DNA from: Protoeuglena noctilucae
Taxonomy: Eukaryota
Direction of reading: 5' to 3'
Length of the DNA stretch: 64,000 nucleotides
Assembly: GCA_958009085.1 (NCBI GenBank)
Contig: OY253679.1
Coordinates: 1-64,000 of the forward strand
Shown here: positions 1-64,000 of the stretch, one piece after another
How positions within the stretch are numbered: position 1 is the stretch's first letter
Layout: every line of letters starts with the position of its first letter
Notes under the pieces: generated by a model
Database searches by the model: none
Told to the model about the DNA's origin: nothing
The model's input: the letters and a program-made list of their open reading frames with translations, nothing else
Position numbers and translations under genes: made by a program

Positions 1-245
1 ACCTAACCCTAACCCTAACCCTAACCCTAACCCTAACCCTAACCCTAACCCTAACCCTAACCCTAACCCTAACCCTAACCCTAACCCTAACCCTAACCCT
101 AACCCTAACCCTAACCCTAACCCTAACCCTAACCCTAACCCTAACCCTAACCCTAACCCTAGCCTAACCCTAAAACTGACCCTAACCCTGCCCTAACCCA
201 AAAAAACTAACCCTAACCTAACCCTAACCCTAAAACCTAACCCTG
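1..245. repeat. Telomeric array (CCCTAA)n = TTAGGG type; perfect to ~160, degenerate to ~245
   Basis: Direct reading: uninterrupted CCCTAA units from base 1, then variant units (CCCTAG, CCCTGC, CTAAAA). The C-strand at the 5' end is the expected orientation for a left chromosome end. Confidence 0.98.
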
Positions 246-942
246 CCCCCACTTGTCAGCCCCCTCAGAGTGGGGGGCCCACCCAGCCCCCCCCCCGGTT
301 GCTGTGATCCTTACCGTGCTGCAGCAGTAGCTGTGGCGCTGCAGCCACCTCGTGCCACATCCCACGTGGCACCTGCTCCCTCTCCCGTCTGTATCTGATG
401 CTGCATGACCCCTCCACTCCTCCCCTCCCCTGGGGGGGTGTGTTTACAGTCCCTCAGGGGGCTTTTCCTCTCCAGGGCCCCTCGCCCTGCTCAGTAACTT
501 CCCAAGGGACCCCTCCCTTGACCGGCTCGCCGGGTCCAGGGCCTCGCCCTGTTTTTGGCTAGGCGGTGGTGATGTATGCTACACCGCTGATGCGACCTTC
601 CCTGGTGTTGGTAGCTGCTGGCCCTGGCGCTGCCAAAGCAGCTGAAGCCACTGCTCGAGGGCCCCGGGCAAGAGTGGCAAGAGATAGGTCAGCGACCTTA
701 GCTGTGAGCCTTGTTGAAGGAAAGTCAGTCAGGTGGCCGACGCCGACGATGCGGCCAATCGTCGGCAGCGAGGGTTTGCTTGTCACCATGCGTTTGAAAC
801 GCGCGTCTACTGAAGTGCAGAGGAACATTCTGTGCTAATATCTAGAGAGGTCCTATAATGGTAGGGTTAGTATGCAGAGAGGCGCGGCATGCCTGACACC
901 ACTACTCCCTTCCCACCCCACCCCTTCATCTCCCACCCCCCC

Positions 943-3900
943 TCACGCAACGGCCCCCGCCCCCGCCAGCGCCGCCTGCAGGCACGCCTCCACCTCCGCC
1001 TCCGCCCTGGCCGTGAGCACCCCCGTGGCCCTCAGCTCCTCCAGCGCGTGCCCGCACTTGGCGCGCAGAGACGCCCACGCCTTGGCCCACGTGCGGGGGG
1101 CGTCGTCCTTGGGGGGGGGAGAGAGGGTGGGTGTATTGGGTGTACTGGGTGTATTGGGTGTACTGGGTGTATTGGGTGTGGGGGATGGGAAAGGGGCGGG
1201 TGGGATGGAGGTGTGGAGGTGGGGGATGAGGGAGAGAAGCGGTGATGCACTGTGTCAGCGAAGAGGGGGCAGAGCAGAGGAGAGGGGAGCGAGATGCGAC
1301 ATGCACAGGGGGGATGCTGGTATGACCGCAGCTGTCACTGCGATCCCATGGCATTGGCATCGGCGTCACGCATGCGCATGGCCCACCATCATCACCCCTC
1401 ACCTCGCTGACAGCGTCGAGCATCCCCCTCTGTATGGCGTGCAGCATGCACACCTCCTCCTCCACGCTCGCCACCCGCCCCCTCTCGTGCCACAGCAGGG
1501 ACCGCGTCACGCGCGCACGGCTGCTGCGACGCACACCGGCGGCGCTGGGGGGGAGAGGGGAGTGGGGGGGATGGGAGGTAGGGAGGGGAGAGGAGCGAGG
1601 GTGGCATTGTGGCATGGGGAGGGGTGGGGTGAGGGTGGCACGGGCAGGGATGGGGTGAGGGGAGAGGAGCGAGGGTGGCGTGGGTGTGTGGGTGTCGTGG
1701 GTGAGAATTGGTGCATGGGTTGAGATACTGGCCAGCCAAACGCAAGCCATCCCACTTCCCTCACCTCTCTCCACTCCCCTCCCCATCCCAACCCCTCTAC
1801 TCTTCCACACCCCCACTCCCACTCCCCCTCACCTCTCCCTCCCTACATGTATCTTCTACTCCACCCCACTCCCCCACTCCCCCCCTCACCTCTCCCTCCC
1901 CGCATCGGCCGACGCCACCCCGTACCTCCCCTCGTCCTCCCCCTGCACCATGGCCAGCCTGACAGAGGGGGCGCGGTCCCTCAGCGCCTGCGCCGCGTAC
2001 GCCCTCGCCCCGATGCGGGAGAGGGACTGCGACGGGTCGGCCGCCGTGCCGCCCCCCTCTCTGCGCCACACCACCTGGCCATCAGTGATAGACAGGAACT
2101 CCTCGATGGCCTCGGTCGCGATGTCCGTCGAGGAATCGTTTGAATTGGAATTGGGGTCAGTTGACGCTTGGCTGTCCAGGGATGCCAGCAGGCGCGACTT
2201 CTGCTCGGGGGACTGGGGGGGAAGGGGAGGGTGGGAGTGGGTGAGTCGGTATGTGGGTATGTGGGTGAGTGTGTGAGTTGGTGAATGTGGGGGTGTGTGA
2301 GTGACAGGCGGCGAGTGTGCATACCACTCACCAGCGTGGTCATGCGCTCAATGGCCCTCCGCGCCTTGTCCCCCTGCGCCTGCCCCGTCGCAGGCACCCC
2401 CGGCAGCACGGGCACCAGCGTCAAAGACCCGCCCCCCAGCCGCCGGTGCATTTTGGCGGAACGCTGCAGCAGGGAGGCGAAGAAGCGGCGGCGGTGGGCG
2501 GCGGCGGCTGACAAAAGCATGCCCTCGTAGTCCACCAGGTCCGCAGTGGCAGGGGAGGGCGAGGTATCGCTGCCACTGCCGCTCTTGCTGACGGCACTGA
2601 TGCTGCCGGCAGCGTCGCTTGGACCAGCCCCACTCTCGCCACCCCCGCTGCCACTCGCGCCATCCCCACTCCCGCTGTCGGCAGCACCCACGCCCTCGCC
2701 AGCCCCGCCCTCGCCACCCGCAGCCCCGCTCGTCGTAGCTCCCCCCCCGCTCGTTGCACCTGCTCCCCCCTGCCCCTCCCTCTGCACCAGGAAGCCAATG
2801 CTGTCGCGGCCTAGGGATGCCGCGGCCCTGTGTGGGGGTGAATGGTGAGGCGGGGTGAGGGCAGTGATGGTGAGGAAGATGGCGATGATGGTGATGGTGC
2901 GGGTGAGGGTGCGTGCGGACAGGAATGGGGCGACAAAGCACAGCACGCCACCCACGCCTAACACAGCCACGCCGTTCGTCAGCCACATCGCCCCCATGAC
3001 TCACCCCATCTACACCAAACCTATCCCATGCACATCACCCCCTTCCTCATCTCTCACCTAACCATGCTCTCCCACAGCTCCACCACACACCGCGCGTCGT
3101 CCAGCACCACCAGCGCGTCACCACCCGCGTCCCTGTGCGCCTCCCCCACCGCCAGCGCCGTGCACAGAGACGCGTACTGCTCCGACAGGGGGCGGCCCGA
3201 CTCGCACGCCACCACCGTCACCTGAAGGGCGAGGGAAGTGGGGGGGGGGGGGGGGCGGTGAGGTGGATGCGGGCAAGATACATATATGCGATGCTCGCAA
3301 CACTGTGTGATGGATACATGCCATGTAGTTGCGATGCTCTTGTCACCATACCCACACCTGCGCCCACCGACCCACCCCACCCATCTACCCCCCCCCCCAT
3401 CCCACCTCCTCACCTGCCCCATGACCCCCGCTGCCTTGAGATCCGCCGCCGCCAGTCGAATCTCTTCGGGAGACTGCCCCACCGCCGCATACACGCACCG
3501 CGCGCCCCCCCTCGCCGCCCCCACCACAGCGTCGATGGCCGCTTGGGACTTGCCTGCCCCCGCCCTCCCCGCGAACAGCAGGCTCTGCCCCTTGCCCAGT
3601 GGAGCGAGCACGTCCACCGCCTTGACACCCGTGGTCAGGCCCGCGCATATCGGCTCTCTGGCGTCCATGGCTGGCTGGGCGTTGAGCACCGGGACGCACT
3701 GCTCGGACGCGACGGTGGTGCTGGGGGGATTCGAACTCGAGGCGCCCTGGGTCCACTCGCGGCCAAGAAAGTCCACCACGCGACCCGACAGCTCTGTTGG
3801 GTGGGATGGGGGGGATTGGTGGTGGATGGGGGACGGGTGAGTAGTGAGGGAAGTGGGGGAAAGGTGCGATGATGCGCTGTGAGACAGGTGCGATGTGTTG

Positions 3901-4778
3901 ACAGGGGAAGCGCTTCATCCTCCCCACCCGCACGCTCACCCCCCTTCACGCACACTCACCCACCCTCAACCCCCACCCCCCGCACTCTCCTCTCACCTCT
4001 CCCCGCCGGCACCAGCAGCGTCTCAAATTCCCTCTTCGTCATCGGCCCCTCGTCGGAATCGACCACCTGGAATATTGCCGCCACCTTGCACGAGACGGGC
4101 TCCCCCGTCTGTACCAGCTCCGCCCCGCCCACCACCAGCGCATAGCACAGCAGGTCGTCCCTGCGAAGTGGTTAGAGGACGTGTCAATGCGAAATACAGC
4201 CTATTGACTATAACGCATCGATTGCAGCGGTCGGAGACCGCAGCGGGCGCCGTCCGCGCGCGCAAGCGGCCCCTCCTCGCGAACGCAGCGCTCGCCTGCG
4301 CCACACAAGCGTCCCCGTCGCCCCGGAGAAGAACTGCAGCGTAGTTCCGATCGCAGCGTCTTCGTCCAGACCCTCGATGATCGCGAGGCCGTCCGCGCAG
4401 TAGAGGACGCGGCCGGTGTCGACGTCGTCCTGCAAAAGAGGGCCGGCGCGTGCGTCCGTCGCAAACGGGCGCCGCCGGGATGCGCGCCGTTACAAGCGTT
4501 CTCGGATGTGGCAACGACCGCGTCCCTATTCCCGCGGCGCCTCGCCTCGGCGATCTTCCGCAGCGTCTCGAGCTGGTTCGGGGACGTCATGCGCTCCTTG
4601 AAGAGCTGCATCTCCCGGTCCCAATCCGGCTCCTCGCCCGGACGTGTCGCCCCCTCCGCGGCCCTGCGGGCGGGGCCAGGGCGATCCCGGTCGCGCCCAT
4701 TGCGCGTGGGAGGCGCGTTCCCCCCTCTCCCGCCGCGGGGGAAGGGGCGGACACCCACGCGCGCGTCGCGGTCGCCAT
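943..4778 (-). CDS. Multi-exon, divergent F1-ATP synthase alpha-subunit-like protein (nuclear paralog); start codon uncertain
   Basis: Spliced peptides resemble F1-alpha: GRVLYCADGLAIIEGL, TGVKAVDVLAPLGKGQSLLFAGRAGAGKS (P-loop), CVYAAVGQ, GEAHRDAGGDALVVLDD, LLQRSAK..GGGSLTLVP, SITDGQV, SLSRIG. Last exon ends ..AGAGAVA* at 943. Confidence 0.85.
1128..1178. repeat. 9-bp tandem repeat (GGGTGTATT/GGGTGTACT) in the last intron of the F1-alpha-like gene
   Basis: About 5.5 alternating units read directly. Confidence 0.9.
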
Positions 4779-5292
4779 GAACGTTCCGACGCTAGCGGTT
4801 GCGTTTCTGGCCGCTGCGGCCCGGGCAGGAGCCCGTCGAATTCTGCCGGGCCCACCTTGCGACCTGGCTTGGACGCGAGCGGCGCAAGAGGGTGTATATA
4901 CATTGACGACGGACGAGGACGTTTCTAGTCACGGCCGAGAAGCGCCTCCGATCTCCGCCGCGACGCTCCGGCGCGGCTCGGGGCCTTGCCAAGCGGAAGG
5001 CCATGGCGGGCGACGGTCGGCGGGCGTGTCGGGAGATGTTTCGTCGTCGACCGTTGCGAGATTCACCGCCGCGGGCCTACGCGCGCGTGCTAGGGCTGCG
5101 GCTGGCGATGCGGGGCATCCCCGAGTCGGACAGGCTTCTATGCGAGCCAACGGCGTGCAGCGCCCACTGCACGGCACGCTCTCTATCATGCAGCATGCGC
5201 GGGATCCCGACCACGGCCGCCAGGTCGCATGTGCAGGTGCAGGGCAGGTGCAGGTGCCTGCTGCAGGTGCCCGCTGCATGCCTCAATCGCCC

Positions 5293-8200
5293 TTAATCGC
5301 CCTTCCCCGTCTCCTTCGGTCCGAGCACCCTCCGCGCGCCCCCCGGCGTCCCCGGCGAGCGATGCGGTCCCGGCGAGACCCCCGCGCCCCGCTCCCGCGC
5401 CGTCCCCGGCCCCGCAGGCCCCTCCCGCGTCCTCGCCACCACGGCCGGCGCAGTGGCCCGCGCCGGCACCGCCCCCGCCTCCTCCTTTGCGCTGTTGCGT
5501 CCCCTTTCTCCCGCCCGATCTGCGCCGGGACTCGCGGGACCCTTCCCGTCCGCCCCGGCCGCTGCGGCATCAAATGCCGCGTCCACCCACGACGGCCGCC
5601 TACGTGTGCCACCCCCAGTGACCCCCACAGCCCCAGGCACATCCGATGATTCCCGACTCTCCACTGCGCCACCACGCCCCGCACCCTCCCCCCTCGCCCC
5701 GCTCCCTCTTACTTCCCCACTGCCCCCCGCCTCCGGCCCCCGCCCCACCACCACCTTCGCAGTCACATCGGCATCTCTCTCACCCCGCCCCTGCTCTGCT
5801 TCAGTCACCACCACCCCCTCCTCGACGTCCGCACCGCCGTCCGGGCGCGGCGCGTCCCCCCCCGTGGCCCGCGAAACGTCAGTGCCCAACAGCGCCGGCT
5901 GTATGAAACGGCGCTCGAGGGAGGTGAAAGAGGGCAGGCGCCTGCGTTGGGGAGATAGAGATGGGGATTGGAATGCATATGGGGGGAAGTGTACACACGC
6001 CACCATCCGACACACCCACACCAGCACACCCACCGTCACTTGCCATGACCCACCCCACCCCCTCCCCATTCACCTGGCGACGCGTGACACGTGGCTGGAT
6101 GCCGCACGCATCGTGGCCTGCACGAACGCAGCCACGGGACCCCCCACCTCCGCATCCGCACCCCACGCACCCCCACCCGCACCCGCACCACCACCCCTCG
6201 CTCCACTCCCACCCCCACCCACACCCCCACCACCACCCCTCGCTCCACTCCCACCCCCACCAACGCTCCCAGCTCCACCGCTCCCCGACACCCTGTCTAG
6301 CACTGCTGCTCTGCGCCCCTCTGTCTGTGGCGGTGGGGATGGCCTCCCCGCATCGTTGCTGACGACGGGTGGGGAGCTGCCAAAGGACTGCGAGAAAGGG
6401 AGTGGGGTGACAGATTGTGAGTAGCGGGCATGCTGTGTTTGGTAAAGCAAACACCTTTTCACTCCATACATATCTCCACATACCAACTCAACCGCCCCCT
6501 CACCCACTCGACCGACCCTGCACCCCTCTCACCCGTCGCCAGCCCATCTAACTCAAGCACCCTCTCTCTCACCCTCACCCTGCCTGCCACCCCCATAGAT
6601 ACAGTCATCGTCCCACACCCCCACCCTCCCTCTCCCCCTCACCCGTTGCGACCCCCTCTGACCCCCATGCACACCCACCCCATTCCCGTTCCCCACCCCA
6701 TCCACCGTCATATCATCTCTCGACTCCACGACTGCCAGCTCCGATGAAGCAACGCTGGTGTCGAGGGGCAGATAGCGCGACGGCAATGCGTGGGGGGGGC
6801 TGGGGTGGGCGGGGGTGGCGCGGAGGGGGGAAGCACGCAAGCCCAACTGTGGGGGTGGGGAGGGATGGGGGAAAGGGGTTTGTTGTCTTGGTGAAGGCGA
6901 TGTGGGTGTCAAGGGTTTGTGGGAATGTGGGTGCTGTAACTGTATGCCCCTGCTCGCCTGTTCCACTGTGACGGGCACGATGCCCACGGTTGCATTGACT
7001 ATATGTGCATATATGCATACCTATATTTATACAAATACTGTATATGCACCCCCCCCCCCCCTCGCCTTCTCGACCGCCGCGTGGGACGTCCCCCCGATGA
7101 CCAGCACCGTGACGGCCGCGATGCCCATGGTGACGCTGAGGATGGCGCGGCTGGCCTCGGAGCCATTCAGATCCCGGACGGTGGAGATGGCCAGGGCGAA
7201 GGCCATGCCGCCGCGGAGGCCTGGGGGGTGGGGGGGTGGGGGTATGGGATCAATTATATAAGTATATACTATTGAATTTATGAAAGGGGGTCACGAGGAA
7301 TGAAAATTGGGATGAGGTGACGCACAAGCATTGAACCACCATTGGCTACCTAATCAACATAGCATTTCTTCCTATGCAGCTCTGACTGCAACCATCAGAT
7401 ACAACCATCCAACACCACCATCATCATGATCAAACCCAGCCATATCGCTACTACTCACATGAGAACCAGAGCATCTTCTTGTGTGCCTCCGGTATGCTCC
7501 TGTTAGCTGGCCTGGCCAGGTTGACCAGCCTCACCCCCGGCCACACATATGCAAATCTAGTTGCCAGCACGGCTGCCAGTGAAAAGACGAACAGCGCGAC
7601 GTGGTTCCACGCTAATCCGATCAAAAACATCGACACGCCCACGTACACAAACACGAACTTGTCCGCGCCCAACGCCAGGATCCTGGGGGGGGGAGACAGG
7701 GGGTATGGTGATGGTGATGGTGATAGTGGTAGGGATAGTGATGGTGACAGTGATGGTGATGGTGATAGTGATAGTAACAGTTGTAATAATAACAATAAAA
7801 ACACATGCAATGGCTCACTTGAAGAAGGCGAATGCCGCTTCCCGTGCCCCGTCCGACAGGTTCTTGACGGTGTACCTGGCCATGCCGATCCCCGTCACCA
7901 GGATAGCCACGATCCCCGACAGCTCCAGCCCCTCCGCCAGCATGTAAGCGACGTACGCCCATATGGCCAAAAGCGTCGCCTCTAACAGGTGGCCATGCTC
8001 GCTGCCTGGGGGGAGGAAAGGAGGGTGGTTGATGGGGGACTAGTTACGGAGTGCTATAATGGGGATCATTGTAATGTATTATCCATAATGTATTGCAAAG
8101 TTATTCATAAACCAATATAATTGACAATGATCACAGCTGCCATTACTTGAAATGGTAACTACAAAAAAGTACATCAAAAACATGAATACCAGCATCCAAT

Positions 8201-10139
8201 CTCACCTTCCCTGGCCCGGAACGTCCCCCACCGGAACTGCAGGGCGGAGAGCACCGCGATGGCGGCCCCGATGCCGATGGAGCCCAGGAAAGTGGTGAAG
8301 AACTCCCCCGAGGCACGGCCGATCGCGGACCAGGAGACCTCCTGAGATGAGGAGATGGGTGCGGTGGAGTGAAGTGTGACGGGTTGATGGTGAAAGAGGG
8401 AGTGAGGGAGTGAACATGTTGATTTACCACATCCGTACAAGTGTGAGTGCATGCTAGGATGTCTGATTCAGACCCATACCCTCACCTGCACGAGGAAGCG
8501 CTTGAATGCCCTGTACAGCACCATGGCCACGGCATCGTTGAGGACGCTCTCCCCAAACACCAATGCGTACATGTCCTCGTCCACTCTGGGGGGATGGGGG
8601 TGACGATGTTCATGATAATTGATATATAGTCGATATGCATAGAAAACTATTCATAAATGTAATAATCAACGTCAATTAATTATTAATTACTAATAATTAC
8701 TAATAATACATTGATAATGTGACATGCAACGCGCATCCACCACCCACCCAGCCCCCCTCGCCTGAGCATTTTGAATATGTTGAGGACGGTGACGGTGTCG
8801 GTGGCGGAGATGACGGCGCCGAAGAGCAGCGACTCGACGAATGTCAGTCGGAAGCACAGGCGCATGGCGCCCAGCAGCCACATGACGACGCCCACGCCCA
8901 CCGCAGACACTGGGGGTGGGTGGGGGGGAGGTTTGAATGGAGCGAGTAGCAATGGATACGTTACTAGTAATACACTGATTGCTGGATGTGAAGCACAAAA
9001 GCATGGCACCCAGCAGCCACACAACGACGCCCACGCCCACCACAGACACTGAGAGGAGGTTATACAGGTGCGGGTACGTAGTTACCGATGCGCTGTGAGT
9101 AGTGCTAAGCAGTTCCGTATCTAAACCAGTTGATAAAAGTAGTATTAATACTATTCATAATACCGACTGTCATCTTTGTCTCACCGAGCGTGCCCCCGAA
9201 TGCGAAGAGGAGGATGGCCCCGAAGTTGTTGCTGAAGGGGCCAGGGTCCATGGTGGAGCCGGACTCGAAGATGATGGGGGGGAGAAGGAAGAGGAAGAAG
9301 AACTGGGGGGGGTGGGGGGGGGGTATGGAGGGAGGAGGCGAGTGTTAGTAGTGATACTAGTAGTAACAGTACTAATATATGCACCATACCATGCTTATGT
9401 ATCATAACCACTAAGTTTGTTTTATTCATAATAACACACGCCAGCCATGGTCCTCAGCACCTTTCTCTCAACAGCTCTGCAAGCCTGCTTCGCAATCAAC
9501 ACCGGTCTTGCCCATGCACACTGCCCACACCGCCCCCTTTCACACCCACCGACCCTCTCACCTCCGGGCTGAAGGAGAGGAACTCCGTCTGCCTGGTCTC
9601 GCTCGCAAACGCCGCCGTGATGGCCCCGGCGACCATCCCGATGACGAGAGAGGACGAGGCTTCGGGCATGTACCGCGCGATGCGGGGCGGGAGCGCGTCG
9701 TCGATCCAGAAGCCCAGGACGATGGCCGCGAGGAGCAGAAGGAGCAGAATCATGATGCTGAAGGAAGCGATGGACTGGGGACGGAGAAAAGACGGCGAGA
9801 TGCGAGAAAGAGTGGGGGAGCGCTGGGCGGGGGCTCGTGCACGCGCAGGGCGCTGCGCAGCGGGCGGAAGCGCTCCAGATGCAAATACAGTGGCATACTA
9901 AGCGCAGTCATTGCGATATTACCGCTGTAGTCGCTAAGCCGCGCGAGTGCGGGTGGCGGGAGAGGGCGCAGCGCTGAGAGGCCGCGGGCGACGCGCGCGG
10001 GGGCGATGGCCCTCGGCGCCGCAGCGAATGCATGACAGGCCAGAGGTGATGCGCGATGGATGCGGCCGCGGGTTGGTGTGGCGCTGCGGGGGCGCGCAGG
10101 CCCATCACCAGCGCCTGAACTCGCCTCGTGGCTCTGCAT
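5293..10139 (-). CDS. NHX: Na+/H+ exchanger, CPA1 family, endosomal NHX5/6-like; multi-exon, with a long low-complexity C-terminal tail
   Basis: Exons encode FFLFLLPPIIFESG, FGAVISATDTVTVL, YALVFGESVLNDAVAMVL, AEGLELSGIVAIL and WFSGLRGGMAFALA. The first exon (MQSHE, GC donor) is tentative. Confidence 0.93.
7704..7800. repeat. Intronic (GGTGAT/AGTGAT)n then (AAT/AAC)n low-complexity repeat
   Basis: Read directly in an NHX intron. Confidence 0.8.
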
Positions 10140-10865
10140 GAAGCCCTCTCGCAAGGCAGGGCCCACCGCTTCGGGCGAGCCCACCGCTTGCAAAAGCTTC
10201 CACATCCTGCCGGCCGAGCCATCCGCGCGCAGCCCGCGGCCCGAGTAGCCAGGGGCTCGGACCGATCGGGCTGACCCTTTCGCCCGCTGCGCTTTGCCGT
10301 GCCCGCGGGGCGCCCGCCAGATGTCAGAAAGCGACGGAGGTCAGGTCCCGCGGCCCTCTTCGACGGTCCCGAGGTCGCTGCACTACGACCTCGGGCGGCA
10401 CGACCCAGCACGTGCTTTGCTACGCGATGCGCGGGCCGGGAGCGCTCGGCAGCGGTGCCCGTAGCCGCAGGGAGACCCTCGGAGTTTGTCCGTTTATGGC
10501 GTTGCCACTAAGCCAGGAATCAAGAGACCAGCTGCACCTTTTCTGGGTACGTACCCTCATCAGTGCCTACCCGCTTGAATAGCGCAAGAGGGGCGACTGT
10601 GACGGTAGATGAGATGGGGACGAGGCGAAGGCGGTGGGTGCGACGCGGTGGGTCTGAAGAAAGTATATTGTGTCAAGAGATCATGACAGGACAGCGACGC
10701 GCCGCGCTTCAAAAGTCCCGGCCGGGCGACCGCTGCGCCGCAAAGAAGCGAAAACGAAGAAGGAAAAGAACCGAAGAAGGCTCTGCCGGGCGCGGGGAGG
10801 CGCGGGGAGGCGCGGGCGGGCTGTGGGAGGTCAGCGACCTGGCTTGCACGCGCGCTTGTCCCCCT

Positions 10866-13800
10866 TCATGCCCTGCCGTCGTTGCCCAACCCCAGGACGT
10901 GGGTGCGGTACATGCCGAGTGCCCAGATCGGGAAGATATTCCTGCGGAGGATTCAAACCGGGGACCTCTTTTGTTCTGCACTAGTTCAGAGTAGCTGATC
11001 ATGGGTTGCCACTGCCACTCCAATCCCCTCGCCTGTAGTTGGAGTAGCTGATCATGCAGTTGCGGTTGAATACCCCGATGATCTCCTGCTGCGGCCAGTC
11101 CCCGTCGCTGCACTGGGAGCGGAGGAGGAAGCGGGCGGCCGCGTCCAACGGGCGACGGTCCACGCGGTGGTAGCCGGCCTGGAGGGGGAGAGGAAGAGAG
11201 CGATGATTATAATAGATTGTGTGATAATGACATGTGCGGTTTTATGAATGGTGTCAGATAATGCGACGGTCCACGCAGCGGTAGCCGGCCAACAGTCCTG
11301 TGCATTCCCAATCCATCCCACCTCAAACACCCCATGTCATCTCATCTTACCTCCATGAGTGCCAGCATGGCCCAGGCCGTGTTGACCACGTGGCTCCTCC
11401 CGTCCGGCAGCTGCGTGTACTCCTTGTCTTGCGATGAGAGGTACGACTCGCCCCAGCCGCCGTTGTCCCTGGGGGGATGGGGGAGGGATGGGGTTAGAGG
11501 GAGTGGGTTGGAAGGGGGGAGTGGGTAGTGTTCTCTACAATCGTATCATCCACTCAGCACTCCCGTCAAAGGCCCTTTCCCCTCCCACTCCCTCACCTCT
11601 GCTTGCTGAGGAGGAAGTTGACAGCATCAACCACTTATTCACGCTCACCCCACCCCCCACTCCACTCCCTCACCTCTGCTTGCTGAGGAGGAAGTTGACC
11701 GCCTTGCGCATGTGGGCGCTGCTGTCGTAGCTGAGACCCAAAGCTGCCAGGCACGTGCACCCGAACCACCCCGCGTAGGTGAAGCACACGCCCCAGGATC
11801 CGTACCATGATCCATCGGGGCGCTGGGAAGACTCGACGAAGGCACGGCCGCGGCTGGGGGGGTGGGTACAGAGCGGGGTAAGGGTGAGTGGGGTGAGGAA
11901 GTGATTGGGGGGTGAGGGTGAGTGCGAGGGGTATACATGTCAGTGGGGTGACTGCATTGCCTTGGTATCACGTGCGTGGATTACATGATAGCAATTGCAA
12001 TAATACTGTTACCCATTAACCCCCCACTCACCGCAGCGCCGCGTGGATCTCCCTGGCCCTGTGCCTGGGGAAGCGGTCGCGGAAATAACACAGCGCCGTC
12101 ACACACGCGGTCGAGCATTCGACGTAGGAATAATCCACGATGATGTCGCCGAAGGTCTCCGCGGGGTTGAGGATCTCCAGCGCGTGGAAGGACCTGGTGT
12201 TTTCGTACGTCGCCCACCCCCCGTCCGCGTTCTGATATGACAGAATCACGTTCACGCACTCTTCCAGGCGACTGGGCGGGATGTGCTCCCCCACTTGGTC
12301 GGGCGGGTACTTGAGCATGGCCAGTGCTGCCTTGAGCCCCTCGGAGGAACAGTCGCTGATGGGCCAGCCGTGGTCTTGGGTTGAGAAGGGCCACGCGCCG
12401 TAGCTGATATGGCTGGGAGCGGAGGGGGAGAGGGGTTTTAGAGTGAGAGTGGTGATAATGAAATGTGATGGTGATAATGAGATGTGATGGTGCTATGGTC
12501 AGTGGTGGTCTTGGGTTGAGAAGGGCCACGCGCCGTAGCTGATGTGGCGTGGGGGGGGGGTGAGGTGGGGTGGGGTACAAAATAGTGTTGGTAATAACAA
12601 TAACAATAGCAGCATCTTGAGAATACTAATAATATTAATATTAAATAAATATAATGGTGGCAACACGGACTTAAATATCACTCATCAGTATTATTATTGT
12701 AATTGATGACAACAGATGCAATACATCACATATGCAACAACCGCACCCAACAACTCACCGGTACGCGTCCCTGAGGGGCTCCTGCGCCTCCGTCATGACC
12801 TGCGACCTCTCCAGGTAGGCGTGTGCCTTGCGCATCATGGGCATGAAGTGGGCAAGGATGTCGGAACCCACCGCGTCGAAAGCCTGGGGGAAGGGGGTGG
12901 GGATGTATGTATATTCAATAATATTAATATTAATAAGTATTTTTCATATGGAGGGGTGCTCAGCTGTGGCGCAGATGTAACTGGCATGGAACTGGCTTAT
13001 ACTCATTTTGATACTGTATTCGATAGCATCACGAACATGGCCCCTCGCCTGCACCGCGAATGCCGTGTCCCACAGCTGGCTGCCGTTGTATCCGGTCATC
13101 TTCAGGCCGTCCTCCGCCAGCCACAGGTAGTCTGCGTGGGCATGGTGGGTGGAACAATTACTATTATGTTTTATCGAGCGAAGTATAACGCTCACTAAGT
13201 GTGCTATCTATCTCTCTGCAAACCCTGGTAACCCCCCCACCTTGCACCCCAGGCAAGCGCTCTTCACCCACATTCAACACACCCCCCACCCACACCCCAC
13301 CCACCCACACCCCTCCCACTCACCTTGCAGCCGCGGCAGGTGTTTCTTGAACGCCAGCCCCGTGGGGTCCTCGAAGTAGCAGCAGAGCATGTTGATGACC
13401 TTGTTGACGGGGCCAATGTCGATGTAACGCGTGTTCTCGTCCTCGTAGTGCACCAGCCGCATGACCTCGGCACATGCGCGGTCGCTGGGTGGGAATGGAG
13501 AGGGGAGGGGCATTATAGCAAGAAGTAAGTAATGACGAAACAACGCTGGTGCTGTTAAGACGACTGCCGAGTGCCGCGTGCACCCAACGCATGGCAGTGT
13601 TCATCATTATTAATGTAATTACAATCATCATTACTATTAATGTCACTATCATTCCCCACCCACGCATATCCACAACTCACCGTATCCACTTGAGGGGCCC
13701 CCTCAGCAGCGGCTCCCCCACCCAGTGCAGCGTCCACCACAGCACGTCCTGCACCATGGGGTGGGGGTAATACAAATCCTCCTTGGCGCACGTGTTGCGG

Positions 13801-16059
13801 GCCTTGTCCCAATCGACGGCGTCGTAGGGAGTGGGGAAGAGCTCCTCGCTGCGAGGTAAGGGGAATAGTTGGAGTTGGATAGTACAATAATATGTAGATG
13901 GGATTTGTCCCGATCTATATCATCTAAGGGCACTTTCATGCTGAAAGTATATCTACTCGTTAACGCACTCACCGCAGCGACATGACGAGGGGGGTGATGG
14001 GCCCCGTGCCCCGTGGCTCCCTTGGCGTAGACGTAACACAGTATGCATTGTTATTGCTATCTATTATATAGTTAGTATAACTATCACTCACCGCAGCGAC
14101 ATGACGAGCGGGGTGATGGGCCCCGTGGCTCTCTTTGCATACAAATAGCACATGGGGAGGTAGACCATGCGGCAGTGGCACCAGAAGCGGCCGGGGTGCA
14201 AGTAGCCGATGCCCGTCCACTTGCTGAGGGAGGGGAGGGGGTGTCCAACATGAGTGGGGTGAGTGGAGTGGGGGTGAGTGAGAGATGGTGAGGGAGTAAG
14301 AGAGTGGGGTGGAGGTAGCCGATGCCCGCTTACTTGCTGAGAGAGGGGAGGGGGTGAGAGATGGTGAGGGTGGTGTGCAAGTAACAGATGCTATCTCCTT
14401 TACCATGACCCGCATATCACACCCCCCAACACAACCCCCACCTGTATGGCAGCAGCCACGTATCCACAAACACTCACAACAACCCCCCCCCCCCCCCCCC
14501 CCCCGCCCTTCACCTGTACGGCAGCAGCCACATTTCCGGGGGCAGCGGGTTCTGCCCCTCCCACTCGTAGCACCCCAGCACGGACAGCCAGAACTTGCCC
14601 CACGAAGTGCACGCCACCGCCCCTCCCCTCTCGTGCATCCAGACGCGCGCTTTGGACATGCAGGGTTCGTCCTGCGACACCCCCAGAATCCGAAGCGCGA
14701 CGTAGTTGAGGCAGGTGCCGAACATGGTCGAGTGACCCTCGATGTGCAGGCCGTAGCCGCCGTCGGGGTTCTGGTGATTCAGCACGTAACGAACCATCTC
14801 GTGGCTGGGGGTGGGGGGGGGGGGGGGGGGAAGAGGGGTTTGGTGTTATTATTACTTGTAATGTTTGGTATTATCAGCTATATTGATAGAGTGGCGGGCC
14901 GCAACGTGGCTGGGGACAGGGGGTGCTGAGTGTATGTTATTGTAATTGTCATTATCACCAACGTTTGATCGACTAGCGCATCATTACCAATACTAACCAC
15001 CATGCCCCTCCCACTCATCACCCCCTCACCGCTGCGCCTGCCCCAGCACCTCGTCCATCGTCCCCGTGACATAGCATGCAATGACCATGCCAGGCATGAG
15101 GAACATGGGCCCCCCGTAGTCGCCGGGGAAGTGGCCATCATCCTGCTGGAGAGTGGAATACATGGAGAGACCGGCACGCAGGGAGCGCTCGACCTGAGAG
15201 TTGGAGATGAGGGGGGTGTGGTTGTGAGGGTGTGAGTGGAAGTGTTGGTGCGTGGACAGATGCGCACGCAACGTACGCTGGACCTGCGCTGTCCATGTCC
15301 TTTACACAAAACATCCCCACCTGTCCCCATCCCATCCCCCCTCACCTGCGCTGCCGTGGCTGCCCCCTTGTCCGGCACGTCCGAGGTGTCTCCATTCAAT
15401 TACGACACATCCCAGCATATCCCCCATTTCACTCTAATCCATCAACTCATCCCCCTCACCTGTGCCGCCGTGGCTGCCCCCTTGTCCGGCACGTCCGAGG
15501 TGTCCACGCGCGGGGCCTTCCACCCCCGTGCCTCGGCGCGCCTCCGCATCTGCAGTCGGAGCATCTCGTCCGAAGAGTGCTTCTGGCGATCGCGGTGGGA
15601 GGCGAAGTGGTCGCGGAGCCTGGGGGTGGGTGGGGTGAGGGGTGGGGGGGTGAGGGAGGTGGGTGCGGCGGTCACGGCGGGGGTGAGAGACAGCGCATCA
15701 CCCCCGATGCACCACATGCAAAGTGGAATTGAATGGGCGTGTCTTCGCTCGCATCGCAGAGAGCACATGACATGATAACCACGCTCCGTTGCATTTCACG
15801 CAATACACTGGATCCACATGACCCGCTCAACCCAGCCCCTCTCTCACCTCTCGACCTCCGCGCGCTCCTCCTCCGTCCCCGCGCCCTCCTCGAAGACCCA
15901 GACCTGCCGTCCGACGAAGTTGTTCAGCGTGGTGAGGTGCGCGCTGCCCGCCGCGGACTCCTGGGCGCACTTGAGCGTCCACATCCCCGCCGGGGCCGCG
16001 GCGCGGGACGCGCCGTTCGCCGCAGCGTGGCTGAGCGCTTTGCCTCCGCCGCTTGGCAT
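10866..16059 (-). CDS. CAS1: Cycloartenol synthase (2,3-oxidosqualene cyclase), multi-exon
   Basis: [88 protein letters not shown] (His and Ile typical of cycloartenol rather than lanosterol synthases), [13 protein letters not shown] and [11 protein letters not shown]. Confidence 0.96.
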
Positions 16060-17599
16060 CGGGACGGGGGCCGCGGGGACCGCACGCGCGCCGCGGATGG
16101 CGGGAAGAGCAAGCGCGGCCTGCGCAGGGCGCGGGCGGGGCGGGAAGGGCTCCCTGCGGGCAGTGCGGGGCGCGCGCGAGATGGAACAAATCATCGTCGC
16201 GCATCGCGCCCGGCGCGGGGCGGGCGCCCGCGCGCAGCAGCGCGATCCGTCCGCGGGCCACCGCCCACCGAGGATCCGGCGAGCGGGCGGTCTCGGCAGG
16301 CCGGCCGGGCGCAGCGGCGGTCTGGAGGAACTGAATAAGTGCAACGCGCGAGGCGACGGCCGGCAGCGGCGCCGGGATCCGGCGGCGAGGCCCTTGGATG
16401 TGCACACGTGAGCGAAACGCAGCCCCCGCGAGCCCCGCGGGCCGTGGGCGGAGGTCGCACCTGTTACTATTGCGTTGAGAACGAAAGGGCGTCACGAGGT
16501 AGCCCTGAGCTAGCGGAGCGGAGTTGTGGCGGGGCGGGAGCGAGATGTGCAAGGACGCAAGTCTCCCTCCTTAATTCGACTCCTTCAGCTGAATCGGAGC
16601 TCAGCGCCCATCAAGATACCGACAAACATGCGCGGCCGAGCCAACCGTGCAAGGTGAAAGGGCGGGGGGGCGTCAGGCTTGCTGCGCCAGACCGCCCAGC
16701 CCGGACTGACACTGCCCACCAGTCTCACTGGCACCGCTCAGATACCGGCCCCGGCATTGAGACACCGGCGGGGCCTGGGACGATACCCGCCGGGCAACTG
16801 ACCTTTTGGGACCCCCCAGGGCCACGGTGAGCTTGGGGGTCGGCCACGATGCGCGTCACGGGGGTGGGCGTGCCATGTTCCCAAAGCCTGCCTTAGCCCT
16901 GCGCTGCGGCCACGAGGCTGTGGCGATGGTAGGGGCCGGAGTCGGCCTTGGCCAGGAGCACTGCATCAGCCCGCAGTTCAACGCCGATGCCCTCAGGGCC
17001 GGGTGCTTGTGGCAGCGCTGGCGCGATGACAGCGATCGCCTGCGCTGACAGGCGGGGCCCCGCTTAAAGGGAAGTGCATGCCGCAGCGACAGCTACGACC
17101 CCCACTGCATGCCGCAGCAACGAACCCCGGCACAGCACAGCCACAGCGCCATGAGCAACAGCAAGACCCAGCGGCAGGCGTAACCAGTCACGGCGTCAGT
17201 GTGTCCTGGGCGCCAACCCCCGGGCCACCAGCACGACGTCCGAGTCGTCTGATGACTCTTCACCGCGGCTGCGCTTCTCGCTCACGCCTTTGACACAGGA
17301 CCGGCGAGGTCGGGACGGAGGCCCTAGTGCAGGGACGGGGGATGGGGACGGTAGCTGTGATGCAGGGTCGGGCAGCTCCACGAACTCGGCCTCCCTGCGA
17401 GGACGCGGTGGTGGGGCTACCGCAGTGGGACGAGTTCGCATGAGTCCGGGAGGGGCCCCACTCGTGCGAGTAGGACTCGGCGCGTCGGCTGTAGCTTGCT
17501 GTGCACCGTGCACCGTGTCAGCAGCATGACTAAGCGGGTGACGGAGCCCCAACCCGCGCCCGGTAGCTCTAGTATGATTAACGGTCCACTACGCAGGCC

Positions 17600-19155
17600 T
17601 CACCATGCAGCTTTGACACGCCTGGGACGCTTTGAATGCCCCGAGGTGATCCCGTTCAGCACTTTCTGGAAGCGCTTGTACGTCTCCTTGTCGAGGTTGC
17701 TCCCCGTTGCCACCTCCGACTCCGACCGGGGGAGAAACTTCCGATTCCCCTTCATAACCACGCATAAGGGAGTCCTCATGACGACACCATCCATGTCGTT
17801 CTCCCTTTGCATCTGCCGCAACTTGTCGAGGTGCTCGCGGGGGAGGAAGGCGATGTTGCCGTCCGGGATGTCGAGGCCCTTGGCCGCCGCCCACTCCCGC
17901 ACGGCCGCGTTGAGGCAGGGCCACAGCAGGTGGGGCAGCATGCCTCTCGCGTCGACGCAGTGGGCGAACCCTTGGGCAGAGAACCCATCGGGGTCCTCCA
18001 AAACCACGGCCCGGCACCGCTCGCGCACGCCCATGATGTGCGGCAGCGACCAGGGCAGCGCGACGTCCGTGGCCGCCGTGACGCTCGAGCGGATCGTCAC
18101 CACCTGGTGCACGCAGCCGGCCGGCACGACCACCACGTCGCCCGGGGCTTGCAGGAAGACGAACGGGACGATGCCCCACCGCTCCATCGCCGGGAGGTCC
18201 GACCTCGTGACCCGCAGCTCCCTCCGCTCCACGGGGTGGGTGAGCCGGTACCGATTCTCGAGGAAGGCGTCGAGCTTGTGGCGGTCTGCACGCGACCACA
18301 CGAGCCACACGGCGGCCGCAGGGCCGACGCCGGAGTCTCCGCCGTTCATGGCGGGCACAGGTGCCACCGAACCACGGCATGGGGCCCAACTCACGTGGTG
18401 CAGCCGCCCCCCTTGCGAACAGTTCCAAAAAAGAGAGCTCCATCGGCAACAATCCTGAAACGAGCCAATACTCGCAGGTGTGGCGTGTCTCCTGCGCTTG
18501 CTTCCCAACCGCGTGCCGGAGCACAAACATGACCTGTAGAGGACGATGGGGGAGACATTAAGGGTGTAGAGTGCAGTGGTGACAAGTGTGGCTGTGCTTC
18601 GCTCACCTCTTTGGCCGGGATGCGCCTGACGTAGCATTGGAGGCATTGTGCACTATGGCACAAAGCGCCGCGGCCCGTGCACTGGTAGAAATGCAGCGAG
18701 AGGGCCGTCCTGCAATGGTCACACACGATTGGCCTCCCTGGCGGCGTATACGAGCGGATCGGTAACGGCCTTGGGAAAGGCGGGGACGTGCTGTACGTGG
18801 GACAGAAGGCCTTGTCAAGCTCGGCCGACTCGAGGTCCTGGTGGTGACCTTGGAGTACCCCATTCGCAAACGCTCGTAGCCAGGGGAGGGCGTCGTAGGC
18901 GGCGGCGGCGTCCACCTCCATCTGCGGGCATCGCGCTCTGTGTGCTGCGAATGTACGGTTGCGGCCCTGGCTCTGTGGAAGCCCCGGCGCCGGCGCTCAT
19001 CTGCTGTGCGGGCGCACATGCAACTTACGCTGACGATGCGCGCCCCGGGCGGCGCCGCGCGAGGCTGGGGGGCCCGCGGGCGGGGCTTTTTGGTGATGTT
19101 GAATAGGGTTTGGGAACCTCCCTCCCGATCCTGCCCTTCTCCGGCGACCGGGCTG
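17600..19155 (-). CDS. KDM3/JMJD1 (JMJ25-like) JmjC protein with upstream Cys/His zinc finger; probably catalytically degenerate; gene model incomplete
   Basis: CDHCRTALSLHFYQC..CHSAQCLQC, then AVWLVWSRADRHKLDAFL..HPV..WGIVPFVFLQAPGDVVVVPAGCVHQV..SSVTAATDV, matching the KDM3 JmjC C-terminal half. The frame join between the two blocks is unresolved. Confidence 0.7.
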
Positions 19156-20039
19156 CAGAGATCACAACAAATCTGTCACAGGTGTATCGACGGACAGACC
19201 ATCGGCCCAGAAACGGGCCATCCGGCGCCGGGACGGCCTCGGTGCATGCACGGACATGAAGCGGGCTGCATGCCTGTCGGAGTGTCGGATTGACGTTGCG
19301 AGGCCACGATGCAGTCTGAACGGTGACACAGAGTGAAGTGCTGGGCCGTTTCGTTGATGGGCAAGCACGCAAACCTCAAAAGCCACTGCCCGACAGAGCC
19401 TCGAGTCCTTGTAAACTGCGTCAGACGCGACAGAAAACGACTGTGTCCCAACCTGCACGAGGCGGGGTGCTGCAGAGGCCCAGGGGGGCGAGCCTTTTCG
19501 GGCAGGGCACTGCTAGGGTGCGTCCCCAATTGCACCAAGGCTGGGCGTCTCAATACGTGATTTTCCTCTCATGCCATTTCTGAGAACTTAGCACGACTCC
19601 TGTCGGTGGTCGGGCCCCATCGCTCAGGCCCAGGCATCGCGCGGCCTGCAGCGTGCTTGGACATGTGGGCGCGGTGACCCGAGAGGCCCCTTGGACGTGG
19701 TTTGCGCCTTCTCCGAAAACGTTGATAGCCCAAGAGGCGTACTGGGATGCCGGAGAGCGCTGTGTGAGTTCCTACGATGCAGGCGGACGATGCGAACCTG
19801 CCACTCCGGGCCGAATCTCGGTCCGGCGGGCGCTCGCCTTCGCCGACCTTCGCGGGGACTCTCGGTGACTCACCGCGGCTTTCCGTGAGAGGAGCTCTGC
19901 ACTCCATCGTCCGCCAGTCTGGGTGAGGGGTCCGCACCGACCTGCCGCGCCCTTTCCGCTCCGCGCTGCGCCAAGGACGCGCGCCTGCGACCGTCCGCGG
20001 CGACGCACGCATCGTGTTCCATCGTCCCTTCGCAGCGAG

Positions 20040-23000
20040 ATGGGCAGCGCGTCGCTTCCGCCCGTCCCCTCCACGTCGGGCCGTGCCCCCGCGTCGTCCC
20101 CGCCCCGCCGCTCGCCTCCTCCGCGCGTCGCGGTGCAGAGTCCCCGCCGTTTCCAGCACCTGATGGCGCTGCGCAAGGCGGGGCTGGAACGCGAGCTCGG
20201 GAAGGGCGTGGAGGTCAAGGGGCGCGTCGTGCATGACATTCGCGACACCGGTGACCGCCGCGATGCGCTTTGGGGATGCTCTGTGTGCTGTGTACCTCCA
20301 TGGCTACCTTATCTACCGTTTCTCGGCCCTTTTGCGGTGCAGTGCGCGACCGTTGGAACGCGCGCGAGATGGACGGGGCGGAAAAGGAGGAGCAGCGGCG
20401 CAGGGACGGCGCGGGGCCGGGCCTGGAGCTCCGAGACGCCAGGAATAAACGTCGCGCAAGTCCTCCTCGCGCCCCGGACGCCTTCATGGCCCCGCTCGCG
20501 ATTCAAGAGGCGCGGCGCAAGCTGGTGGGGCGGGAGGGCGACCCGAAGGGCATTCTCCCCACGGCGCTGTACGCGACGCTGCACGGGATGCGCCAGGAGG
20601 CGAAGGACGCGGAGAGGGACGTGAGGGTCGGGAGAGGGGGGCTGCGGCGCGCGGTGGAGCGCGCGAATGGGCCGATGGATATGGCGGCAGTGGGGCAGGG
20701 GGGTCGGGCGGTGGGATGCCCGGGCATCCTACTGCCGCAGGGGTGAGGGGGTGGTGGGCGGACTGGGTAGTGGTGTGTATGTGTCGATTGTGTACTGATC
20801 ACTAGCACATGGGAGCGATGCATGGTGTCAGTCATCTCACGCATTGTTCCTCACACCATCGCAGGGTTCTGGGAAATGGGGAGTCCGCGATCGTCTCATG
20901 CTGCGTCAACACCAAGCGGCGGCTGCTGCTGACCAGCGACGACAAGCAGCTGTGCTACTATGCGCCCGACAGACCCGTGAGTGGGGTGGCATGGGTGCGG
21001 GAATGGGTGAAGTGCGAAGTGAAGAGGGAAGTAACAGTTACAGTTACAGTAACACTAACAATATAATATAATATAATATTTTACGCTCATTCGTCATTCT
21101 TAACTCAGGTCCTGTCGGTCCCGCTCCCCCCCGGCACCACCACGCGCCACCTGATGTACGACCGCGTGGCGGACGTGGTGTTTGCGGTGCGCGGCGAGCA
21201 CAAGATTCTGACACTCCACCCGCGCCAGTTGACACCCCTGGGCATCCCGAAAACGTCGGAAGACGCCGTGCTGTGCGCCGCGATTGGTATTAAGCAAAGA
21301 GTGGTGGTGACGGGGCACGCGAAGGGGGTCATCACGGTGTGGCGCATTCATGACCCGGAGTTGCTGGGGAGGCCGTCGGCGGCGTCGGCGGCGTCGGTGC
21401 GGCTGGTGGCGACCCAGGTGAGGGGATGAGGGTTGTGGTGGGAGGGAGGGTGGGTGCGGCTGGTGGCGACGCATGTGGCATAGATAAACATGACAAGTTA
21501 TATGATGAGTACTTATTAGCTACGGATGATATGACAGTACAATGTATTAAGAGTAATATCACGCCCACGTCTGCCCTTGCAGCACCTGGAGCCCCCCTCC
21601 GGGGTCACCGAGGGCCACTGGGTGTCTGAGATCATCGTGACTGAGGGGGATATGGAGTGGGCGATGGCGGCCGTGGACACGAGCGTGCACCTGTGGGACC
21701 TGAGGAGGGGGGCGCTCGTCATGCGCATGGAGGTGAGGGGGTGGATGGTTGTAGAGTGAGGGGGCTAGGGAGGGGTGCGATGCGTCGCGGGGATGTGGGG
21801 ACTAAGGGAACAGGGATGCCAGCTAAGCGTTATGTTGTAAGCAAACAGGTTTCGATGTTAATATTATTATTATGCATTCCAATCCCCCAGTGCCTGCACG
21901 ACCTGCCCATCACGAGCCTGTCGTTCGATGAGGAGGCCAAGCACCTGGCGACGGGGTCCTCCGATTGGACGGTCCGGGTCTGGGATTTGAAAAAAGATGT
22001 CATGGAGCTGACCGTGGCGGCGCTGGTGGCCGAGGACAAGAGGGCCACGCTCGCGGAGGTGACAGGGGGGGGGGAAGGACGTGGGGGGTTCTGGCTAGTA
22101 AATAGTAATAACTAGTAGTTATATTGGGGACTATACAAAGGGTGGTGCTGGTGGCCGAGGACAAGAGGGCCACGCTGGCGGAGGTGAGGTAAAGGGTGCA
22201 GTCGATGCGGAGTTACAATTACTACAATTATAGCTAGTATTATCATCAGTAACTCAATCCGTCGCATATCACAAACACTCCCCACTCCCACTCCCACCCC
22301 AGACCCTGGCCTCCCACCGCGCCCCCGTGACGAACGTGCTGTGGCACCCCACCTCGCGCGTGCTGCTGTCGTCTTCCGAGGACGGATACCTGCGAATGTA
22401 CGACGGCAAATCGATCGAGGAATGGGACAGTTTACAGTTAGTGCAAGTGGGCATGGCGGGGACGTCCGAGTGCGGCATACCCACAGCGGGCGACGAGCTG
22501 CCAGAAACCGTCCGGCTGTCGTTTTTGAATATCGTCGACGCGCACGCGGAGGGGTTTTACGTGGCTGCGGCGGTGGGGCCGCGGGTGGCGTTCCTGGACG
22601 TGCAGCCCGGGAAGCGGTTTCTGGCGGGGTTGCCCCAGCCGGCGGTGCAGCTGCACCTGAGGGGGCACGCGGCGCCGGCGGGGTGGCAGGAGGTGAGGGG
22701 ACGGGTGGGGGGGTTGATTGAGGAATGGGGTTTGTTGTTTGTTGATGGGCTTGTGGTGGAATGGGAGGGTCGGTGGGGGTGGGGGCAGTGGTGGCGGGTG
22801 ATTGCCTGGTGTTAAAACGATAAACGTAATAACGATTTCGAGTGAAAGATAATCACTGTGTAATTATATTGACATAAAATAAATAAATAAAGATATTATA
22901 TTTGATAACAACAAACAACTCCCCCCCCAGGGCCGCCCCTGGACTCCCGACGTCTTCGTTCTGGACGAGCACGGGGGCATCAGCGTGTTGGACACCCGCA

Positions 23001-26000
23001 CCGGATCCTGCAGCGTCGAGTTTCAGACGCAGAGCCGCAGGATTCTGGCGGGGGGGCAGGGGAGGGTTGACCCCACGAGGGAGCTGCCCTTCTGGTTCCG
23101 GTGAGGCTGTTTCTTGGTTTGAGAAATGGGAATTGAGAAACGATAATATCATGTTTGAGTATTTATAGAATTAGATGGCCATGCCGCGCAGTGCAAGCAT
23201 GCCTCAGAGATGCGGGGGTTTCCAAATGTTGTTAATTGCTATAACTACATGAAATGATAGCATAGCTGGTATTCCAAGTATCGATGTTTCTCCGATTCCC
23301 ACCCCCCAGGGCCTCCCGTGCGGGCGCGGACGTGATAACGTGCTGTCTGGTGCTGGAGCACGAGGACGAGGTGTACACGGGGTGGTCGCGCGGGGGGTTG
23401 GAGGTTCAAACCCTGCGGCCGTCGGGGAAGGGCTTTTTGGAGGACCTGGCCATCCGCAAGGCAGACTACCTGGCAGAGCACCCCGTCAACCGCGAGTACG
23501 CCGTCACTTGTTTATGTCGCATACAGCCCCGGGCGCTGGCCGACATGGACATGGCAGGGCTGCACCGGTGAGCGGTGGTTATCAGTTATTATAGTGTTGT
23601 TATAAATAATACAATGGTGGCACACGTTTCTGTGTTGCATCCAGCCGCGGGCGCTGGCCGACATGGACATGGCCGGGCTGCACCGGTGAGGATGAGAGGA
23701 GTCATAACCTGTATTGGTTAATGTGAAGTGGATGACGGCGCATACAGCCACGGGCGCTGGCCGACATGGACATGGCGGGGCTGCACAGGTGAATTATCTC
23801 CATCAATACTGCAACTAACGCTGCATAGTTATGGCAATAATATATGTACATACTCACCTGATCGTCACTACTAGTAATGCTAGTCCCCACACCCTTTCCC
23901 CTCAGGGCCCTCCGCAAGCTCCGGGACTTCGAGGGCCATCGGTGGAACGACGGGGGCAAATCCAAAAACTCAAATTCGAGAGGGCAAGCGAACGCGGCCG
24001 GCGACGCGATGCGGGGGTTCCTGCAGATCATCCGGGCCGCCAGGGCGGGGAGGCGGTGGAGGGAGCGGGTGCGGAAGCCCATCGTGGTGTACGGCACCTC
24101 CGACGGGCTGCTCGTGGTGACAGACGTATGCTGTTGTTATTGTTATTTTTATAATTAGTAATGTATTATTATTGGTTCTTTTTGATAATGTGCGCGTGAT
24201 GATGCAAGGGCTGTTCGTGGCTAGTGCCCTTCCCAACACGCGCCTGCATCCACATGCCAGCGTTACCGATCATAATACAACCATAACCATTATATATTCA
24301 GCGTTCTTTATTCCTTATTTAACCCCTCCCCTTCTCCCCCAGATGGCCACCCGCCAGCGTAACACACGCCCCCACATCGTGGAGGCCCACGCCTCCCCCG
24401 TGGTCCAGGTCATACCCGTGGACGTCCGATCCTCGATCGTCTCCCTTGATCGCGATAACCATGTCAAGATATGGGGCTTCGTGCCCCCCCAGGCGCTGCC
24501 CATGACCCTCAAGACGAGGGCGCTGCCGGGCATCCTCGCCCCCATGATGCAGTTCCAGTGAGGGGTTATAACGGTTGTGACTATGATATCTTTTCTAGTT
24601 AAATTAATCTGTGATGACTGATACCGACCCCATAATGCAGTAAACGCTTTGTTTCAAATTTATCATAACCTCATTCCTTTATCTACCATCCACTACTGCC
24701 TACTCCCCCCGCAGGGTCCCCCTCCAGGCCATCACCTGCGTCGCGTTTGTATTAAGACACAACGCCCCGCCTGCACAAAGCCGCAAAGTGCAGCGACCGC
24801 AGACGGAGATCAGGGTGAGGGGGTGGTGGGTCGGGGATGATGAATGAGGGGTGCTGTCACTGCGGAACGTGATGTGGGTGCATGCGGGGGTGAAGGTGAG
24901 GGGCGTGTTGGCGGGAATATTTGAGGGGTGCTGTGGGTGTGGAGCGGGGCAGAGTGACGTGGGAAGGGCGTGGGAATGGCGAGGGGTGCGGGGTGCAACC
25001 CCTGCATAACCTCCATTGAATCATTGAAAAGACACACCGCTATGGCTGGTATATAATTATAACAATTACAAGATATCATAACTCACCCTTTTTATCCACC
25101 CCCCGCAGCCCCACCCAGTGTCTGCCGCCCGCCCCCCCCGCGCCTCCGCCCCGGGACTCGCACTGACGAGGAACGACGCTGTCACTAGCAACCCCAGCAC
25201 TGTCAACGCCAGCACTACTACCACTGCCATCGCCACCATCAACTCCAGTGTTAGCGCGGGCGTGGCCGAGGGCGCTCCCACCGACCCCACCGCCCCCCCC
25301 ACCGCTGTGTTACCGTCATCTCGCCCGGTGCTGCAGCGTCGATTGATGGTGATTGAAACGCACACGGGCGCATTGGAGAGGCCTGCGGACAGGGAGTGGG
25401 TGCTGGAGATGTACCTGGGGGGTGGCACGGGGGACGTGTGCCACGTGGAGGTGGCGGGGATCGAGAGCCCCACGCAGGAGGTGAGGAATGGTGTGGATAC
25501 TAGATTTACTATAATTAATGATAAGTAAACATGAGTTGCTTGTATGGAATGGTTGAGACGGGTGGGATGGGTTCATAAGTAAGCAGCATGCCAAGATGTA
25601 CATGTTTATGATTCTTTAAGCTATCTTTATGTAAATCAATAACTATCGCTCACTCCTTCCCAGGAAGTGAACGAGGTCCTCAGCGCCATGCCCCACAACA
25701 CGGGCAGCATGCCCCCCCGCCCCCCCGTCCGCCACAACGACAGCTGCCGCGTTCTGAGGACGCTGATGCTGCACCGGAGCAGGGTGGCGGCGATCGCGGT
25801 GTCCGACGCGCTGATCGCGAGTGCGGACATGAACGGGGCGGTGGTGGTGTGGGACGCACACAGCCGCAGGGCGCTCGCGCAGGTGAGAGTGGGTGTGGGG
25901 AGGGTCATTGATGTTAGTAGCTGTAAGTGATTGTAACGTGGGGTTGATCAATGAACCATTTAATGGGATCCATTCTATGTTCGCGTCTAACTTTTGACAC

Positions 26001-29000
26001 TGCACTGTTGATTGATCCAGTGACCATGGTACTGTATCAATATAATCACTACAATCACCCATATTCCCCCATCGCAGGTCCCCTTTCGCGAGCCCGTGGA
26101 GCACCTGGCCTTCGTTTCTCCCAAAGAAATCATCGCCGTCATCGGGGCGTCCATCAATTCCATACATGTGTCCGAGAACGGTGAGGGTCGCGATGTAATC
26201 TTGTTATGGCTGTGTCGTTCGACATGTTCCTAGTAATGAAAGCAGGTATTCGACAGGAGAGTAGCACAATTTTTAGTAATAAGTGTTAGAAGAGAGCATC
26301 TGCAAGGCATATGTAGGAGAGATAGCACAGGCTCTGAAGCATGCATAGCATGATGATTCAATGCATTATCACCCCCCCTTCCTTTCCCCAGTGTGGGGCA
26401 AGTCGGTAGCCGCGGCAGAGGAGCGCGCCCGCAACGCCCAGGACAGCGGCGGCAACGACGGGGAATACGAGTACAGGTGACGATGATGATGAGAGTGCAT
26501 GTATTACTTGAAAGTTATTGATAATCTGACATTAAATGATACTTAATGATACTTATGTAATGTTATTTATTTTGTAGTAATATTAATTATTTTATTATTT
26601 CATATTAATTTCATATTCACATTATGTTATCTATATTCCCTCCCACCCATCGCAGGTACGCCATCGACTTTCCCGATGACGCGTACCTGCGTGCCGTGCA
26701 GCGCGTGGCGTACGTGACGGTCTTTGCGCCCGGGTCCCAGGAGCACCGGGAGCTGGTGCATCTGCTGGAGCAGGCGAGGGGATGGTGGATCATTATCGTG
26801 ATGTGCTGAGTGGGTAATGGAAAGCGGATGGTCATGTGCCGTGAGTATCATCGAAACTCGTGACCCGCCACTCTTCGTCATCTGCAATGCAGATCCGTGC
26901 GTCCGAGGAGCACGCCTTTGACATCGAGTATGCGCTGGAGATGATCGAGAAGGAAGTCAGGGCGCAGATGGAGGTGAGGGGGTGGTGGTGACTGATATTA
27001 TTGTATCTATTTGACGTTGATGGAGGTGAGGGGGTGTTTGTGGCCGGGTATCGCTTCGTCATTATCAAAGTGCATCCATACAATTATCTCCATAATGTTC
27101 ATCCATAATATAGATACACCACGATAAACTAAATATCCATCCCCCCACCCCTAAACATCCCCAGGTCCAGGCAGCCGTGGCATCCGACGCCTCCTCCTCC
27201 GACGACGGCGAATCGTCCAGCGGCGAGGGGTCGCAGGTTCGAAACCCGCCGAATCGCCATTCCTCGATTCCCCCGGGAACGCACCCAACGCAGCCGGGGC
27301 AGGGCCGGGGGCAACGCAGTCATCAGCGCAAGGGGTCAGTGACAGCAAAGAGCGACGGGGGGGCGATGAATGGGGCGATGGTTACTAGTCACACAAGCGG
27401 TTTAGATCGTGATAATGCTGACCATGCATCGTCGACCATCGGTCGTCGAGAGAGCAGGGCGTCGCGTGTGGGGAGTGGGAGTGTGGGGGCGGGAGGGGTA
27501 GCGAGGGGGGGCGTGGCTGAGGGCTCGCATCACACCACCACCACGTTTGCGGCTGCTTATGGGGGAGTGGCTGGGGGGAGTGGAGTAATGGGCAGTGGAG
27601 TGATTGGGGGAAGTATTGTAACTGCGGGTGGCTCCGTTGCGGGGCGGTCCGAGGGGCTTTCAGATGCAGGGATCAGCGTTGCGATTTCCAAAGGCCCTGA
27701 GTCGGTGGTGTCGAGCGATGGGCGGTCGCGGCTGGCAGCGGCGTCGGGGCTGCTGCCGGCGATTGGGGGGAGGGGGGGGCAGAGGGGGCAGGTGAGGGTG
27801 CGGGTGTGGGTGCGAGTGTGGGTGAACGGGCAGGTGATGCAAATGGCTGTATGTCGTTGTCTGAGGCAGGGTGAATGTAAAACAAGGTGCGCGCTGAACA
27901 GCCACAATTGTACAGCTATGGGTTCTAATTCCACATAGCAGAGTTACTTTTAAATTACTTTCAAATTACTTTAAATTACTTTTAATTGCAATTTCCTCAC
28001 CTGCAGAATGCCGGGGACGGTGCTGCCGCGGGTAACGGCGACAACCCCGATGCCTGGCGGATGCTGGCCAACAAGCTGGGGACCAGCACAGCGCGGAGCA
28101 TGCTGGGGCCCAACCGGGGTTCCTTCCGATCGGCACCGAAGAGGCGAGGGGCGATTTATGTGTCAATACAGGCGGGCTGCACTTGCAATGCACCCCTTTC
28201 TACTCCCAACACACAGCCTTGCGGTGGTGCCCGTAACCCACCCCCTGTATCCCACATACAACAACTTAATAACCCACTCCCTCCCCAACCCCCACCACAT
28301 CGCAGCGCTGTGGTGATCCCCCCCGAGGGCCGTGGCCTGACCCACGAGGACAACGCCAAGCAGCACCTGTCCAAGGGGATCATCATCCCACGCGCAGCAC
28401 ACGACCTGCTGCACACCAAGTGGTCAGCTGCACAGATCGACGCGCGTGAGTGGGGATAGGGGTGGTGGGGTGATGAGTGGGGTGGTAGATGGTGGGGTGA
28501 TGAGTGGGGTGGTGGGGTAGCAGCAGACGTGATACCCTGTGATATATAAATAGGTATCCATAATCGGTCAACCATCTCGTCCTCTCTCCGCAGTGGGGGG
28601 CACGTGGTTCGACGTTCTCAAGGCCACCACCTTCACTGTGACGGGGGAGATACCCATACCCAGGGGACTGGTGAGTATTGCTGAGGTGGTGATTCGTAGT
28701 TAAGTGTCTAATTGGAAAGGTGTTACCTGACGCGACTCGAACCTGCGATTTGTCGGGACGCAGGCGGACAAGGGCACCGGGGGCAAGCGCCGCAAGCGGC
28801 GGAGGCGCAAGGCGGACAAGGCGGCCCGGCTGGCGAGGGCAGCGGACGAGCTCACGGCCGCCGCTTACGTCAGCGACGCCGAGGTGAGAATGTTTATTAT
28901 GTATCACTAGTCGCTGTGCCGCGCGAATCGCTTTTCATGGTTGTTACTGCAGCAAACGTTCCTAACTGCACAAATACCGACGCGGGGATCGCTTTCTCGC

Positions 29001-29287
29001 CCGCGCAGGCCAAGATGGAGGCTCTGGGATTGAACGACTACGCGGGAGTGCTGGCGGGGATGCCCCGGGAGGCCCCGGCGGCTGCAGGGGAGGGCGCGGG
29101 CGCAGCTGCGGGTGCCAATGCAGGTGCGCCCGCGAACGCCAAGCGGCGCCGGCGGAGGCGGAGGCGGCGGCCGGTGGACGCGTGGAAGCTGCAGGAGAGG
29201 GAGAGGCAGCTGCGCGAGAAGATGAGCCGCATCCGATTCGTCCTCACCAGCATCACGCTGCCGCGCGCCGAAGACATCGGCATTTGA
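20040..29287 (+). CDS. Large multi-exon WD40-repeat protein, family not assigned
   Basis: WD repeats: VDTSVHLWD, HDLPITSLSFDEEAKHLATGSSDWTVRVWD, HRAPVTNVLWHPTSRVLLSSSEDGYLRMYD, AHASPVVQV..SLDRDNHVKIWG, HRSRVAAIAVSDALIASADMNGAVVVWD. The exon chain is co-oriented. It could be two genes. Confidence 0.8.
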
Positions 29288-29538
29288 AGCGAGAGACCTG
29301 CGGGGATTTGCGTGACTCGGTTGCACTGTTGTTGTTTGTTCTATTTGACGGATGATAACGCTATCTGATGGCAGCGTTAGTTCGCGGTGTGCTTGAACGC
29401 GTGACTGGCACGATGCGGCACGGGAAGTCTCGCACGGTGCGTTTACGTCCGCGCTTTCGTTGCTGTCGCTGCGATGTATGCTTGCAGTAGCTCGCTCACG
29501 CACAAGATATTTGGTAAAACTCGGCGTCAGGAGCTTGC

Positions 29539-31697
29539 ATGGGCGCCCCGTGCCGGTTGCGCTGCGCCGGGGCCATCCGCGCGCGGGGAGGCCGCAACTG
29601 TCCGCGCCTGCATCGTAAGGACCACTTATTGATCCATCAGTGGTCGCGATATTCCCGCGCGACCCCCGCACGCGCTGTTACCCGCGAAACTCCCCCAGCA
29701 GCCCAAGTCCGCGTCCTTTTCGCGGCCGGCGGGACCGGCGGCCACGTCTTTCCCGCAATCGCCGGTACGAGCTTGCATCCGCACAGCTTTCCGTGCCCAT
29801 CCGGGCCCGCGAACCGCAGAATCGACGCCGCGGGGCCTGTCTGCAACGCGATGCATCCCCGCACTTACTCCCCCGCAGTGGCGCAGGCGCTGCAGCGGCT
29901 CGCTCCCGGCGCAGTTCGAGTGGACTTTGTCGGTGGCGATCGCATCGAGAGATCCGCCGTCCCCAATGCGGGCTTCCCGTTCCACCGCGTCCCTGCCCCC
30001 GCCCTGCGCCGTCCCTGGCGTTCACTCTCCAACGCCCTCCTCCCCTTCCGCCTCGCCTGGGCTCTGATAAGGCGAGAAGAATGCATTGAGCATACGATAG
30101 GTTTGCGCAGGAGCGCATGTCTGGGGAGGTGCCTAAGAGCCGCAGAGCAGTGCTATCTATCTGTAACCGGTATCCATTCCATCTCCTTCTTCCCTCAGGT
30201 GCCTAGCCCTGTCTCTTCGCTTGCGCCCCGACGTGGTGGTCGGAACGGGCGGATTTCAGTCCTTTCCTGCTTGTGTAGTGGCCGCATTGTGTGGTGTGCC
30301 CGTCGCCATTATTGAGCCCAACGCCCTGCCCGGCCTGGCCAACCGGGTCCTGTCTCGCTTCGCCAAAGTGGCATTTCTGGCATTTCCGGCGGCCGAGGCG
30401 GGGCTGCATGGGCGGTGTGGGGTACGCGTGACGGGGTGCCCTGTGAGGGAGGAGGTGGCGGCGGTGGGGGTGGGATTGGGGGGGAGGAGTGAGGGGGTGG
30501 GGGGTGGCAGGTGGGGGTTGGGAAGGGGTGGGGGGTGAGGTGGGGTGAGGGTGGCAGGGATGCGGGGTGGTGGGGGAGGGTGGCAAGCCGTCAGTTTTTT
30601 GTTCCTCAGAGTAAGAGTGCATTTCATCCATTTAATTCTATTTCCTCTCCTCTGATCTCCCACAGTCCGCATATACTCGTGCTGGGTGGGTCTCTGGGCG
30701 CCCCACGGCTGACGGAGGCGGCGGCGGGGGCGATGAGGCGACTGCAACGTCGATACCCCGATTTGCGAGCCACGGTACAGACGGGGAGGGGAAGGGGGAG
30801 GGGTGGTTTGGGTGATTTGCAAGCATCAGTGCAGGCGGGGCAGGCGGAGGGGTGGTGCGTGAATGGGGCGGGAGAGGGCACAGGTGAGTGGGAAGGGTAG
30901 TGTTGTTTGGCGTGGGCAAAGAATGGCAGGTAATGATAAGATGCGACGTCGATGGCTTAACAACCCTTGTAACCCCCCTCTTGCGCGTGCAGGGGAGGTG
31001 ATGTTTGTGGAGTTTGTCGATGATGTGGCGGGGGCGCTGCGGAAGGCGAGCCTGGCCATTTGCAGGGCGGGGGCGGTGGCGTGTGCCGAGCTGGCGTGTG
31101 CGGGTGAGAGAGTGGTGGGTGGGGTGAGTGGGTGGGGTGAGTGGGTGGGGGTTCCAAAATGCAACAAGAAAGTGGGCATGTTTTCATCTCTACACTGCAA
31201 TACCTTTGCAGGCTGCCCGTCCATTCTCGTGCCCTCCCCTCACGTCACCGACAACCACCAAGACGCGAACGCGACTGCGATGGCATCGGCAGGGGCAGCG
31301 GTGGTGGTGAACGAGGGGCCTGGGATGGAGGATGCGTTGGTGGAGGTGTGCGGGGAGTTGCTGAGCGATCCTGGTGAGGAAAGCATTGATGAAATGACGT
31401 GTGCGTGGCTGGGTGCGGATGCGGGAGCGGTGTTGTGTGTGCGCAGATCGATGACTCATGCCCAATGACAGTCATGCTATCTTATCAACAGTCACTATAC
31501 TTATCACTCGCCTCTCTCACTCCCCCTCAGCCCGCCTCTCCGCCATGTCGCATCGTGCTCTGGCGGCCGCGCGGCCCAAAGCGGCGCTCGACATCGCGGA
31601 GGCGGTGCTGGAGATGGCGGGGCGGGAGACTGGCAGTCGGGGTAATACTGGTAATATCGGTGATCCTGGTGATTGGAGTGGTGTCGTTACGGCTTGA
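29539..31697 (+). CDS. murG: MurG (lipid I N-acetylglucosaminyltransferase, GT28), intron-containing, with an Arg/Ala-rich N-terminal extension
   Basis: AAGGTGGHVFPAIA, RPDVVVGTGGFQSFP, IEPNALPGLANR, LVLGGSLGA, QTG, EFVDD, CRAGA..AEL..G.PSILVPSPHVTDNHQDANA. Introns restore the frame. Confidence 0.95.
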
Positions 31698-31840
31698 AGC
31701 GCTTGGTATGTATTGCAGGAGATGGCGGGGTGGGAGACTGGCAAGCGTGGTAATGTTGGTGATCCTGGTGACTTGAGTGGGATCATGATGGCTTGGACTT
31801 GGTATGTACTGCTGCTGGAGATGGCAGGGAGGGAGTCTAC
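31608..31840 (+). repeat. ~100-bp degenerate tandem repeat (two and a partial copies) spanning the murG stop codon
   Basis: GGAGATGGCGGGG.GGGAGACTGGCA..GGTGATCCTGGTGA..CTTGGTATGTA recurs at ~31610 and ~31718, with a partial copy at ~31817. Confidence 0.85.
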
Positions 31841-32027
31841 GATTGTGATTGTGGTGATGCCCCACTCGGTGTTGCTTGACTCAGTACGACCCACAGCGCC
31901 ATTTCAAGAAGCACACAGGACCCCACGGCCCTATAACACAACCCCACGTTGCAAACATGTGCACGTCGAGAAAGGTTGTCAACGGGAAGTGCACCACCAC
32001 CACCCCGCCGCTCGCCAAAACGCCGTC

Positions 32028-33134
32028 TCAGCGCATGGCCGCGCCTTGCGTGGCCCCGAACTCTGGCATCTTTGGCGGGGCGTAGGGGTCGCCCTCTCCC
32101 CCCTCCCTCCTGTCGCGTCCCGCCCCCCCACCGCCGCCCCCACCGCCACTGCCACCCCCAAAAACAGACATCATGCCCCCAAACAGACCCTGCTTCTCCC
32201 CCTCTGGGCCAGCCTGCGAAGTCGGGAAGAGAGAGGAGCAAGACATGAAGAGGTTGGTCACGGAAGCAGTAACTTGACACTAACACACACAACCCCTCCC
32301 CCTCGCCGCTCCCTGGGGCACTCACCGCGGGCATGGGCTCCGGCATCGGGAGGCCCTGGGGCGGCGGGGCTGTTGCCCGGCCGATCATGACCCCCAGCCC
32401 CTCTATCATCGCCAGGATGACGCCCCCAAACACGGCCGACCCCAACGCCGCCCGCGGGCCGTTGCGGACCTGCGGGGAGAGGTCCGGGACCGCCGTGAGC
32501 AGCGCGCGATGCCGCGCAGTGATGTTTAGAAACAAAAGAGGCGTCTCCGGCGGCGATCGAGCGTCTCGCGCGGCGGGAGTCACCGAGAGAAGGCCGGACG
32601 TGGTGAAGCCCGAGAGGATCGCGTTCCAGGGGTCCTCCCTCCCTCGCGCCTTGATCAGCGCGCAATCGATCGTCGTGAACGTCATGCCCCACATCGCGAA
32701 CGACCCGGCCAGCCGCGGCGCGTGCGTCCGCACCCGCTGCGAGCGCGGGTGAGATGAGTCCCCGTGATGCGCCGCGAGAGGGGCGCTGGCGGGAGCATCG
32801 CGTGCGAGGCAAAGCGCGGACAGGTCCACCCGCTGCCGCGGCGGCGGAGGCGCCCGCGCAGCGAGGAGGCGGGGCCGGAGGGAGCCCCGCAGCAGGCCCG
32901 CGCTCGCTGGCGCGAACGGGCCCACAAAGCGCCTCCCCGGCCTGTCCACGGGCATGCGAGGGTCGCGGTCTCGAAGCTCACCTCGAAGGCGCCCCGGAAG
33001 CGCATCCCGCTCGGCGCGTTCTTCGCCCCCACCACGAAGTGCCAAATGGACCCGCCCGCCGCCCCCATCCCGAACGCAGTCCCAATGTCCTCCCAGATCC
33101 TTTCAGGGCACGGGGGCCTGCCGTCCCCCTTCAT
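32028..33134 (-). CDS. TIM17: Mitochondrial inner membrane translocase subunit Tim17, 4 exons
   Basis: RPPCPERIWEDIGTAFGMGAAGGSIWHF, APRLAGSFAMWG, DCALIKARGREDPWNAILSG and SAVFGGVILAMIEGLG. Confidence 0.95.
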
Positions 33135-33613
33135 GGCTGCTCCGGGGGAACGGGCGCCGGCGCGCGGGGGGTCCTCCACAGCCTAGGGACGCAATCGCGG
33201 GGCACCGGGGGATGCGACGGTGACGGGGACCGCTGTTGCGCACCACGCGAGTGATCGTCCGAGCGAGTGCGGCGGTGCCGCGGCGCAGGCGGCGGAGAAC
33301 ATCGTGACCGTCCCGCGAAACGCCAGACGAGAGGGTTTTTGATCCGAAACCCGGCAACGCTTTCTTACCAAGGGGAGGTGCGAGGAGTCGCAAGCGCACG
33401 GCAAGGCTCTGTCCGAAGAAGCGGAGGCGTCGCTATGCTCGGAGCTCTGCGTCTTCACTATTCAAGCGCAGTGCCACGCCGATGCGAGGCCAGAAGCACA
33501 CCTAGTCCCTGCTCCAAGGGTTCCGGCGGGCCGCGGCCGGGGCGGGATGGCGCCGATGCTCACCGCCAGGCCCCGCCCTGCGCAAGCACTGCCCGCGCTC
33601 AGCGATGGGACTG

Positions 33614-34240
33614 CTAGCCGTCCACGCGAGCGGCGCTGAGGAGGAAGGGTGTCGCCACCATGACGCGGAAATAGCAAGGCTGGGAATCGTACGAGGAGAG
33701 GGCCGCGCACGCGCTGCGCACCGTCTCGACGTCCTCCCTGGCCACCCGGACGACGAAATCCTCGCCTGGAGAGCACGACAGAAACAATATGATTCTCAGC
33801 GATGCGCATATGTGACATCAGATGGCCTGGCCATCTTGATTGGCTGCCTCGGACCACGCGACATCCCTCACCGCTGTGCACGAAGCCCATCCACGTGAGG
33901 CGCACGGCCCCTCCCGCTGCGCCGTGCAGGACGTTCAGCGCTTGGGCCAGCGCGTCGAGCATCGCGGCGGGGTCCCGTGTGGAGGACGCAGCCGAGGGGG
34001 CACGCTCCAGCCGCAGGCGCAGGTACACGTGGGGGCAGGGCAGGAAGGTAGTGCCCCAGCCGGGAGACTCAGGAGTCAGCTGCGATGTGCAGGGAAGGCC
34101 GCGGGTCGCTTGGCTCGTCGGGAAGGTCACGGCAACGTCGCGGCAATGTTCGGAAGAGCACACCCCGCGTGAGACATCTTGGCCACACATGAACGCACCT
34201 GCTGCGCAGCCGATGCTGTCTCGTTGTCAGGAATCTCCAT
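33614..34240 (-). CDS. RNase P/MRP subunit Rpp14/Pop8-like protein, 3 exons (34240-34199, 34079-33872, 33765-33614)
   Basis: The spliced product ..HVYLRLRLE..LAQALNVLHGAAGGAVRLTWMGF..FVVRVAREDVETVRSACAALSSYDSQPCYFRVMVATPFLL.. resembles the Rpp14/Pop5 fold pattern, recalled from human RPP14 (C-terminus ..SYKGKKCAFRVIQVSPFLL). GT-AG introns keep the frame. Confidence 0.75.
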
Positions 34241-34998
34241 GGCGCGCGGCGTGAGGTGCCGCAGCCGCGCCGGGACCTTGCAGGCATATACGCAAGGCCC
34301 AGGAAGTCGAATTGGGATTGCTAGTGGTGTTTCCGACCCATCCCTCGGGTGTGTGGATGACAAAGTTACGTACAGCTATCGCGGCGCGTCCCAGCGTGAG
34401 CCGGCTGGCGTTGTGGGGACCGTCCTGCGCGAACCGCCTTCGCCCGGCCCCGCCGCGCCGCGGGATCCTCCGGGACTCAGGCCCAGGCGGTCGGTCTTGG
34501 GGCGGTTTCAGCGACACGTGCATGTCTCCTGACAGCATCTCTTCTCGCAGCAAAACATCCAGCCTTTTGTCAGATGGCTCGTCCCGGCTCGTTTCGTGGC
34601 TTAGGTGGCCGTGCAGCTCCCAAGCGTCCTTAATTCTGCATGAGAGTTTCGTTGCGATCGTGTCTAGTTGCCGAAGCGGACGCATAGATAGAGAACCGCA
34701 CCAGCGCATGTCGGTCCTCGCCCCGCGACTGGACGACACGGGAGCGCGCGACGTGCAGTCAGGACTATTCTTCGAGGCGATGAATTGAGGGGCGCTGCTC
34801 CATAGGATTTGCGGGAGTCCCAGGTGAGCCTGCAGAGGGGCCGGTTTGGTGCGCGCAGGGGAGAACGAATTTCCCGGCTTGACCTGGCGGGCGCGGCCCT
34901 TCCGACCTGCTTGCCGAGAAGATGGCCTTAGCTTGAACTCCGCGCCCGGCCCGCGCGCGCCCCCGCAGGCGGGAGAGGTTCGCGGAGGGGGCGGGGAG

Positions 34999-37900
34999 AT
35001 GTCGGACCGAAAGGCCTCCCCCCTTCGGCGCGGGATCTACCTCCAGCCGGGTGAGCGTCGCGCGAGTCATCGCATATGCCACAGTAGATGACGCGGAGGG
35101 GACGAGCGACCCGCACGCGGCGCGGTGCGCGCGGCGGGTGCTCTCGGTCACCCGGCTTCGCTCTTCCGACCCCGCGCGCCTCTCCCGGCCCTCCGCAGGC
35201 GTCGGGACGCAGGCAGCGTTGAAGGTTTCGCTAGGCGGGACCGCGAAGGGCATCGATGGGCCGGGAAACAGCGAGGCGCACGTGAACGGTGAGTGCCGGG
35301 CTGGCGGGCCTGTGGGGCTTTGTCCGGAGGCGCAGCGGTGGTCCCCATCGCCTGCCGCACTGCAGCACCGTGCATGTGTGCGAGAAGCCACAGGAGCCAC
35401 GCAGCTAAGAGCCCACGCCCCGCACTCTCCAAGCTCAGTCGCCGCACATGCGGTGTTGGCCGCCCCTCATCTGGCTCAGCTGCGACTCCTTGCTTGACGT
35501 CCATGCATGTATTGCAGGTATCCAAGAACCAGCATCGACACTCATATCTACTAACACCATTACACTTCGTCCTGCCCGCAGGTCACGGCCCAGGCCATGC
35601 GGGGGGCAAGACGACGTTGGCGGCCTATGCCCGCCCCAACCTGGGTGCCAGCGCGGTGCTTCTGAAGCCGCACCCGGTGAAGGATGACGCGCGGGCGACG
35701 AGGGGCGACCTCCACGTCCCCAGGAGGCTCCCGGCGCTGCACTCCAGGCGAGCTCCCGACAGTTTCCTACGCTGTGCGCTTTTCCAGATGCCGGCGTTGC
35801 GGTGTGAGCTGCTGCTGCACCAGCGCTGTCCATCAGCCTCGTTTACCAGCATTGGTCACCACCCAACCCCACCATCACGCCACCCCCTCCCCGGCCTGAT
35901 CACCCCACCCTCCTCACCCCACCCCCTCTCCCCTCCCCACCCCCAGCACCTTCCACCCCGACGACTCTGGCGCCGCCGAGATGCCAGAATGGTACCCGTA
36001 CCTCAAGGCCCTCAAGGAGAACCCCTTTCGCCAGGAGTTCATCTACCTGACCCTCCGTGACCCGGACGCGGTCATCTACAAGCCCTATGACTTGAAGGTG
36101 GTCCCCCATGCGGACGTGGACCCTTCGCACTTCTACACCATGTCGGCGCAGGGCGTGACGCACGTGCTGGGGGGCGTGGCGGAGTTCGTGCCGCTGGAGA
36201 GATTCGAGCGGGAATTCCTCATCTTCACCAAGGTGTCGCACAAGACCATTTTCCGGTGAGGGGGGCGTGCGCAGGGATTGAACCCGCGACGTCGGGCTGT
36301 TAGTGTTGCGCTCCGCTGCTTTTGATGTACTGTGAAACCCCACTCAGCCGCTTTCTACCTACTCCCCTGTTTACACCGCATTGCCCCTTACACCGTGATC
36401 CCACCCAGCCACCCCGTGATTCCCTGTCACCCAGCACACCCCCACACATCCACCCCCCTCACCCACCCCACCCCCTCACCCCTCACCCCACCCCCAACCC
36501 TCTCACCCCCCCAGCCTCTTCCGCCTCTGGAAGGGCTTCGTGTGCTGGAAGAACTACGTGCGACGCAAGAAGAAGGCCAAAGCCACGCAGGCGCTCGAGA
36601 GCAACCTCTTCCACCTCAATCCCATATTCCAGCGCGCGCTGTTCGACATCCAGGGCCGGTGCGTGGAAGTAGCCGCGATGCACCTGCACGCGGTGGACGA
36701 GGCCAAGACGATGCCGTTGGGGGCGTTCCTGGAAAAGCAAGTGGAGCGGAGGGGCGAGTGCGGGACCAAGCTGGCGCAGTTCGGAAGGGACAACTGCAGC
36801 ACGGTGCAGCGGGCGTGCGGGGAGGCGTTAGACGCGCTGCAGCAGCGGCTGTTCGGGAGCGGAGCGGGCGGGGGGGAGGCGGGCGATGGGGGGAGGTTGG
36901 GTGCGACCGGTGGGGGCGGGGGGCGGTTGGGGGTGACGGGGGGTGGTGGGATGGGCGCTACGGGGAGGTTGGGTGCGACGGGGGGCGCCAAGCGGCGCGG
37001 CGGTGGCGGGGGCGGGGGTCACGGGGATGGGGAGGGCGGTGGTGGCGGTGGCATCGGTGGCGCCAACGGTGGGGTGGACGACGCGAGTCGGTCGTATGCC
37101 GTGACCGCCGCGAAGCGATCCGAGCAGCGCCGTTTGGCGAGTTTCATACGCCTGGTGGACTTCATGGTGCAAGAGACGTTGCGCGACTTGCTGCACGACT
37201 CAATGGCGGGGATGCTGACGGTGATGGCCAACCGGGAGCAGCAGGCGGCGGAATACGAGCGGACGAGGGTGCTGTACGAGGCTGCGATGAGGGCCAAGGA
37301 CGTGAGGGCGAGCGCGTCCAAGCGGTCGATGGCAAGGGGGGAGCCGGGGGGGGGGAAGAAGGGTGAGGGGTGGGGTTAAGTGGGGTGGGGGTGTGTGTGT
37401 TGGGTGGCGGTAGTGGGGTTGGTAGCGGGAGGGGGAAAAAGGGTGAAGGATGTTATGGGGTGGGGTGGGGTGGGGGGTGTGGGGCAGTTGTGGGGTGGTG
37501 GTAGTGGGGGTTTGCACTGGTGGGGTGATGGGGATGGGGAGAGCTGTGGGGGTTGAGAAGGGTGAGGGGTTGGCGCGTGAGGGAGGTGGGTGCCACGGAT
37601 GGGGAGTGCATGGCGATAATCAGCTGCAATAATGATAATGATGATAATGTTAGTTATGGTAGTATAGTAATACAAGTATAGTAATACAAGTCTCTGTACC
37701 ACCCCATTCTTTGTACGATTATAGTAGGTGTTATTACTATATTTACTCGTAAATAGTGATAATACTTGTATTTTTACCATTACTTATCACCCCGCCCCTC
37801 CCTTCTCCCACCCGCAGCCTCCAAGGTCAAGCTGGGGCCCTCCGGCCGCAGCGTGCTCACCCAGGCCGCCCTGGGGAGCTCCGTCACCAACCGTGGCGGC

Positions 37901-40900
37901 AACAACAACAACAATGCAGCCAACGCGCAGAGTGGGGGCAACGCTGCGCAGAGTGGCGGTGGCAATGCGGGTGGCGGTGGGGGTGCCACCGCAAGTGGCA
38001 TCCCCCACCCCCCCAGCGCCCGGGGCGGCAGCGGCCGCTCCGTCGCCGGCGCCTCGGACCAGAGCACGAAAGGCGACCCGGGCCACAGCACGAAGGGCGA
38101 CCGGGTGCCCAGCGCGGCCTCGGGGCGGTCGGTGGGGTCGTCGACCGGGGAGGCATTGCTGGCCTTGGAGGAGATGGGCATCGACCTCGACGACGTGGAC
38201 CCCGCCAAGCTCTTGAAAGTGCAGACTCTGCCGCCCATCTTCCACGTGCGCATCCACCTGGACGCCGAGGAGGACGCGCTGGCCTTCTACCCGGGGCCGC
38301 CCGGTGAGTGGCGGCGGCGATAGTGATGGCAAGTATATAGAGCGACAGTTGTATAGTATTATATGCGTAGTCACTGGTAAGTATAATAACAGTGTCTGGA
38401 TGCGGAAGAGGACGCGCTGGCGGTCTGTCCGGGGCCGCCCGGAGAGTGGGGTTGTGGTGTTATTACATCACTAGTAATGCTAGTAATTATATACTTATAG
38501 AGTGGTCGCATTATATATAATATACAAATACTGGTAAGTATAGAAATGGTGGCGATGCGTTTGGTCTGGGTGCGGAGGAGGACGCCGTCTGTCCGGGCTG
38601 TCGGGTGAGTGGTGATAAGAGCTGGTAGTAATTTGGGTAATAATTTATAGTTATTATAGAAGGTGCAATATGGGGACTATCACGCTGGGTAAGAGTACCA
38701 ATAAGTAATGCTAGACATTATAACAATGGGCTAAGCGAAAGGGGTGGGCAGAGTTTCGCACCACGCTCCCCATTCTCACATTCCCTTGACATAATCTTAT
38801 ACGCCTTATCACTTTCGTTGTAATGTCAATGATTGTCGCCGATATCGTCTCATTATCCCTATACCGATGTCATGAATTTTCTGATATTATGGAATATTAC
38901 GGCAAAATACACAATCCAACCCCCCCCCCCCCATCCCAACCCTCCCCCGCAGAGGTCCTCGAGGTGCTGGAGAACGTGATGCAGGGCTTCCTGGAGGTCA
39001 TGGACAGCGTGGGCCGCCTGCTGGGCTCGCAGGACCTCGCGCATTTCACCAGCGAGTCGCTGGAGTCCCCCGCCGGCGCCGCCCCGGCCACGTTCGTCGA
39101 CCAGATCAACGACGAGGTGCACGAGGACAACGTGCTGGGCGTCAAGGCGCTGCTGCACCAGGCGTTTGAGCGGGCCGAGCGCTTCAAGGCCTCGTTCGAG
39201 CCGCTGCGCGCGCGGCTGATGGGATACCGCGCCGTGACGCAAGCGCGCATGGAGGAGGAAGTCAAGGAGGGGGCGCGCGACCTGCAGCGCTTCGACGACG
39301 ACTGGGCGGAGTACGCGGCGGCGGTCGCGGCGGTCAAGGCCATCACTGACGAGGACCGCCACGGGAACGTCCTCCTGGACCTGCGGCCGATGAAGGAGGC
39401 GCTTCTGCCCTTCCCGGAGCGCTGCGTCGCGGAGATCCAGCGCCTCCTGCCGCGTCTCGCGTTCTCCTTCTACCAGGAGTTTGTCGCGGACGTGCACGCC
39501 GTGCAGCGGCGCCTGGCGCGCGCACCGGCCTCCGTGGAGGATTTCGTGGATTATTTGGAGGTTTTGCAGGACACGGTGGGCCGGCGGGAGTCCTTCGACG
39601 AGCGCAACGCGCTGGTGCGTTCTTACTACGATTTGATCGACAAGTTCGGCATCCGTGTCGAGGCGCGCGAGCGCGCGGCGTTCCAGACGCTCGGCCCCGA
39701 CTTCCAGCAATTTATGGAGACGCTCGAGGCGGCCGAGGCGGCCAAGGACGCGCTCATCGTGCAGTTCACGGGCGACCTCGACGCCCAGGAGACCGAGATG
39801 GTGGCCGAGGCCACGCGTGTGCGCAACGCGGCGCAGGAGGAGGCGGTCCTCGACGCTTCCTCGGACATGGACAAGGCGCTGTCGGTCACCACGCGCCTGG
39901 CGGAGGAGGTGGCGGAGCTGAAGGCCCAGGCGTCGCGCGTGGCGCGCTACCGCCAGCTCTTCCGGCTGCCCGAGCGCCGCTACCCGGAGCTGGAGGAGTC
40001 CGCGACCGAGGTCGAGCTCAAGCACCTCATGTGGCAGTCGCTCCAGGAGTGGGAGGCCGTCACGGCCGAGTGGGAGGCGTCGCCGTTTCATGCGATCGAC
40101 ACTCTGGCGGTCGAGGAGACCCTCGCCCGGTTCGTCAAGACGGTCAACCGCATCGACCGCAACTTGCCGCCCAACAAGGTCGTCGACAGGCTCAAGGACC
40201 GCGTGGGCAGGTGAGGGGGGGATGGGTAATGGGTGGCAGTGTGGGGGCGGGGTGGGGGTGGGGTGGGATTCATGGGTCAGTAGTATGGTTGGGAGGGTAG
40301 CGGTGTGTACGAGGTTGGGGGGATAGGATGAGCAGGTGTGGGGAAGCTAGTGTGGGGGTTAGGGGGACGGTAAGGGGGGTTAGAGGGAAGAGAGGGAGGG
40401 GTACGGCAATGGGGTGGGGGGTGCGTAGCGAGGGGTGTGAGAGTGGGGGGATGGGGCGAGGGGTGAGGGTGGAAGGGGTTTTAAGGGCTGCCTACAAGCA
40501 AGTATTAACGATGAGCATTACTCCGCATCTCTCACCATGCGCGGCCCCACTCTGCGACCCTTTTCCACTGCGCTGTCGATTTGCATCCCTTGTGACCCCA
40601 CCCATCTCCACAAAAGGGACACCCTGTTATTATTCGCAAAATAATATTTGCAAATCTATCCATCCATATGTCCACATCTATAATTTTTGTAATATTACAT
40701 TTGTAATTGTGTTTTTACTTACATGTATCATGGTACAGGTCCTCATACCCCTCCCTTTACTCCTAATATCTATTTCTCTGCATATAATATCTTTATCATA
40801 TCTGCATATATCTATATATTTGTACCTCCATCTGTGCCAAGTTACCAAGTATCTAACCCCTCCCCTCCCCCACCCCACCCCCAGGTACAAGGAGATCGTG

Positions 40901-43900
40901 CCCGTGGTGGTGGCGCTCCGCAACCCGAACATGAAGCCGGAGCACTGGTTTAAGGTGTCAGAAACCTTAAACCACGCGATGGACCCCGACGACGAGCGCA
41001 TCACGCTGGAGGGCGTGCTGGCGCTGGGCGTGATGTCTCACGCCGACGCGATGGTCACGGTGTCGACCGAAGCCACGCAGGAGGCGCACCTGCTGGGGAT
41101 GCTCAACAAGATCAAGGACAAGTGGAACGCGGTGGACTTCGCGATCAATCCATACAAGGACACGCGCGACGTCTTCGTGTTGGGCGGCGTCGAGGACGTG
41201 GTCACGACGTTAGAAGACTCGATGATGACGATGATGACCATCACGTCGAGTCGGTTCGTGTCCGGGATCCGCGACCACGTGGACCGGATGGAGTCGGACC
41301 TTCGCCTGTTCAGCGACACGCTTGACCAATGGCTGGAGGTGCAGAAGACGTGGGTGTACCTCGAGCCGATCTTCCAGTCCAACGATATCCGGCAGCAGTT
41401 GCCGCAAGAGAGCCGCAAGTTCGCGCAGGTGGACCTGCAGTTCAAAGAGATCATGCGCCACGCCCGGGAGCGGCCGAGCGCGCTGCAGGCCGGGACGACC
41501 CCGGGCTGGCTCGAGAAGCTCTCCAAGTGCAACGAGATGCTCGAGGAGATTGAGAAGAACCTCGAGACGTATTTAGAACAGAAGAAGATGGCGTTCCCGC
41601 GGTTCTACTTCTTGAGCAACAACGACCTGCTGGAGATCCTCTCCCAGGGCAAGGAGCCCCAGGCCGTGCAGCCGCACCTGCAGAAATGCTTCGACGGCAT
41701 CGCGCGGCTCGTGTTCGGCGACCAGCGGCAGAGCCCGGACATCCACGCGATGGTGTCGGCCGAGGGCGAGGAGGTCGCGCTGGGCAACTCCCTCAAGGCC
41801 CGCAACAACGTCGAGCAGTGGCTGGGGCAGGTGGAGAAGGACATGAAGGCCACCGTGCGCCGGCTGGCCAAGCACGCGTGGACGACTTATGCCGAGTCGC
41901 CGCGCCCAACCTGGGTGCTGGCGCACCCGGCGCAGCTGGTGCTGTCGGTGTCCAACGTCTACTGGTGCCACGCGGTGGAGTCGTGCTTCGATTCCCCGCG
42001 TCCCCCCGCGGATTTGGAGCTTTTACATCGCTCCAACGTCCGGCAGCTGTCGGAGCTGACGGCGCTGGTGCGGGGCGACCTGAGCAAGCTCGAGCGCAAG
42101 ATACTGGTCTCTCTCATTACCGTCGACGTTCACAACCGCGACATCGTCGAGGAATTGTTCAAATCGAACGTGGAGCGGGCGTCCGAGTTCCGGTGGCAGA
42201 TGCAGCTCCGGTACTACTTCGACCGTGATGCGGACGACTTGGTCATCAAGCAGGTCAACGCGGCCTTCACGTACGGCTACGAGTACCTCGGCGCGCAGCC
42301 GCGGCTGGTGGTGACGCCCATGACCGACCGCTGCTACATGACGCTGACGGGCGCGTTGCACCTCACGCTGGGGGGCGCCCCGGCCGGCCCGGCGGGCACC
42401 GGCAAGACCGAGACGACCAAGGACCTGGGGAAGTGCCTAGGGGTGCAGTGCGTGGTGTTCAACTGCGGCGACGACCTGAACCACCGGTTCATGGAGACGT
42501 TCCTGTGCGGGCTGTGCCAGTGCGGGGCGTGGGCGTGCCTGGACGAGTTCAACCGCATCGACATCGAGGTGAGGGGGGGTGGGGAAATAGATATAGTGAA
42601 TTATTATAGAATAGTACATGTATTTGATAGTAAATATAATCGGCATAGTTCAACCGCATTGAGGTGAGGCGGTTGGTGTGGAGGGAGGGACACGCGTATT
42701 ATAATATATAGTGGATAAAAGGAATTTAATGGAATATAAGGCTATGGCATGGATGGAGGGCGATGCATCTCATTACTGCAACATGGGTGCTGTATTTATT
42801 ACTGTTGCGCTCCCATGCCATTGTTATCACCGTTTTTGTCATTGCTTAATGATAAAGCGCTTTTTTGTTTTTGCTGCTTTACTATATATTCAATCTCCTT
42901 AACACATTTGCCCTAACTAAATATTCCTTCGATCATCGCTGTCCTTTTCTCACTGCCCTCTCTTCTTCGCCACCCCACACCCTCACACCCCTCCACACCT
43001 CCCCACCCCCCCAGGTCCTCTCCGTGGTCGCCCAGCAGCTCCTGCAGATCCAGAGCGCCCTCCGCGCCCGCCTGCCCGAGTTCCTCTTCTGCGGCCGGCA
43101 GATCTCGCTGCAGCCGTCGTTCGGCATGTTCACGACCATGAACCCCGGGTACGCCGGGCGCACGGAGCTGCCCGACAACCTCAAGGCGCTCTTCCGCCCC
43201 GTGGCGATGATGATCCCCGACTACGCGCTCGTCGCCGAGGTCATGCTCTTTTCCGAGGGTTTTGACGACGCCAGGTCGCTGTCGCGCAAGATGGTCAAAC
43301 TCTACAAGCTGTCCTCCGAGCAGCTGTCGCAGCAGGACCACTACGACTTCGGCATGCGCGCCCTCAAGTCCGTGCTCGTGCTGGCCGGGGCGCTGAAACG
43401 TGCTGCGCCGGGTCTGGACGAGGACGTGGTGTTGGTCCGTGCGATGCGCGACTCCAACGTCCCCAAGTTTTTAGAGGATGACGCGAGGCTCTTCAACGCC
43501 ATCGTCCAGGACCTGTTCCCGGGCCGCAACGTTCCGGACCAGGACTACGGGGAGCTGGACCTCGCGCTTCGTGCTACGGCCGAGTCCCAGCGGCTGCAGG
43601 CCAAGGACGCCTTCGCCCTCAAAGCCGTGCAGCTGTACATGACGCTCTCGGTTCGATTCGGCGTCATGCTCGTGGGGCCCACGGGGGGCGGCAAGTCCTC
43701 CGTGTGGCGGACGCTCAAAGAGGCCATGACCCGGCTTAGGCGCGAGGGCAGCCGGGACCCCGAGTACCAGCGCGTGCACGCGTTCCCGTTCAACCCGAAG
43801 GCCATCTCCAAGAACGAGATCTACGGCTACGTCGACAAGCTCACGGGGGAGTGGCGCAACGGCCTCGGGGCCACGCTAATCGCCGAGGCCAAGAATGACC

Positions 43901-46900
43901 CACGCCCCGACCGCAAGTGGGTGGTGTTCGACGGCCCCGTCGACGCCCTGTGGATCGAGGACATGAACACGGTGCTGGATGACAACTGCACGCTGTGCTT
44001 GGCCAACGGGCAGCGCATCAAGCTCAACCCGGTCACCATGCGGATGCTCTTTGAGGTCGAGGACCTCAAGGCCGCGTCGCCGGCCACCGTCTCGCGATGC
44101 GGGATGGTCTACGTGCCCGAGGCCACCGCGGGATGGGAGGCGTTCGCGCGGTCGTGGCTGGCGCGGCTCGGGGAGCTCGTTTCTGACGAGGACCGGTCCG
44201 TCAAAATCCCGGACGAGACGGCGGAGATGCTCTGGGCGATGCTGTCGAAGCATGTCCCGGCCGGGCTCGCATTCGTGCGGCGAAAGTGCACCGAGCAGGT
44301 CCCGTCCGCGGACATCAATCGCGTGGCATCGCTCACAAGGTGGTTCCAGGCGCTCGTGCGGCCCGGCAGCGGCCTCGACCTCAACGCCCCGACCGCGGAC
44401 GTGCGCCTGCAGCTGCGCAACGCCTTCGGGTTCGCGTTCGTCTGGGGCATCGGCGGAGACGTGGACTCGTCGCACTGGGACGCGTTTGACACGTTTGCGC
44501 GCGAGCAGCTCGAGGGCGACGTCATGTGGCCGCCGCGGGGCATCGTGCACGACTATTTCGTCGACACCTCTCGAGATTTCACCATGCGCGCGTGGGCGGA
44601 GGTTGTCCCCGCGTTCCAGTACCGCCCCGCCGCGCCGTACTTCCAGCTGTTGGTGCCCACGCTCGACACCACGCGCACCGCGCGCCTGCTCGCGCTCTCC
44701 CTGCGCATCCAGCGCCCGATGCTCATCACGGGCCTCTCCGGCGTCGGCAAGTCCGCGGTCGTCTCCAACCTGCTGCTAACGGGCGACGGCGCGGGCGGGG
44801 CGTCGCTGCTGCCCATCTCCGTCAACTTCTCCGCCCAGACCACCTCGCTCTCCACGCAAGAGCTCATCGAGGGCAAGATGGAGAAGATGGGCAAGCGACT
44901 GGTGCCCCCGTCCGGCAAAAAGATATGCCTCTTCGTCGACGACCTCAACATGCCCGCCCGCGAGATGTGGGGAGCGCAGCCACCTTTAGAACTCCTGCGC
45001 ACGATCCTCGACCTCGGCGGCATGTACGACCGCAAGAAGCTGTTCTGGAAGGAGCTGGTCGACGTGACGCTGGTGGCCGCGTGCGCCCCGCCCGGCGGCG
45101 GCCGGCAGCCCATCTCGGCACGCGTGCTGCGGCACTTCACCATGGTCCACATGCCGCCGCCCAGCGAGGACGTGATGCACCACATCTTTTCCAAGATCCT
45201 GGGGGGGTTCATGGACCACTACTTCCCCCCCGACCTGCGCGGCGTGGTGGACCCGATGGTGAAGGGCGCCGTCGACATCTACCGGCGCATCTCCACCGAG
45301 CTCCTCCCCACGCCCGCCAAGTCCCACTACACGTTCAGCCTCCGCGACGTGTCCAAGGTGTTCCAGGGCATCCTGCTCGTGCGCCATGGGCAGTGCCCGG
45401 ACCGAGAGGCGCTCACGCGGCTGTGGGTGCACGAGACCATGCGCGTCTTCCACGACCGGCTCGTCGACGACCCCGACCGGCAGTGGTTCCGGGATCTGGT
45501 CTTCGAGATGCTTAAGGGCAAGTTCCACGTCGCCGAGGGGCCAGAGCACTTCTTCGTCCAACGCGACATCATGTTCGCCGACTTCCTGCGCATGGGCCTG
45601 CCCGCCGAGGAGCGGGTGTACGAGGAGGTGCAGCCTGGGGTGCACGACATGGACAAGATCCTGACTTCCTATTTGGAGGAGTTCAACGACATGGGGCAGC
45701 AGCCGATGCGGCTGGTGTTCTTCGCCGACGCGATACGGCACATCTCGCGCGTCGCGCGCGTGCTGCGGCAGCCCCGGGGCAACGCCATGCTCGTCGGCGT
45801 CGGGGGCTCCGGGAAGCAGAGCCTGACGCGGTTCGCCTCGTTTCTGGCGGAGTACCAGTGCCACCAGATTGAGATCACGAGGCACTACGGTCCCCCTGAG
45901 TTCCGAGAGGACCTCAAGCATTTGTACAAGATCGCCGGCCTCGAGGGGTCCCCCGTGGTGTTCCTGTTCACCGACAACCAGATCGTGGACGAGTCGTTCG
46001 TCGAGGACCTGAACAACGTGCTCAACTCGGGCGAGGTGCCGGGGATGTACCCTGCGGACGAGAAGGAGGCGGTGCTGACCGAGATGCGCGAGTACTGCCA
46101 GGAGAACAACCTGCCTCTGACGCGGGACGCGATATGGTCCGCGTTCATCGACCGCGTGCGCGACAACCTCCACGTCGTGCTGTGCATGAGCCCCGTGGGC
46201 GCCGCCTTCCGCACGCGTTGCCGGCAGTTCCCGTCGCTGGTCAACTGCTGCACGATCGACTGGTTCAGCGAGTGGCCGCGCGAGGCGCTGCACTCGGTCT
46301 CAACGCGCTTCCTGGCCGACCTGCCCCTGGGCGACCGGGACATCAACGCGGCCCTCGCCGACCTCTGCGTCTCGGTGCACGTGGACGTGGCCGCGGAGGC
46401 GCAGGTGTTCTACGAGGAGATGCGCCGCCGCTTCTACACCACGCCCAAGTCGTATTTGGACATGATCGACCTGTACACGCAGCTGTACGACGCCCGCACG
46501 CTCGAGATGGACCAGGCGCGCGACCGGCTGAGCCGCGGCCTGCAGAAGCTCGACGAGACGAACGTGAAGGTGGCCGAGATGGAGACGGCCATCACGGAGC
46601 TGCAGCCGGTGCTGCAGGACCGGCGGCGCGCGACGCAAGAGCTGATCGAGCAAGTCACGCGCGAGCAGGAGGAGGCGAAGGAGGTGGAGGAGGTGGTGGG
46701 GAAGGAGGAGGCGCAGGTGAAGGAGAAGACGATGCGTGCGAAGGAGGCCAAGGACCAGGCGCAGATGCAGCTGGACCAGGCCATCCCGCTGCTGCAAGAG
46801 GCCGAGACGGCGCTGGGGGCGCTGAACAAGTCGGACATCAGCGAGGTGAAGGGCTTCAAGAGCCCGCCGGAGCTGGTGATGCTGACGATGGAGGGCATCA

Positions 46901-49900
46901 TGATCCTGCTGCAAGAGAAGAAGACCGACTGGGACAACGCCAAGCGCGTGCTGTCGGACGCGGGCTTCATGAACCGGCTGTACGGTTTCGACCGCGACAA
47001 CATCCCGACCGAGGTGCAGGCGCGCCTGCTGCCCATCATTCAAAATCCCCTCTTCCAGCCGGCGACCGTGGGCAAGCAGTCCAACGCGGCCCGGTCGCTG
47101 TGCATGTGGGTGCGGGCGATGGACAACTTCGCCAAGACCCTCAAGGTCGTGCGGCCGCTGCAAGAGCGCCAGGCGAAAGCAGAGGCCGAGCTCAACGCCA
47201 ACCAGGCCAAGCTGGACGCCAAGCAGGCGCAGCTGCGTGCGATCAAGTCTCGGGTGAAGGACCTAGAGCAGAGGCTGGAGGACACGCAGCGGGAGCAGAA
47301 GGAGCTGCAAGAGGAGAACGACCTCAGCCAGGCGCGGCTGGGGCGGGCGGGGAAGCTCACGGGGGCGCTGGGGGACGAGGCGGTGCGGTGGCGTGCGGAC
47401 GCCGAGCGCATCGAGGCCAAGATGAAGCAGCTGGTCGGGGACGTGTTCCTGGCGGCGGCGACCGTGTCGTACCTGGGGGCCTTCACGGGGCCGTACCGGT
47501 CGCGGCTGACGCAGGCGTGGACGCTGGCGTGCAAGCGGCGGGGGGTGCCGGTGTCGGAGCGCTTCAGCCTCCAGGAGACGCTGTCGTCGGCGGTGGAGAT
47601 GCGCGAGTGGGCGATCCAGGGTCTGCCCTCGGACCCGCTGTCGGTGGACAACGGCATCCTCGCCACGCGCGGCAAGCGGTGGCCGCTGATGATCGACCCG
47701 CAGGGCCAGGCGCACAAGTGGGTGCGGGCGATGGAGACCAAGAACGGCCTGCGCGCCGTGAAGCAGACCGACCCCAACCTGGCGCGGTACGTGGAGGCGG
47801 CCGTGCGCAACGGGCAGCCGGTGCTGATCGAGGACGTGGGGGAGACGCTGGAACCTGTATTGGAGCCGGTGCTGACGAAATCGCTGAGCTACGACGCCAG
47901 CGGGCGCAACGCGTACATCAAGCTGGGCGCTCCCGGGGAGGACGAGATGGGCACGCCGTACAGCAAGGACTTCAAGCTGTACATCTCGACCAAGATGGCC
48001 AACCCGCACTACCTCCCTGAGGTGTGCATCAAGGTCACGCTCATCAACTTCACCGTCACGCTCCAGGGCTTGGAGGATCAGCTGCTGACGCACGTGGTGC
48101 GGATCGAGAACAAGGACCTGGAGGACGACAAGAACAAGCTGGTGGTGTCGATCTCGAACGACCGGCGGCAGCTAAAGGGGCTAGAGGATCAGATCCTGAA
48201 GCTGCTGAGCGACGCGGGCGACGCCATCTTGGACGACGACCACGCCATCAAGATGCTCAACAACAGCAAGCTGACTTCGGGGGTCATTCAGAATCGCGTG
48301 AGGGAAGCCGAGGTCAACGAGCGAGAGATCAACGCCAAGCGCGAGCAGTACCGCCCCGCGGCGCGGCGGGGATCGATCCTTTACTTCGTCATCGCCGACC
48401 TGGCCAGCATCGACCCCATGTACCAGTATTCGCTGCAATTCTTCATCGAGATGTACCGCGAGTGCGTGCGCAGCGCCGAGCGCGCGGACGACGTGAGGCA
48501 GCGGCTCAAGAACGTCATGGCGTACATGACGCTGTTCGTGTTCCGCACCATCTGCCGTGGCCTGTTTGCGGCGCACCAGTCCATCTTCTCCTTCCTCATC
48601 TGCACCTCGATCAAGCGGCTCACGTCCGACGACCCGGAGATATCCGCGGAGGAGTGGGACTTCCTGCTACGGGGGCCGAGGGGGGCGGCGGGGGCGGGCG
48701 AGGGCGGCAAGGGCGACGGGAAGGGCGGGAAGGGGGGCAAGGGTAAAGTCCCCGTGGGCCCGCCGAACCCAGACCCTTCCTGGATCACCCCCGCGGTGTG
48801 GCAGGGCGTGCTGGCGCTTCAGGCGTCGTGCGAGCGTTTCGACGGACTGGCCGACTCAGTCGCCCGCTCCCCCGGGGAGTGGCGGGCGTTCGCGGAGTCC
48901 CCCGCGCCGCTCACGGACGCCATCCCCATGGACTGGGGCCTCGACATCGTGGACAGTTTCATGCGGCTGCTGTGCGTGCGGGTGTTCCGGGAGGAGGCGC
49001 TCGCGTCGTGCTTCGCGGCTTACGTGGACCTGGAGTTGGGCCGCGATTTCATCGAGATCCCGCCGTTCCAACTATCGGACGTCTTCCCGGAGACGAGGAA
49101 GAAAGTACCCGTGGTGTTCGTACTCACGACGGGTGCCGACCCGACCGGCATGCTGCAGCGGTTCGCCGAGAGCAAGGGGCGCCTGAGCAACGACAAGCTG
49201 CACATCATATCGCTGGGGTCCGGCCAGGGCCCTCACGCGGAGAACGTGATTGAGATGGCCAAGCGGACCGGCGACTGGGTGTGTCTGCAGAACTGCCACC
49301 TGGCGCGCAGCTGGATGACGCAGCTGGAACGGAAGGTCGAGGAGTTGCAGGAACGATCCGCGGGGGTGCACGCCGACTTCCGGCTGTGGCTCACCTCCAT
49401 GCCGGCGGCTCACTTCCCGGTCCCCGTGCTGCAGTCGTCGATCAAGATCACCGTCGAACCGCCCAAGGGCCTCAAAGCCAACCTGACTCGAACCTATAAC
49501 GACTTCCCGGAGTCGTTCCTGTCCGATCCGCACCCGCGCCCGGAGGCCTGGCGCCGCCTGGTGTTTGCGTGTTCGTTCTTCCATGCGGCGGTGCAAGAGC
49601 GGCGCAAGTTCGGCCCACTTGGATGGAATATTCGGTACGAGTTCAGTCAGGGGGATCTCGACTGCTCGCTCGCGAATCTGCGATCGCTGCTGGCGGGGGA
49701 GGGGCAGGGGGACAACGCGGCTTCGACGCCGTGGGACGCGTTGTTGTACATCACGGGCGATATCAACTACGGGGGTCGCGTGACGGATGATAACGACCGG
49801 CACCTGCTCAAGTGCATCCTCAGGCAGTTCTACACGCCCAAGGTGACTTGTTGGGGGTTGTGAAGGGGTGGTGTGGCTGGGGGTATAACAGATCATTTGC

Positions 49901-51579
49901 ATATCTTTATTATATAATATATATAATTAATATCGACATCTCTTTTCCCCCTTTCTCCCCCTCCCCCCAGGCCCTCGATGACAAGTTCTACATCACGCGC
50001 GACGGCCTCTACCAGGCACCCCACGACTGCAGCAGGGGCCGGGTGCTTGAGTATCTGAAGAACCTGCCCGCCACGGAGGGCCCCGAGGTGTTCGGGATGC
50101 ACGAGAACGCAGACATCACCTTCCAACTGCAAGAGACGAGGAGGGCCGTGGACGCGATTCTGGCGATGCAGCCGCGGGTGGCGGCGGGGGCGGGGAAGCG
50201 GCCACCGGCCGAGGTGGTGGCGGCGCTGGCGGCGGAGATAGGTGAGTGGGGGATGAGGAGTCCGATAATAGGGGAACGAAGGTGTTGTCAGTGGTAGATG
50301 GGAAAGCGGCCGCTGGCCGAGGTGGTGGCGGCGCTGGCGGCGGAGATCGGTGAGTTGGGGAGTTATATGAAGGGTTTTGGTGATTGGCATGAGATATTAA
50401 TGGTAGATGGGGATGGGTGAGGGGGGTTGTGGTGTGGTGGATGGTGTGAGGTGGTGGCGGCAGAGAAAGGTGAGCAAAAGAGTTATATGAGGAGGTTTAA
50501 TTACTGGGAATTAGATGTGAATGATCGATGGGTGTGGTAGATGGGGTGCAACGAATGGGGCTGACTGCAGATGCCCGTTCTCAACCCCCCTCCCCTTCCC
50601 TCCCCCCCAGAGGCCTCCCTCCCCCCACCCCTCGACCTCTCCCTCGCCCCCTCCAACCCGGAACGCAACCCCTTCGCCCCCATGCCATCCGGCCACGACA
50701 ACTCATTGGGCATCGTGCTGCGGCAGGAGGCCGACCGATTCCAGGCCCTGCTCTCCGCCATGCGCACGTCCCTGCAGGACCTGCAGCGCGCGATCCAGGG
50801 ACTGGTGGTCATGAGCGGCGATTTAGAGGCCATGTTCGGGTCCTTACTCGACAGCCGCGTTCCCGCGTTGTGGGAAGCGAAAGCGTACCCCAGCCTCAAG
50901 CCGCTGGGCGCCTGGACGGCCGACTTCCTCGACCGCATGCGGTTCGTCGCCGATTGGATCACCCGGGGCGAGCCCGCGTCTTTCTGGCTGCCCGGGCTCT
51001 TCTTCCCCCAAGGGTTCATGACGGCGGTATTGCAAAACCACGCGCGCAAGACCCAGGTGCCGGTGGACCGCCTCAACTTCGCCTTCGAGGTGCTGCAGAC
51101 CGACGACGTCGGGGGGCTGGAAAAGGGGCCGACGGACGGGGCGTTCGTGCATGGGCTGTTCTTGGAATCGGCCCGGTGGGACCCGGTGGGAGGGTGCCTG
51201 GCCACGGCGGCGCCACGGGAGATGTACGCGAGGCTCCCAGTCGTGCACCTCGTCCCGCGCGTCGACTACGAGCCGCCGGAGGACGAATACCAGTGCCCGC
51301 TCTACAAGACCAGCCTGCGGTGAGGAGTTGTTATGTGTGGCCAGGCGTTGCGGGCTGCGGGAGGCTGCAGAGGTTGCGGGTTGAGAATGCCGGCACGGGG
51401 AGGGAGAGATGATGAAAGTTGCTGCATCGTCCGTTCCTCACAGGGCCGGCACGCTCAACACGACGGGCCAGAGTACCAACTTTGTGCTGTACATCTCACT
51501 CAAGCTGCCCGAGACGCTCAGCGCGCCGTCGTTCTGGACGCTGCAGGGCGTTGCGGCCCTCTGTGCGCTCGACACGTGA
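34999..51579 (+). CDS. Axonemal inner-arm (single-headed) dynein heavy chain, DNAH6-like
   Basis: P-loops GPAGTGKT, GPTGGGKS, GLSGVGKS and GVGGSGKQ, plus stalk and MTBD. C-terminus CPLYKT..RAGTLNTTGQSTNFV. N-terminal YKPYDLKVV..YTMSAQGVTH..FRLWKGF..WKNYVR resembles the DNAH6 group. The first three exons are tentative. Confidence 0.95.
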
Positions 51580-52031
51580 TCCCCGCGGCGCGGCGCGGCC
51601 GCAGGGAGCGCGTGCGCCTGCTGGCCCCGCTACGCTCGCCCAGGGCCAGCCCCGCGCGGTGGCCCGCGGCTTCCCTCGTTGCTTCTTTTCGTAACTTCTA
51701 GATGTACCTTAATGCCGATGCCCTAACCCCCCGTGATTGAAGCTGTACTTGGGTACCAGAACCTCCGCTGGCAAAACAGCCCGCCGCGGTCGGGGCCGGC
51801 GCGCTGACGGGCGGATGCGGTCCCCTCCCGCCTCTATCTGTCGATTGGAGTCGTCTCGCGGGCACCTGCCTCCTCGCTCCCCGCTGAATTTCGAATTCCG
51901 TCGGGCGTTCCCGGCGCGACGCGTTGGACCCCCTCGCTTCGAGCGAGACAGCGCTCGGGGTTGCTTAACGCGACTCACATTTCTAGAGGCGGTCGTCTCC
52001 CCCGCGGGAGCCCGCCGGGCGAGGCCCTAGG

Positions 52032-55000
52032 ATGGTGAAGGGATCCTCCTCCGTGCCGCTCGTCAACGGCCTCCCGATGAAGGTGCGGGCGCGCGGTGCG
52101 CGGCTGGACCCCTTGCGCGCACGGGGGTCCGCGGGGGGCGGCCCGCGGGCGGCGCGGACCCCGTGGCGCGCCCCCTGGCGGGCGTCCCCCCTTTGGCCTG
52201 CGGGGCCCGCGCGCGCGTCGCAGCTCCCCGCCGCGCCCTCCGCCCCCGCGACGCGCTTCTCGTTCACATTCTCTCGCACGTGATGCCACGCAGACCGGGG
52301 CCTGGGATGCGGACGAGGACGAGAAGCTCGCATCGTATCAAAAGCTGTACGGCAACAAGTGGTCCGTGGTGGCGCAGTTCATCCCCGGGAGGCAAGTTTT
52401 GGCTGTATAATGCATGTATCTTGCTAGTATCATCGGATGCGCGCGTGGAGAGGCGTTCGCGGGGTCGGGAGCGACGCCAGGGTTTGCTGCATATGGTGCC
52501 CGCAGGACCGGGCAGCAGTGCGCGCAGCGTTGGCGCCACAAGGTGAATCCGAACATCAAGAAGGACAAGTGGACGCCGGAGGAGGACGCCCTGCTGACGC
52601 AGCTGGTGGCGGAGCACGGCAACCGGTGGGCGGAGATTGCGAGGCACATGGACGGCCGCACCGACCAGCAGTGCATGGGGCGGTGGACGAGGCACCTGGA
52701 CCCCAACATATCCCGGTGAGGGACATTTGAGTCGGGAATGAGGAGTAAGTGGGTGGAGGGCCACACATGTTGTGCCGGCATGGGTGCACGGGCGCGCATG
52801 GGGGGCAATGGAACGGGGGCGCATTGAGGGTGCATGACGGGGCATGCGTTCAACACTGCGCCTCTCCTTTACCCACCCCAACCACTCCCCTTTCCACCCC
52901 CTCCCTCCCTTACCCACTAACTCACCCCCCTCCCTCACCCCACCCCCCCGCAGCGAGACCTGGCGCCCCGAGGAGGACGCCCTGCTCATCTCATTACACG
53001 ATCAGCACGGCACCCACTGGTCGCGCATCTCCAAGAGCCTCCAGGGACGCACCGCACAGCAGTGCCGGGCGCGGTTCTTCCAGATCCGGGGTCCCGGGGC
53101 GGCGGGGGAGGTGGACGGGGAGGGGAAAGGGAGAGGCGAGGGGGGCGGCGGGGGTGGGAGGGGGCGGGTTGGCAAGCGGCGCAGCCGGGCGGGGGACGAC
53201 GGGGAGCTCGAGTCGGACCCGGAGTTCGAGGTGAGGGGGGATTTGAAAATGGGAATGCGGAGTGGGAATTTGGATGTGGGATTTGAGTGGAGTGTGTGCG
53301 AGTCGGCTCCCCTCACAGCCACCTCGCTGTCACTCCCTTCCTCACCCCCACCCCCCCTACCCCTGTAGTACCTGGGCAGCTACCGTCCCCACCCATGCGC
53401 TGCCATCTCCCTCACACCATCACCCCCACTTCCCACCCCCACCGCAGCACCTGGGCAGCTACCGCCCCCGCTCCTCCCGCCGCGCCGTGGTGCCCCGCCG
53501 CAGCATCGGCGACGCCGCGCCCTCCCGCCCGGCCCCCGAGGCACTGCCCCCCGCGCCAGAGCCGGTGCCAGAGCCGGCGGTGCCAGAGGCTGCGGTGTCG
53601 GGGCCGGGGCGGGGGTCGGTCGGGGGCAGGAAGGGGCGAGAGGAGGGGGAGGGGGCGAGGGGGAGGGAGGGGCGTGGGGGCAAAGAGAAGGGGGAGGGGG
53701 GGAGGAGGGGGCTGGTGGCAGAGGTGGCGGGTGCGCCGTTGCAGGTGCGTGCGGGTGGGGGTTAAGGGTGTTTGTGGGATATGCGGAAATGGGGTTGTAA
53801 GTGGGTTGTGTGCGTGTGAGGGGCTGGGGGTGTAGATGTTTGGATGGGTTACAACGTGGATGTGTGGACTGGGCCGCGAGTGCGTGCGTGCAGCCGCCCA
53901 CCCTTTCCCGCCCCCCCCGCCCGCAGCCCCTCCACCCCAACCACCCCATCCCCACGCCCGGCCTCCCCGTCAAGCCGCAGCCCCACCGCCCCAGCCGCAC
54001 CACCGCCCCGCCCCACCCCCACCCCCACCGCGCACCCCCCGCCGGCACCCACACGGCCGGCGGGGGTTCAAACCCCGGCGGTGGCCCGAACGGCACCAGC
54101 AATTCGAACATGAACTCGAGTTTGAATGGTCCGCACCCCGGCGGCGCGATGCGGGGCGGTTGGGCGCCCCGTCCCCTCGTGAGGTCGGCGTCGGGGGTCT
54201 CTGCGGGGGAGGGCGCGGGTCTGATCGAGGCGCTGCTGACGTCGCCGGCCAAGGCGGCCGCGCTGCCGCTGGTGAGTGATGGATGGGGGTGTGTCGATGA
54301 TAGATGATGGCTTGGTCTGCTGATTGAGGCCGTGATGGGGGGCGATGGTCGGGGTGGCTGCGCTGCCGCGGGCAAATGGCGTGCATCTTAATATAACTCC
54401 ACTCTGTGATTGCGTGTTTGCAGTTCGCCCCGTCCACCAGCACGGCCGACAACACCCCCACCAAGCTCCTCTCGACCCACAGCCTGTCGCCCTTCCCGGG
54501 AAGGGACAACGCAGGCGAGCAATTAGCATGGGGGGAGATGCGAACCGGCACGCGATGTTCTAGCGTGGTTTGTATAATTGAGAAGCACTCCAGCGTCCAT
54601 GCCTGCTTGAGAGTCCATCCCGCACTCACCCACACCCTGTATCCCCACTCACTCACCCACCACCTTCACCCCCACCCCCACCCACTCAACCCGCCCCCTC
54701 TCTCTCCCGCTCGCAGCCGCCCCCACGGCCCCAGGCGCCCTCCCTCCCCTCCTATTCGGCCTCACCCCCGCCCGCCGCCACCCCAACGCGCGCCACCCCC
54801 CCTCGGCCGCCCCGACCTGGCGGGGCCTTCTCTCCCCCGGAGCAAACGCCTCCGCGTTCGCATCGCCGGCGACGGCAGACCGGCGACTGGCCGTTGACCT
54901 GGCATGCCCCTCGTCCGCCCCCGACTTGCGACCCCCGATGCTGCCGAATGCCACGCCCATCTGCGGGGCGCTGGGGGACGCGCCGGCGCTGGGAGAGGCC

Positions 55001-55843
55001 ACGCCGGACCTCTTCTACCCCCGATCCGAGCCCAGGCGGCTCCGGGACTGGGGTGGGGCGGCGGCAGCCACCACGCCCAATGCGGGTGGCGGTGTGGGGG
55101 GTAACACGGGGGTGCATGCGGCGGGGGTGGGGGTGGGTACGGTGGCTGAGGGGCCAGGGGTGGCATCGTCGCCGGTGCTGGGATCGGGGAGGAGCGCTGG
55201 GACGGAGGATACGGTGGCGGTGGGGCGGGCGCGGGGGGCGGGGCGTGAGAGGGGCAGCGTGGGGACCGGGGTGACGCCGGGGGTGGGGAAGAGGAGGTGA
55301 GAGTTGGCGGAAGGGAGGTATTTGGGCGTGGGGTGTGTTGTTGGGTGGTTTCAGGGGAGTGGTTGTTCTAATGGGTGTGATGGTGGAGGTGTGTCTTGTG
55401 CACCGCCTTTCTGTCTCTCTCTCCACCCTTCTCTTGCCTCATCTTTTCACGTATCTAATCTGTCCCTCCCCTCCCCCTGCAGGAGCGCGGCTGCCCCCAA
55501 GGCCCCGCACCCGGAGCCCTTCAGCCCCTTCGCCACCGCGGGGTCGGGCAGGGCCACGCAGCCCCACGAGGCGAGTGGCATCATTCATCATTCATAATGA
55601 TTGTCAACGTTGATAACACCATAGATATGTCATAGTGATTGCGACGCGATGTCGTGGTGGCTATCACTGCCGCTCATGCGTATTACTGTACCACACCGCC
55701 CCGCTACCCTCCGCCACTCTCACTCCCCACTCCACCGCCACCTGCAGGCCAGCCCCTTCGCCGACCAGCTCCCCACCATGCCCCGCTCGGCCGCCCCCGC
55801 CACCCCCAAAGCGCGACTCATCAACGCACTGGAGCGGTGCTGA
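52032..55843 (+). CDS. Three-repeat MYB transcription factor
   Basis: Repeats WDADEDEKL..NKWSVVAQFIPGRTGQQCAQRW, WTPEEDALL..NRWAEIA..GRTDQQCMGRW and WRPEEDALL..HWSRIS..GRTAQQCRARF, followed by low-complexity exons ending ..ALERC*. Confidence 0.9.
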
Positions 55844-56321
55844 TAGCTGCGTCAGGGTGCTGATGAGGGTTTGGCACGTCACTGCGCAATCCACGGGTCG
55901 CGGAGTGGATAGCTCTGCTAGTCTGCTGGGGCGCGCACGATGGTGACGGCGAGGGCGGTTCTCGTCACGCACCCCGTGACCCACGCCCTCGACTCCAACC
56001 GACGTTTCCCCTTTCTATTTTTCCACCGTGTTTCCACCCAGCCCCCCCGGCGCGTCACGCGGCGGCGATAGAAGAGGGCGGCGTAGCTTAGGGGCTAGCG
56101 ATGTAGCCGATAGTCTTCTCGGTCGCTAGACGGCGCGCGATTGGCGCTTTGAATCAATGGTTATTTTACGAGTCAAGTCAATGGTCAGTTACACATCGAT
56201 GATGTTTCTTGCCAGCTAAGAACTATTACGATCTACTTATAACCTAGTTATGATCTAGTTATATGATTTACAAGAGAAATATCACGACGATATCCGACCG
56301 ACACCCATCACACTATCGCCA

Positions 56322-56513
56322 TCACACGCCCCCACGCCCCGCGTCTTCGCCGTCGTACAAGTCGGCGGGCAGCTGTCGCTGCTGCAGTGGAGGCAGCTGT
56401 CGCATTTGTTGTTCTTGTTGCGATTGTTGATGTTGCTGTGATGATGCTTTGGGCCCTTTGGCCCACGCTGACCACGGCCATGCGTGGTGGGGGCGGAAGT
56501 AAGCAAAGACGCC
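56322..56513 (-). CDS. Probable terminal coding exon (Gln-rich) of the gene crossing the gap, possibly the RCC1-repeat gene
   Basis: Acceptor CCCACAG followed by the open frame GVFAYFRPHH..QQHQQSQQEQQ..GRGGV*. Confidence 0.45.
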   Translation of the reverse strand, partial: GVFAYFRPHHAWPWSAWAKGPKASSQQHQQSQQEQQMRQLPPLQQRQLPADLYDGEDAGRGGV

Positions 56514-56559
56514 CTGTGGGTGAGGGATGGCGTGGAGAGTGAGCAAGAGTGAGTTATGG

Positions 56560-56759
56560 NNNNNNNNNNNNNNNNNNNNNNNNNNNNNNNNNNNNNNNNN
56601 NNNNNNNNNNNNNNNNNNNNNNNNNNNNNNNNNNNNNNNNNNNNNNNNNNNNNNNNNNNNNNNNNNNNNNNNNNNNNNNNNNNNNNNNNNNNNNNNNNNN
56701 NNNNNNNNNNNNNNNNNNNNNNNNNNNNNNNNNNNNNNNNNNNNNNNNNNNNNNNNNNN
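56560..56759. other. Assembly gap (200 N)
   Basis: Run of N. Confidence 1.
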
Positions 56760-56827
56760 TGCCCACACACCTGCCCCACATATCATGACACCCTCATCAT
56801 AGCACTCATAACTAACAACCCCACTCA

Positions 56828-57703
56828 CGTGTTGTCCTTCCCGCAAGACACGGACTGCACCGCCCCCCCAACGTCGATGGGGGGAAGCAACGACCCCATC
56901 TCCCCCTCGTTGTCGCCACGGTCCACCTGGTCACCCTGCAAAATATTGTGGGGAGCAAGGAATTTACGATATCTACACACATACACACAGAAGCGAACCC
57001 ACCTGCCCCACCCCCACTCCCCCCTCCCCCCCGTCATCCCGTAACATACAAATCCAAAGCCCACCTGCCCCAGTCCCCCGAACAGGTTCGCTCCCCAGCA
57101 CTTGAGCACGCCCCCTTTGAGAATGGCGCATGTGTGACGGAAACCAGCGCAGACGTCCACCGCCCAATTGTCGAGGATCACGCGGGGCAACGCGCTGCCC
57201 ATCTGCCCCGCCTGGCTGCCGCGCTCGTAGCGGTCGCCCAAGCCCAGCTGCGGGTGGGGAACGTGGGGGGAAGCGATCGCGGGAGATGCAAACACAACCT
57301 GCGGTTGCGATGCCATCCCCGGCTTGATTAACACGCGCGGTCCTCGCCTGACCGTATCGGTTGTTGCCCCAGCATTTGATCGTGCCCGTCGAGAAGACCA
57401 CGCAGTTGTGGCCGGCTCCTGCGGGCCGGGAGAGGCCGCGTCGCTCAACTTGCAGCTCCGCGCATCCGAGCAACGAAGCGGGGCTGCCGACGTGCTCATA
57501 CGTTGTGCATAGGCTGATATGCGACGCTGATGCAGCGATGCAGCAAAATGATCGTATAACGCCCGGGGAGGGCGCAGTTGTGCGTGCAGCAAAGCCGCAC
57601 CTGCCGCGAGCGCGGTGATGGTCGCCATGCCCCCGCGCGCCGCTCCACATGTCAGCCAGAGACAGAGGAGACCGACGGCCACGACGGTCGACGCCCGAGC
57701 CAT
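56828..57703 (-). CDS. RCC1-repeat protein with N-terminal signal-peptide-like segment (5' part; interrupted by the gap)
   Basis: MARASTVVAVGLLCLWLTCGAARG, GHNCVVFSTGTIKCWGNNRYGQ|LGLG, VCAGFRHTCAILKGGVLKCWGANLFGGLGQ and VQSVSCGKDNT. Confidence 0.85.
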
Positions 57704-58388
57704 CGCTGGCGCCGTCTGCGGTGCCACACTTTCTGCTGCCAAGCCCTCGCCACCTCGAATCCCGTGAACAGCGGGCGCGGCCACGCAGGCCGTGAGCGAC
57801 CCGGGCTGAACCAGTCGACGCAGCGAGCGCGAGGCGGATCGCACGCGTGCACAGCGAGGAACGCGTGCAACACCGCGTTTGGATTGATTCCAGTGAGCGC
57901 AGGGTGGTACCGATCGGTGGGACCAAGCGAGCAGGTGCTGTCTCGCAAGCAGACGCTGCACTGGTGCGAGCACGCCGCGACGCCTGCTGTTTTGTTGCCA
58001 GGGAGGCAAATCACAGCGCTCTGGCACACTTTCCCGGATCGGGGAGCGCGGAGAGCCAGCACGGCACGCTGCGATTGGCACTTGCTGGTACCAAGAGTGC
58101 CACGCGCTGGCCGGACGGCTCCAACATCGCGCGCGTCCTTTGCGTTTATCAGGCCAAACCCATGCTGCGCCGGATCTCACGCCAACACGTCGCGAGCGCC
58201 GCTTCAAGCAATGTAGTGAAACTAGTTGTTTAGCACTAGCGCGGCGGGATCGTCAAAGCTGGGCATCCCAGCCCGACCCACGCCTTGCTCTACAGCGTCC
58301 CGCTCGCTCGCTGCCTCCGCGCGCGCTCCCTCGCTCTCTCGCGCTCCCCGTCTCGGCGATGATATGTTGACCGTGATCGTCGCAAGTT

Positions 58389-61300
58389 TCAGTGCAGCTT
58401 GCGCAGCTCCCATCCCCCGGCTCCGTCCGTCAGCCGCAGCTCCGTCTCGTGGAAACGCACCAGGGCTGCGGGGCATGGCGTGACATGGGAGAGCGGCATT
58501 GAGGGAAACTGTGTAGTCGTAAAAATCTTAATACATGGAGCTATAGTGCACTACGTGTGGGACACTAACCGCACCATACCCACATGCACCACACCCCACC
58601 CCCATCTGTGCTCACCCGTCCGCTGCGTGATGGTGACGAGCGTGATGCCCCGATCGGTGGCCAGCTGGTACAGGTGCTCCTCGACATCCACGGAAGTCGC
58701 GTTGGTGCACTCGTCCAATATCGCGAACCGCGGCTTGTGGAAGAACAGCCTCGCCATGCCCAGGCGCTGCTGCTCCCCCAGCGACAGCGTCTCGCCCCAC
58801 TCCACCTCCTCGTCCCAGCTGTACCGCTCCGCCAAATGCCGCAGCCGCACGTCGCCCATCAGCTCCCCCAGCCTCGCGTCCAGTGCGGCGCGTGCCGTGC
58901 GCCTGTCCTGGTTGGGCGCGACCCAGTCCGCGGCCTCGTCGGCGGTCAGCGGATAGACCAGCTGCTCACGCAGGGTGCCTGGGGTGGTGTAGGGCTTCTG
59001 GGGGACGAAGAAGAGCTCGCGGTGCAGGCCGCGGTGGGTCTGGGGCGTTGGAGAGGAGAGAGAGGGGTCATTTGCAATTCTAACTGTCTGAGATGGTGCT
59101 CAAATTAATGGATGCATTAATCAATGACTCGTAAGTCAATCATCAACACCAGTCACCTCTGGCTTGACCAGGTGCCCCGACACGAGCGGCCACAGCCCCG
59201 CCAGCACCCGCACGATGCCCGTCTTGCCCGACCCATTGGGGCCCGTGATCAGCGCCCCCTCGCCCTGCCGCACCGCGAGCGTCAGCTTGCGCGCCAGGAC
59301 ATTGCCGGTCGGGGTAACCACGGTCACGTCGCTGAGGCCGACGGAGGGGCCGGCGGTGGCGGTGGGGGCGGAGATGGTGAGGGCGGTGGCGGAGCGCTGG
59401 GGGCGGGGGAGAGGAAGTGGGTTGGTGGGTTACTGTGGTATTGTATAGTTTACAGATATCTAACGGTATTTATCACGAGAGTGTCACGCTCGCCCACAGC
59501 CACCCGCAGCGCAGCACCCGAGTCATGCTAGATCAGCGAAAATAATCATCAAACACTCAACAATAACAGTAACAATAATGACAATAATAACATAACAGCG
59601 ATCCTCGCCTTCATGGCCGTGGACGCCCTCGCGGCCGACCGGAGCGCGTCCCTCAGCTGCGCCACCCGCGCCACCCCCCCCGACATCTCCACGAGTCGCT
59701 TGTGCAGCGAGAGCACTTCCCCGAAGGCGATGAACGTGTTGGTGACGATGCTGGCCAGATAGCGCATGTTGTGCACCATCTCCGCCTGCACGCGGCTGCT
59801 GCCCCGGTCGCCCTCGTACGCGAGCGCGTAGAGCTGGGGGGGGTGTGGTTGGGGTGAGGGAGGTTAGTTATTGTTATTATATGTGATTACACTTAATGTA
59901 ATCATGTTACGCATTGTTGGCATCGAACGCCAACGAGTAGAGTTAGGGGGAGAGTGGTGAAGAACTCGTCGGCCACACCCACAGTCATTGACTACTACTT
60001 ACTATCAAACACTATCAACAATCTTATAATCACTCACCAGGGTGAGCAGCCAGGTGACGTTGTGGGGCAGCTGCCGGGTGAAGAACTCGTCGGCCACCCC
60101 GTGCGCCCACCGGGTCGTGGCGGTTTGGCTCAAGTGGCGCATGTACCGCGAGAAGTGGTCCTCGATCGCGGAACCCTCGCGGGGGCCACCACCAAAGAAG
60201 GCCACGCTCTCGGCGTTGGTCCTGGGGTGGGAAGGGAAGAGGGGGGTTGTGGAATTAGTTGCTATGATAGCGACTTACCAGCCATTTGAAATTGTTGAGA
60301 GTTCGGTTATCAATAGTCGTATCCGCCCTCCCACTCACCTGAGCCGCGCGTGCATGTTGCGGAACACCCCCTCCAGCGCCGCCTCTTTTGCTGCCATGAG
60401 ACCGAAATCAGGCGTCACGGCTTTGAGTGCGCCCAGGCCCAGCAGCATGTAGAGGTACGCGAGCGAGAGGCCGCGGGTGCCTGCGATGGGGGGGGGGGGA
60501 TAAGGGGATTGGTATTGTTTTTATATATAGTGTTTGTCATGTAGAGGTACGCCGGGAGAGGCCGCGGTAGACGACAACCACGCGACGTCAAACTACCAAC
60601 TACGCATCTGTCTACTGTTCTTATGACATAATATAACATCTAATAATCCACCGACTCACCGGTGAGCATCCACATGCGGGAGGAGAACCACACGATGTCC
60701 ACCACGGGCTTGACCATGGTGGGTATCAAAGAAGCCGCGTCGTTGCAGAGCCTCTCCACATCCCTCACAATGCGCTGGTCGGCGTCGCGCATGCCGGCGA
60801 TGTTGGACGCGAGGTACAGGTTGTTGCCGGAGAAGTACTGGGGGAAGTTAAGAAAGAGATGGTTGGTTGAAAGGGCTGTTCTACTTATTCTCATTATTAG
60901 TTAGTATTATTATTGACACTGTTACAATCCATTATAACTATCAATGCTGTTATTATATACATCTGTAAATTTATAATAGTCCCTCACCCCCTGCGCGAGA
61001 TCCGAGGTGATCCTCCTCCTCCACGACAGCGCGAGGGAGTCGCGGAGATTATCACCTGCCTTTGTTATAATTGCATTTGTAATTCCATAATCATCATATA
61101 TAATGATATATAACCCCTCACCCTCTGCGCCAGATCGGCCGTGATGCGCCTCCTCCACGACAGCGCGAGCGAATCACTGAGGTACTTGAGGCTCTGGGCC
61201 ATGATCGCAGAGAGCATCGACTGAAACACCGACACGCCCATGAGTCGCCGGAACCGGGGCAGGTCCTGCCGCAGCACGTAGTGCACCGTCATGCCGTTCA

Positions 61301-63850
61301 AATTGGCAATGCGGTCCTGCAATGCCGTGCGCAGCACCACCACCACGCCGATCAGGGCCTGGGTGGGGAAGAGGTTGGGGAGATGGTATTATGATCTCGT
61401 AGAGTGATAACTATGATGATCGTAATAGTAATGAATGACAGTGTGGCACCTTTACGTCATCCAACCACCACCCTATCCCACCCCCCACCAGCTCCACCAC
61501 CCCACCGACCACCAGTCAATCATCCCACCCCCACTCACGAGCCTCCGCCACTCCCCCGCCCCCCCACCCCCCACCAGCTCCAAGAAACGCCCCACCGCGC
61601 CCCACGTCGTCAGCCCCGCCCCCACCACCCCCATGCCCGCCTCCCGCGCTCTCTTCGCAAGCTCCGCGTCTTTTTCACTCCCCTCCTTATCCGCAGGAGC
61701 CCTCGCGATCACCTCACCCCCCACCACCCCACCCGCACCCGCACCCGCACCCGCGCCCTCCCCGCTCCCCTTCCCACCCCTCGCCATCCCCTGCAGCACC
61801 TCCAGAGCGTGTTTGGCTCTCTCATTATCCCCGCCCTTCCCACCCCCGCTCTCACCCTTACTCACACCCTCCCCACCCGCACCACCACCGCCCCCCACCA
61901 CCCCACCCGACCTCGCGTCGTGCAACGACCACCCCCCCTCCCCATCCAGATGCAGCACGATATCGTGGAAAGCCATCAGCGCCGGGCGGTGCGAGATCGT
62001 GACGCACGTGCACCCCATCTCCTTGACGGTCTTTGCGAACCGCTCCTCCATGTCGTTAGTCACCCCGGACGTGCACTCGTCCAATATCGCGAACCGCGGC
62101 TTGTGGAAGAACAGCCTCGCCATGCCCAAACGCTGCTGCTCCCCCAGAGACAGCGCCTCGCCCCAATCTACCACGTCCCTCCGCCAATCGCCCCGGTCAA
62201 GCAAAGGTGACAGATCCACTTGGGCGAGCAACGCGCGCACGTCGCTCTCGTCCACCCTGGCGTCCCCGGCTCTCGCGGGGTAAACCAATTGCTCCTCCAA
62301 TGTCCCGATCGATACATAGGGGCGCTGGGGGACATAAAAGATATCGGCGGCAAGCCCGCCGTCCCCACCGGCCCCCGGCTTGCGCACCACTCCCTGCGTC
62401 AGGGGCCACAGTCCGCCCAATACGCGGAAAAGCGACGACTTGCCGGCTCCGTTGGGCCCCGTGACGAGGAGGTGGGTGCCCCTTGGGACGCTCAAGGTGA
62501 GGTCGCGGACGAGGGGGTTGCCGGAGGGGGTGAGGACCATGGCACGGTCGAAGGAGATCTCGTCCTGAGGGTAAGAAGCGAAGGAATGCGCTCATATATA
62601 TAATTGGCGTCGTTTTGGTATCACTAGGTGCGATCTATGTGAGCACCATGGCGCGGTCGAAGGAGATCTCGTCCTGAATGACCAAGGGAGAGTGAGTAGC
62701 TGTAGTGTGGCTGAAATATGATATAAACTATAACTGCAACACGGTTGGTAATCATGCAACCACTCGCCTGCGACGACTCCACCACGCCCGTCGGCGCCTG
62801 CATCAGCGCTGTACATCAATGCCATCTACACGAACACCTTAACAATACTAAACCAATACATAAACAATACATACCATCACTATAACCCACCCACCCCCTC
62901 GCCTGTGATGACTCCACGACGCCCGTCGGCGCCTGCATGAGCGCCCGCATCCGCTCGGCCTCCGTCGCCCCCGATTCTGGCGTTTCAGGGGTCCCCGACC
63001 CCGGCAGGGAGACGTGGGACTGGCCGGCCGAGCCTAACTCGCGGATCACGCGCTCCATCTCGTGCACCCTGCAGGGAAGGGGGGTGGATGGAAATGATGC
63101 AATGTTATCTTTGTGATGCAAGCAGTTTGTCTTATTTTAAGTATTATAATAATAAACATGATTGGCAGATAGAATAGCAACAATAGATGGAATAGCGGAA
63201 CGCGCATGTAGTGGCACCTCACTACCATAACAATAAAAATAACAGGAAATGATTATTACGATACTACTACCAATGCACGAACATCCCTCGCCTGTCCGCG
63301 TGCGCGCTGAGCTTCATGAGCTTCCGTGGCGACGCCGCGAGCGTGCCCATGGACTGGAAGAGCGTGATGATGACGCCCGTGTGGTATCGCATGTTGGAAA
63401 GCATCTCGGCACGGCCACGGGCGGTGGCTTCGGGTCTGGAGAGGAGGGGGGGGGGTTGAAATGAAAGGGCTGGGTTAGATGGGATGGGGTTATTGGTCAG
63501 TGAGACGTACTGGTTCTCACCCTGCCTCCTCGCCTAAAGTGCCCGTAACAGGCAACATTGATAATAACGATAGTGACAACTAAACAATAACAGACTCGCC
63601 TGAGGTGCCCGGAGAAGAAGGGCCCGATGACGAGGATGACGGCCGCGGTGGCCCCCAGGTATTTCAAAAAAAAGTCCTGCACCATCCCGAACCGCCACTG
63701 CGTCCGCTGCACAGCGGCCACCTGGGAGGTCGCGGCATCGAATCCCCGCGACACCGTGCGGCTCTCTTTTCCCATGCCGCCGTACAGGGCCACCGACTCG
63801 GCGTTGGCGCGCAGGCGCGAGTGCAATGCGCGGTACGTGCCCTCCAGGGA
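58389..63850 (-). CDS. Full-size peroxisomal ABC transporter, subfamily D (PXA1/COMATOSE-like); 5' end lies beyond the window
   Basis: [23 protein letters not shown] (EAA motif), NBD1 [37 protein letters not shown], a second TMD ([19 protein letters not shown]) and NBD2 [17 protein letters not shown]. Stop at 58389. Confidence 0.95.
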
Positions 63851-64000
63851 CTGAGGGGGAGAGATGTACAACGACTGAGTTGGGTGAGTGATGTTGCCTG
63901 AGTTGTCATGAGTATCAGGTATAGTATAACTATATGGTTGTTGCAAACAGCCCCACCCCCTCTATCAACCCACTCGCTCTCACCCATGCTTCTACCAACA

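What the first reader, a model, noticed from the sequence alone, without database searches (positions are those of the whole stretch)
4294..63599. Very high frequency of GC-AG introns, always after an exon-terminal AG
Seen: about 19 inferred donors read AG|GCGAG or AG|GCAAG, at 4295, 4545, 7065, 8761, 10124, 11032, 13048, 26774, 28144, 30072, 35748, 52392, 54515, 55571, 57347, 59608, 62902, 63291 and 63599. Several are fixed by conserved protein context (KMLR|VDED, SNYR|NIFP, IPGR|TGQQC, RYGQ|LGLG, GHLR|PE, ADR|VHE). That is roughly a fifth of about 100 introns here, against about 1% in most studied eukaryotes. Inference: relaxed recognition of +2, compensated by exonic AG pairing with U1.
Basis: partly seen in the sequence, partly recalled or inferred. 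Interest (0 to 1): 0.7.

Follow-up and report, generated by a model that had tools for sequence, protein, structure and literature searches.

The report
Frequent GC-AG introns, marine green alga
Roughly one intron in six in this stretch of a GC-rich marine green alga starts with GC instead of the usual GT, which is real but has been reported before in a few other GC-rich marine algae.

Summary
The observation largely holds. The heptamer AG|GC(G/A)AG is present at all 19 named places. AGGCGAG occurs 29 times against 10.75 +/- 2.95 expected, 22 sense and 3 antisense to the genes.

- Spliced metatranscriptome contigs remove two of the claimed introns exactly at GC...AG (10942-11032 and 12884-13048), and stop at the exon edge beside a third (7065).
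- Protein homology or Pfam coordinates fix six more: 4295, 4545, 8761, 52392, 63291, 63599.
- Six rest only on my own gene parser.
- Four (10124, 30072, 35748, 57347) are unsupported.

In a set not chosen by motif, 6 of 34 introns are GC-AG (18%, CI 7-35%). The parser gives 15 credible GC of 107.

The idea of compensation by flanking U1 complementarity fits the data. A relaxed reading of +2 is untested: no snRNA gene lies in the window and no genome is held.

High GC-donor shares are already published for Emiliania huxleyi (~50%), Aureococcus (40%) and Micromonas pusilla (22-26%). This alga has no close named relative in the collections searched and is not Micromonas by its donor consensus. 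It is therefore a new member of a known kind.

Side finding: 14 of 104 introns carry an internal copy of their own splice junction (control 0 of 624).

The parts
10942..11032 (-). GC-AG intron in the oxidosqualene cyclase gene (claimed donor 11032)
   Evidence: RNA joint in runs X1, X2 and X4. GC...AG is the only canonical reading within the 4-letter ambiguity.
12884..13048 (-). GC-AG intron in the oxidosqualene cyclase gene (claimed donor 13048)
   Evidence: RNA joint in X1, X2 and X4. GC...AG is the only canonical reading within the 5-letter ambiguity.
6847..7065 (-). GC donor at 7065 in the Na/H exchanger gene; acceptor uncertain
   Evidence: The parser keeps the donor at a 0.1% GC prior. 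The acceptor at 6847 is a parser call only.
8586..8761 (-). GC-AG intron in the Na/H exchanger gene (claimed donor 8761)
   Evidence: The flanking exons match Pfam Na_H_Exchanger profile positions 87-126 and 131-161, continuous to within one residue. The parser keeps it at a 0.1% prior.
4161..4295 (-). GC-AG intron in the divergent ATP-synthase-alpha-like gene (claimed donor 4295)
   Evidence: Against orthologues P0242, P0244 and P0241: GC 233.3, best GT 207.7. The join aligns without a gap at the junction. The parser keeps it at a 0.1% prior.
4430..4545 (-). GC-AG intron in the same gene (claimed donor 4545)
   Evidence: Against orthologues: GC 210.0, best GT 197.5, and another GC at 4551 scores 206.0. 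Forcing it in the parser costs 0.2 nats and uses the same acceptor.
52392..52505 (+). GC-AG intron (GCAAG) inside a Myb repeat (claimed donor 52392)
   Evidence: The upstream exon ends at Myb_DNA-binding profile position 32 of 46, and the next repeat starts at residue 19 of the downstream exon. The parser keeps it at a 5% prior but not at 1%.
63436..63599 (-). GC-AG intron in the ABCD transporter gene (claimed donor 63599)
   Evidence: Against 8 homologues: GC 272.4, best GT 262.0. The parser keeps it at a 0.1% prior.
63069..63291 (-). GC-AG intron in the ABCD transporter gene (claimed donor 63291)
   Evidence: Three-exon search against 4 homologues: 352.2 with GC, 340.8 for the best GT first donor. 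Also kept by the parser.
62565..62902 (-). Probable GC-AG intron in the ABCD gene (claimed donor 62902), holding an inner copy of its own junction with a second GC donor at 62767
   Evidence: It is the top model, but homology does not discriminate: 352.2 against 345.5 for a poor GT. Kept by the parser. Junction copies.
59397..59608 (-). Probable GC-AG intron in the ABCD gene (claimed donor 59608)
   Evidence: Parser only, kept at a 0.1% prior. Homology is tied among several donors in a variable linker.
26774..26892 (+). Probable GC-AG intron (claimed donor 26774)
   Evidence: Parser only, kept at a 0.1% prior. No Pfam match on the flanking exons. The exhaustive search gave only generic WD40 hits.
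28144..28305 (+). Probable GC-AG intron (claimed donor 28144)
   Evidence: Parser only, kept at a 0.1% prior. No Pfam match.
54515..54716 (+). Probable GC-AG intron in the low-complexity tail of the Myb gene (claimed donor 54515)
   Evidence: Parser only, kept at a 0.1% prior.
55571..55747 (+). Probable GC-AG intron in the same gene (claimed donor 55571)
   Evidence: Parser only, kept at a 0.1% prior.
9775..10124 (-). Claimed donor 10124: motif only, not supported
   Evidence: Lies between the cyclase stop and the exchanger start. Forcing it costs 20.7 nats. It could be a 5' UTR intron.
30072..30198 (+). Claimed donor 30072: motif only, not supported
   Evidence: Forcing it costs 6.0 nats.
35748..35946 (+). 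Claimed donor 35748 upstream of the dynein gene: motif only, not supported
   Evidence: Forcing it costs 10.5 nats. Dynein homology starts only at about 35975.
57248..57347 (-). Claimed donor 57347: motif only, not supported
   Evidence: Forcing it costs 9.2 nats. It lies beyond the C-terminus of the ABCD gene.

Best explanation
These are ordinary U2-type spliceosomal introns of a GC-rich marine green alga in which the second intron base is C instead of T. About 12-20% of introns here are of this kind. Shown: the introns are removed from RNA at GC...AG, and they sit in unrelated genes on both strands. Inferred: in a genome under strong pressure towards G+C, T-to-C changes at +2 persist only in donors whose other positions (exon AG, +3 purine, +4 A, +5 G) already pair fully with the 5' end of U1. 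The lost pair at +2 is then affordable. This is the usual compensation seen in GC-AG introns elsewhere, occurring at a much higher rate. No special machinery needs to be assumed.
For: - RNA joints at 10942-11032 and 12884-13048 in three runs, and an exon edge at 7066 in two runs.
- Homology or Pfam continuity at 4295, 4545, 8761, 52392, 63291 and 63599.
- Motif-blind tally of 6 GC in 34 introns.
- AGGCGAG 29 against 10.75 expected, 22 sense and 3 antisense.
- All 15 credible GC donors are AG|GCRAG. In that context T:C is 30:15, and no GC donor in a weaker context has support.
- GC donors have more U1-complementary flanking positions than GT donors.
- The window is 62.4% G+C.
- GC introns look like other introns in length (median 162 against 182) and composition, and are not a repeat family within the window: 3 weak pairs among 107 introns.
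- Precedent: GC-donor shares of 22-26% in M. pusilla, 39.6% in Aureococcus and about 50-55% in E. huxleyi, linked by the authors to high genomic G+C (PMC3033335, PMC4815162, PMC7779022; passages read).
Against: - Only 2 introns have full RNA joints, and 18 joints of the same call were not shown.
- Six sites rest on a parser whose donor matrix rewards the same flanks.
- The compensation tests are biased, because the candidate GC sites were chosen by motif.
- High G+C alone does not explain the trait. Micromonas RCC299 at 64% G+C has only 1.5-2.7% GC donors, so something lineage-specific is likely.
- A C share of 33% in the best context is far above what strong human or plant donors show. That leaves room for a changed reading of +2.
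Confidence: 0.55

Rival explanations
1. The spliceosome of this lineage has lost much of its discrimination at +2, through a protein or RNA-modification change in U1 snRNP, U6 or PRP8. T and C are then nearly equivalent once the flanks pair.
For: C makes up 15 of 45 donors in the AG|GYRAG context, against about 1% GC-AG overall in most eukaryotes (PMC3033335). G+C content alone fails as an explanation in Micromonas RCC299. Iwata and Gotoh proposed protein components or base modification, because U1 is canonical in the GC-rich algae they examined.
Against: No GC donor outside the strongest context is supported. T is still twice as common as C in that context. None of the machinery could be examined: no genome is held and no snRNA is in the window.
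Confidence: 0.3
2. The GC donors are inherited copies. They belong to a proliferating introner family whose source element carried GC, as in Micromonas pusilla, where 43.5% of introner introns have GC donors against 9.7% of regular introns.
For: Precedent in M. pusilla, Aureococcus and Pelagomonas (PMC4815162; PMC3879977; preprint 10.1101/2021.10.25.465678). 7 of the 15 GC donors share the 8-letter start GCGAGGGG. Intron lengths of about 90-340 bases overlap those of introners.
Against: An all-against-all comparison of the 107 introns of the window gave 3 weak pairs and no family. GT donors share the same extended G-rich consensus: GGG at +6..+8 in 11 of 30 GT against 7 of 15 GC, p = 0.54. Only 64 kb was examined, so a dispersed family could be missed.
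Confidence: 0.1
3. The class is an artefact of inference. The motif is common in coding sequence, and true splicing uses nearby GT sites.
For: Four of the 19 sites have no support. The DNA-like run X3 covers 4545 and 10124 without a joint. High-G+C sequence has many open frames that can mislead manual reconstruction.
Against: RNA joints leave no GT option. Homology prefers GC by 10-26 score units at four sites. The motif is enriched and strand-biased. X3 shows no joints at all, not even at introns that the other three runs splice, so it says nothing about splicing.
Confidence: 0.05

Closest known systems
GC splice donors of Micromonas pusilla CCMP1545 (van Baren et al. 2016, PMC4815162; Iwata and Gotoh 2011, PMC3033335; Verhelst et al. 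2013, PMC3879977)
   Same: A marine green flagellate with a GC-rich genome. A fifth to a quarter of donors are GC, confirmed by transcripts, preceded by exon AG, with a normal AG acceptor.
   Different: In M. pusilla most GC donors (79%) lie in one repetitive introner family, and the donor consensus is AG|GYGCGT. Here the consensus is AG|GYGAGG, and the GC introns show no family within the window. The proteins here have no close Micromonas match among the listed hits. Intron density is far higher: the parser gives 19 exons for the cyclase gene, against fewer than 3 exons per spliced gene in Micromonas.
Aureococcus anophagefferens, Pelagomonas calceolata and Emiliania huxleyi GC donors (PMC3033335; preprint 10.1101/2021.10.25.465678; PMC7779022)
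   Same: GC-rich marine picoalgae with 40-55% GC donors (Aureococcus, E. huxleyi), or with GC donors on introners (Pelagomonas). The acceptor is canonical.
   Different: They are unrelated lineages (a pelagophyte stramenopile and a haptophyte) with higher shares. In the pelagophytes the GC donors are tied to introners with inverted terminal repeats.
GC-AG introns of animals and land plants (about 1%)
   Same: U2-type, with a stronger consensus at the other donor positions than in GT introns. This is recalled textbook knowledge; of PMC3167603 I saw only the start of the abstract in the search listing.
   Different: The frequency here is 10 to 20 times higher.
Intron gain by tandem duplication of an AGGT-containing segment (Hellsten et al. 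2011, PMC3265369; potato RdRp case, PMC4974935; Drosophila cases, PMC2891723; search listings and starts of abstracts only)
   Same: This relates to the side finding. A duplicated exon-intron junction yields two copies of a splice site, and the mRNA stays unchanged when the outer sites are used.
   Different: Here the copy lies inside a longer, already existing intron. It is separated from the original by an unrelated 32-88 base spacer, and it recurs in 14 of 104 introns.

Membership tests
U2-type GC-AG spliceosomal introns | The segment is absent from mature RNA, with flanks joined exactly | tested here: met
   Met for 2 introns by joints in 3 runs, and an exon edge for a third. The other 16 claimed sites have no RNA read-out visible to me.
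U2-type GC-AG spliceosomal introns | GC at the first two and AG at the last two intron positions | tested here: met
   for the RNA introns. for the homology- and parser-defined ones.
U2-type GC-AG spliceosomal introns | The donor otherwise fits the U1-complementary consensus, more strongly than GT donors do | tested here: met
   15 of 15 credible GC donors are AG|GCRAG. Mean of 5.80 against 4.93 matching positions, p = 1.7e-4. The candidate choice was biased by motif.
U2-type GC-AG spliceosomal introns | Pyrimidine-rich tract and YAG acceptor | tested here: met
   All 15 end in CAG, 8 of them with long C-rich runs (listing).
U12-type (minor) introns | Donor of the RTATCCTT type with a matching branch site | tested here: not met
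   The donors read GCGAG or GCAAG. The U12 donor motif is recalled. The ATATCC consensus is quoted in PMC3033335.
Introner elements carrying GC donors (Micromonas / pelagophyte type) | Introns form a family of near-identical copies | tested here: inconclusive
   No family among the 107 introns of this 64 kb window. The genome as a whole could not be searched.
Introner elements carrying GC donors (Micromonas / pelagophyte type) | Short target-site duplications (3-9 bp) and/or terminal inverted repeats | not tested
   I did not look for these in the GC introns. The 20-57 base junction copies found in other introns are much longer than published duplications.
Algal genomes with abundant GC donors | GC donors far above about 1% with transcript support, in a genome of high G+C | tested here: met
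   2 of 17 by RNA and 6 of 34 by RNA plus homology. The window is 62.4% G+C. Only one 64 kb window was examined.

The most novel reading that the evidence does not exclude
In this alga the GC donors sit in ordinary, non-repetitive introns, and C reaches a third of all donors in the best flanking context. If that holds genome-wide, the trait is a property of the splicing machinery itself and not a legacy of one spreading element, as it largely is in Micromonas pusilla. The alga would then be a clean natural system for finding what reads intron position +2. The frequent inner copies of splice junctions (14 of 104 introns) may belong to the same picture: a lineage with active intron remodelling, in which outer sites are reliably chosen over intact inner duplicates.
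Probability: 0.25. Interest if true: 0.6.

Novelty: new member of a known kind. Interest (0 to 1): 0.35.

Why it matters
Gene predictors that demand GT donors will misbuild a sizeable share of genes in this organism. This happened with the first Micromonas pusilla annotation (5.9% GC donors in the initial models against 25.6% with RNA evidence; PMC4815162). Biologically, it adds a green-algal lineage with a different donor consensus, and apparently without introner involvement, to the short list of organisms in which GC donors are common. That list is what any comparative search for the cause must draw on: Iwata and Gotoh called the origin 'an enigma'. The phenomenon itself is not new.

Tried and rejected
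- Whole genome: none is held. U1, U5, U6, U1C and PRP8 could therefore not be inspected, and an Rfam scan of the window found nothing.
I used ORF references instead.
The part beside it was laid.
- Run X3 covers intron sequence, including 4545 and 10124, without any joint. It shows no joints anywhere, so I do not read it as evidence on splicing.
- Homology could not decide 62902 and 59608, which lie in variable linkers. It could not decide 35748 either, because dynein similarity starts downstream.
- Metagenome scan with the long ABCD exon: 7 loci, best 70% identity, no transcript of this organism. The relatives' genes in L001-L004 lack these introns, so GT/GC switching at shared positions could not be tested.
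- Exhaustive profile search with a WD40-like exon: one self-hit and generic repeat hits, no orthologue for 26774 or 28144.
- Pfam on 21 flanking exons: informative for 2 junctions only.
- Earlier notes of this scan: none for this genome. The 8 notes shown of 12 found by words concern Ostreococcus GT introns and did not bear on this finding.
- Huff et al. 2016 is not held. What I say of it is recalled.
- A G-run after the donor as an extra compensating element: no difference between GC and GT donors.
- The parser's 9 off-consensus GC donors, and its mini-exons at 62797-62768, 11605-11597 and elsewhere, are rejected as artefacts of junction copies or weak models.
Full report
WHAT THE WINDOW IS. 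The window has 62.4% G+C and begins with about 40 copies of CCCTAA at 2-244, so it is a chromosome end. Pfam on 145 ORFs chosen by third-position G+C gave the gene map:
- a divergent ATP-synthase-alpha-like gene at about 1-4.6 kb (-)
- a Na/H exchanger at about 5.6-9.8 kb (-)
- an oxidosqualene cyclase at about 10.9-16.5 kb (-)
- a JmjC gene at about 17-18.6 kb (-)
- WD40-like genes at 20-29 kb (+)
- an axonemal dynein heavy chain at 35.8-51.6 kb (+), with one exon of 7 kb
- a three-repeat Myb gene at 52-55.8 kb (+)
- a fused ABCD transporter at 58.4-64 kb (-)

Homologues of the ABCD exon are all green plants and green algae at 46-74% identity. Apart from the window's own ORF, the best dynein hits are unnamed proteins at 55-56%; the best named ones are Chloropicon, Haematococcus and Tetraselmis at about 55%. 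The alpha-like ATPase has orthologues in a pedinophyte and a trebouxiophyte. I read this as a marine green flagellate with no close named relative in the collections. The donor consensus AG|GYGAGG differs from the AG|GTGCGT of Micromonas (PMC3879977).

THE MOTIF. All 19 coordinates carry AGGCGAG or AGGCAAG. AGGCGAG occurs 29 times against 10.75 +/- 2.95 in 100 shuffles, none reaching 29. AGGTGAG occurs 43 times against 7.37 +/- 3.01. Of the 25 AGGCGAG copies inside my strand domains, 22 are sense to the genes (p = 1.6e-4).

RNA. One search found four marine metatranscriptome runs holding 15-28% of the sampled words of window 3001-13000, as exon-only transcripts would. They were laid on window 300-20299. 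Three of them gave 15 listed joints, and 18 more were not shown. Resolved against the sequence, 13 are GT-AG. Two, 10942-11032 and 12884-13048, can only be read as GC-AG, both cag|GCGAGGGG. Contig pieces in two runs stop exactly at 7066, beside the claimed donor 7065. Contig arithmetic adds two more GT introns, 17395-17603 and 14805-15029. RNA alone therefore gives 2 GC of 17. The fourth run (X3) shows no joints at all and covers introns, so it behaves like DNA or unspliced RNA.

HOMOLOGY AND PROFILES. I scored every in-frame GT or GC donor with every AG acceptor near each exon pair against homologues, treating both donor types alike.
- ABCD gene: 63599 (272.4 against 262.0 for the best GT) and 63291 (352.2 against 340.8) come out as GC. 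Six junctions are clearly GT. 62902 and 59608 lie in variable linkers and are not decided.
- Alpha-like ATPase gene: 4295 (233.3 against 207.7) and 4545 (210.0 against 197.5) are GC. The three-exon join aligns to the pedinophyte orthologue over 133 residues with one single-residue gap. Two further junctions are GT.
- Dynein gene: five junctions are clearly GT and one is ambiguous.
- Pfam coordinates run continuously across 52392 (Myb profile 2-32, then the split codon, with the next repeat at the right spacing) and across 8761 (Na/H exchanger 87-126, then 131-161).

Taking RNA introns and homology-clear junctions together, without regard to motif, 6 of 34 are GC-AG (18%, CI 7-35%; p = 4.7e-6 against 1.3%).

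MODEL-BASED TALLY. I wrote a small parser. It uses a 3-periodic coding model from the giant dynein exons, an intron model and splice matrices from the 15 RNA introns (retrained twice), and explicit intron candidates of 50-1200 bases.
- In its first pass the parser recovered 11 of the 15 RNA introns exactly. Two of the four misses (11469-11673 and 13849-14091) were split at an internal junction copy, one (2828-3057) got another donor, and one (16154-16460) lies upstream of the predicted start.
- In the correct-strand domains it finds 107-111 introns.
- Thirteen claimed GC donors survive even a 0.1% prior on GC, and 52392 survives 5%.
- 4545 costs 0.2 nats when forced. 10124, 35748, 57347 and 30072 cost 20.7, 10.5, 9.2 and 6.0, and lie outside predicted coding sequence.
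- After curation: 107 introns, 83 GT and 24 GC. Of the GC, 15 are AG|GCRAG and 9 are off-consensus calls without any support.
This tally is not independent of the motif, since the donor matrix rewards the same flanks.

HOW IT LIKELY WORKS. Every supported GC donor has exon AG and +3 purine, +4 A, +5 G. In that context the donors split 30 T to 15 C. Outside it there are 53 T and only the 9 doubtful C. GC donors match the U1-pairing consensus at more of the other seven positions. This is the classical compensation picture. It argues that +2 is still read, with C affordable only when the rest pairs. Why the rate is so high is open:
- High G+C pressure is the published suggestion. It fails for Micromonas RCC299.
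- U1 is canonical in the algae examined by Iwata and Gotoh.
- The introner route that explains most GC donors of M. pusilla finds no support in this window. It cannot be excluded without the genome.

WHAT IS KNOWN.
- Iwata and Gotoh 2011: GC-AG shares of 39.6% (Aureococcus), 22.2% (M. pusilla), 7.7% (Chlorella sp.), 2.7% (Micromonas RCC299) and 1.3% overall (passages).
- van Baren et al. 2016: 25.6% in M. pusilla with RNA-seq, and 50% cited for E. huxleyi (passages).
- The PhycoCosm paper: about 55% for E. huxleyi (passage).
- The Pelagomonas preprint: GT and GC donors on introners (passage).
- Gozashti et al. 2022: introner families with 0-50% GC donors and target duplications of 3-9 bp (passages).
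I read no supplementary files. I found no paper on this organism, which I cannot name. The finding is therefore a new member of a known kind.

SIDE FINDING. Of 208 own-boundary windows (104 introns), 15 have a good copy inside the same intron, against 0 of 624 when the windows are paired with other introns.
- Fourteen introns are affected, five of them RNA-confirmed.
- The anatomy is constant. The exon tail plus the first 8-12 intron bases, including the donor, is followed by a C-poor spacer of 32-88 bases. Then comes a 20-57 base copy at 85-100% identity, then 105-280 bases to the acceptor. Mirror-image cases occur at acceptors.
- Similarity stops right after the copy, so these are not whole-unit tandem repeats.
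- RNA shows that the outer site is used.
- Because the copied exon tails mostly end in AG, an inner copy could itself serve as an acceptor, and any order of splicing would restore the same mRNA. This last point is my inference and is not tested.
- I found nothing equivalent in the passages and listings I saw.

VERDICT. The share is about 12-18%. The compensation idea fits the data, and the 'relaxed +2' idea is untested. The phenomenon is already known from other GC-rich marine algae.

Noticed in passing
Window-wide. Examples: 11469-11673(-), 13849-14091(-), 15194-15459(-), 23686-23905(+), 38304-38577(+), 50242-50610(+), 62565-62902(-): 14 of 104 introns hold an internal direct copy (20-57 bases, 85-100% identical) of their own exon-intron junction, including the splice site, 57-138 bases away. 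The control is 0 of 624. A C-poor spacer of 32-88 bases lies between original and copy. The outer site is the one used in RNA. The origin is unexplained, and the copies are much longer than published introner target duplications.
   Followed up: partly
window 2-244: About 40 copies of CCCTAA (the TTAGGG-type telomere repeat) open the window, so this is a chromosome end. The first predicted gene ends within about 600 bases of it.
   Followed up: no
window 35788-51579 (+): The axonemal dynein heavy chain gene has a single 7005-base open exon frame (42856-49860) and about 12 introns in 12.5 kb of coding sequence. The neighbouring cyclase gene has about 18 introns in 2.4 kb. Intron density is very uneven between neighbours.
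   Followed up: no
window about 800-4650 (-): This is a divergent ATP-synthase-alpha-like P-loop protein, about 30% identical to solved alpha subunits. The word-indexed search found only five relatives, among them a pedinophyte and a trebouxiophyte. Its function is unknown.
   Followed up: partly
window 16964 (-): A contig of run X2 ends here with a run of T before it on the + strand. That is a poly(A) tail marking the 3' end of the minus-strand JmjC transcript (table 7).
   Followed up: no
window 56560-56759: A run of 200 N marks an assembly gap inside the region between the Myb and ABCD genes.
   Followed up: no
L001-L004 (metagenome contigs, 62-74% G+C): ABCD genes of uncultured relatives (58-70% identical) are almost intron-free where the window's gene has about 15 introns.
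   Followed up: partly
window 300-20299, run X3: One of the four metatranscriptome runs covers this locus with 138 short contigs, mostly 95-99% identical and with no spliced joints. It may be DNA or unspliced RNA of a slightly different strain.
   Followed up: no

Follow-up and report, generated by a model that had tools for sequence, protein, structure and literature searches.

How do introns come to carry copies of the exon edges beside them, and why do these copies differ from the exons in excess at third codon positions? The question is raised by a window of 64,000 nt, the whole stretch of DNA analysed here, from the green alga Protoeuglena noctilucae (GCA_958009085.1, contig OY253679.1, positions 1-64,000, forward strand), which contains one 200-N gap. 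The gene model is transcript-backed for OSC, and the frames of the other genes are open frames with a GC3 of 0.81-0.95. The RNA evidence consists of one RNA run (contig X9-25) and a transcript-derived protein (P0001), and independent sequence comes from k-mer contigs of two metagenome runs of another study (X5 and X6) and from a source-like run (X1). Metagenome contigs of two related algae were chosen through OSC.

Exon echoes in the window

The proposal of a first-pass annotation that introns in this window contain echoes of neighbouring exon edges is borne out. When its 24 pairs were re-scored by non-overlapping local alignment, 21 were solid (score of at least 41; 24-72 nt, 77-98% identical) and three were weak (10990/11042, 25/28 and gapped; 54221/54320, with its best alignment at 54253/54353, 17/20; 63531/63596, 15/17). 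Two echoes were found beyond that list (14435-14465 of 14507-14537, and 27013-27033 of 26961-26981). An offset scan (at least 21/24 matches, offsets 30-400, low complexity removed and the telomere array excluded) returned 36 near direct repeats, versus 0-1 in each of 10 shuffles that preserved local composition; 13 of these 36 entries are not exon-edge echoes, nearly all of them being short-period G/C-rich arrays, low-complexity matches or one 99-nt tandem repeat. Near inverted repeats numbered five, all from one poly-C/poly-G pair, versus 30 near direct repeats in the window. The echoes are distributed as follows.

8851..8912, minus strand: live copy, Na+/H+ exchanger exon start plus CAG, acceptor side
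8990..9051, minus strand: echo of 8851-8912, 55/62 identical; bridged by the X6 contig 8753-9275
10982..11009, minus strand: weak gapped echo of OSC exon end 11036-11063, without splice site
11263..11290, minus strand: echo of OSC exon start 11152-11179, 26/28; mid-intron, without splice site
11579..11625, minus strand: echo of 11655-11702 (end of an OSC exon with 19 intronic nt), 45/48
12497..12565, minus strand: echo of 12362-12433 (start of an OSC exon with pyrimidine tract), 63/72; bridged by the X5 contig 12370-12534
13966..14036, minus strand: echo of OSC exon end plus GTGAGTG, 14085-14148
14306..14356, minus strand: echo of 14193-14243 (start of an OSC exon with 20 intronic nt), 45/51; TGG>TGA/TAG
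14435..14465, minus strand: second echo in the same intron, from OSC exon end 14507-14537
15337..15390, minus strand: echo of 15451-15504 (end of an OSC exon with GTGAGGGGG), 52/54; the two differences are synonymous
21450..21477, plus strand: echo of exon end 21393-21420, WD40-repeat gene region
22141..22187, plus strand: echo of exon end 22016-22062, 44/47
23633..23792, plus strand: exon end 23515-23572 echoed twice in succession, at 23633-23690 and 23740-23792
27013..27033, plus strand: short echo, ATGGAG plus GTGAGGGGGTG, of exon end 26961-26981
38396..38612, plus strand: dynein heavy chain exon end 38258-38311 echoed twice, at 38396-38449 and 38564-38612
50300..50546, plus strand: dynein exon end 50192-50253 echoed twice, at 50300-50361 and 50442-50474
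53347..53390, plus strand: echo of acceptor plus exon start 53432-53469
59956..59979, minus strand: echo, 23/24, of the exon-internal 24-mer 60077-60100, ABCD transporter, 38 nt from the donor site
60538..60567, minus strand: echo of ABCD exon start 60446-60476, without splice site
60981..61047, minus strand: echo of ABCD exon end 61115-61181, 56/67
62639..62677, minus strand: echo of 62530-62568 (start of an ABCD exon), 37/39; the two differences in the exonic part are synonymous
62757..62809, minus strand: echo of ABCD exon end 62892-62944 including a rare GC donor, 47/53; 4 synonymous, 0 non-synonymous

The echoes are not an assembly artefact, because k-mer contigs of another study bridge the copy pairs at normal depth: X5 and X6 contigs span the spacer and both copies in 11 of the 13 adjacent pairs between 8,700 and 24,000, at flank depth. 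Among the bridging pieces listed there are 0 differences from the window, save one 8.4-kb X5 piece with 4. The X1 bridging pieces have a depth of 132-148 versus 143 in the flank, and across 16.4-20.4 kb X1 gives a single contig with a depth of exactly 143.

Among 25 echoes, 18 lie on the donor side and seven on the acceptor side, at a median offset of 114 nt (IQR 92-135), with medians of 35 nt for the exon part, 7 nt for the intron reach and 63 nt for the spacer. One end of the similarity falls -4 to +21 nt from the splice junction in 24/25, and this clustering of source ends has p ~1e-20 against a uniform expectation; an end near the junction is as expected if constrained sequence alone stays alike. 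Many echoes retain a consensus splice site, and four (10982, 11263, 59956 and 60538) lie mid-intron without one. Echo 13966..14036 matches its source at 42/43 positions beside the junction and more weakly farther off, with a 7-nt insertion, and exon end 23515-23572 and its two echoes carry three different bases at each of two third-position sites.

The intronic part is not alignable in most pairs, as had been noted before. The exceptions are 14193/14306 (a common 17-mer), 38396/38564 (z = 7.1) and 50300/50442, and flank tests of the spacer against the sequence beyond the second copy gave 3/48 at z > 4 and about 10 at z > 2. The dead units 50300 and 50442 align with each other over 103-105 nt, intron part included, their exon-like and intron-like parts being about equally diverged. 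After echo donor sites the C content is 0.10, with 0.07-0.09 at true intron starts and 0.19-0.23 at positions +46 to +100. The spacer of pair 60077/59956 includes 38 nt that align in Pfam ABC_membrane_2 (profile positions 204-263 of 269). Short tandem arrays are frequent in window introns. Plain tandem duplication, which the first-pass annotation had considered unfit, does not account for the echoes, because a decay of 5.8% at first and second codon positions would leave the intron part ~88% alike, which is not what is observed; the spacer is not a copy of the sequence after the echo, and TRF called no tandem repeat for any echo pair, its one true ~100-nt call in the window lying elsewhere.

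Coding status and codon-position divergence

Echoes decay like non-coding DNA. They contain stops and frameshifting indels, TGG>TGA/TAG being one example, and are therefore not coding. P0001, whose contig measures 2,842 nt, can be placed exactly on 14 OSC exons, with echoes in 7 of the 13 introns; the RNA contig X9-25 contains eight of its junctions at the same sites, and the exon-adjacent copy is the only one used in either. The idea that echoes stay under coding selection is not supported, given the stops, the frameshifting indels, the non-conservative changes and the absence of echoes from X9-25 and P0001. Tandem or mutually exclusive alternative exons were rejected too, since each echo is only a piece of the exon margin, with one splice site at the most, since stops and indels occur in echoes, and since P0001 and X9-25 (one RNA run) lack echoes.

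The synonymous-site divergence of echoes is greater than their decay. An earlier hand count of 39 synonymous to 19 non-synonymous differences was not reproduced, 54:41 being obtained over 25 window pairs and 72:48 when the relatives' pairs were added, but the per-site excess at third codon positions is real despite this. In a pool of 33 pairs from three species (~400 sites per codon position), the differences by codon position are 23/23/74, that is, a divergence of 18.5% at third positions versus 5.8% at first and second positions, or threefold. The companion claim that neutral decay of a dead copy should give the reverse excess was too simple because the live exon also gains synonymous changes; under the proper null, third positions carry 46-50% of the differences, not a minority. 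The observed share of 74/120 has a binomial p of 0.0067 versus 0.5 and of 0.0004 versus 0.46, and under a mutability-class null no more than 31.6 third-position differences are expected in the window, where 57 were observed. The regression intercept of 0.159 (CI 0.114-0.210) corresponds to ~16% third-position divergence left in undecayed echoes. C<->G changes number 20 at third positions versus 3 at first and second positions together, and 16/26 A/T-ending exon codons differ from the echo. No over-dispersion in the synonymous share was found among pairs (p = 0.30), and the amino acid changes in echoes are no more conservative than random ones.

Possible origins of the echoes

The idea that the exon edge and intron start of a diverged allele are pasted in gives the best fit to these data, and no donor lineage for it was found. 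Close to that idea, we tentatively propose, giving it somewhat less than an even chance, that echoes are scars of imprecise homology-guided repair in which a diverged homologous copy was used. A break at the exon-intron junction would be repaired imprecisely, guided by homology. A diverged homologous version of the gene, perhaps from another haplotype or from a sibling lineage that once shared the nucleus, would supply, by copying or transfer, a patch of ~100-140 nt that comprises the exon edge, its splice site and the opening or closing stretch of the intron. The patch would be fixed by end joining, not annealing, and therefore two homologous units would come to stand in tandem. Splicing would proceed normally at the unit continuous with the exon body. 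The second exon edge and the splice site belonging to it would turn into intron, be removed with it and decay, leaving a neutral scar and an intron ~100 nt longer per event. The divergence predating the event, the identity of the donor and the repair pathway are what we infer. In Chlamydomonas, polymerase theta physically builds short homologous DNA into breaks (PMC8604939).

Pasting from a diverged allele fits the third-position excess with its positive intercept, the C<->G excess and the turnover of A/T-ending codons, all of them indirect evidence; it is also favoured by similarity that stops sharply just past the splice consensus and by a composition like that of intron starts in the sequence that follows the echo donor sites. 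Repair from a diverged homologue also agrees with the equal divergence of the two parts of units 50300 and 50442 and with the calibration given by the OSC homologues L027 and L029 (one metagenome assembly), which differ by 10% at third versus 1.7% at first and second positions and have mid-introns 52-70% identical with many gaps. However, the first ~40 nt of the L027/L029 introns are still fairly alignable, unlike most window spacers. It also counts against such repair that no donor for the echoes was found in X1, where no long piece of 90-95% likeness is among the pieces listed, and that present-day diversity looks low (4 letters in 8.4 kb in X5; 6 mismatches in 15.6 kb between L026 and L037). 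In X5, 21/45 contigs are at 90-95% likeness. At third positions the implied donor would be ~16% diverged, a level typical of sibling species rather than of alleles. No splice site accompanies four of the echoes, and the source of one of these lies 38 nt inside its exon; the inner introns implied by three OSC donor-side echoes would measure 152, 124 and 129 nt, and the six echo-free OSC introns (165-228 nt) are all longer. The lack of over-dispersion and the non-conservative nature of the non-synonymous differences argue in the same direction.

The two related algae show the same echo pattern at other junctions. As they were sampled through OSC only, the pattern could be a feature special to this genomic neighbourhood. 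It is more doubtful, though conceivable, that in this chlorophycean clade intron growth and turnover come from recurrent exchange with copies of the same genes that have diverged deeply, each echo being a dated fossil of a donor ~16% diverged synonymously. Such copies might be supplied by hybrid zygotes, lost homeologues or environmental DNA, and the resident exon edge and its intron would be preserved beside the pasted-in foreign edge. If repair from diverged homologues is true, it would provide a mechanism for intron lengthening and replacement without mRNA change, and algae regarded as haploid and clonal would carry a record from which earlier hybridisation or template use could be read. 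Even as local break-repair duplications, the echoes would leave their junction anchoring and synonymous-site excess unexplained. In annotation, they act as decoy splice sites and exon-like pieces by which gene finders and tools that purge haplotypes can be misled.

An external donor would be unnecessary if a break within the intron were repaired by polymerase-theta-type or template-switch synthesis that copies 25-75 nt of the nearby exon edge, priming at splice-site-like microhomology, with later decay of the copy. We consider this unlikely, but several points favour it: the spacer and the sequence past the echo are unrelated in most pairs, the four echoes without splice sites sit inside otherwise normal-looking introns, OSC introns minus their echo (63-277 nt, mean ~175) come near the echo-free ones, and polymerase theta is active in a related alga (PMC8604939). 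Templated insertion of this kind expects direct or inverted nearby copies with a source anywhere in the resected flank. The copies in the window are direct and nearby, but none is inverted, and their source ends are pinned to the junction with the significance given above. Microhomology is inseparable from the repeat itself. Own-copy insertion also leaves unexplained the third-position excess and non-zero intercept, the near absence of complex intron-to-intron echoes and the intron-start composition after echoes.

Improbable, in our judgment, is an origin by ancient tandem duplication, inside a single genome, of a unit that spans the junction, with the intron parts scrambled and the exon-like part held by gene conversion. 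The residual unit similarity in the three exceptional pairs, the short arrays in introns and a 102-nt patch, 94% identical, that links two halves of the ABCD gene with flanks ~50% alike would suit such a history. Yet conversion should wipe synonymous and non-synonymous differences alike and predicts no third-position excess, a third-position divergence of 18.5% would require it to be rare, and TRF offers just the one true repeat. That echoes function under selection, as alternative exon ends, as splice-site decoys or in regulation, seems very improbable: many keep a consensus splice site and several differ from the exon at synonymous sites alone, but offsets are mostly not multiples of 3, one spacer read in frame (15337/15451, offset 114) meets a stop at the sixth codon, TGG>TGA/TAG, indels and random-looking amino acid changes are present, the exon copy alone is used in one RNA run and the transcript-derived protein, and positions differ between related species. 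Two haplotypes or gap-closing overlaps misplaced in tandem by the assembler are barely credible, since the typical look of such errors (exon-like similarity, unalignable intron, offsets near read length) and the gap in the window are set against the bridging of 11/13 adjacent pairs at flank depth and the same pattern in unrelated metagenome assemblies of two relatives.

Comparison with known systems

No published description of exon-edge echoes was found in the literature searched. In the duplication model of intron gain and expansion, a tandem duplication spans a splice site. Intron gain in Drosophila was reportedly treated by Farlow et al. (PMC2809761 and PMC3296678). Echoes resemble the products of the duplication model in the junction-spanning direct repeat, the silent extra splice site, the longer intron and the unchanged mRNA. 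They differ in that the units are not mutual copies outside the exon-like part, third-position differences dominate, and existing introns are extended and none created. False haplotype duplications occur in assemblies and likewise place two diverged versions of a segment in tandem with similarity limited to conserved sequence, but independent contigs derived from reads contain the echo structure, at the depth of single-copy sequence. Intron homing co-converts flanking exon tracts, so that donor exon edges move with donor intron sequence into the recipient allele; homing replaces the recipient, whereas in the present case the resident edge persists as a duplicate, and the echo introns are spliceosomal and without endonuclease. 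Imprecise homology-directed repair, in which one side is joined by homology and the other by end joining, duplicates the homology arm, and echoes share with it tens of nucleotides of homology duplicated beside heterologous sequence.

Polymerase-theta incorporation places a comparable pathway in a chlorophycean alga; that is a laboratory outcome with supplied donors, whereas echoes are natural, fixed and recurrent (PMC8604939). Introners, transposon-made introns with target-site duplications, recall the echoes in their reported repeat of adjacent exon sequence within the intron and genome-scale addition of intron sequence in algae (PMC9860276). A transposon-made intron was rejected here: no dispersed family is present, far repeats in the window are G/C-rich low complexity and one ABC-domain patch, and spacers have no long matches elsewhere. 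Unlike Introners, echo spacers form no dispersed family, the repeats are of 24-72 nt and not of a few nucleotides, and the sequence between the repeats is not foreign in pair 60077/59956, whose spacer contains conserved ABC_membrane_2 coding sequence.

Occurrence of echoes in the window

The window contains introns that hold short copies of the neighbouring exon edge, here called echoes, as had been claimed in the first-pass annotation for 24 pairs (pairs are named by the coordinates of the exon copy and the echo, in either order). We found that 21 of these pairs align at a score of at least 41 while three are weak, and that two echoes exist beyond that list. A direct-repeat scan of the window, with a criterion of at least 21/24 matches at offsets of 30-400, returned 36 matches compared to 0-1 in each of ten composition-preserving shuffles within 60-nt windows. 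Exon-edge echoes make up 23 of these entries, and the remaining 13 consist almost entirely of G/C-rich arrays with short periods, low-complexity matches and a single genuine 99-nt tandem repeat. Moreover, the near repeats of the window comprise 30 direct versus 5 inverted, all five of the latter being accounted for by a single poly-C/poly-G pair. The 99-nt tandem repeat is located at 31649-31835 (period 99, 1.9 copies, 79% matches), and the window has no other genuine one of about 100 nt.

Genes of the window
Na+/H+ exchanger (Pfam PF00999), intron-rich
Oxidosqualene/cycloartenol synthase (OSC), minus strand; closest named relatives in the Volvocales (75-79%)
WD40-repeat gene region, intron-rich
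Dynein heavy chain, intron-rich
Gene without identification, near 53-54 kb, intron-rich
ABCD-type ABC transporter, intron-rich

The transcript-derived OSC protein P0001 (860 aa, encoded by a contig of 2,842 nt, with 100% identity to the query exon) maps exactly to the minus strand as 14 exons separated by 13 GT/GC-AG introns, two of which have GC-AG splice sites. The frames of the other genes are open frames with GC3 of 0.81-0.95, and these models are inferred, not transcript-based. The OSC introns (10869-16125) have a three-part structure: they begin rich in G/T and poor in C (C about 0.07-0.09), pass through an AT-rich core of low complexity and finish rich in C. They recur about every 150-300 nt, in contrast to one open exon, 2,335 codons long, at 42856-49860 (plus strand) that spans the dynein motor domains AAA_6 to AAA_lid_11 and could reflect large-scale intron loss mid-gene. 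The GC content of the window is 0.54-0.71 per 2 kb and its sole gap consists of 200 N at 56560-56759. It probably begins at a chromosome end, since an array of 40.5 copies of CCTAAC (TTAGGG-type; (CCCTAA)n) is present at its very start (2-244).

A check was made over 8,700-24,000 with k-mer contigs of four sequencing runs, which, being contigs and not raw reads, would miss rare variants. X1 carries the organism's name and may derive from the source sample, X5 and X6 are metagenomic DNA runs of a different study, and X9 is metatranscriptome RNA. The spacer between the two copies and at least part of both copies lie within X5 or X6 contigs for 11 of the 13 adjacent pairs in this stretch, and the bridging pieces listed show no differences, save an 8.4-kb piece with four.

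Examples of bridging contigs, in window coordinates
X5: 12577-14471; 15628-24000; 9336-11614; 12370-12534; 15353-15496
X6: 8753-9275; 13340-14471

The short bridging pieces of X1 have a depth of 132-148 compared to 143 in the flank. Pair 11579/11655 is without an X5 or X6 bridge and has only an X1 contig among those listed, and pair 14435/14507 is broken at a poly-C run in all runs. A run of 26 C (14483-14508) and a run of 24 G (14807-14830) occupy the intron ends flanking the OSC exon 14514-14804, and every read-derived contig stops at these runs.

Anatomy and expression of the echoes

Among the 25 echoes of the window used for the anatomy statistics, 18 copy the 3′ end of the exon (donor side) and seven the 5′ end (acceptor side). 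The exon part has a median of 35 nt (range 10-60) and the similarity extends beyond the junction into the intron by 7 nt (median), ending at −4 to +21 nt from the junction in 24 of 25 echoes (p ~1e-20 versus uniform placement over −50 to +150 nt). The spacer has a median of 63 nt and the offset a median of 114 nt (IQR 92-135). Echoes are borne by 7/13 OSC introns, a donor-side and an acceptor-side echo occur together in one OSC intron, and three junctions have two echoes apiece. The rare GC donor is reproduced in the echo of pair 62892/62757, indicating that the splice-site part is copied too and not just the consensus; four echoes (10982, 11263, 59956 and 60538) are without a splice site. The 32 nt past echo donor sites are C-poor (0.10), with true intron starts at 0.07-0.09 and positions +46 to +100 of echo-free introns at 0.19-0.23 (Mann-Whitney p=0.0003 versus +61 to +100 of all introns, echo sequence itself being part of this set). 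This composition supports the unit model of exon edge plus intron start. G-quadruplex-prone G/C runs at intron ends are rejected as the anchor because relatives lacking such runs anchor likewise.

In most pairs the spacer fails to align with the sequence beyond the echo and TRF calls no pair, which excludes a head-to-tail tandem repeat and bears out the earlier view that plain tandem duplication does not fit. A transposon or repeat family is rejected since the spacers share nothing with one another or with the rest of the window; the spacer motif AATGGTGGC, spotted by eye, has just three occurrences. Nor are the spacers a patchwork of nearby sequence, as their longest exact matches stay within the maxima obtained from shuffles with two exceptions, a 17-mer at 14244-14305 and a 13-mer common to the two dynein spacers. 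A large insertion with long target duplication would need a 37-nt pre-event intron at 10942-11032, and is also contradicted by the spacer of pair 60077/59956, which holds 38 nt of conserved ABC_membrane_2 coding sequence. The spacer of pair 12362/12497 contains a 19-nt unit repeated 2.3 times (12450-12492, 95% matches), indicating that local slippage is a further source of spacer growth.

At 13/13 OSC introns P0001 follows the copy next to the exon, and the RNA contig X9-25 has at least eight of the same OSC junctions among the joints listed. No echo was seen as an expressed exon in P0001 or in the one RNA run, X9. Stops, indels, partial edges and this absence from the RNA seen rule out alternative exons.

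Substitution pattern and its calibration in related algae

When each mismatch was classified on the codon of the exon, the window pairs gave 54:41 synonymous to non-synonymous differences, in place of the 39:19 counted by hand in the first-pass annotation, and 72:48 with the eight pairs of relatives added. Codon positions 1, 2 and 3 have 23, 23 and 74 differences on about 400 sites each (5.8%, 5.8% and 18.5%). The earlier premise that a dead copy should differ mostly at non-synonymous sites is too simple; because the dead copy changes everywhere and the live exon adds synonymous changes, 46-50% at third positions is expected. The observed share is 62% (p=0.0004 versus 0.46 and p=0.0067 versus 0.5). 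In the window, 57 third-position differences were observed versus 31.6 expected under a null with A/T, G/C and CpG mutability classes from first and second positions, in which the exon branch was given the fully neutral synonymous rate. C<->G changes number 20 at third positions versus three at first and second positions, and 16/26 exon codons ending in A/T differ from the echo. Weighted regression across pairs gave a third-position rate of 0.159 + 0.43 x the first-and-second-position rate (intercept CI 0.114-0.210), and the non-zero intercept implies a third-position difference of about 16% even in echoes without decay. In the triple at 23515, three different bases occur at each of two third-position sites, and the two dead copies differ mutually by synonymous changes only (Arg split codon read by hand). 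Two age classes of echoes are rejected, as there is no over-dispersion among pairs (p=0.30).

The echoes themselves are unconstrained. They contain stops (TGG>TGA/TAG) and indels, and their amino-acid changes, examined for a conservative bias as a sign of functional divergence, show none (mean BLOSUM62 −1.06 versus −0.66 for the null). In the pair of dead dynein units at 50300 and 50442, the exon-like and intron-like parts show about equal divergence, as expected from neutral decay. By a hand tally with one mis-set pair excluded, 8/170 aligned sites of the copied splice-site flank differ, a rate close to that of first and second positions. The proposal that echoes stay under coding selection through conversion to the exon fails by reasoning, because 18.5% third-position divergence means that conversion is too rare to impose selection.

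Related algae were all reached through OSC, as intron-bearing loci in a scan of metagenome contigs with P0001. Contig L074 (best segment 82% identical) has eight echo-like entries among its 12 near repeats, six at OSC exon edges, at offsets of 77-130 nt and with the splice sites copied; two further entries (9089 and 12475) were judged only visually, the second of them beyond the OSC match. One OSC acceptor site bears a double echo in L025, L026 and L037, contigs of one species from three assemblies. The echo junctions in relatives differ from those in the window, indicating that the process is recurrent and the echoes short-lived. The introns of relatives are neither AT-rich nor G-run-rich, and therefore these features of the window are not needed.

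Calibration is provided by L027:1-1547 and L029:4435-5971, two OSC contigs (haplotypes or sibling species) whose presence in a single metagenome assembly indicates that diverged lineages of these algae co-occur. Their exons differ by 4.4%, with rates of 10% (18/180) for third and 1.7% for first and second codon positions and a GC3 of 0.93, whereas mid-introns are 52-70% identical with many gaps and the first ~40 nt beside the junctions are still fairly alignable. Thus, introns in this clade evolve several times faster than silent sites, and a same-genome duplicate with 5.8% change should keep about 88% identical intron parts; these are not seen, so that old tandem duplication alone fails. It also follows that units diverged in two working genes would resemble echoes, with exon parts that are similar but carry silent differences, an intact splice consensus and introns that barely align.

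Origin of the echoes

The most likely mechanism, which we propose tentatively, is the repair of a break near the exon edge using a diverged homologous copy. Synthesis or incorporation would run across the junction into the heterologous intron, annealing would fail, and the end would be joined to the resident one, so that the resident exon edge would be displaced together with its intron. In essence, this corresponds to the pasting-in of exon edge and intron start from a diverged allele suggested in the first-pass annotation; the donor that it presupposes, however, is not visible among the X1 contigs listed. A single contig at a depth of exactly 143 covers 16.4-20.4 kb and no long 90-95% piece occurs among these contigs, which argues against an extant paralogue or homeologue as donor. 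Low diversity between samples (four differences in 8.4 kb and six in 15.6 kb), the four echoes without splice sites, the short implied inner introns and the synonymous share among pairs without over-dispersion also speak against this mechanism. In X5, 21/45 contigs are just 90-95% alike, seldom running on into unlike sequence, and could represent a co-occurring diverged lineage.

Insertion templated by the gene's own copy accounts for the echoes without splice sites and for the intron lengths, but we consider it unlikely since it leaves the silent-site excess, the junction anchoring and the lack of intron-to-intron echoes unexplained. More doubtful still is an old tandem duplication kept similar by conversion. 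Short-tract conversion appears to be active in the window, where a 102-nt patch, 94% identical, is shared by both nucleotide-binding halves of the ABCD gene (58705-58806 / 62071-62172, minus strand) within coding sequence only ~50% alike, and from its sequence looks like ectopic gene conversion; however, a third-position bias would not be expected from conversion. That the echoes serve a function is highly improbable in view of their stops, indels, non-conservative changes and absence from P0001 and the RNA seen. An assembly artefact, the least credible of all, is contradicted by the X5 and X6 bridging contigs and by an X1 bridging depth close to that of the flanks.

With regard to repair from a diverged homologous copy, polymerase theta in Chlamydomonas physically incorporates short homologous DNA at breaks in a Rad51-independent manner (PMC8604939). 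This shows that the needed chemistry is present in the class, though not this event. A full-text literature search found no description of introns holding copies of the adjoining exon edges that have diverged at synonymous sites, and the recurrent, junction-anchored and silent-site-diverged pattern in three algal lineages appears to be undescribed. Its component parts, junction-spanning duplication and imprecise homologous repair, are of known kinds.

Follow-up and report, generated by a model that had tools for sequence, protein, structure and literature searches.

How does the end of an exon, together with its 5′ splice site, come to be present three times in succession in one gene, and why do the copies spell the same residues with different codons? 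The question is raised by an array in a gene whose upstream exons contain WD40 repeats (Pfam PF00400, E = 5e-7 and 1e-6), located in the 64-kb stretch of DNA that was analysed as a whole and is referred to below as the window. The window is eukaryotic, with GC-rich exons (third-position GC 0.8–0.95) and sharply AT-rich introns of ~90–350 nt, and a CCCTAA telomere array lies at its start. How introns arise, lengthen and come to use particular splice sites has long been an open problem, and recent intron gain on a massive scale is seen in few lineages, the pelagophyte-like algae among them.

Sequence of the Triple Array

A repeat search returned the three copies as a single family (D1) of 68-nt members with start-to-start spacings of 118 and 103 nt (Table 1), in which copies 2 and 3 are 88% and 84% identical to copy 1, taken as the reference. 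A 36-nt core with one free position matched three times with 0 mismatches, against an expectation of 0.00 from 100 shuffles. The three exon-end copies with a GTGA donor described in an earlier note on this DNA are thus real, although the spacings of 119 and 102 given there were each off by a one-base slip. The longest exact run common to the copies is 26 nt. Tandem Repeats Finder reported no array at the triple, and neither local nor global alignments of its spacers were better than those of shuffles, showing that the units are not homologous over their full length. The copies end in GTGAG, GTGAG and GTGAA, with the GT at 23568, 23686 and 23789, and unit 1 spans the exon–intron boundary. Copy 3 reads CACAG/GTGAAT, with an AG directly followed by GT as in a recursive (ratchet) splice site, but the stretch upstream of it is purine-rich, where a site of that kind would have a pyrimidine tract.

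Positions 23521–23568, 23639–23686 and 23742–23789 each translate to IQPRALADMDMAGLHR, an identical set of 16 residues. In copies 1, 2 and 3, respectively, Ile is encoded by ATA, ATC and ATA, Pro by CCC, CCG and CCA, and Ala by GCA, GCC and GCG, while the split Arg codon starts with CG, CG and AG. Two positions in these 16 codons have a different base in each copy, and 44 other positions are invariant. Between copies 2 and 3, the only differences are at these four synonymous places and in the donor (GTGAG versus GTGAA). The earlier claims that the codon differences are synonymous only, and that the two intronic copies differ only silently over the peptide, therefore agree with the translations. 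Upstream of the 16 residues, copy 2 stays coding-like, with Thr as ACT/ACG and Leu as TTA/CTG.

Table 1. Features of the triple array and positions of the other exon-edge repeats in the window.
Feature	Position	Strand	Basis or remark
WD40-gene exon, 3′ end formed by copy 1	23310..23567	+	Open frame, GC3 0.80; unbroken in X9 RNA contig
X9 RNA contig over the WD40 exon	about 23309-23566	+	Lies between joints 23099/23309 and 23566/23905
Copy 1, exon end and used 5′ splice site (GT 23568)	23505..23572	+	RNA joint in X9, X10
GT..AG intron, 338 nt, enclosing copies 2 and 3	23568..23905	+	RNA joint in X9, X10; DNA contigs continuous
Spacer 1 (AT-rich), no relation to spacers 2 and 3	23573..23622	+	Alignments at shuffle level
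Copy 2, intronic, intact GTGAG (GT 23686)	23623..23690	+	Repeat family, core match, donor score
Spacer 2	23691..23725	+	No similarity to spacer 1 or last segment
Copy 3, intronic, clear homology from 23739, GTGAA (GT 23789)	23726..23793	+	Repeat family, self-comparison, donor score
Last intron segment, C-rich tract and CAG acceptor	23794..23905	+	Sequence, RNA joint
Next exon, first G completes the split Arg codon	23906..24116	+	RNA contigs X9, X10; reading frame
Donor-type pairs (exon 3′ end and GTGAG, GCGAG in one), n = 8	22022, 38258, 50192, 11585, 13966, 15337, 60981, 62763		
Acceptor-type pairs (C-rich tract, CAG, exon start; copy upstream in intron), n = 5	8851, 11152, 12370, 14193, 62530		
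2.3-unit array starting in exon end with GTAAT donor	31606		

A fold of positions 23500–23920 was not more stable than shuffles (z = −0.06; 45 of 100 shuffles were as stable), and a search for inverted repeats found none involving the copies. Relatives of the WD40 exon were sought by a scan of JGI metagenomes, which gave 351 pattern matches and 0 relatives, and by a longer-protein search, in which none of 94 candidates had E <= 0.001.

Splicing and Arrangement of the Copies

The stretch is present in 12 public runs, of which two RNA runs (X9 and X10) and two DNA runs (X4 and X6) were compared over positions 22600–24800. One RNA contig from each of the metatranscriptomes X9 and X10 joined 23567 directly to 23906, skipping the 338 nt between them as a GT..AG intron; the X9 contig also showed four neighbouring introns of 238, 209, 226 and 157 nt. 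Copies 2 and 3 are therefore intronic and are removed in the assembled RNA, which does not support the idea, implied in the earlier note, of codon variants that reach the mRNA. The exon-contiguous donor at 23568 was the only one seen in use, in assembled contigs that drop rare isoforms. No joint using donor 2, donor 3 or the 41-nt pieces described below was found in the RNA contigs of the two runs, in which minor isoforms would be invisible. The donors of copies 1, 2 and 3 scored 10.3, 8.1 and 10.6, compared to 6.3–15.3 for 16 other donors in the window. Since all three fall in the normal range, the choice among them is positional, and not a matter of strength.

In all three copies, 41 nt separate the internal CAG (at 23644 in copy 2 and at 23747 in copy 3) from the donor; as had been claimed, a cassette of this length would shift the frame, and simple exon inclusion does not explain the conservation of copies that are simply removed in the assembled RNA. 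Cassette or mutually exclusive exons were rejected on the same grounds: one or two inclusions shift the frame, there is no GT at the homologous place upstream of copy 1, and the corresponding RNA joint was not seen. An in-frame TAA is found at 23603–23605, before copy 2, and a TGA follows each of the three donors.

DNA contigs from X4 (26,947 nt, which may be where the window itself comes from) and from X6 (2,266 nt, from a different sample) both contained the whole array with 0 differing letters, and one DNA contig covered it at a depth of 143 with no variant. The runs shared between copies (26 nt or less) are shorter than the 31-letter words used by the assemblies, so the copies were neither collapsed nor invented by word sharing. 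As the DNA contigs are continuous through the array, the three copies are in cis, the arrangement on which the earlier note had made its observation depend, and they are so in two of two DNA runs.

Exon-Edge Copies in Other Introns

A self-BLAST of the window at offsets of 40–1000 gave 20 direct-repeat hits: three from the triple, 13 exon-junction pairs, one whole-unit array (at 31606) and three of low complexity. Besides the triple, there are thus 14 loci in which the edge of an exon and its splice site are repeated inside the adjoining intron, 77–139 nt away (Table 1). In the 13 pairs, the repeated exon edge and splice motif measure 28–75 nt, and the copy lies in the adjoining AT-rich intron. 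The host genes are unrelated and include a sterol cyclase, an axonemal dynein heavy chain, an ABC transporter, a Na+/H+-exchanger-like gene (a label that we give from its translation) and the WD40 gene. An annotation-free 40-mer scan gave 17 clusters at offsets of 50–450, compared to 1 and 0 in control offset ranges, and all periods were within 77–139 nt (an offset of 221 being the sum of 118 and 103). Many of the introns begin with GTGAGGGG or GTGAGTGG and end with a C-rich tract and CAG, so that their termini are partly self-complementary.

The same relationship was apparent when flanks and introns were compared directly. The boundaries of 18 introns were taken from RNA (5) or from an alignment with a relative that lacks the introns (13), and in eight of the 18 a copy of the intron's own flank scored above all 306 mismatched flank/intron comparisons. 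Several more of the 18 carry weaker vestiges of a flank, and one ABC-transporter intron carries a copy of both the upstream and the downstream exon. Many copies are visibly decaying, down to 68% identity. The boundary of the copy is always 4–12 nt past the GT. For the window, these results show that the same duplication process hit many introns, on both the donor and the acceptor side. The array is accordingly not the peculiarity of the WD40 gene that the earlier note implied, given the 14 further loci and the flank copies in 8 of 18 introns.

Identity and Codon Pattern of the Copies

The exon-derived part is 84–98% identical between copies, while spacer identity rose above that of shuffles in only 2 of 15 pairs. 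The codon pattern was assessed over these 15 pairs, a small sample from a single 64-kb window. Of 59 differences, 37 were synonymous-like and 22 other, and 38 of the 59 were at codon position 3. The synonymous-like share exceeds the 25.5% expected at random (P = 1.9e-9) as well as the ~41% expected if the intronic copy drifts freely while the exon changes only silently (P = 6e-4). The pattern that had been ascribed to this one gene is thus a property of the whole class of exon-edge copies. Within the class, the donor-type copies had 29 synonymous-like and 10 other differences (P = 2.5e-5 versus 41%), whereas the acceptor-type copies had 8 and 12, with no codon bias (Fisher P = 0.02 for donor versus acceptor). 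Many of the differences are C<->G, and A/T endings are no commoner in the intronic copies than in the exon copies (10 versus 7, in the opposite direction).

At 13966, a 7-nt insertion interrupts the intronic copy and is flanked on either side by synonymous-like differences, and two of the five acceptor-type copies contain in-frame stops. Translation of the intronic copies was ruled out by this insertion and these stops, by the TGA after the donors, by the TAA at 23603 and by the 41-nt frameshift. Of 11 intronic donor-type copies, 10 retain the GT or GC dinucleotide; the GT was lost (to GA) in the second copy at 38258, and the donor of copy 3 in the triple is weakened to GTGAA.

Origin of the Repeats and of the Introns

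At some loci, the spacers can still be aligned: at 38258 (z = 4.7), between units 2 and 3 at 50192 (z = 13.4), at 15337 (z = 4.2), and throughout the array at 31606. At these four loci, tandem duplication therefore took in whole units, each made up of the exon edge, the splice motif and the first part of the intron.

The sterol cyclase has 13 introns in the window and none in L001, the closest sterol cyclase relative found among 49 loci, which consists of one ORF (77% identical over the query exon, GC 0.75). The introns of that gene are therefore lineage-specific, which matches the intron-gaining genomes of pelagophyte type in PMC9481584 and PMC9860276; a placement of the window among genomes of this type is suggested by its telomere type, its GC content and the sterol cyclase relatives. 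Ten of the sterol cyclase loci (L001–L008, L021 and L022) were examined and showed no junction-type repeats, only low-complexity ones. A self-BLAST of the AT-rich segments of the window gave four hits, none of them between two intron interiors; without a common sequence in their interiors, the introns of the window form no recognisable introner family.

Proposed Mechanism and Alternatives

The reading that we favour, by a modest margin over its negation, is a composite one: duplications that span the exon–intron junction are tolerated through use of the outermost splice site, and the copies are then kept exon-like by exchange with the exon. The triple arose when local duplication, first of one unit and then of another (~118 and ~103 nt), crossed the junction in the WD40 gene. 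Each unit consists of the last 50–70 nt of the exon, followed by a donor of the GTGAG type and by AT-rich spacer sequence. Splicing takes the outermost, exon-contiguous donor (23568) and the acceptor at 23905, so that copies 2 and 3 leave with the 338-nt intron and the protein is unchanged. Duplications that span a junction are harmless under such a rule, as in the array of human F7 intron 7 (PMC1557585), and would accumulate, whereas duplications elsewhere in genes would be removed. We regard this part of the composite, duplication and splicing, as nearly certain.

The second part, maintenance by exchange, is an inferred step to which we give about an even chance. Through gene conversion or unequal exchange, short patches would pass between the intronic copies and the exon copy, and the former would in this way stay exon-like, while selection on the protein would let the exon copy change only silently. 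Exchange would wipe out divergence in the homologous piece, and would fail to do so in the spacers once indels had broken their homology. In a very large population, intronic variants that would damage the exon if transferred may be weakly selected against, and the residue left would consist mostly of synonymous, often C<->G, differences.

Several observations count against exchange. Conversion alone predicts a per-site synonymous-like excess of at most ~2:1, and the observed excess is ~5:1, so that an extra assumption, the indirect selection mentioned above, is needed. Neither a conversion tract nor a polarised substitution was seen in the window. The spacers started out homologous, and conversion should have reached them too; 40–70 nt of homology is short for efficient conversion; and direct repeats so close together should also vanish by deletion. 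Finally, the contrast in bias between donor-type and acceptor-type copies (29:10 versus 8:12) is predicted by no DNA-level model.

A joint reading with wider claims is tentative, and we would sooner wager against it: in this picoeukaryote lineage, junction-specific copying may lengthen introns and perhaps create them, with the copies held under coding-like constraint through either splice-site definition or exchange with the exon. The copying in this joint and equally tentative proposal would repeat the exon edge and splice site into the intron with a period of ~80–140 nt. The copies would then be more than junk and, if they keep exchanging with the exon, would form an intronic reservoir of exon variants.

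The alternatives to the composite reading carry weight in descending order as a by-product of repair or transposition, a direct role in RNA or chromatin, regulated splicing, and artefact or foreign origin. According to the first, the copies are a by-product of intron making or repair, in which a long staggered break or the repair of a transposon excision at the splice junction leaves the exon edge and splice motif on both sides of unrelated AT-rich filler, and are young and decaying. Such an origin would account for the unrelated spacers in 13 of 15 pairs, the consistent copy boundary just beyond the GT and the lineage-specific introns, and the synonymous-like share in the acceptor-type copies (8 of 20) equals the neutral expectation. 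There is also a precedent in Daphnia, where new introns with direct repeats of 4–12 bp were ascribed to staggered breaks (PMC4202315). The donor-type copies do not fit, however, with 29 of 39 differences synonymous-like, nor do the homologous spacers at several loci. Moreover, decay in an AT-rich intron should proceed from G/C to A/T, whereas many of the changes are C<->G and the intronic copies are not enriched in A/T endings. We consider this explanation unlikely.

Less probable still is direct selection at the RNA or chromatin level, with the copies acting, for instance, as pseudo-exons that recruit U1 or SR-type factors and so help to define a composite intron, or as GC-rich islands by which the length of the intron or the position of nucleosomes is fixed. 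The retention of GT or GC in nearly all intronic donor-type copies would be expected of such elements, as would donors 2 and 3 that score like real ones, copies that outlast their own spacers, and the narrow range of periods. These functions do not predict codon-periodic variation, however, and many copies are visibly decaying, down to the 68% identity noted above; the array furthermore has neither a stable RNA structure nor an inverted repeat involving the copies.

Regulated splicing, in which donor 2, donor 3 or the 41-nt CAG-to-GT pseudo-exons are used to give unproductive, frame-shifted or stop-containing transcripts that control the level of the WD40 protein, is suggested by the acceptor-like CAG and competent-looking donor in each intronic copy, and its products could be among the rare isoforms that contigs drop. 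It is nevertheless very unlikely: the RNA contigs of the two runs contain no such joint, a role specific to one gene leaves 14 loci in unrelated genes unexplained, and poison exons are not expected to show codon-aware conservation. Hardly credible, lastly, is a mis-assembly of diverged haplotypes, or a pasting of copies from a diverged homologous chromosome during repair, even though the differences resemble those between diverged coding alleles and the window comes from a metagenome-derived assembly, since separate contig assemblies of two DNA runs gave the identical array (one at high depth and free of variants), the RNA is spliced precisely around it, and identities ranging from 84 to 100% would need many donors of different ages.

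Implications

With recognisable flank copies in nearly half of the introns checked, the window offers a natural age series for intron growth and points to dozens of natural experiments on splice-site choice, in which donors or acceptors compete. Under the composite reading, the copies also test whether gene conversion puts non-coding copies under indirect purifying selection in very large populations. On the practical side, exon-edge copies will mislead gene predictors and can yield false alternative-splicing calls.

Comparison with Known Systems

Single repeats that span a splice boundary, and short exon-derived repeats in new introns, are already known. In full-text searches of an open-access library, we found no genome described in which a large share of introns carry long, exon-like copies of their flanks that contain the splice site.

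An exon segment containing AGGT can create an intron when it is duplicated in tandem (PMC3265369, PMC4974935), and the present case resembles that model as a local tandem duplication within a gene that is neutralised by splicing. The AGGT model, however, places the duplicated upstream exon end at the 3′ terminus of the intron, directly against the next exon (PMC3265369, PMC4974935). Here, copy 3 is followed by 112 nt of unrelated intron, and the repeat takes in the donor itself. A Rogers-type or AGGT tandem-duplication origin of the introns was rejected, as order and position are wrong and the upstream-exon copy never abuts the downstream exon; in the triple, copy 3 stops at 23793, short of the acceptor at 23905.

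The window shares with pelagophyte and other algal introners (PMC9860276, PMC9481584) the setting of a marine picoeukaryote that is rich in GC and has telomeres of the TTAGGG type, numerous lineage-specific introns of ~120–250 nt with GT and GC donors, and G-rich and C-rich termini that look complementary. Known introners form multi-copy families with target duplications of 3–9 bp (PMC9860276, PMC9481584), whereas the intron interiors of the window have no sequence in common and the duplicated flank is 5–10 times longer than any target duplication reported for introners. A target duplication would also leave one more copy than there are inserts. Such a duplication around an insert was rejected, since a separate spacer follows every exon copy, so that copies and spacers are equal in number.

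In Daphnia pulex, new AT-rich introns with direct repeats were ascribed to staggered double-strand breaks, and growth of young introns by internal duplication was proposed (PMC4202315). Common to both cases are lineage-specific AT-rich introns, GC-richer exons, and repeats of the adjacent exon inside the intron or at its far end. The exon-derived repeats are 4–12 bp in Daphnia (PMC4202315), compared to 28–75 nt here, where the copies include the whole splice-site motif, lie in mid-intron with a period of 77–139 nt, and stay exon-like.

In intron 7 of human F7, the first unit of a 37-bp minisatellite spans the exon 7 donor (PMC1557585). The triple shares with F7 the boundary-straddling first unit, the silent look-alike donors downstream, and the choice of the most upstream donor (PMC1557585). 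The units in F7 are, however, uniform, arranged head-to-tail and confined to one locus, whereas here the exon part and splice motif are alike and the spacers unrelated. The units of the triple are, moreover, 103–118 nt long, and the phenomenon in the window has acceptor-side equivalents, extends to many genes and shows codon-aware divergence between the copies.

Exon-Flank Copies within Introns

The 13 introns of the sterol cyclase gene range from 91 to 346 nt in length, and 7 of them contain copies of the exon sequence that flanks them. Of these seven, four carry only an upstream-exon copy (exon end plus donor), two only a downstream-exon copy (acceptor plus exon start), and one carries both. 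The counterpart of this gene in L001, the closest relative found, is a single open reading frame (L001:3051-6878). Both kinds of copy were likewise found in one intron of the ABC-transporter gene, in which 62757-62809 repeats the end of the upstream exon with its donor, and 62639-62677 repeats the acceptor with the start of the downstream exon.

Features of the window
Feature	Position	Strand
Telomere array, CCCTAA (TTAGGG-type), about 40 units	1-244	
Sterol (oxidosqualene-type) cyclase gene, 13 introns	10878-15993	-
Tandem array, 2.3 units, exon end with GTAAT donor at its start	31606-31835	+
First array in dynein heavy chain gene	38258-38611	+
Uninterrupted 7-kb exon, 2,335 codons, axonemal-type dynein heavy chain	42856-49860	+
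Second array in dynein heavy chain gene	50192-50482	+
200 consecutive N, either masked sequence or a gap in the scaffold	56560-56759	
ABC-transporter gene intron, donor GCGAG	62569-62897	-

Tandem Arrays

The units of the 2.3-unit array are about 79% alike and repeat with a period of 108/99 nt. This array may be the youngest example of local duplication across exon-intron junctions, since it is the only locus in the window at which the spacers, the intron stretches between copies, can be aligned throughout. Each of the two dynein arrays includes a third, more decayed unit. In the first of them, the second copy no longer has its donor, GT having become GA. Copies 2 and 3 of this array also have states in common that differ from the exon copy, which suggests that intronic units, too, can be duplicated.

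Intron density differs strongly between neighboring genes in the window: genes interrupted by at least a dozen introns lie next to the 7-kb dynein exon. The start of the window, occupied by the telomere array, is a chromosome end.

Intron Ends

A short motif, AATGGTGGC, is present at 23612 (in the first spacer of the WD40-gene intron), 38545 and 12655, in each case close to the end of an AT-rich spacer or intron. The intron ends are stereotyped: across 16 donors of the window, the 5' ends typically read GTGAGGGG or GTGAGTGG, with a GCGAG donor in two, and the 3' ends consist of a C-rich tract followed by CAG. The 5' and 3' ends are partially complementary to each other.

Follow-up and report, generated by a model that had tools for sequence, protein, structure and literature searches.

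The growth and movement of introns and their gain of alternative or decoy splice sites are known mostly from single cases. Internal tandem duplication is said to create or extend introns, as in the Rogers model and in Gao & Lynch 2009, and introners, i.e., introns derived from transposons, were reportedly described by Huff et al. 2016. Intron creation and extension by internal tandem duplication is reportedly also treated in Hellsten et al. 2011 (PMC3265369), and a transposon origin of introners is reportedly stated in a further article (PMC9860276). In intron 7 of the human F7 gene, a minisatellite is present whose first 37-bp unit spans the donor of exon 7 (PMC1557585). Nested introns removed by intrasplicing are reported for human dystrophin (PMC4829307) and the 4.1 genes, stwintrons are reported for fungi (PMC6616335, PMC8469720), and decoy exons reportedly promote intron retention (PMC7373989). 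A literature description of exon-edge copies spread through algal introns was not found, which is no proof of its absence.

The window analyzed, the only one examined, is a 64-kb subtelomeric stretch of Protoeuglena noctilucae (OY253679.1, 1-64,000). Several other algae do not fit it: Pelagomonas has 0.45 introns per gene, Chloropicon has TTTAGG-type telomeres and fewer than 1 intron per gene, Pseudoscourfieldia is intron-poor, and chlorarachniophytes have 27-45% GC (PMC9481584, PMC12301720, PMC13213038, PMC12730881). In Emiliania, 56-65% of donors are of the GC-AG type (PMC4028052), but no near-identical protein from a named organism came out of the protein searches. The gene of interest lies on the minus strand of the window, as do its exons and introns described below, and encodes a peroxisomal ABC transporter of subfamily D of the full-size type of plants and green algae, where the domain pair occurs twice per gene. 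Pfam matches were obtained for ABC_membrane_2 (PF06472; 3.1e-20 on 63853-63602) and ABC_tran (PF00005; 1.8e-18 on 62564-61905), and the second half of the gene is seen as the frames 59136-59429 and 58551-59099. Among full-length proteins, ABCD1 of green algae and plants comes closest (61-73% identity). Across the outer junction of the focal intron, the spliced frame contains no stops in 343 aa and is collinear with green-algal ABCD1; compared with one such protein (P0125), it shows no gap at the junction at 57% identity. The focal intron measures 338 nt; the introns of this organism are mostly 117-220 nt long.

In the direction of transcription, the focal region begins with the upstream exon (62903..63068), placed by the RNA contig joints 63067/63291 and 62563/62902, whose last 42 nt (62944-62903; the end of exon A) are the template or partner of the first intronic copy, echo A'. 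The outer intron (62565..62902) is of the GC-AG type, starts with GCGAGG, ends with CTCAG, and is removed in the mature RNA. It opens with spacer X (62810..62902; 93 nt including the outer donor), which is G-rich throughout (GC skew +0.90/+0.65), has the composition of the 5' half of an intron, and harbors an 11/22-nt tandem repeat at 62826-62885 (TRF periods 11 and 22). Echo A' (62768..62809) is a 42-nt copy of the upstream exon end with four differences, all synonymous and at third positions, and an AG stands immediately 5' of it. Next comes the inner pseudo-intron I (62674..62767; 94 nt) with the donor GCGAGT, the branch-like motif CTACTCAC, and the acceptor TTCAG; these three elements are intact and fit the gene consensus G[T/C]GAG[T/G]. 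Its 5' half is G-rich and its 3' half C-rich (skew +0.26/-0.55), as in all 10 real introns of the gene. Echo B' (62639..62673) is a 35-nt copy of the start of the downstream exon with two differences, again synonymous and at third positions; it is followed directly by an in-frame TAG and by no donor. Spacer Y (62565..62638; 74 nt including the outer acceptor) is C-rich throughout (skew -0.25/-0.38), with the composition of the 3' half of an intron. The downstream exon, in the part covered by RNA contigs (62099..62564; contig pieces 62099-62563), carries the start of nucleotide-binding domain 1 including Walker A, and its first 35 nt (62564-62530; the start of exon B) are the partner of echo B'.

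Alignment delimits two direct repeats. On the donor side, 62757-62809 matches 62892-62944 over 53 nt (89%), comprising the last 42 nt of exon A, GCGAG, and a few intron bases; on the acceptor side, 62530-62568 matches 62639-62677 over 39 nt (95%), comprising TCAG and the first 35 nt of exon B. When shuffled intron sequence serves as the reference, z reaches 25.7 for one echo and 24.4 for the other, which bears out the sequence-only reading that an exon-intron-exon junction is nested in its own intron of the ABCD gene. The GC donors that it named are also borne out: the outer one at 62902 is used in RNA contigs with the acceptor 62566-62565, and the inner intron starts with GCGAGT. Its span for echo B', 62673-62640, is one base short, since the homology reaches 62639 (35 nt instead of 34). 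All six exonic differences (A/A' and B/B' together) are at third codon positions and none changes an amino acid, as had been stated, and the lack of likeness between the inner and outer intron ends was found again: beyond the splice consensus, X, I, and Y share no similarity, BLAST gives no match between them, and the ungapped identity of X to I is 37% including the shared donor.

The sequence-only reading had called for RNA evidence on the outer, inner, and mixed splice pairs. The outer pair 62902-62565 was seen as the RNA joint 62563->62902 (338 skipped, 4 ambiguous letters) in one contig from each of the metatranscriptome runs X9 and X10 of the same study. As the contigs of mature RNA use the outer pair only, the inner unit is intronic. 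Inner or mixed junctions are absent from the X9 and X10 RNA contigs; these are assembled contigs, which drop rare forms, so their silence weighs neither way. The outermost site is the one used in both introns (three echo pairs) covered by RNA contigs. A further joint in X10, 61024->61872, was rejected as foreign or spurious, since one of its sides comprises only 21 letters and its ends are not those of a splice junction. Strictly recursive splicing, also proposed earlier, does not fit the sequence: CGCTGA, and not directly GT or GC, follows the AG that precedes A', so that the start of A' does not restore a 5' splice site, and, as 41 nt follow the AG, a junction between A and A' would be out of frame. 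Judging by its signals, the inner intron could be removed as a nested intron. No Rfam family was found in the intron (one match below threshold, with 19.6 bits where the gathering score is 100, lies on the other strand, in the exon). Among relatives from JGI metagenomes (8 loci, 29-68% identity), the two examined (L001 and L004) have no intron at the focal site and are therefore uninformative on ancestry.

The focal unit turned out to be one of about 19 comparable echoes in the window, a recurrence absent from the earlier note. Within the ABCD gene, echoes with z>4 occur in 4 of the 10 RNA-supported introns, in three of which both sides are present in the order A' then B'. The intron 60838..61121 (284 nt; RNA joint 60837->61122) holds a donor-side echo at 61047-60976 of the exon end 61181-61110 (z=37.2, 82% identity, three amino-acid changes). 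Two further RNA-supported introns carry decayed A'-then-B' relics. In 59834..60037 (204 nt; z=12.8 and 9.8), 24 nt of the upstream exon are followed by 13 nt, a decayed acceptor (TAA for CAG), and about 27 nt of the downstream exon; in 60481..60659 (179 nt; RNA joint with a 1-nt ambiguity; z=4.8 and 13.8), 20 nt of the upstream exon are separated by 2 nt from 31 nt of the downstream exon.

For the window as a whole, with the coding frames outside the ABCD gene picked by GC3 and not by RNA, 24 filtered direct segments (about 19 pairs) were obtained at offsets 40-400, all of them within 57-139, against one at the control offsets 3040-3400; inverted local echoes number zero in the window. Polymerase-theta-type snap-back copying was rejected as the sole mechanism, as it predicts inverted copies and none was seen, although selection against splice-site hairpins could mask them. 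The similarity of spacers is kept in 6 of the 19 pairs in the direction expected of tandem duplication (z 2.7-6.6), compared with one pair in the opposite direction. The exon-like islands are more alike than the spacers; in the pair 15337/15451, for instance, the island is 96% identical and the spacer 68%. Arrays of whole units occur at 31649-31835 (period 99, 79% matches) and 50192-50531. In several other pairs, the homology runs 8-12 nt past the donor (10-12 of 12 identical) and then stops abruptly. None of the roughly 19 echo pairs is identical. The older echoes have stop codons and lost splice dinucleotides, e.g., GT turned into GA at 38396-38449 and AG lost at 11262-11291 and 12497-12571. 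At 23503-23793, a 41-nt mini-exon is present in three copies, each with an acceptor and a donor; two synonymous sites are all that distinguishes them, and the first copy is preceded in frame by a 24-nt GT..AG remnant.

On balance, the inner unit is probably a non-coding by-product of two short tandem duplications, each across one end of an ancestral 94-nt intron. One of them, about 135 nt long, would have comprised the last 42 nt of the exon and almost the whole intron; the other, about 109 nt long, the last 74 nt of the intron and the first 35 nt of the next exon. The A'-then-B' order requires two such separate junction-spanning events. Since each included a full splice site, the donor and the acceptor lying farthest out would take over with the mRNA unchanged, and the old junction would then be stranded within a 338-nt intron; duplications of this kind would be tolerated because the outermost sites remain in use. 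The same process may have been active on many introns of the region, which suggests that introns here grow via small local duplications. Afterwards, the AT-rich spacers would diverge fast, partly via slippage, and the exon-like islands would stay close to the selected exon through occasional gene conversion until their splice sites and frames decay. Conversion from the real exon is perhaps at work, this idea being drawn solely from the unequal decay of islands and spacers. In the focal pair, no likeness to the inner intron is left in the spacers (z +0.3/+1.5 and -1.1/+0.1; no alignment), so that its tandem origin is argued by analogy and by the arithmetic of lengths (135+94+109=338); for this pair, both the tandem origin and the absence of function are what we infer. 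The earlier note had offered two origins, an original junction displaced from both sides or a whole allelic junction inserted into the intron. Given this length sum and the tandem-direction spacer similarity in 6 of 19 pairs, the former fits better, and the latter is kept as a rival.

The possibility that two haplotypes were merged into a nested structure during assembly, named in the sequence-only reading as its refutation, can practically be discounted: short-read DNA contigs of two sources, a marine metagenome (X5) and another sample of the organism (X4), span 62099-64000 with no differences and no gaps, the 80-aa frame through exon A and X is unchanged on 17 contigs, and nothing was found that favors an artifact. 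As independent DNA contigs carry the whole structure unchanged, it is not a product of assembly. It is very improbable that A' and B' are former micro-exons (41 and ~35 nt) between the introns X, I, and Y, possibly redundant and mutually exclusive, whose copies later fused to the neighboring exons and left the originals stranded. The exact bounding of A' by AG and a donor, the length of X (94 nt counting that AG, the same as I), and the mini-exon copies with their own sites at 23503-23793 agree with such a history, but B' is followed by no donor, X lacks the C-rich 3' half seen in 10 of 10 real introns, several precise events per intron would be required, and the relatives lend no support. Mutually exclusive tandem exons are not what is found here either: the real A and B form the terminal parts of larger exons (62903-63068; 62564 downwards), and no intron sets them off on their inner sides. 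A functional inner junction, either removed first to shorten the intron (nested splicing or intrasplicing) or offering decoy sites that send some transcripts to premature stops and thereby adjust expression, is quite unlikely. Its intact, consensus-matching signals, the exon-like flanks kept at 90-95% identity, and the in-frame stops produced by both mixed pairings (TGA at the end of X, TAG just after B') would suit it. At the same time, the RNA contigs, for which rare forms are invisible, contain no inner or mixed junction, the pyrimidine tract is weaker at the inner acceptor than at the 10 real ones, splicing signals need no conservation at the codon level, and folding shows no special RNA structure pairing the outer sites (z=+0.39). 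Moreover, splice sites and frames are gone from the older echoes of the gene and the window, so that units of this kind are not kept in the long term.

The excess of synonymous differences is explained only partly. Over 18 pairs, 41 of 64 differences are at third positions (6 of 6 in the focal pair), where neutral intronic decay predicts about 46% (p=0.003 against 0.462; p=0.049 against a laxer null of 0.53), and C/G transversions make up 15 of the 41 third-position differences but one of the 23 first- and second-position ones (Fisher p=0.003). Such a pattern resembles that of sequences diverging under coding constraint and is not produced by simple gene conversion. An inserted allelic or paralogous junction would explain silent-only differences: A', I, and B' may be a fragment of a diverged functional homologue (an allele, lineage, or paralogue) that entered an intron made of X and Y by template switching or fragment capture in repair. 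We regard such an insertion as unlikely. It accords with all six focal differences being synonymous, three of them being C/G third-position changes typical of long codon-constrained divergence; with the roughly uniform third-position divergence of the pairs without amino-acid change (15 differences in 8 pairs); with the unrelatedness of I to X and Y; with X resembling a 5' half only and Y a 3' half only, I having the full polarity; and with a fragment of about 170 nt. One X4 DNA contig departs from the window sequence within exon A (at 62942), and this exon may therefore exist in a variant copy as well. On the other hand, a protein search with the exon A and X frame for variant alleles or paralogues returned only itself, giving no donor copy, and the contigs of the metagenome and the second sample do not differ from the window. 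The abrupt ends of homology past the donor in several other pairs resemble duplication breakpoints, the spacer similarity in 6 of 19 pairs is of the tandem type, and all offsets are at most 139 nt, a limit not expected of random insertion.

A broader conclusion than that of two local tandem duplications, which we put forward as speculative and rather improbable, would be that this alga actively copies exon-intron junctions into the adjoining intron genome-wide, in direct orientation only and over 57-139 nt (about one nucleosome length), thereby lengthening introns stepwise and making spliceable pseudo-junctions. The islands would then be under coding-like constraint via frequent gene conversion in a very large population or owing to an origin from diverged homologues. 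If this were true, introns would constitute a readable record of past alleles and a source of ready-made nested introns and decoy sites affecting splicing. As it stands, the 64-kb stretch provides about 19 examples of one process at various stages of decay, including three introns with a copy of their own junction. If genome-wide, they would form a natural series for measuring how often and at which breakpoints junction-spanning duplications arise, which of several identical splice sites is chosen, and how much gene conversion takes place between exons and their intronic copies. For annotation, gene finders confronted with duplicated GC-AG and GT-AG sites will often choose the wrong copy.

Among the known systems, introners are reportedly also a process shaping many introns in marine algae with insertions at nucleosome-like spacing. 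Unlike introners, the echoes lack terminal inverted repeats, what is repeated is the edge of the local exon, and no multi-copy family was found in the 64 kb: X, I, Y, and the spacer 61048-61109 have no significant second or dispersed copy within the window. Decoy exons resemble the echoes in being exon-like intronic pieces with intact splice sites; they can reportedly engage the real ones and still be left out of the mRNA. Known decoys are, however, not copies of the flanking exons. As in nested introns and stwintrons, a complete predicted intron (62767-62674, with its own donor, CTACTCAC, and acceptor) lies wholly inside another, and two-step removal would leave the mRNA the same. The inner intron of a stwintron breaks up an outer splice signal and must go first; here the outer GCGAGG and CTCAG are uninterrupted and used, 135 and 109 nt away. 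Unlike both, the inner intron here is flanked by copies of real exons, and it is predicted from its sequence signals.

Closer parallels are offered by tandem duplication. In the Rogers model, as it is reportedly formulated, a short duplication including splice signals also alters intron structure and leaves the mRNA intact; there a new intron arises from a duplicated exon with the inner order B' then A', whereas here it is an existing intron that gains length, and all three introns holding both sides show A' then B'. The F7 minisatellite matches the present introns in that an exon end and its donor recur within the intron, the pseudo-donors being intact and the donor farthest upstream being the one used (here 62902 and 61121). 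Its units are 37 bp long, head to tail, and near-identical; those of P. noctilucae span 57-139 nt, mostly occur as two copies, and usually have diverged spacers. Whole-unit similarity of the F7 type is present in the arrays 31649-31835 and 50300-50531, weak in 6 of 19 pairs, and absent in the focal pair. Unlike F7, the alga also has acceptor-side echoes, and both sides can share one intron.

The 338-nt GC-AG intron 62902-62565 of the ABCD transporter gene (minus strand) contains copies, here called echoes, of the exon edges on both of its sides. The upstream exon (A) ends at 62903 (...TCATCACAG) and is directly followed by the outer donor GCGAGG (62902) and a 93-nt G/T-rich spacer (X), where an 11/22-nt tandem repeat points to later slippage. 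Further downstream lie echo A' (62809-62768, 42 nt), which repeats the exon end and has GCGAGT directly after it; stretch I (62767-62674, 94 nt), holding CTACTCAC and having TTCAG at its 3' end; echo B' (62673-62639, 35 nt), a copy of the start of the next exon; and a 74-nt spacer (Y) with CTCAG at its end (62565), adjoining the downstream exon (B), which starts at 62564 with GACGAG. A repeat finder returned the two repeats as 53 nt at 89% and 39 nt at 95%, and the echoes stand out against the shuffled intron with z=25.7 and 24.4. All six exonic differences are at third codon positions, and all are silent. Hence the nested layout and the silent differences described in the sequence-only reading were correct on re-reading; its account of the elements holds as well, save that B' is 35 nt and not 34 nt long.

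Contigs of four public runs were placed on 58000-64000. The merging of two haplotypes in assembly, the case that would have overturned the sequence-only reading, is excluded: one marine-metagenome contig and one contig from a second sample of the organism span 62099-64000 with no differences and no gaps, and the 80-residue frame obtained by reading exon A through into X is unchanged on 17 contigs. The sequence of the window is also present in marine metagenomes. A run of 200 N at 56560-56759 reflects an assembly gap or withheld sequence.

One contig in each of two metatranscriptome runs (two samples of one study) connects 62563 directly with 62902 and leaves out 338 bases; four letters at the joint are ambiguous. 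This joint corresponds to the GC..AG intron 62902-62565, so splicing uses the outer donor with the outer acceptor and takes the inner unit out. Contigs are blind to rare RNA forms, and the absence of the inner junction among them therefore carries no weight. The same RNA contigs revealed nine further introns of the gene, whose exons encode ABC_membrane_2 and ABC_tran domains, the second half of the gene being further downstream; its best full-length relatives are green-algal and plant ABCD1 proteins (61-73% identity). The RNA-supported exons, when joined, give a frame with no stops in 343 residues, which aligns with the green-algal ABCD1 P0125 at 57% identity and without gaps at the ...ESSQ/DEISF... 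junction; thus, the protein is made from one A and one B. The exon structure was read outside 61358-62099, as RNA and DNA contigs break in the linker between the transporter halves (61417-61900, minus strand), a low-complexity Gly/Pro/Trp-rich segment with CCACCC-type repeats on the plus strand.

In 4 of the 10 RNA-supported introns of the gene (58466-63599, minus strand), the donor is of the GC type and reads GCGAG. All ten are G-rich in the 5' half (GC skew +0.14 to +0.51) and C-rich in the 3' half (-0.24 to -0.73); the same polarity is found in I, while X is G-rich and Y is C-rich over their whole length. One DNA contig of the second sample matches from 62942 (inside exon A) upward and then passes into unlike sequence with a GCGAGGGGGTGG-like donor; the local extra depth is ~14, compared with ~112 for the main contig. 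This diverging contig may stem from a variant allele of the exon or from a paralogue.

Judged by sequence, the layout allows nested splicing: were the inner intron to come out before the outer one, the mature transcript would be unchanged. If X alone were removed, A would be joined to the 41-nt A', with a frameshift as the result; splicing from the outer donor to the inner acceptor would lead into a TAG immediately behind B', and splicing from the inner donor to the outer acceptor would keep X with its in-frame TGA. Since every other pairing breaks the frame or adds a stop, the inner sites would be neutral or costly unless paired strictly with each other; in agreement with this, older echoes have lost splice dinucleotides. 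The sequence-only reading took the layout to allow recursive splicing as well, but in its strict form this is unsupported because no regenerated 5' splice site is found in the sequence at A'. The focal intron displayed neither a match to an Rfam family nor an unusual RNA fold.

The focal intron is not the only one with echoes. In a test of all ten RNA-supported introns, each against the exons on its two sides, four had copies at z>4: the 338-nt intron on both sides, a 284-nt intron on the donor side (z=37), and introns of 204 nt (z=12.8 and 9.8) and 179 nt (z=4.8 and 13.8) on both sides. In the latter two, the relics follow in the order A' then B', only 13 and 2 nt apart, respectively; their splice sites are lost, and amino-acid changes or an indel are present. 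The six echo-free introns measure 117-223 nt.

A scan of the window (24-nt sliding comparison, at least 21 matches, complexity filter, offsets 40-400 nt) returned 24 direct segments, representing ~19 pairs or about one echo per 3 kb, vs. one at control offsets of 3040-3400; no inverted pairs were found under the same criteria. All direct pairs have offsets of 57-139 nt, and nearly all comprise an exon edge with its splice site. The donor-side pairs take in 4-14 intron bases, mostly with a G run at the end, and the acceptor-side pairs take in the C-rich tract and AG. Both kinds, at the same offsets, occur in introns of other genes, modeled by GC3 and splice motifs only (8851-9060, 11151-11291, 11585-11702, 12362-12571, 13966-14127, 14193-14356, 14435-14537, 15337-15504, 21390-21478, 22016-22187, 31606-31838, 38258-38449, 50192-50531 and 53365-53473). 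The window starts with (CCCTAA)n telomere repeats (1-250), degenerating inward, and hence is a chromosome end, covering the first 64 kb; the echo density may be a subtelomeric feature. Separately, a 41-nt candidate mini-exon is present in three copies at 23503-23793 (plus strand; spacing 118 and 103 nt), each flanked by a CAG acceptor and a GTGA donor, the sole differences being two synonymous sites with three states each (CCC/CCG/CCA; GCA/GCC/GCG). Between the upstream exon and the first copy, a 24-nt GT..AG remnant continues the frame and looks like an intron that has been almost deleted.

As to the origin of the echoes, similarity of whole units, spacer included, is retained in the array 31649-31835 (period 99, 79% matches) and between units 2 and 3 at 50300-50531. 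The spacer of each pair was also compared with the stretch predicted as its twin by tandem duplication: residual similarity was found in the predicted direction in 6 of 19 pairs (z 2.7-6.6; 65-77% identity, 26-59 columns) and in the opposite direction in one; tandem duplication of a junction-spanning unit thus accounts for at least one in three echoes. The length of the focal intron fits two such events, each across a splice junction, around a 94-nt intron (135 (42+93) + 94 + 109 (74+35) = 338). Sequence comparisons revealed no retained similarity of X or Y to I, in line with the earlier remark that inner and outer intron ends are unlike, so for the focal pair we infer a tandem origin by analogy.

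Exon-like islands are better conserved than spacers wherever both are measurable, e.g., 96% vs. 68% at 15337/15451. Over 18 pairs and 227 codons (frames from RNA in the ABCD gene, from GC3 elsewhere), codon positions 1, 2 and 3 differ 12, 11 and 41 times, with 35 synonymous and 21 non-synonymous codon changes. If the echo decayed freely and the real exon alone were constrained, ~46% of the differences would be expected at position 3; the observed 41/64 departs from this null (p=0.003) and from a laxer one of 0.53 (p=0.049). C/G transversions make up 15 of the 41 position-3 differences vs. 1 of 23 elsewhere (p=0.003). Eight pairs, the two focal ones included, differ synonymously only (15 differences in all); the remaining pairs look neutral and contain stops.

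This excess looks like divergence under coding constraint, and some echoes could have been copied from a diverged functional homologue, akin to the "allelic junction" of the sequence-only reading; however, searching with the frame of exon A and X did not find such a donor copy, and the environmental contigs do not differ from the window. A force of some kind must be holding the islands alike, the simplest candidate being gene conversion from the selected exon, which would make the homology coincide with the constrained part of the real copy. As an alternative source of the synonymous excess, conversion from echo to exon could subject the echoes to selection that is weak and indirect, given a very large population.

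The main interest is in the general process rather than in a single nested junction. A published description of such an echo pattern was not found in the part of the literature covered. The closest known case is the minisatellite of human F7 intron 7 (PMC1557585): its first unit extends across the donor, and of several identical donors splicing uses the one lying furthest upstream. Internal duplications creating or altering introns, nested introns, stwintrons and decoy exons are each related to the echoes in one respect. The present case is distinct by its combination of 57-139 nt units, echoes on both donor and acceptor sides and persisting exon-like islands, as well as by three introns of a single gene that each enclose a complete junction copy and by the frequency of echoes along the window.
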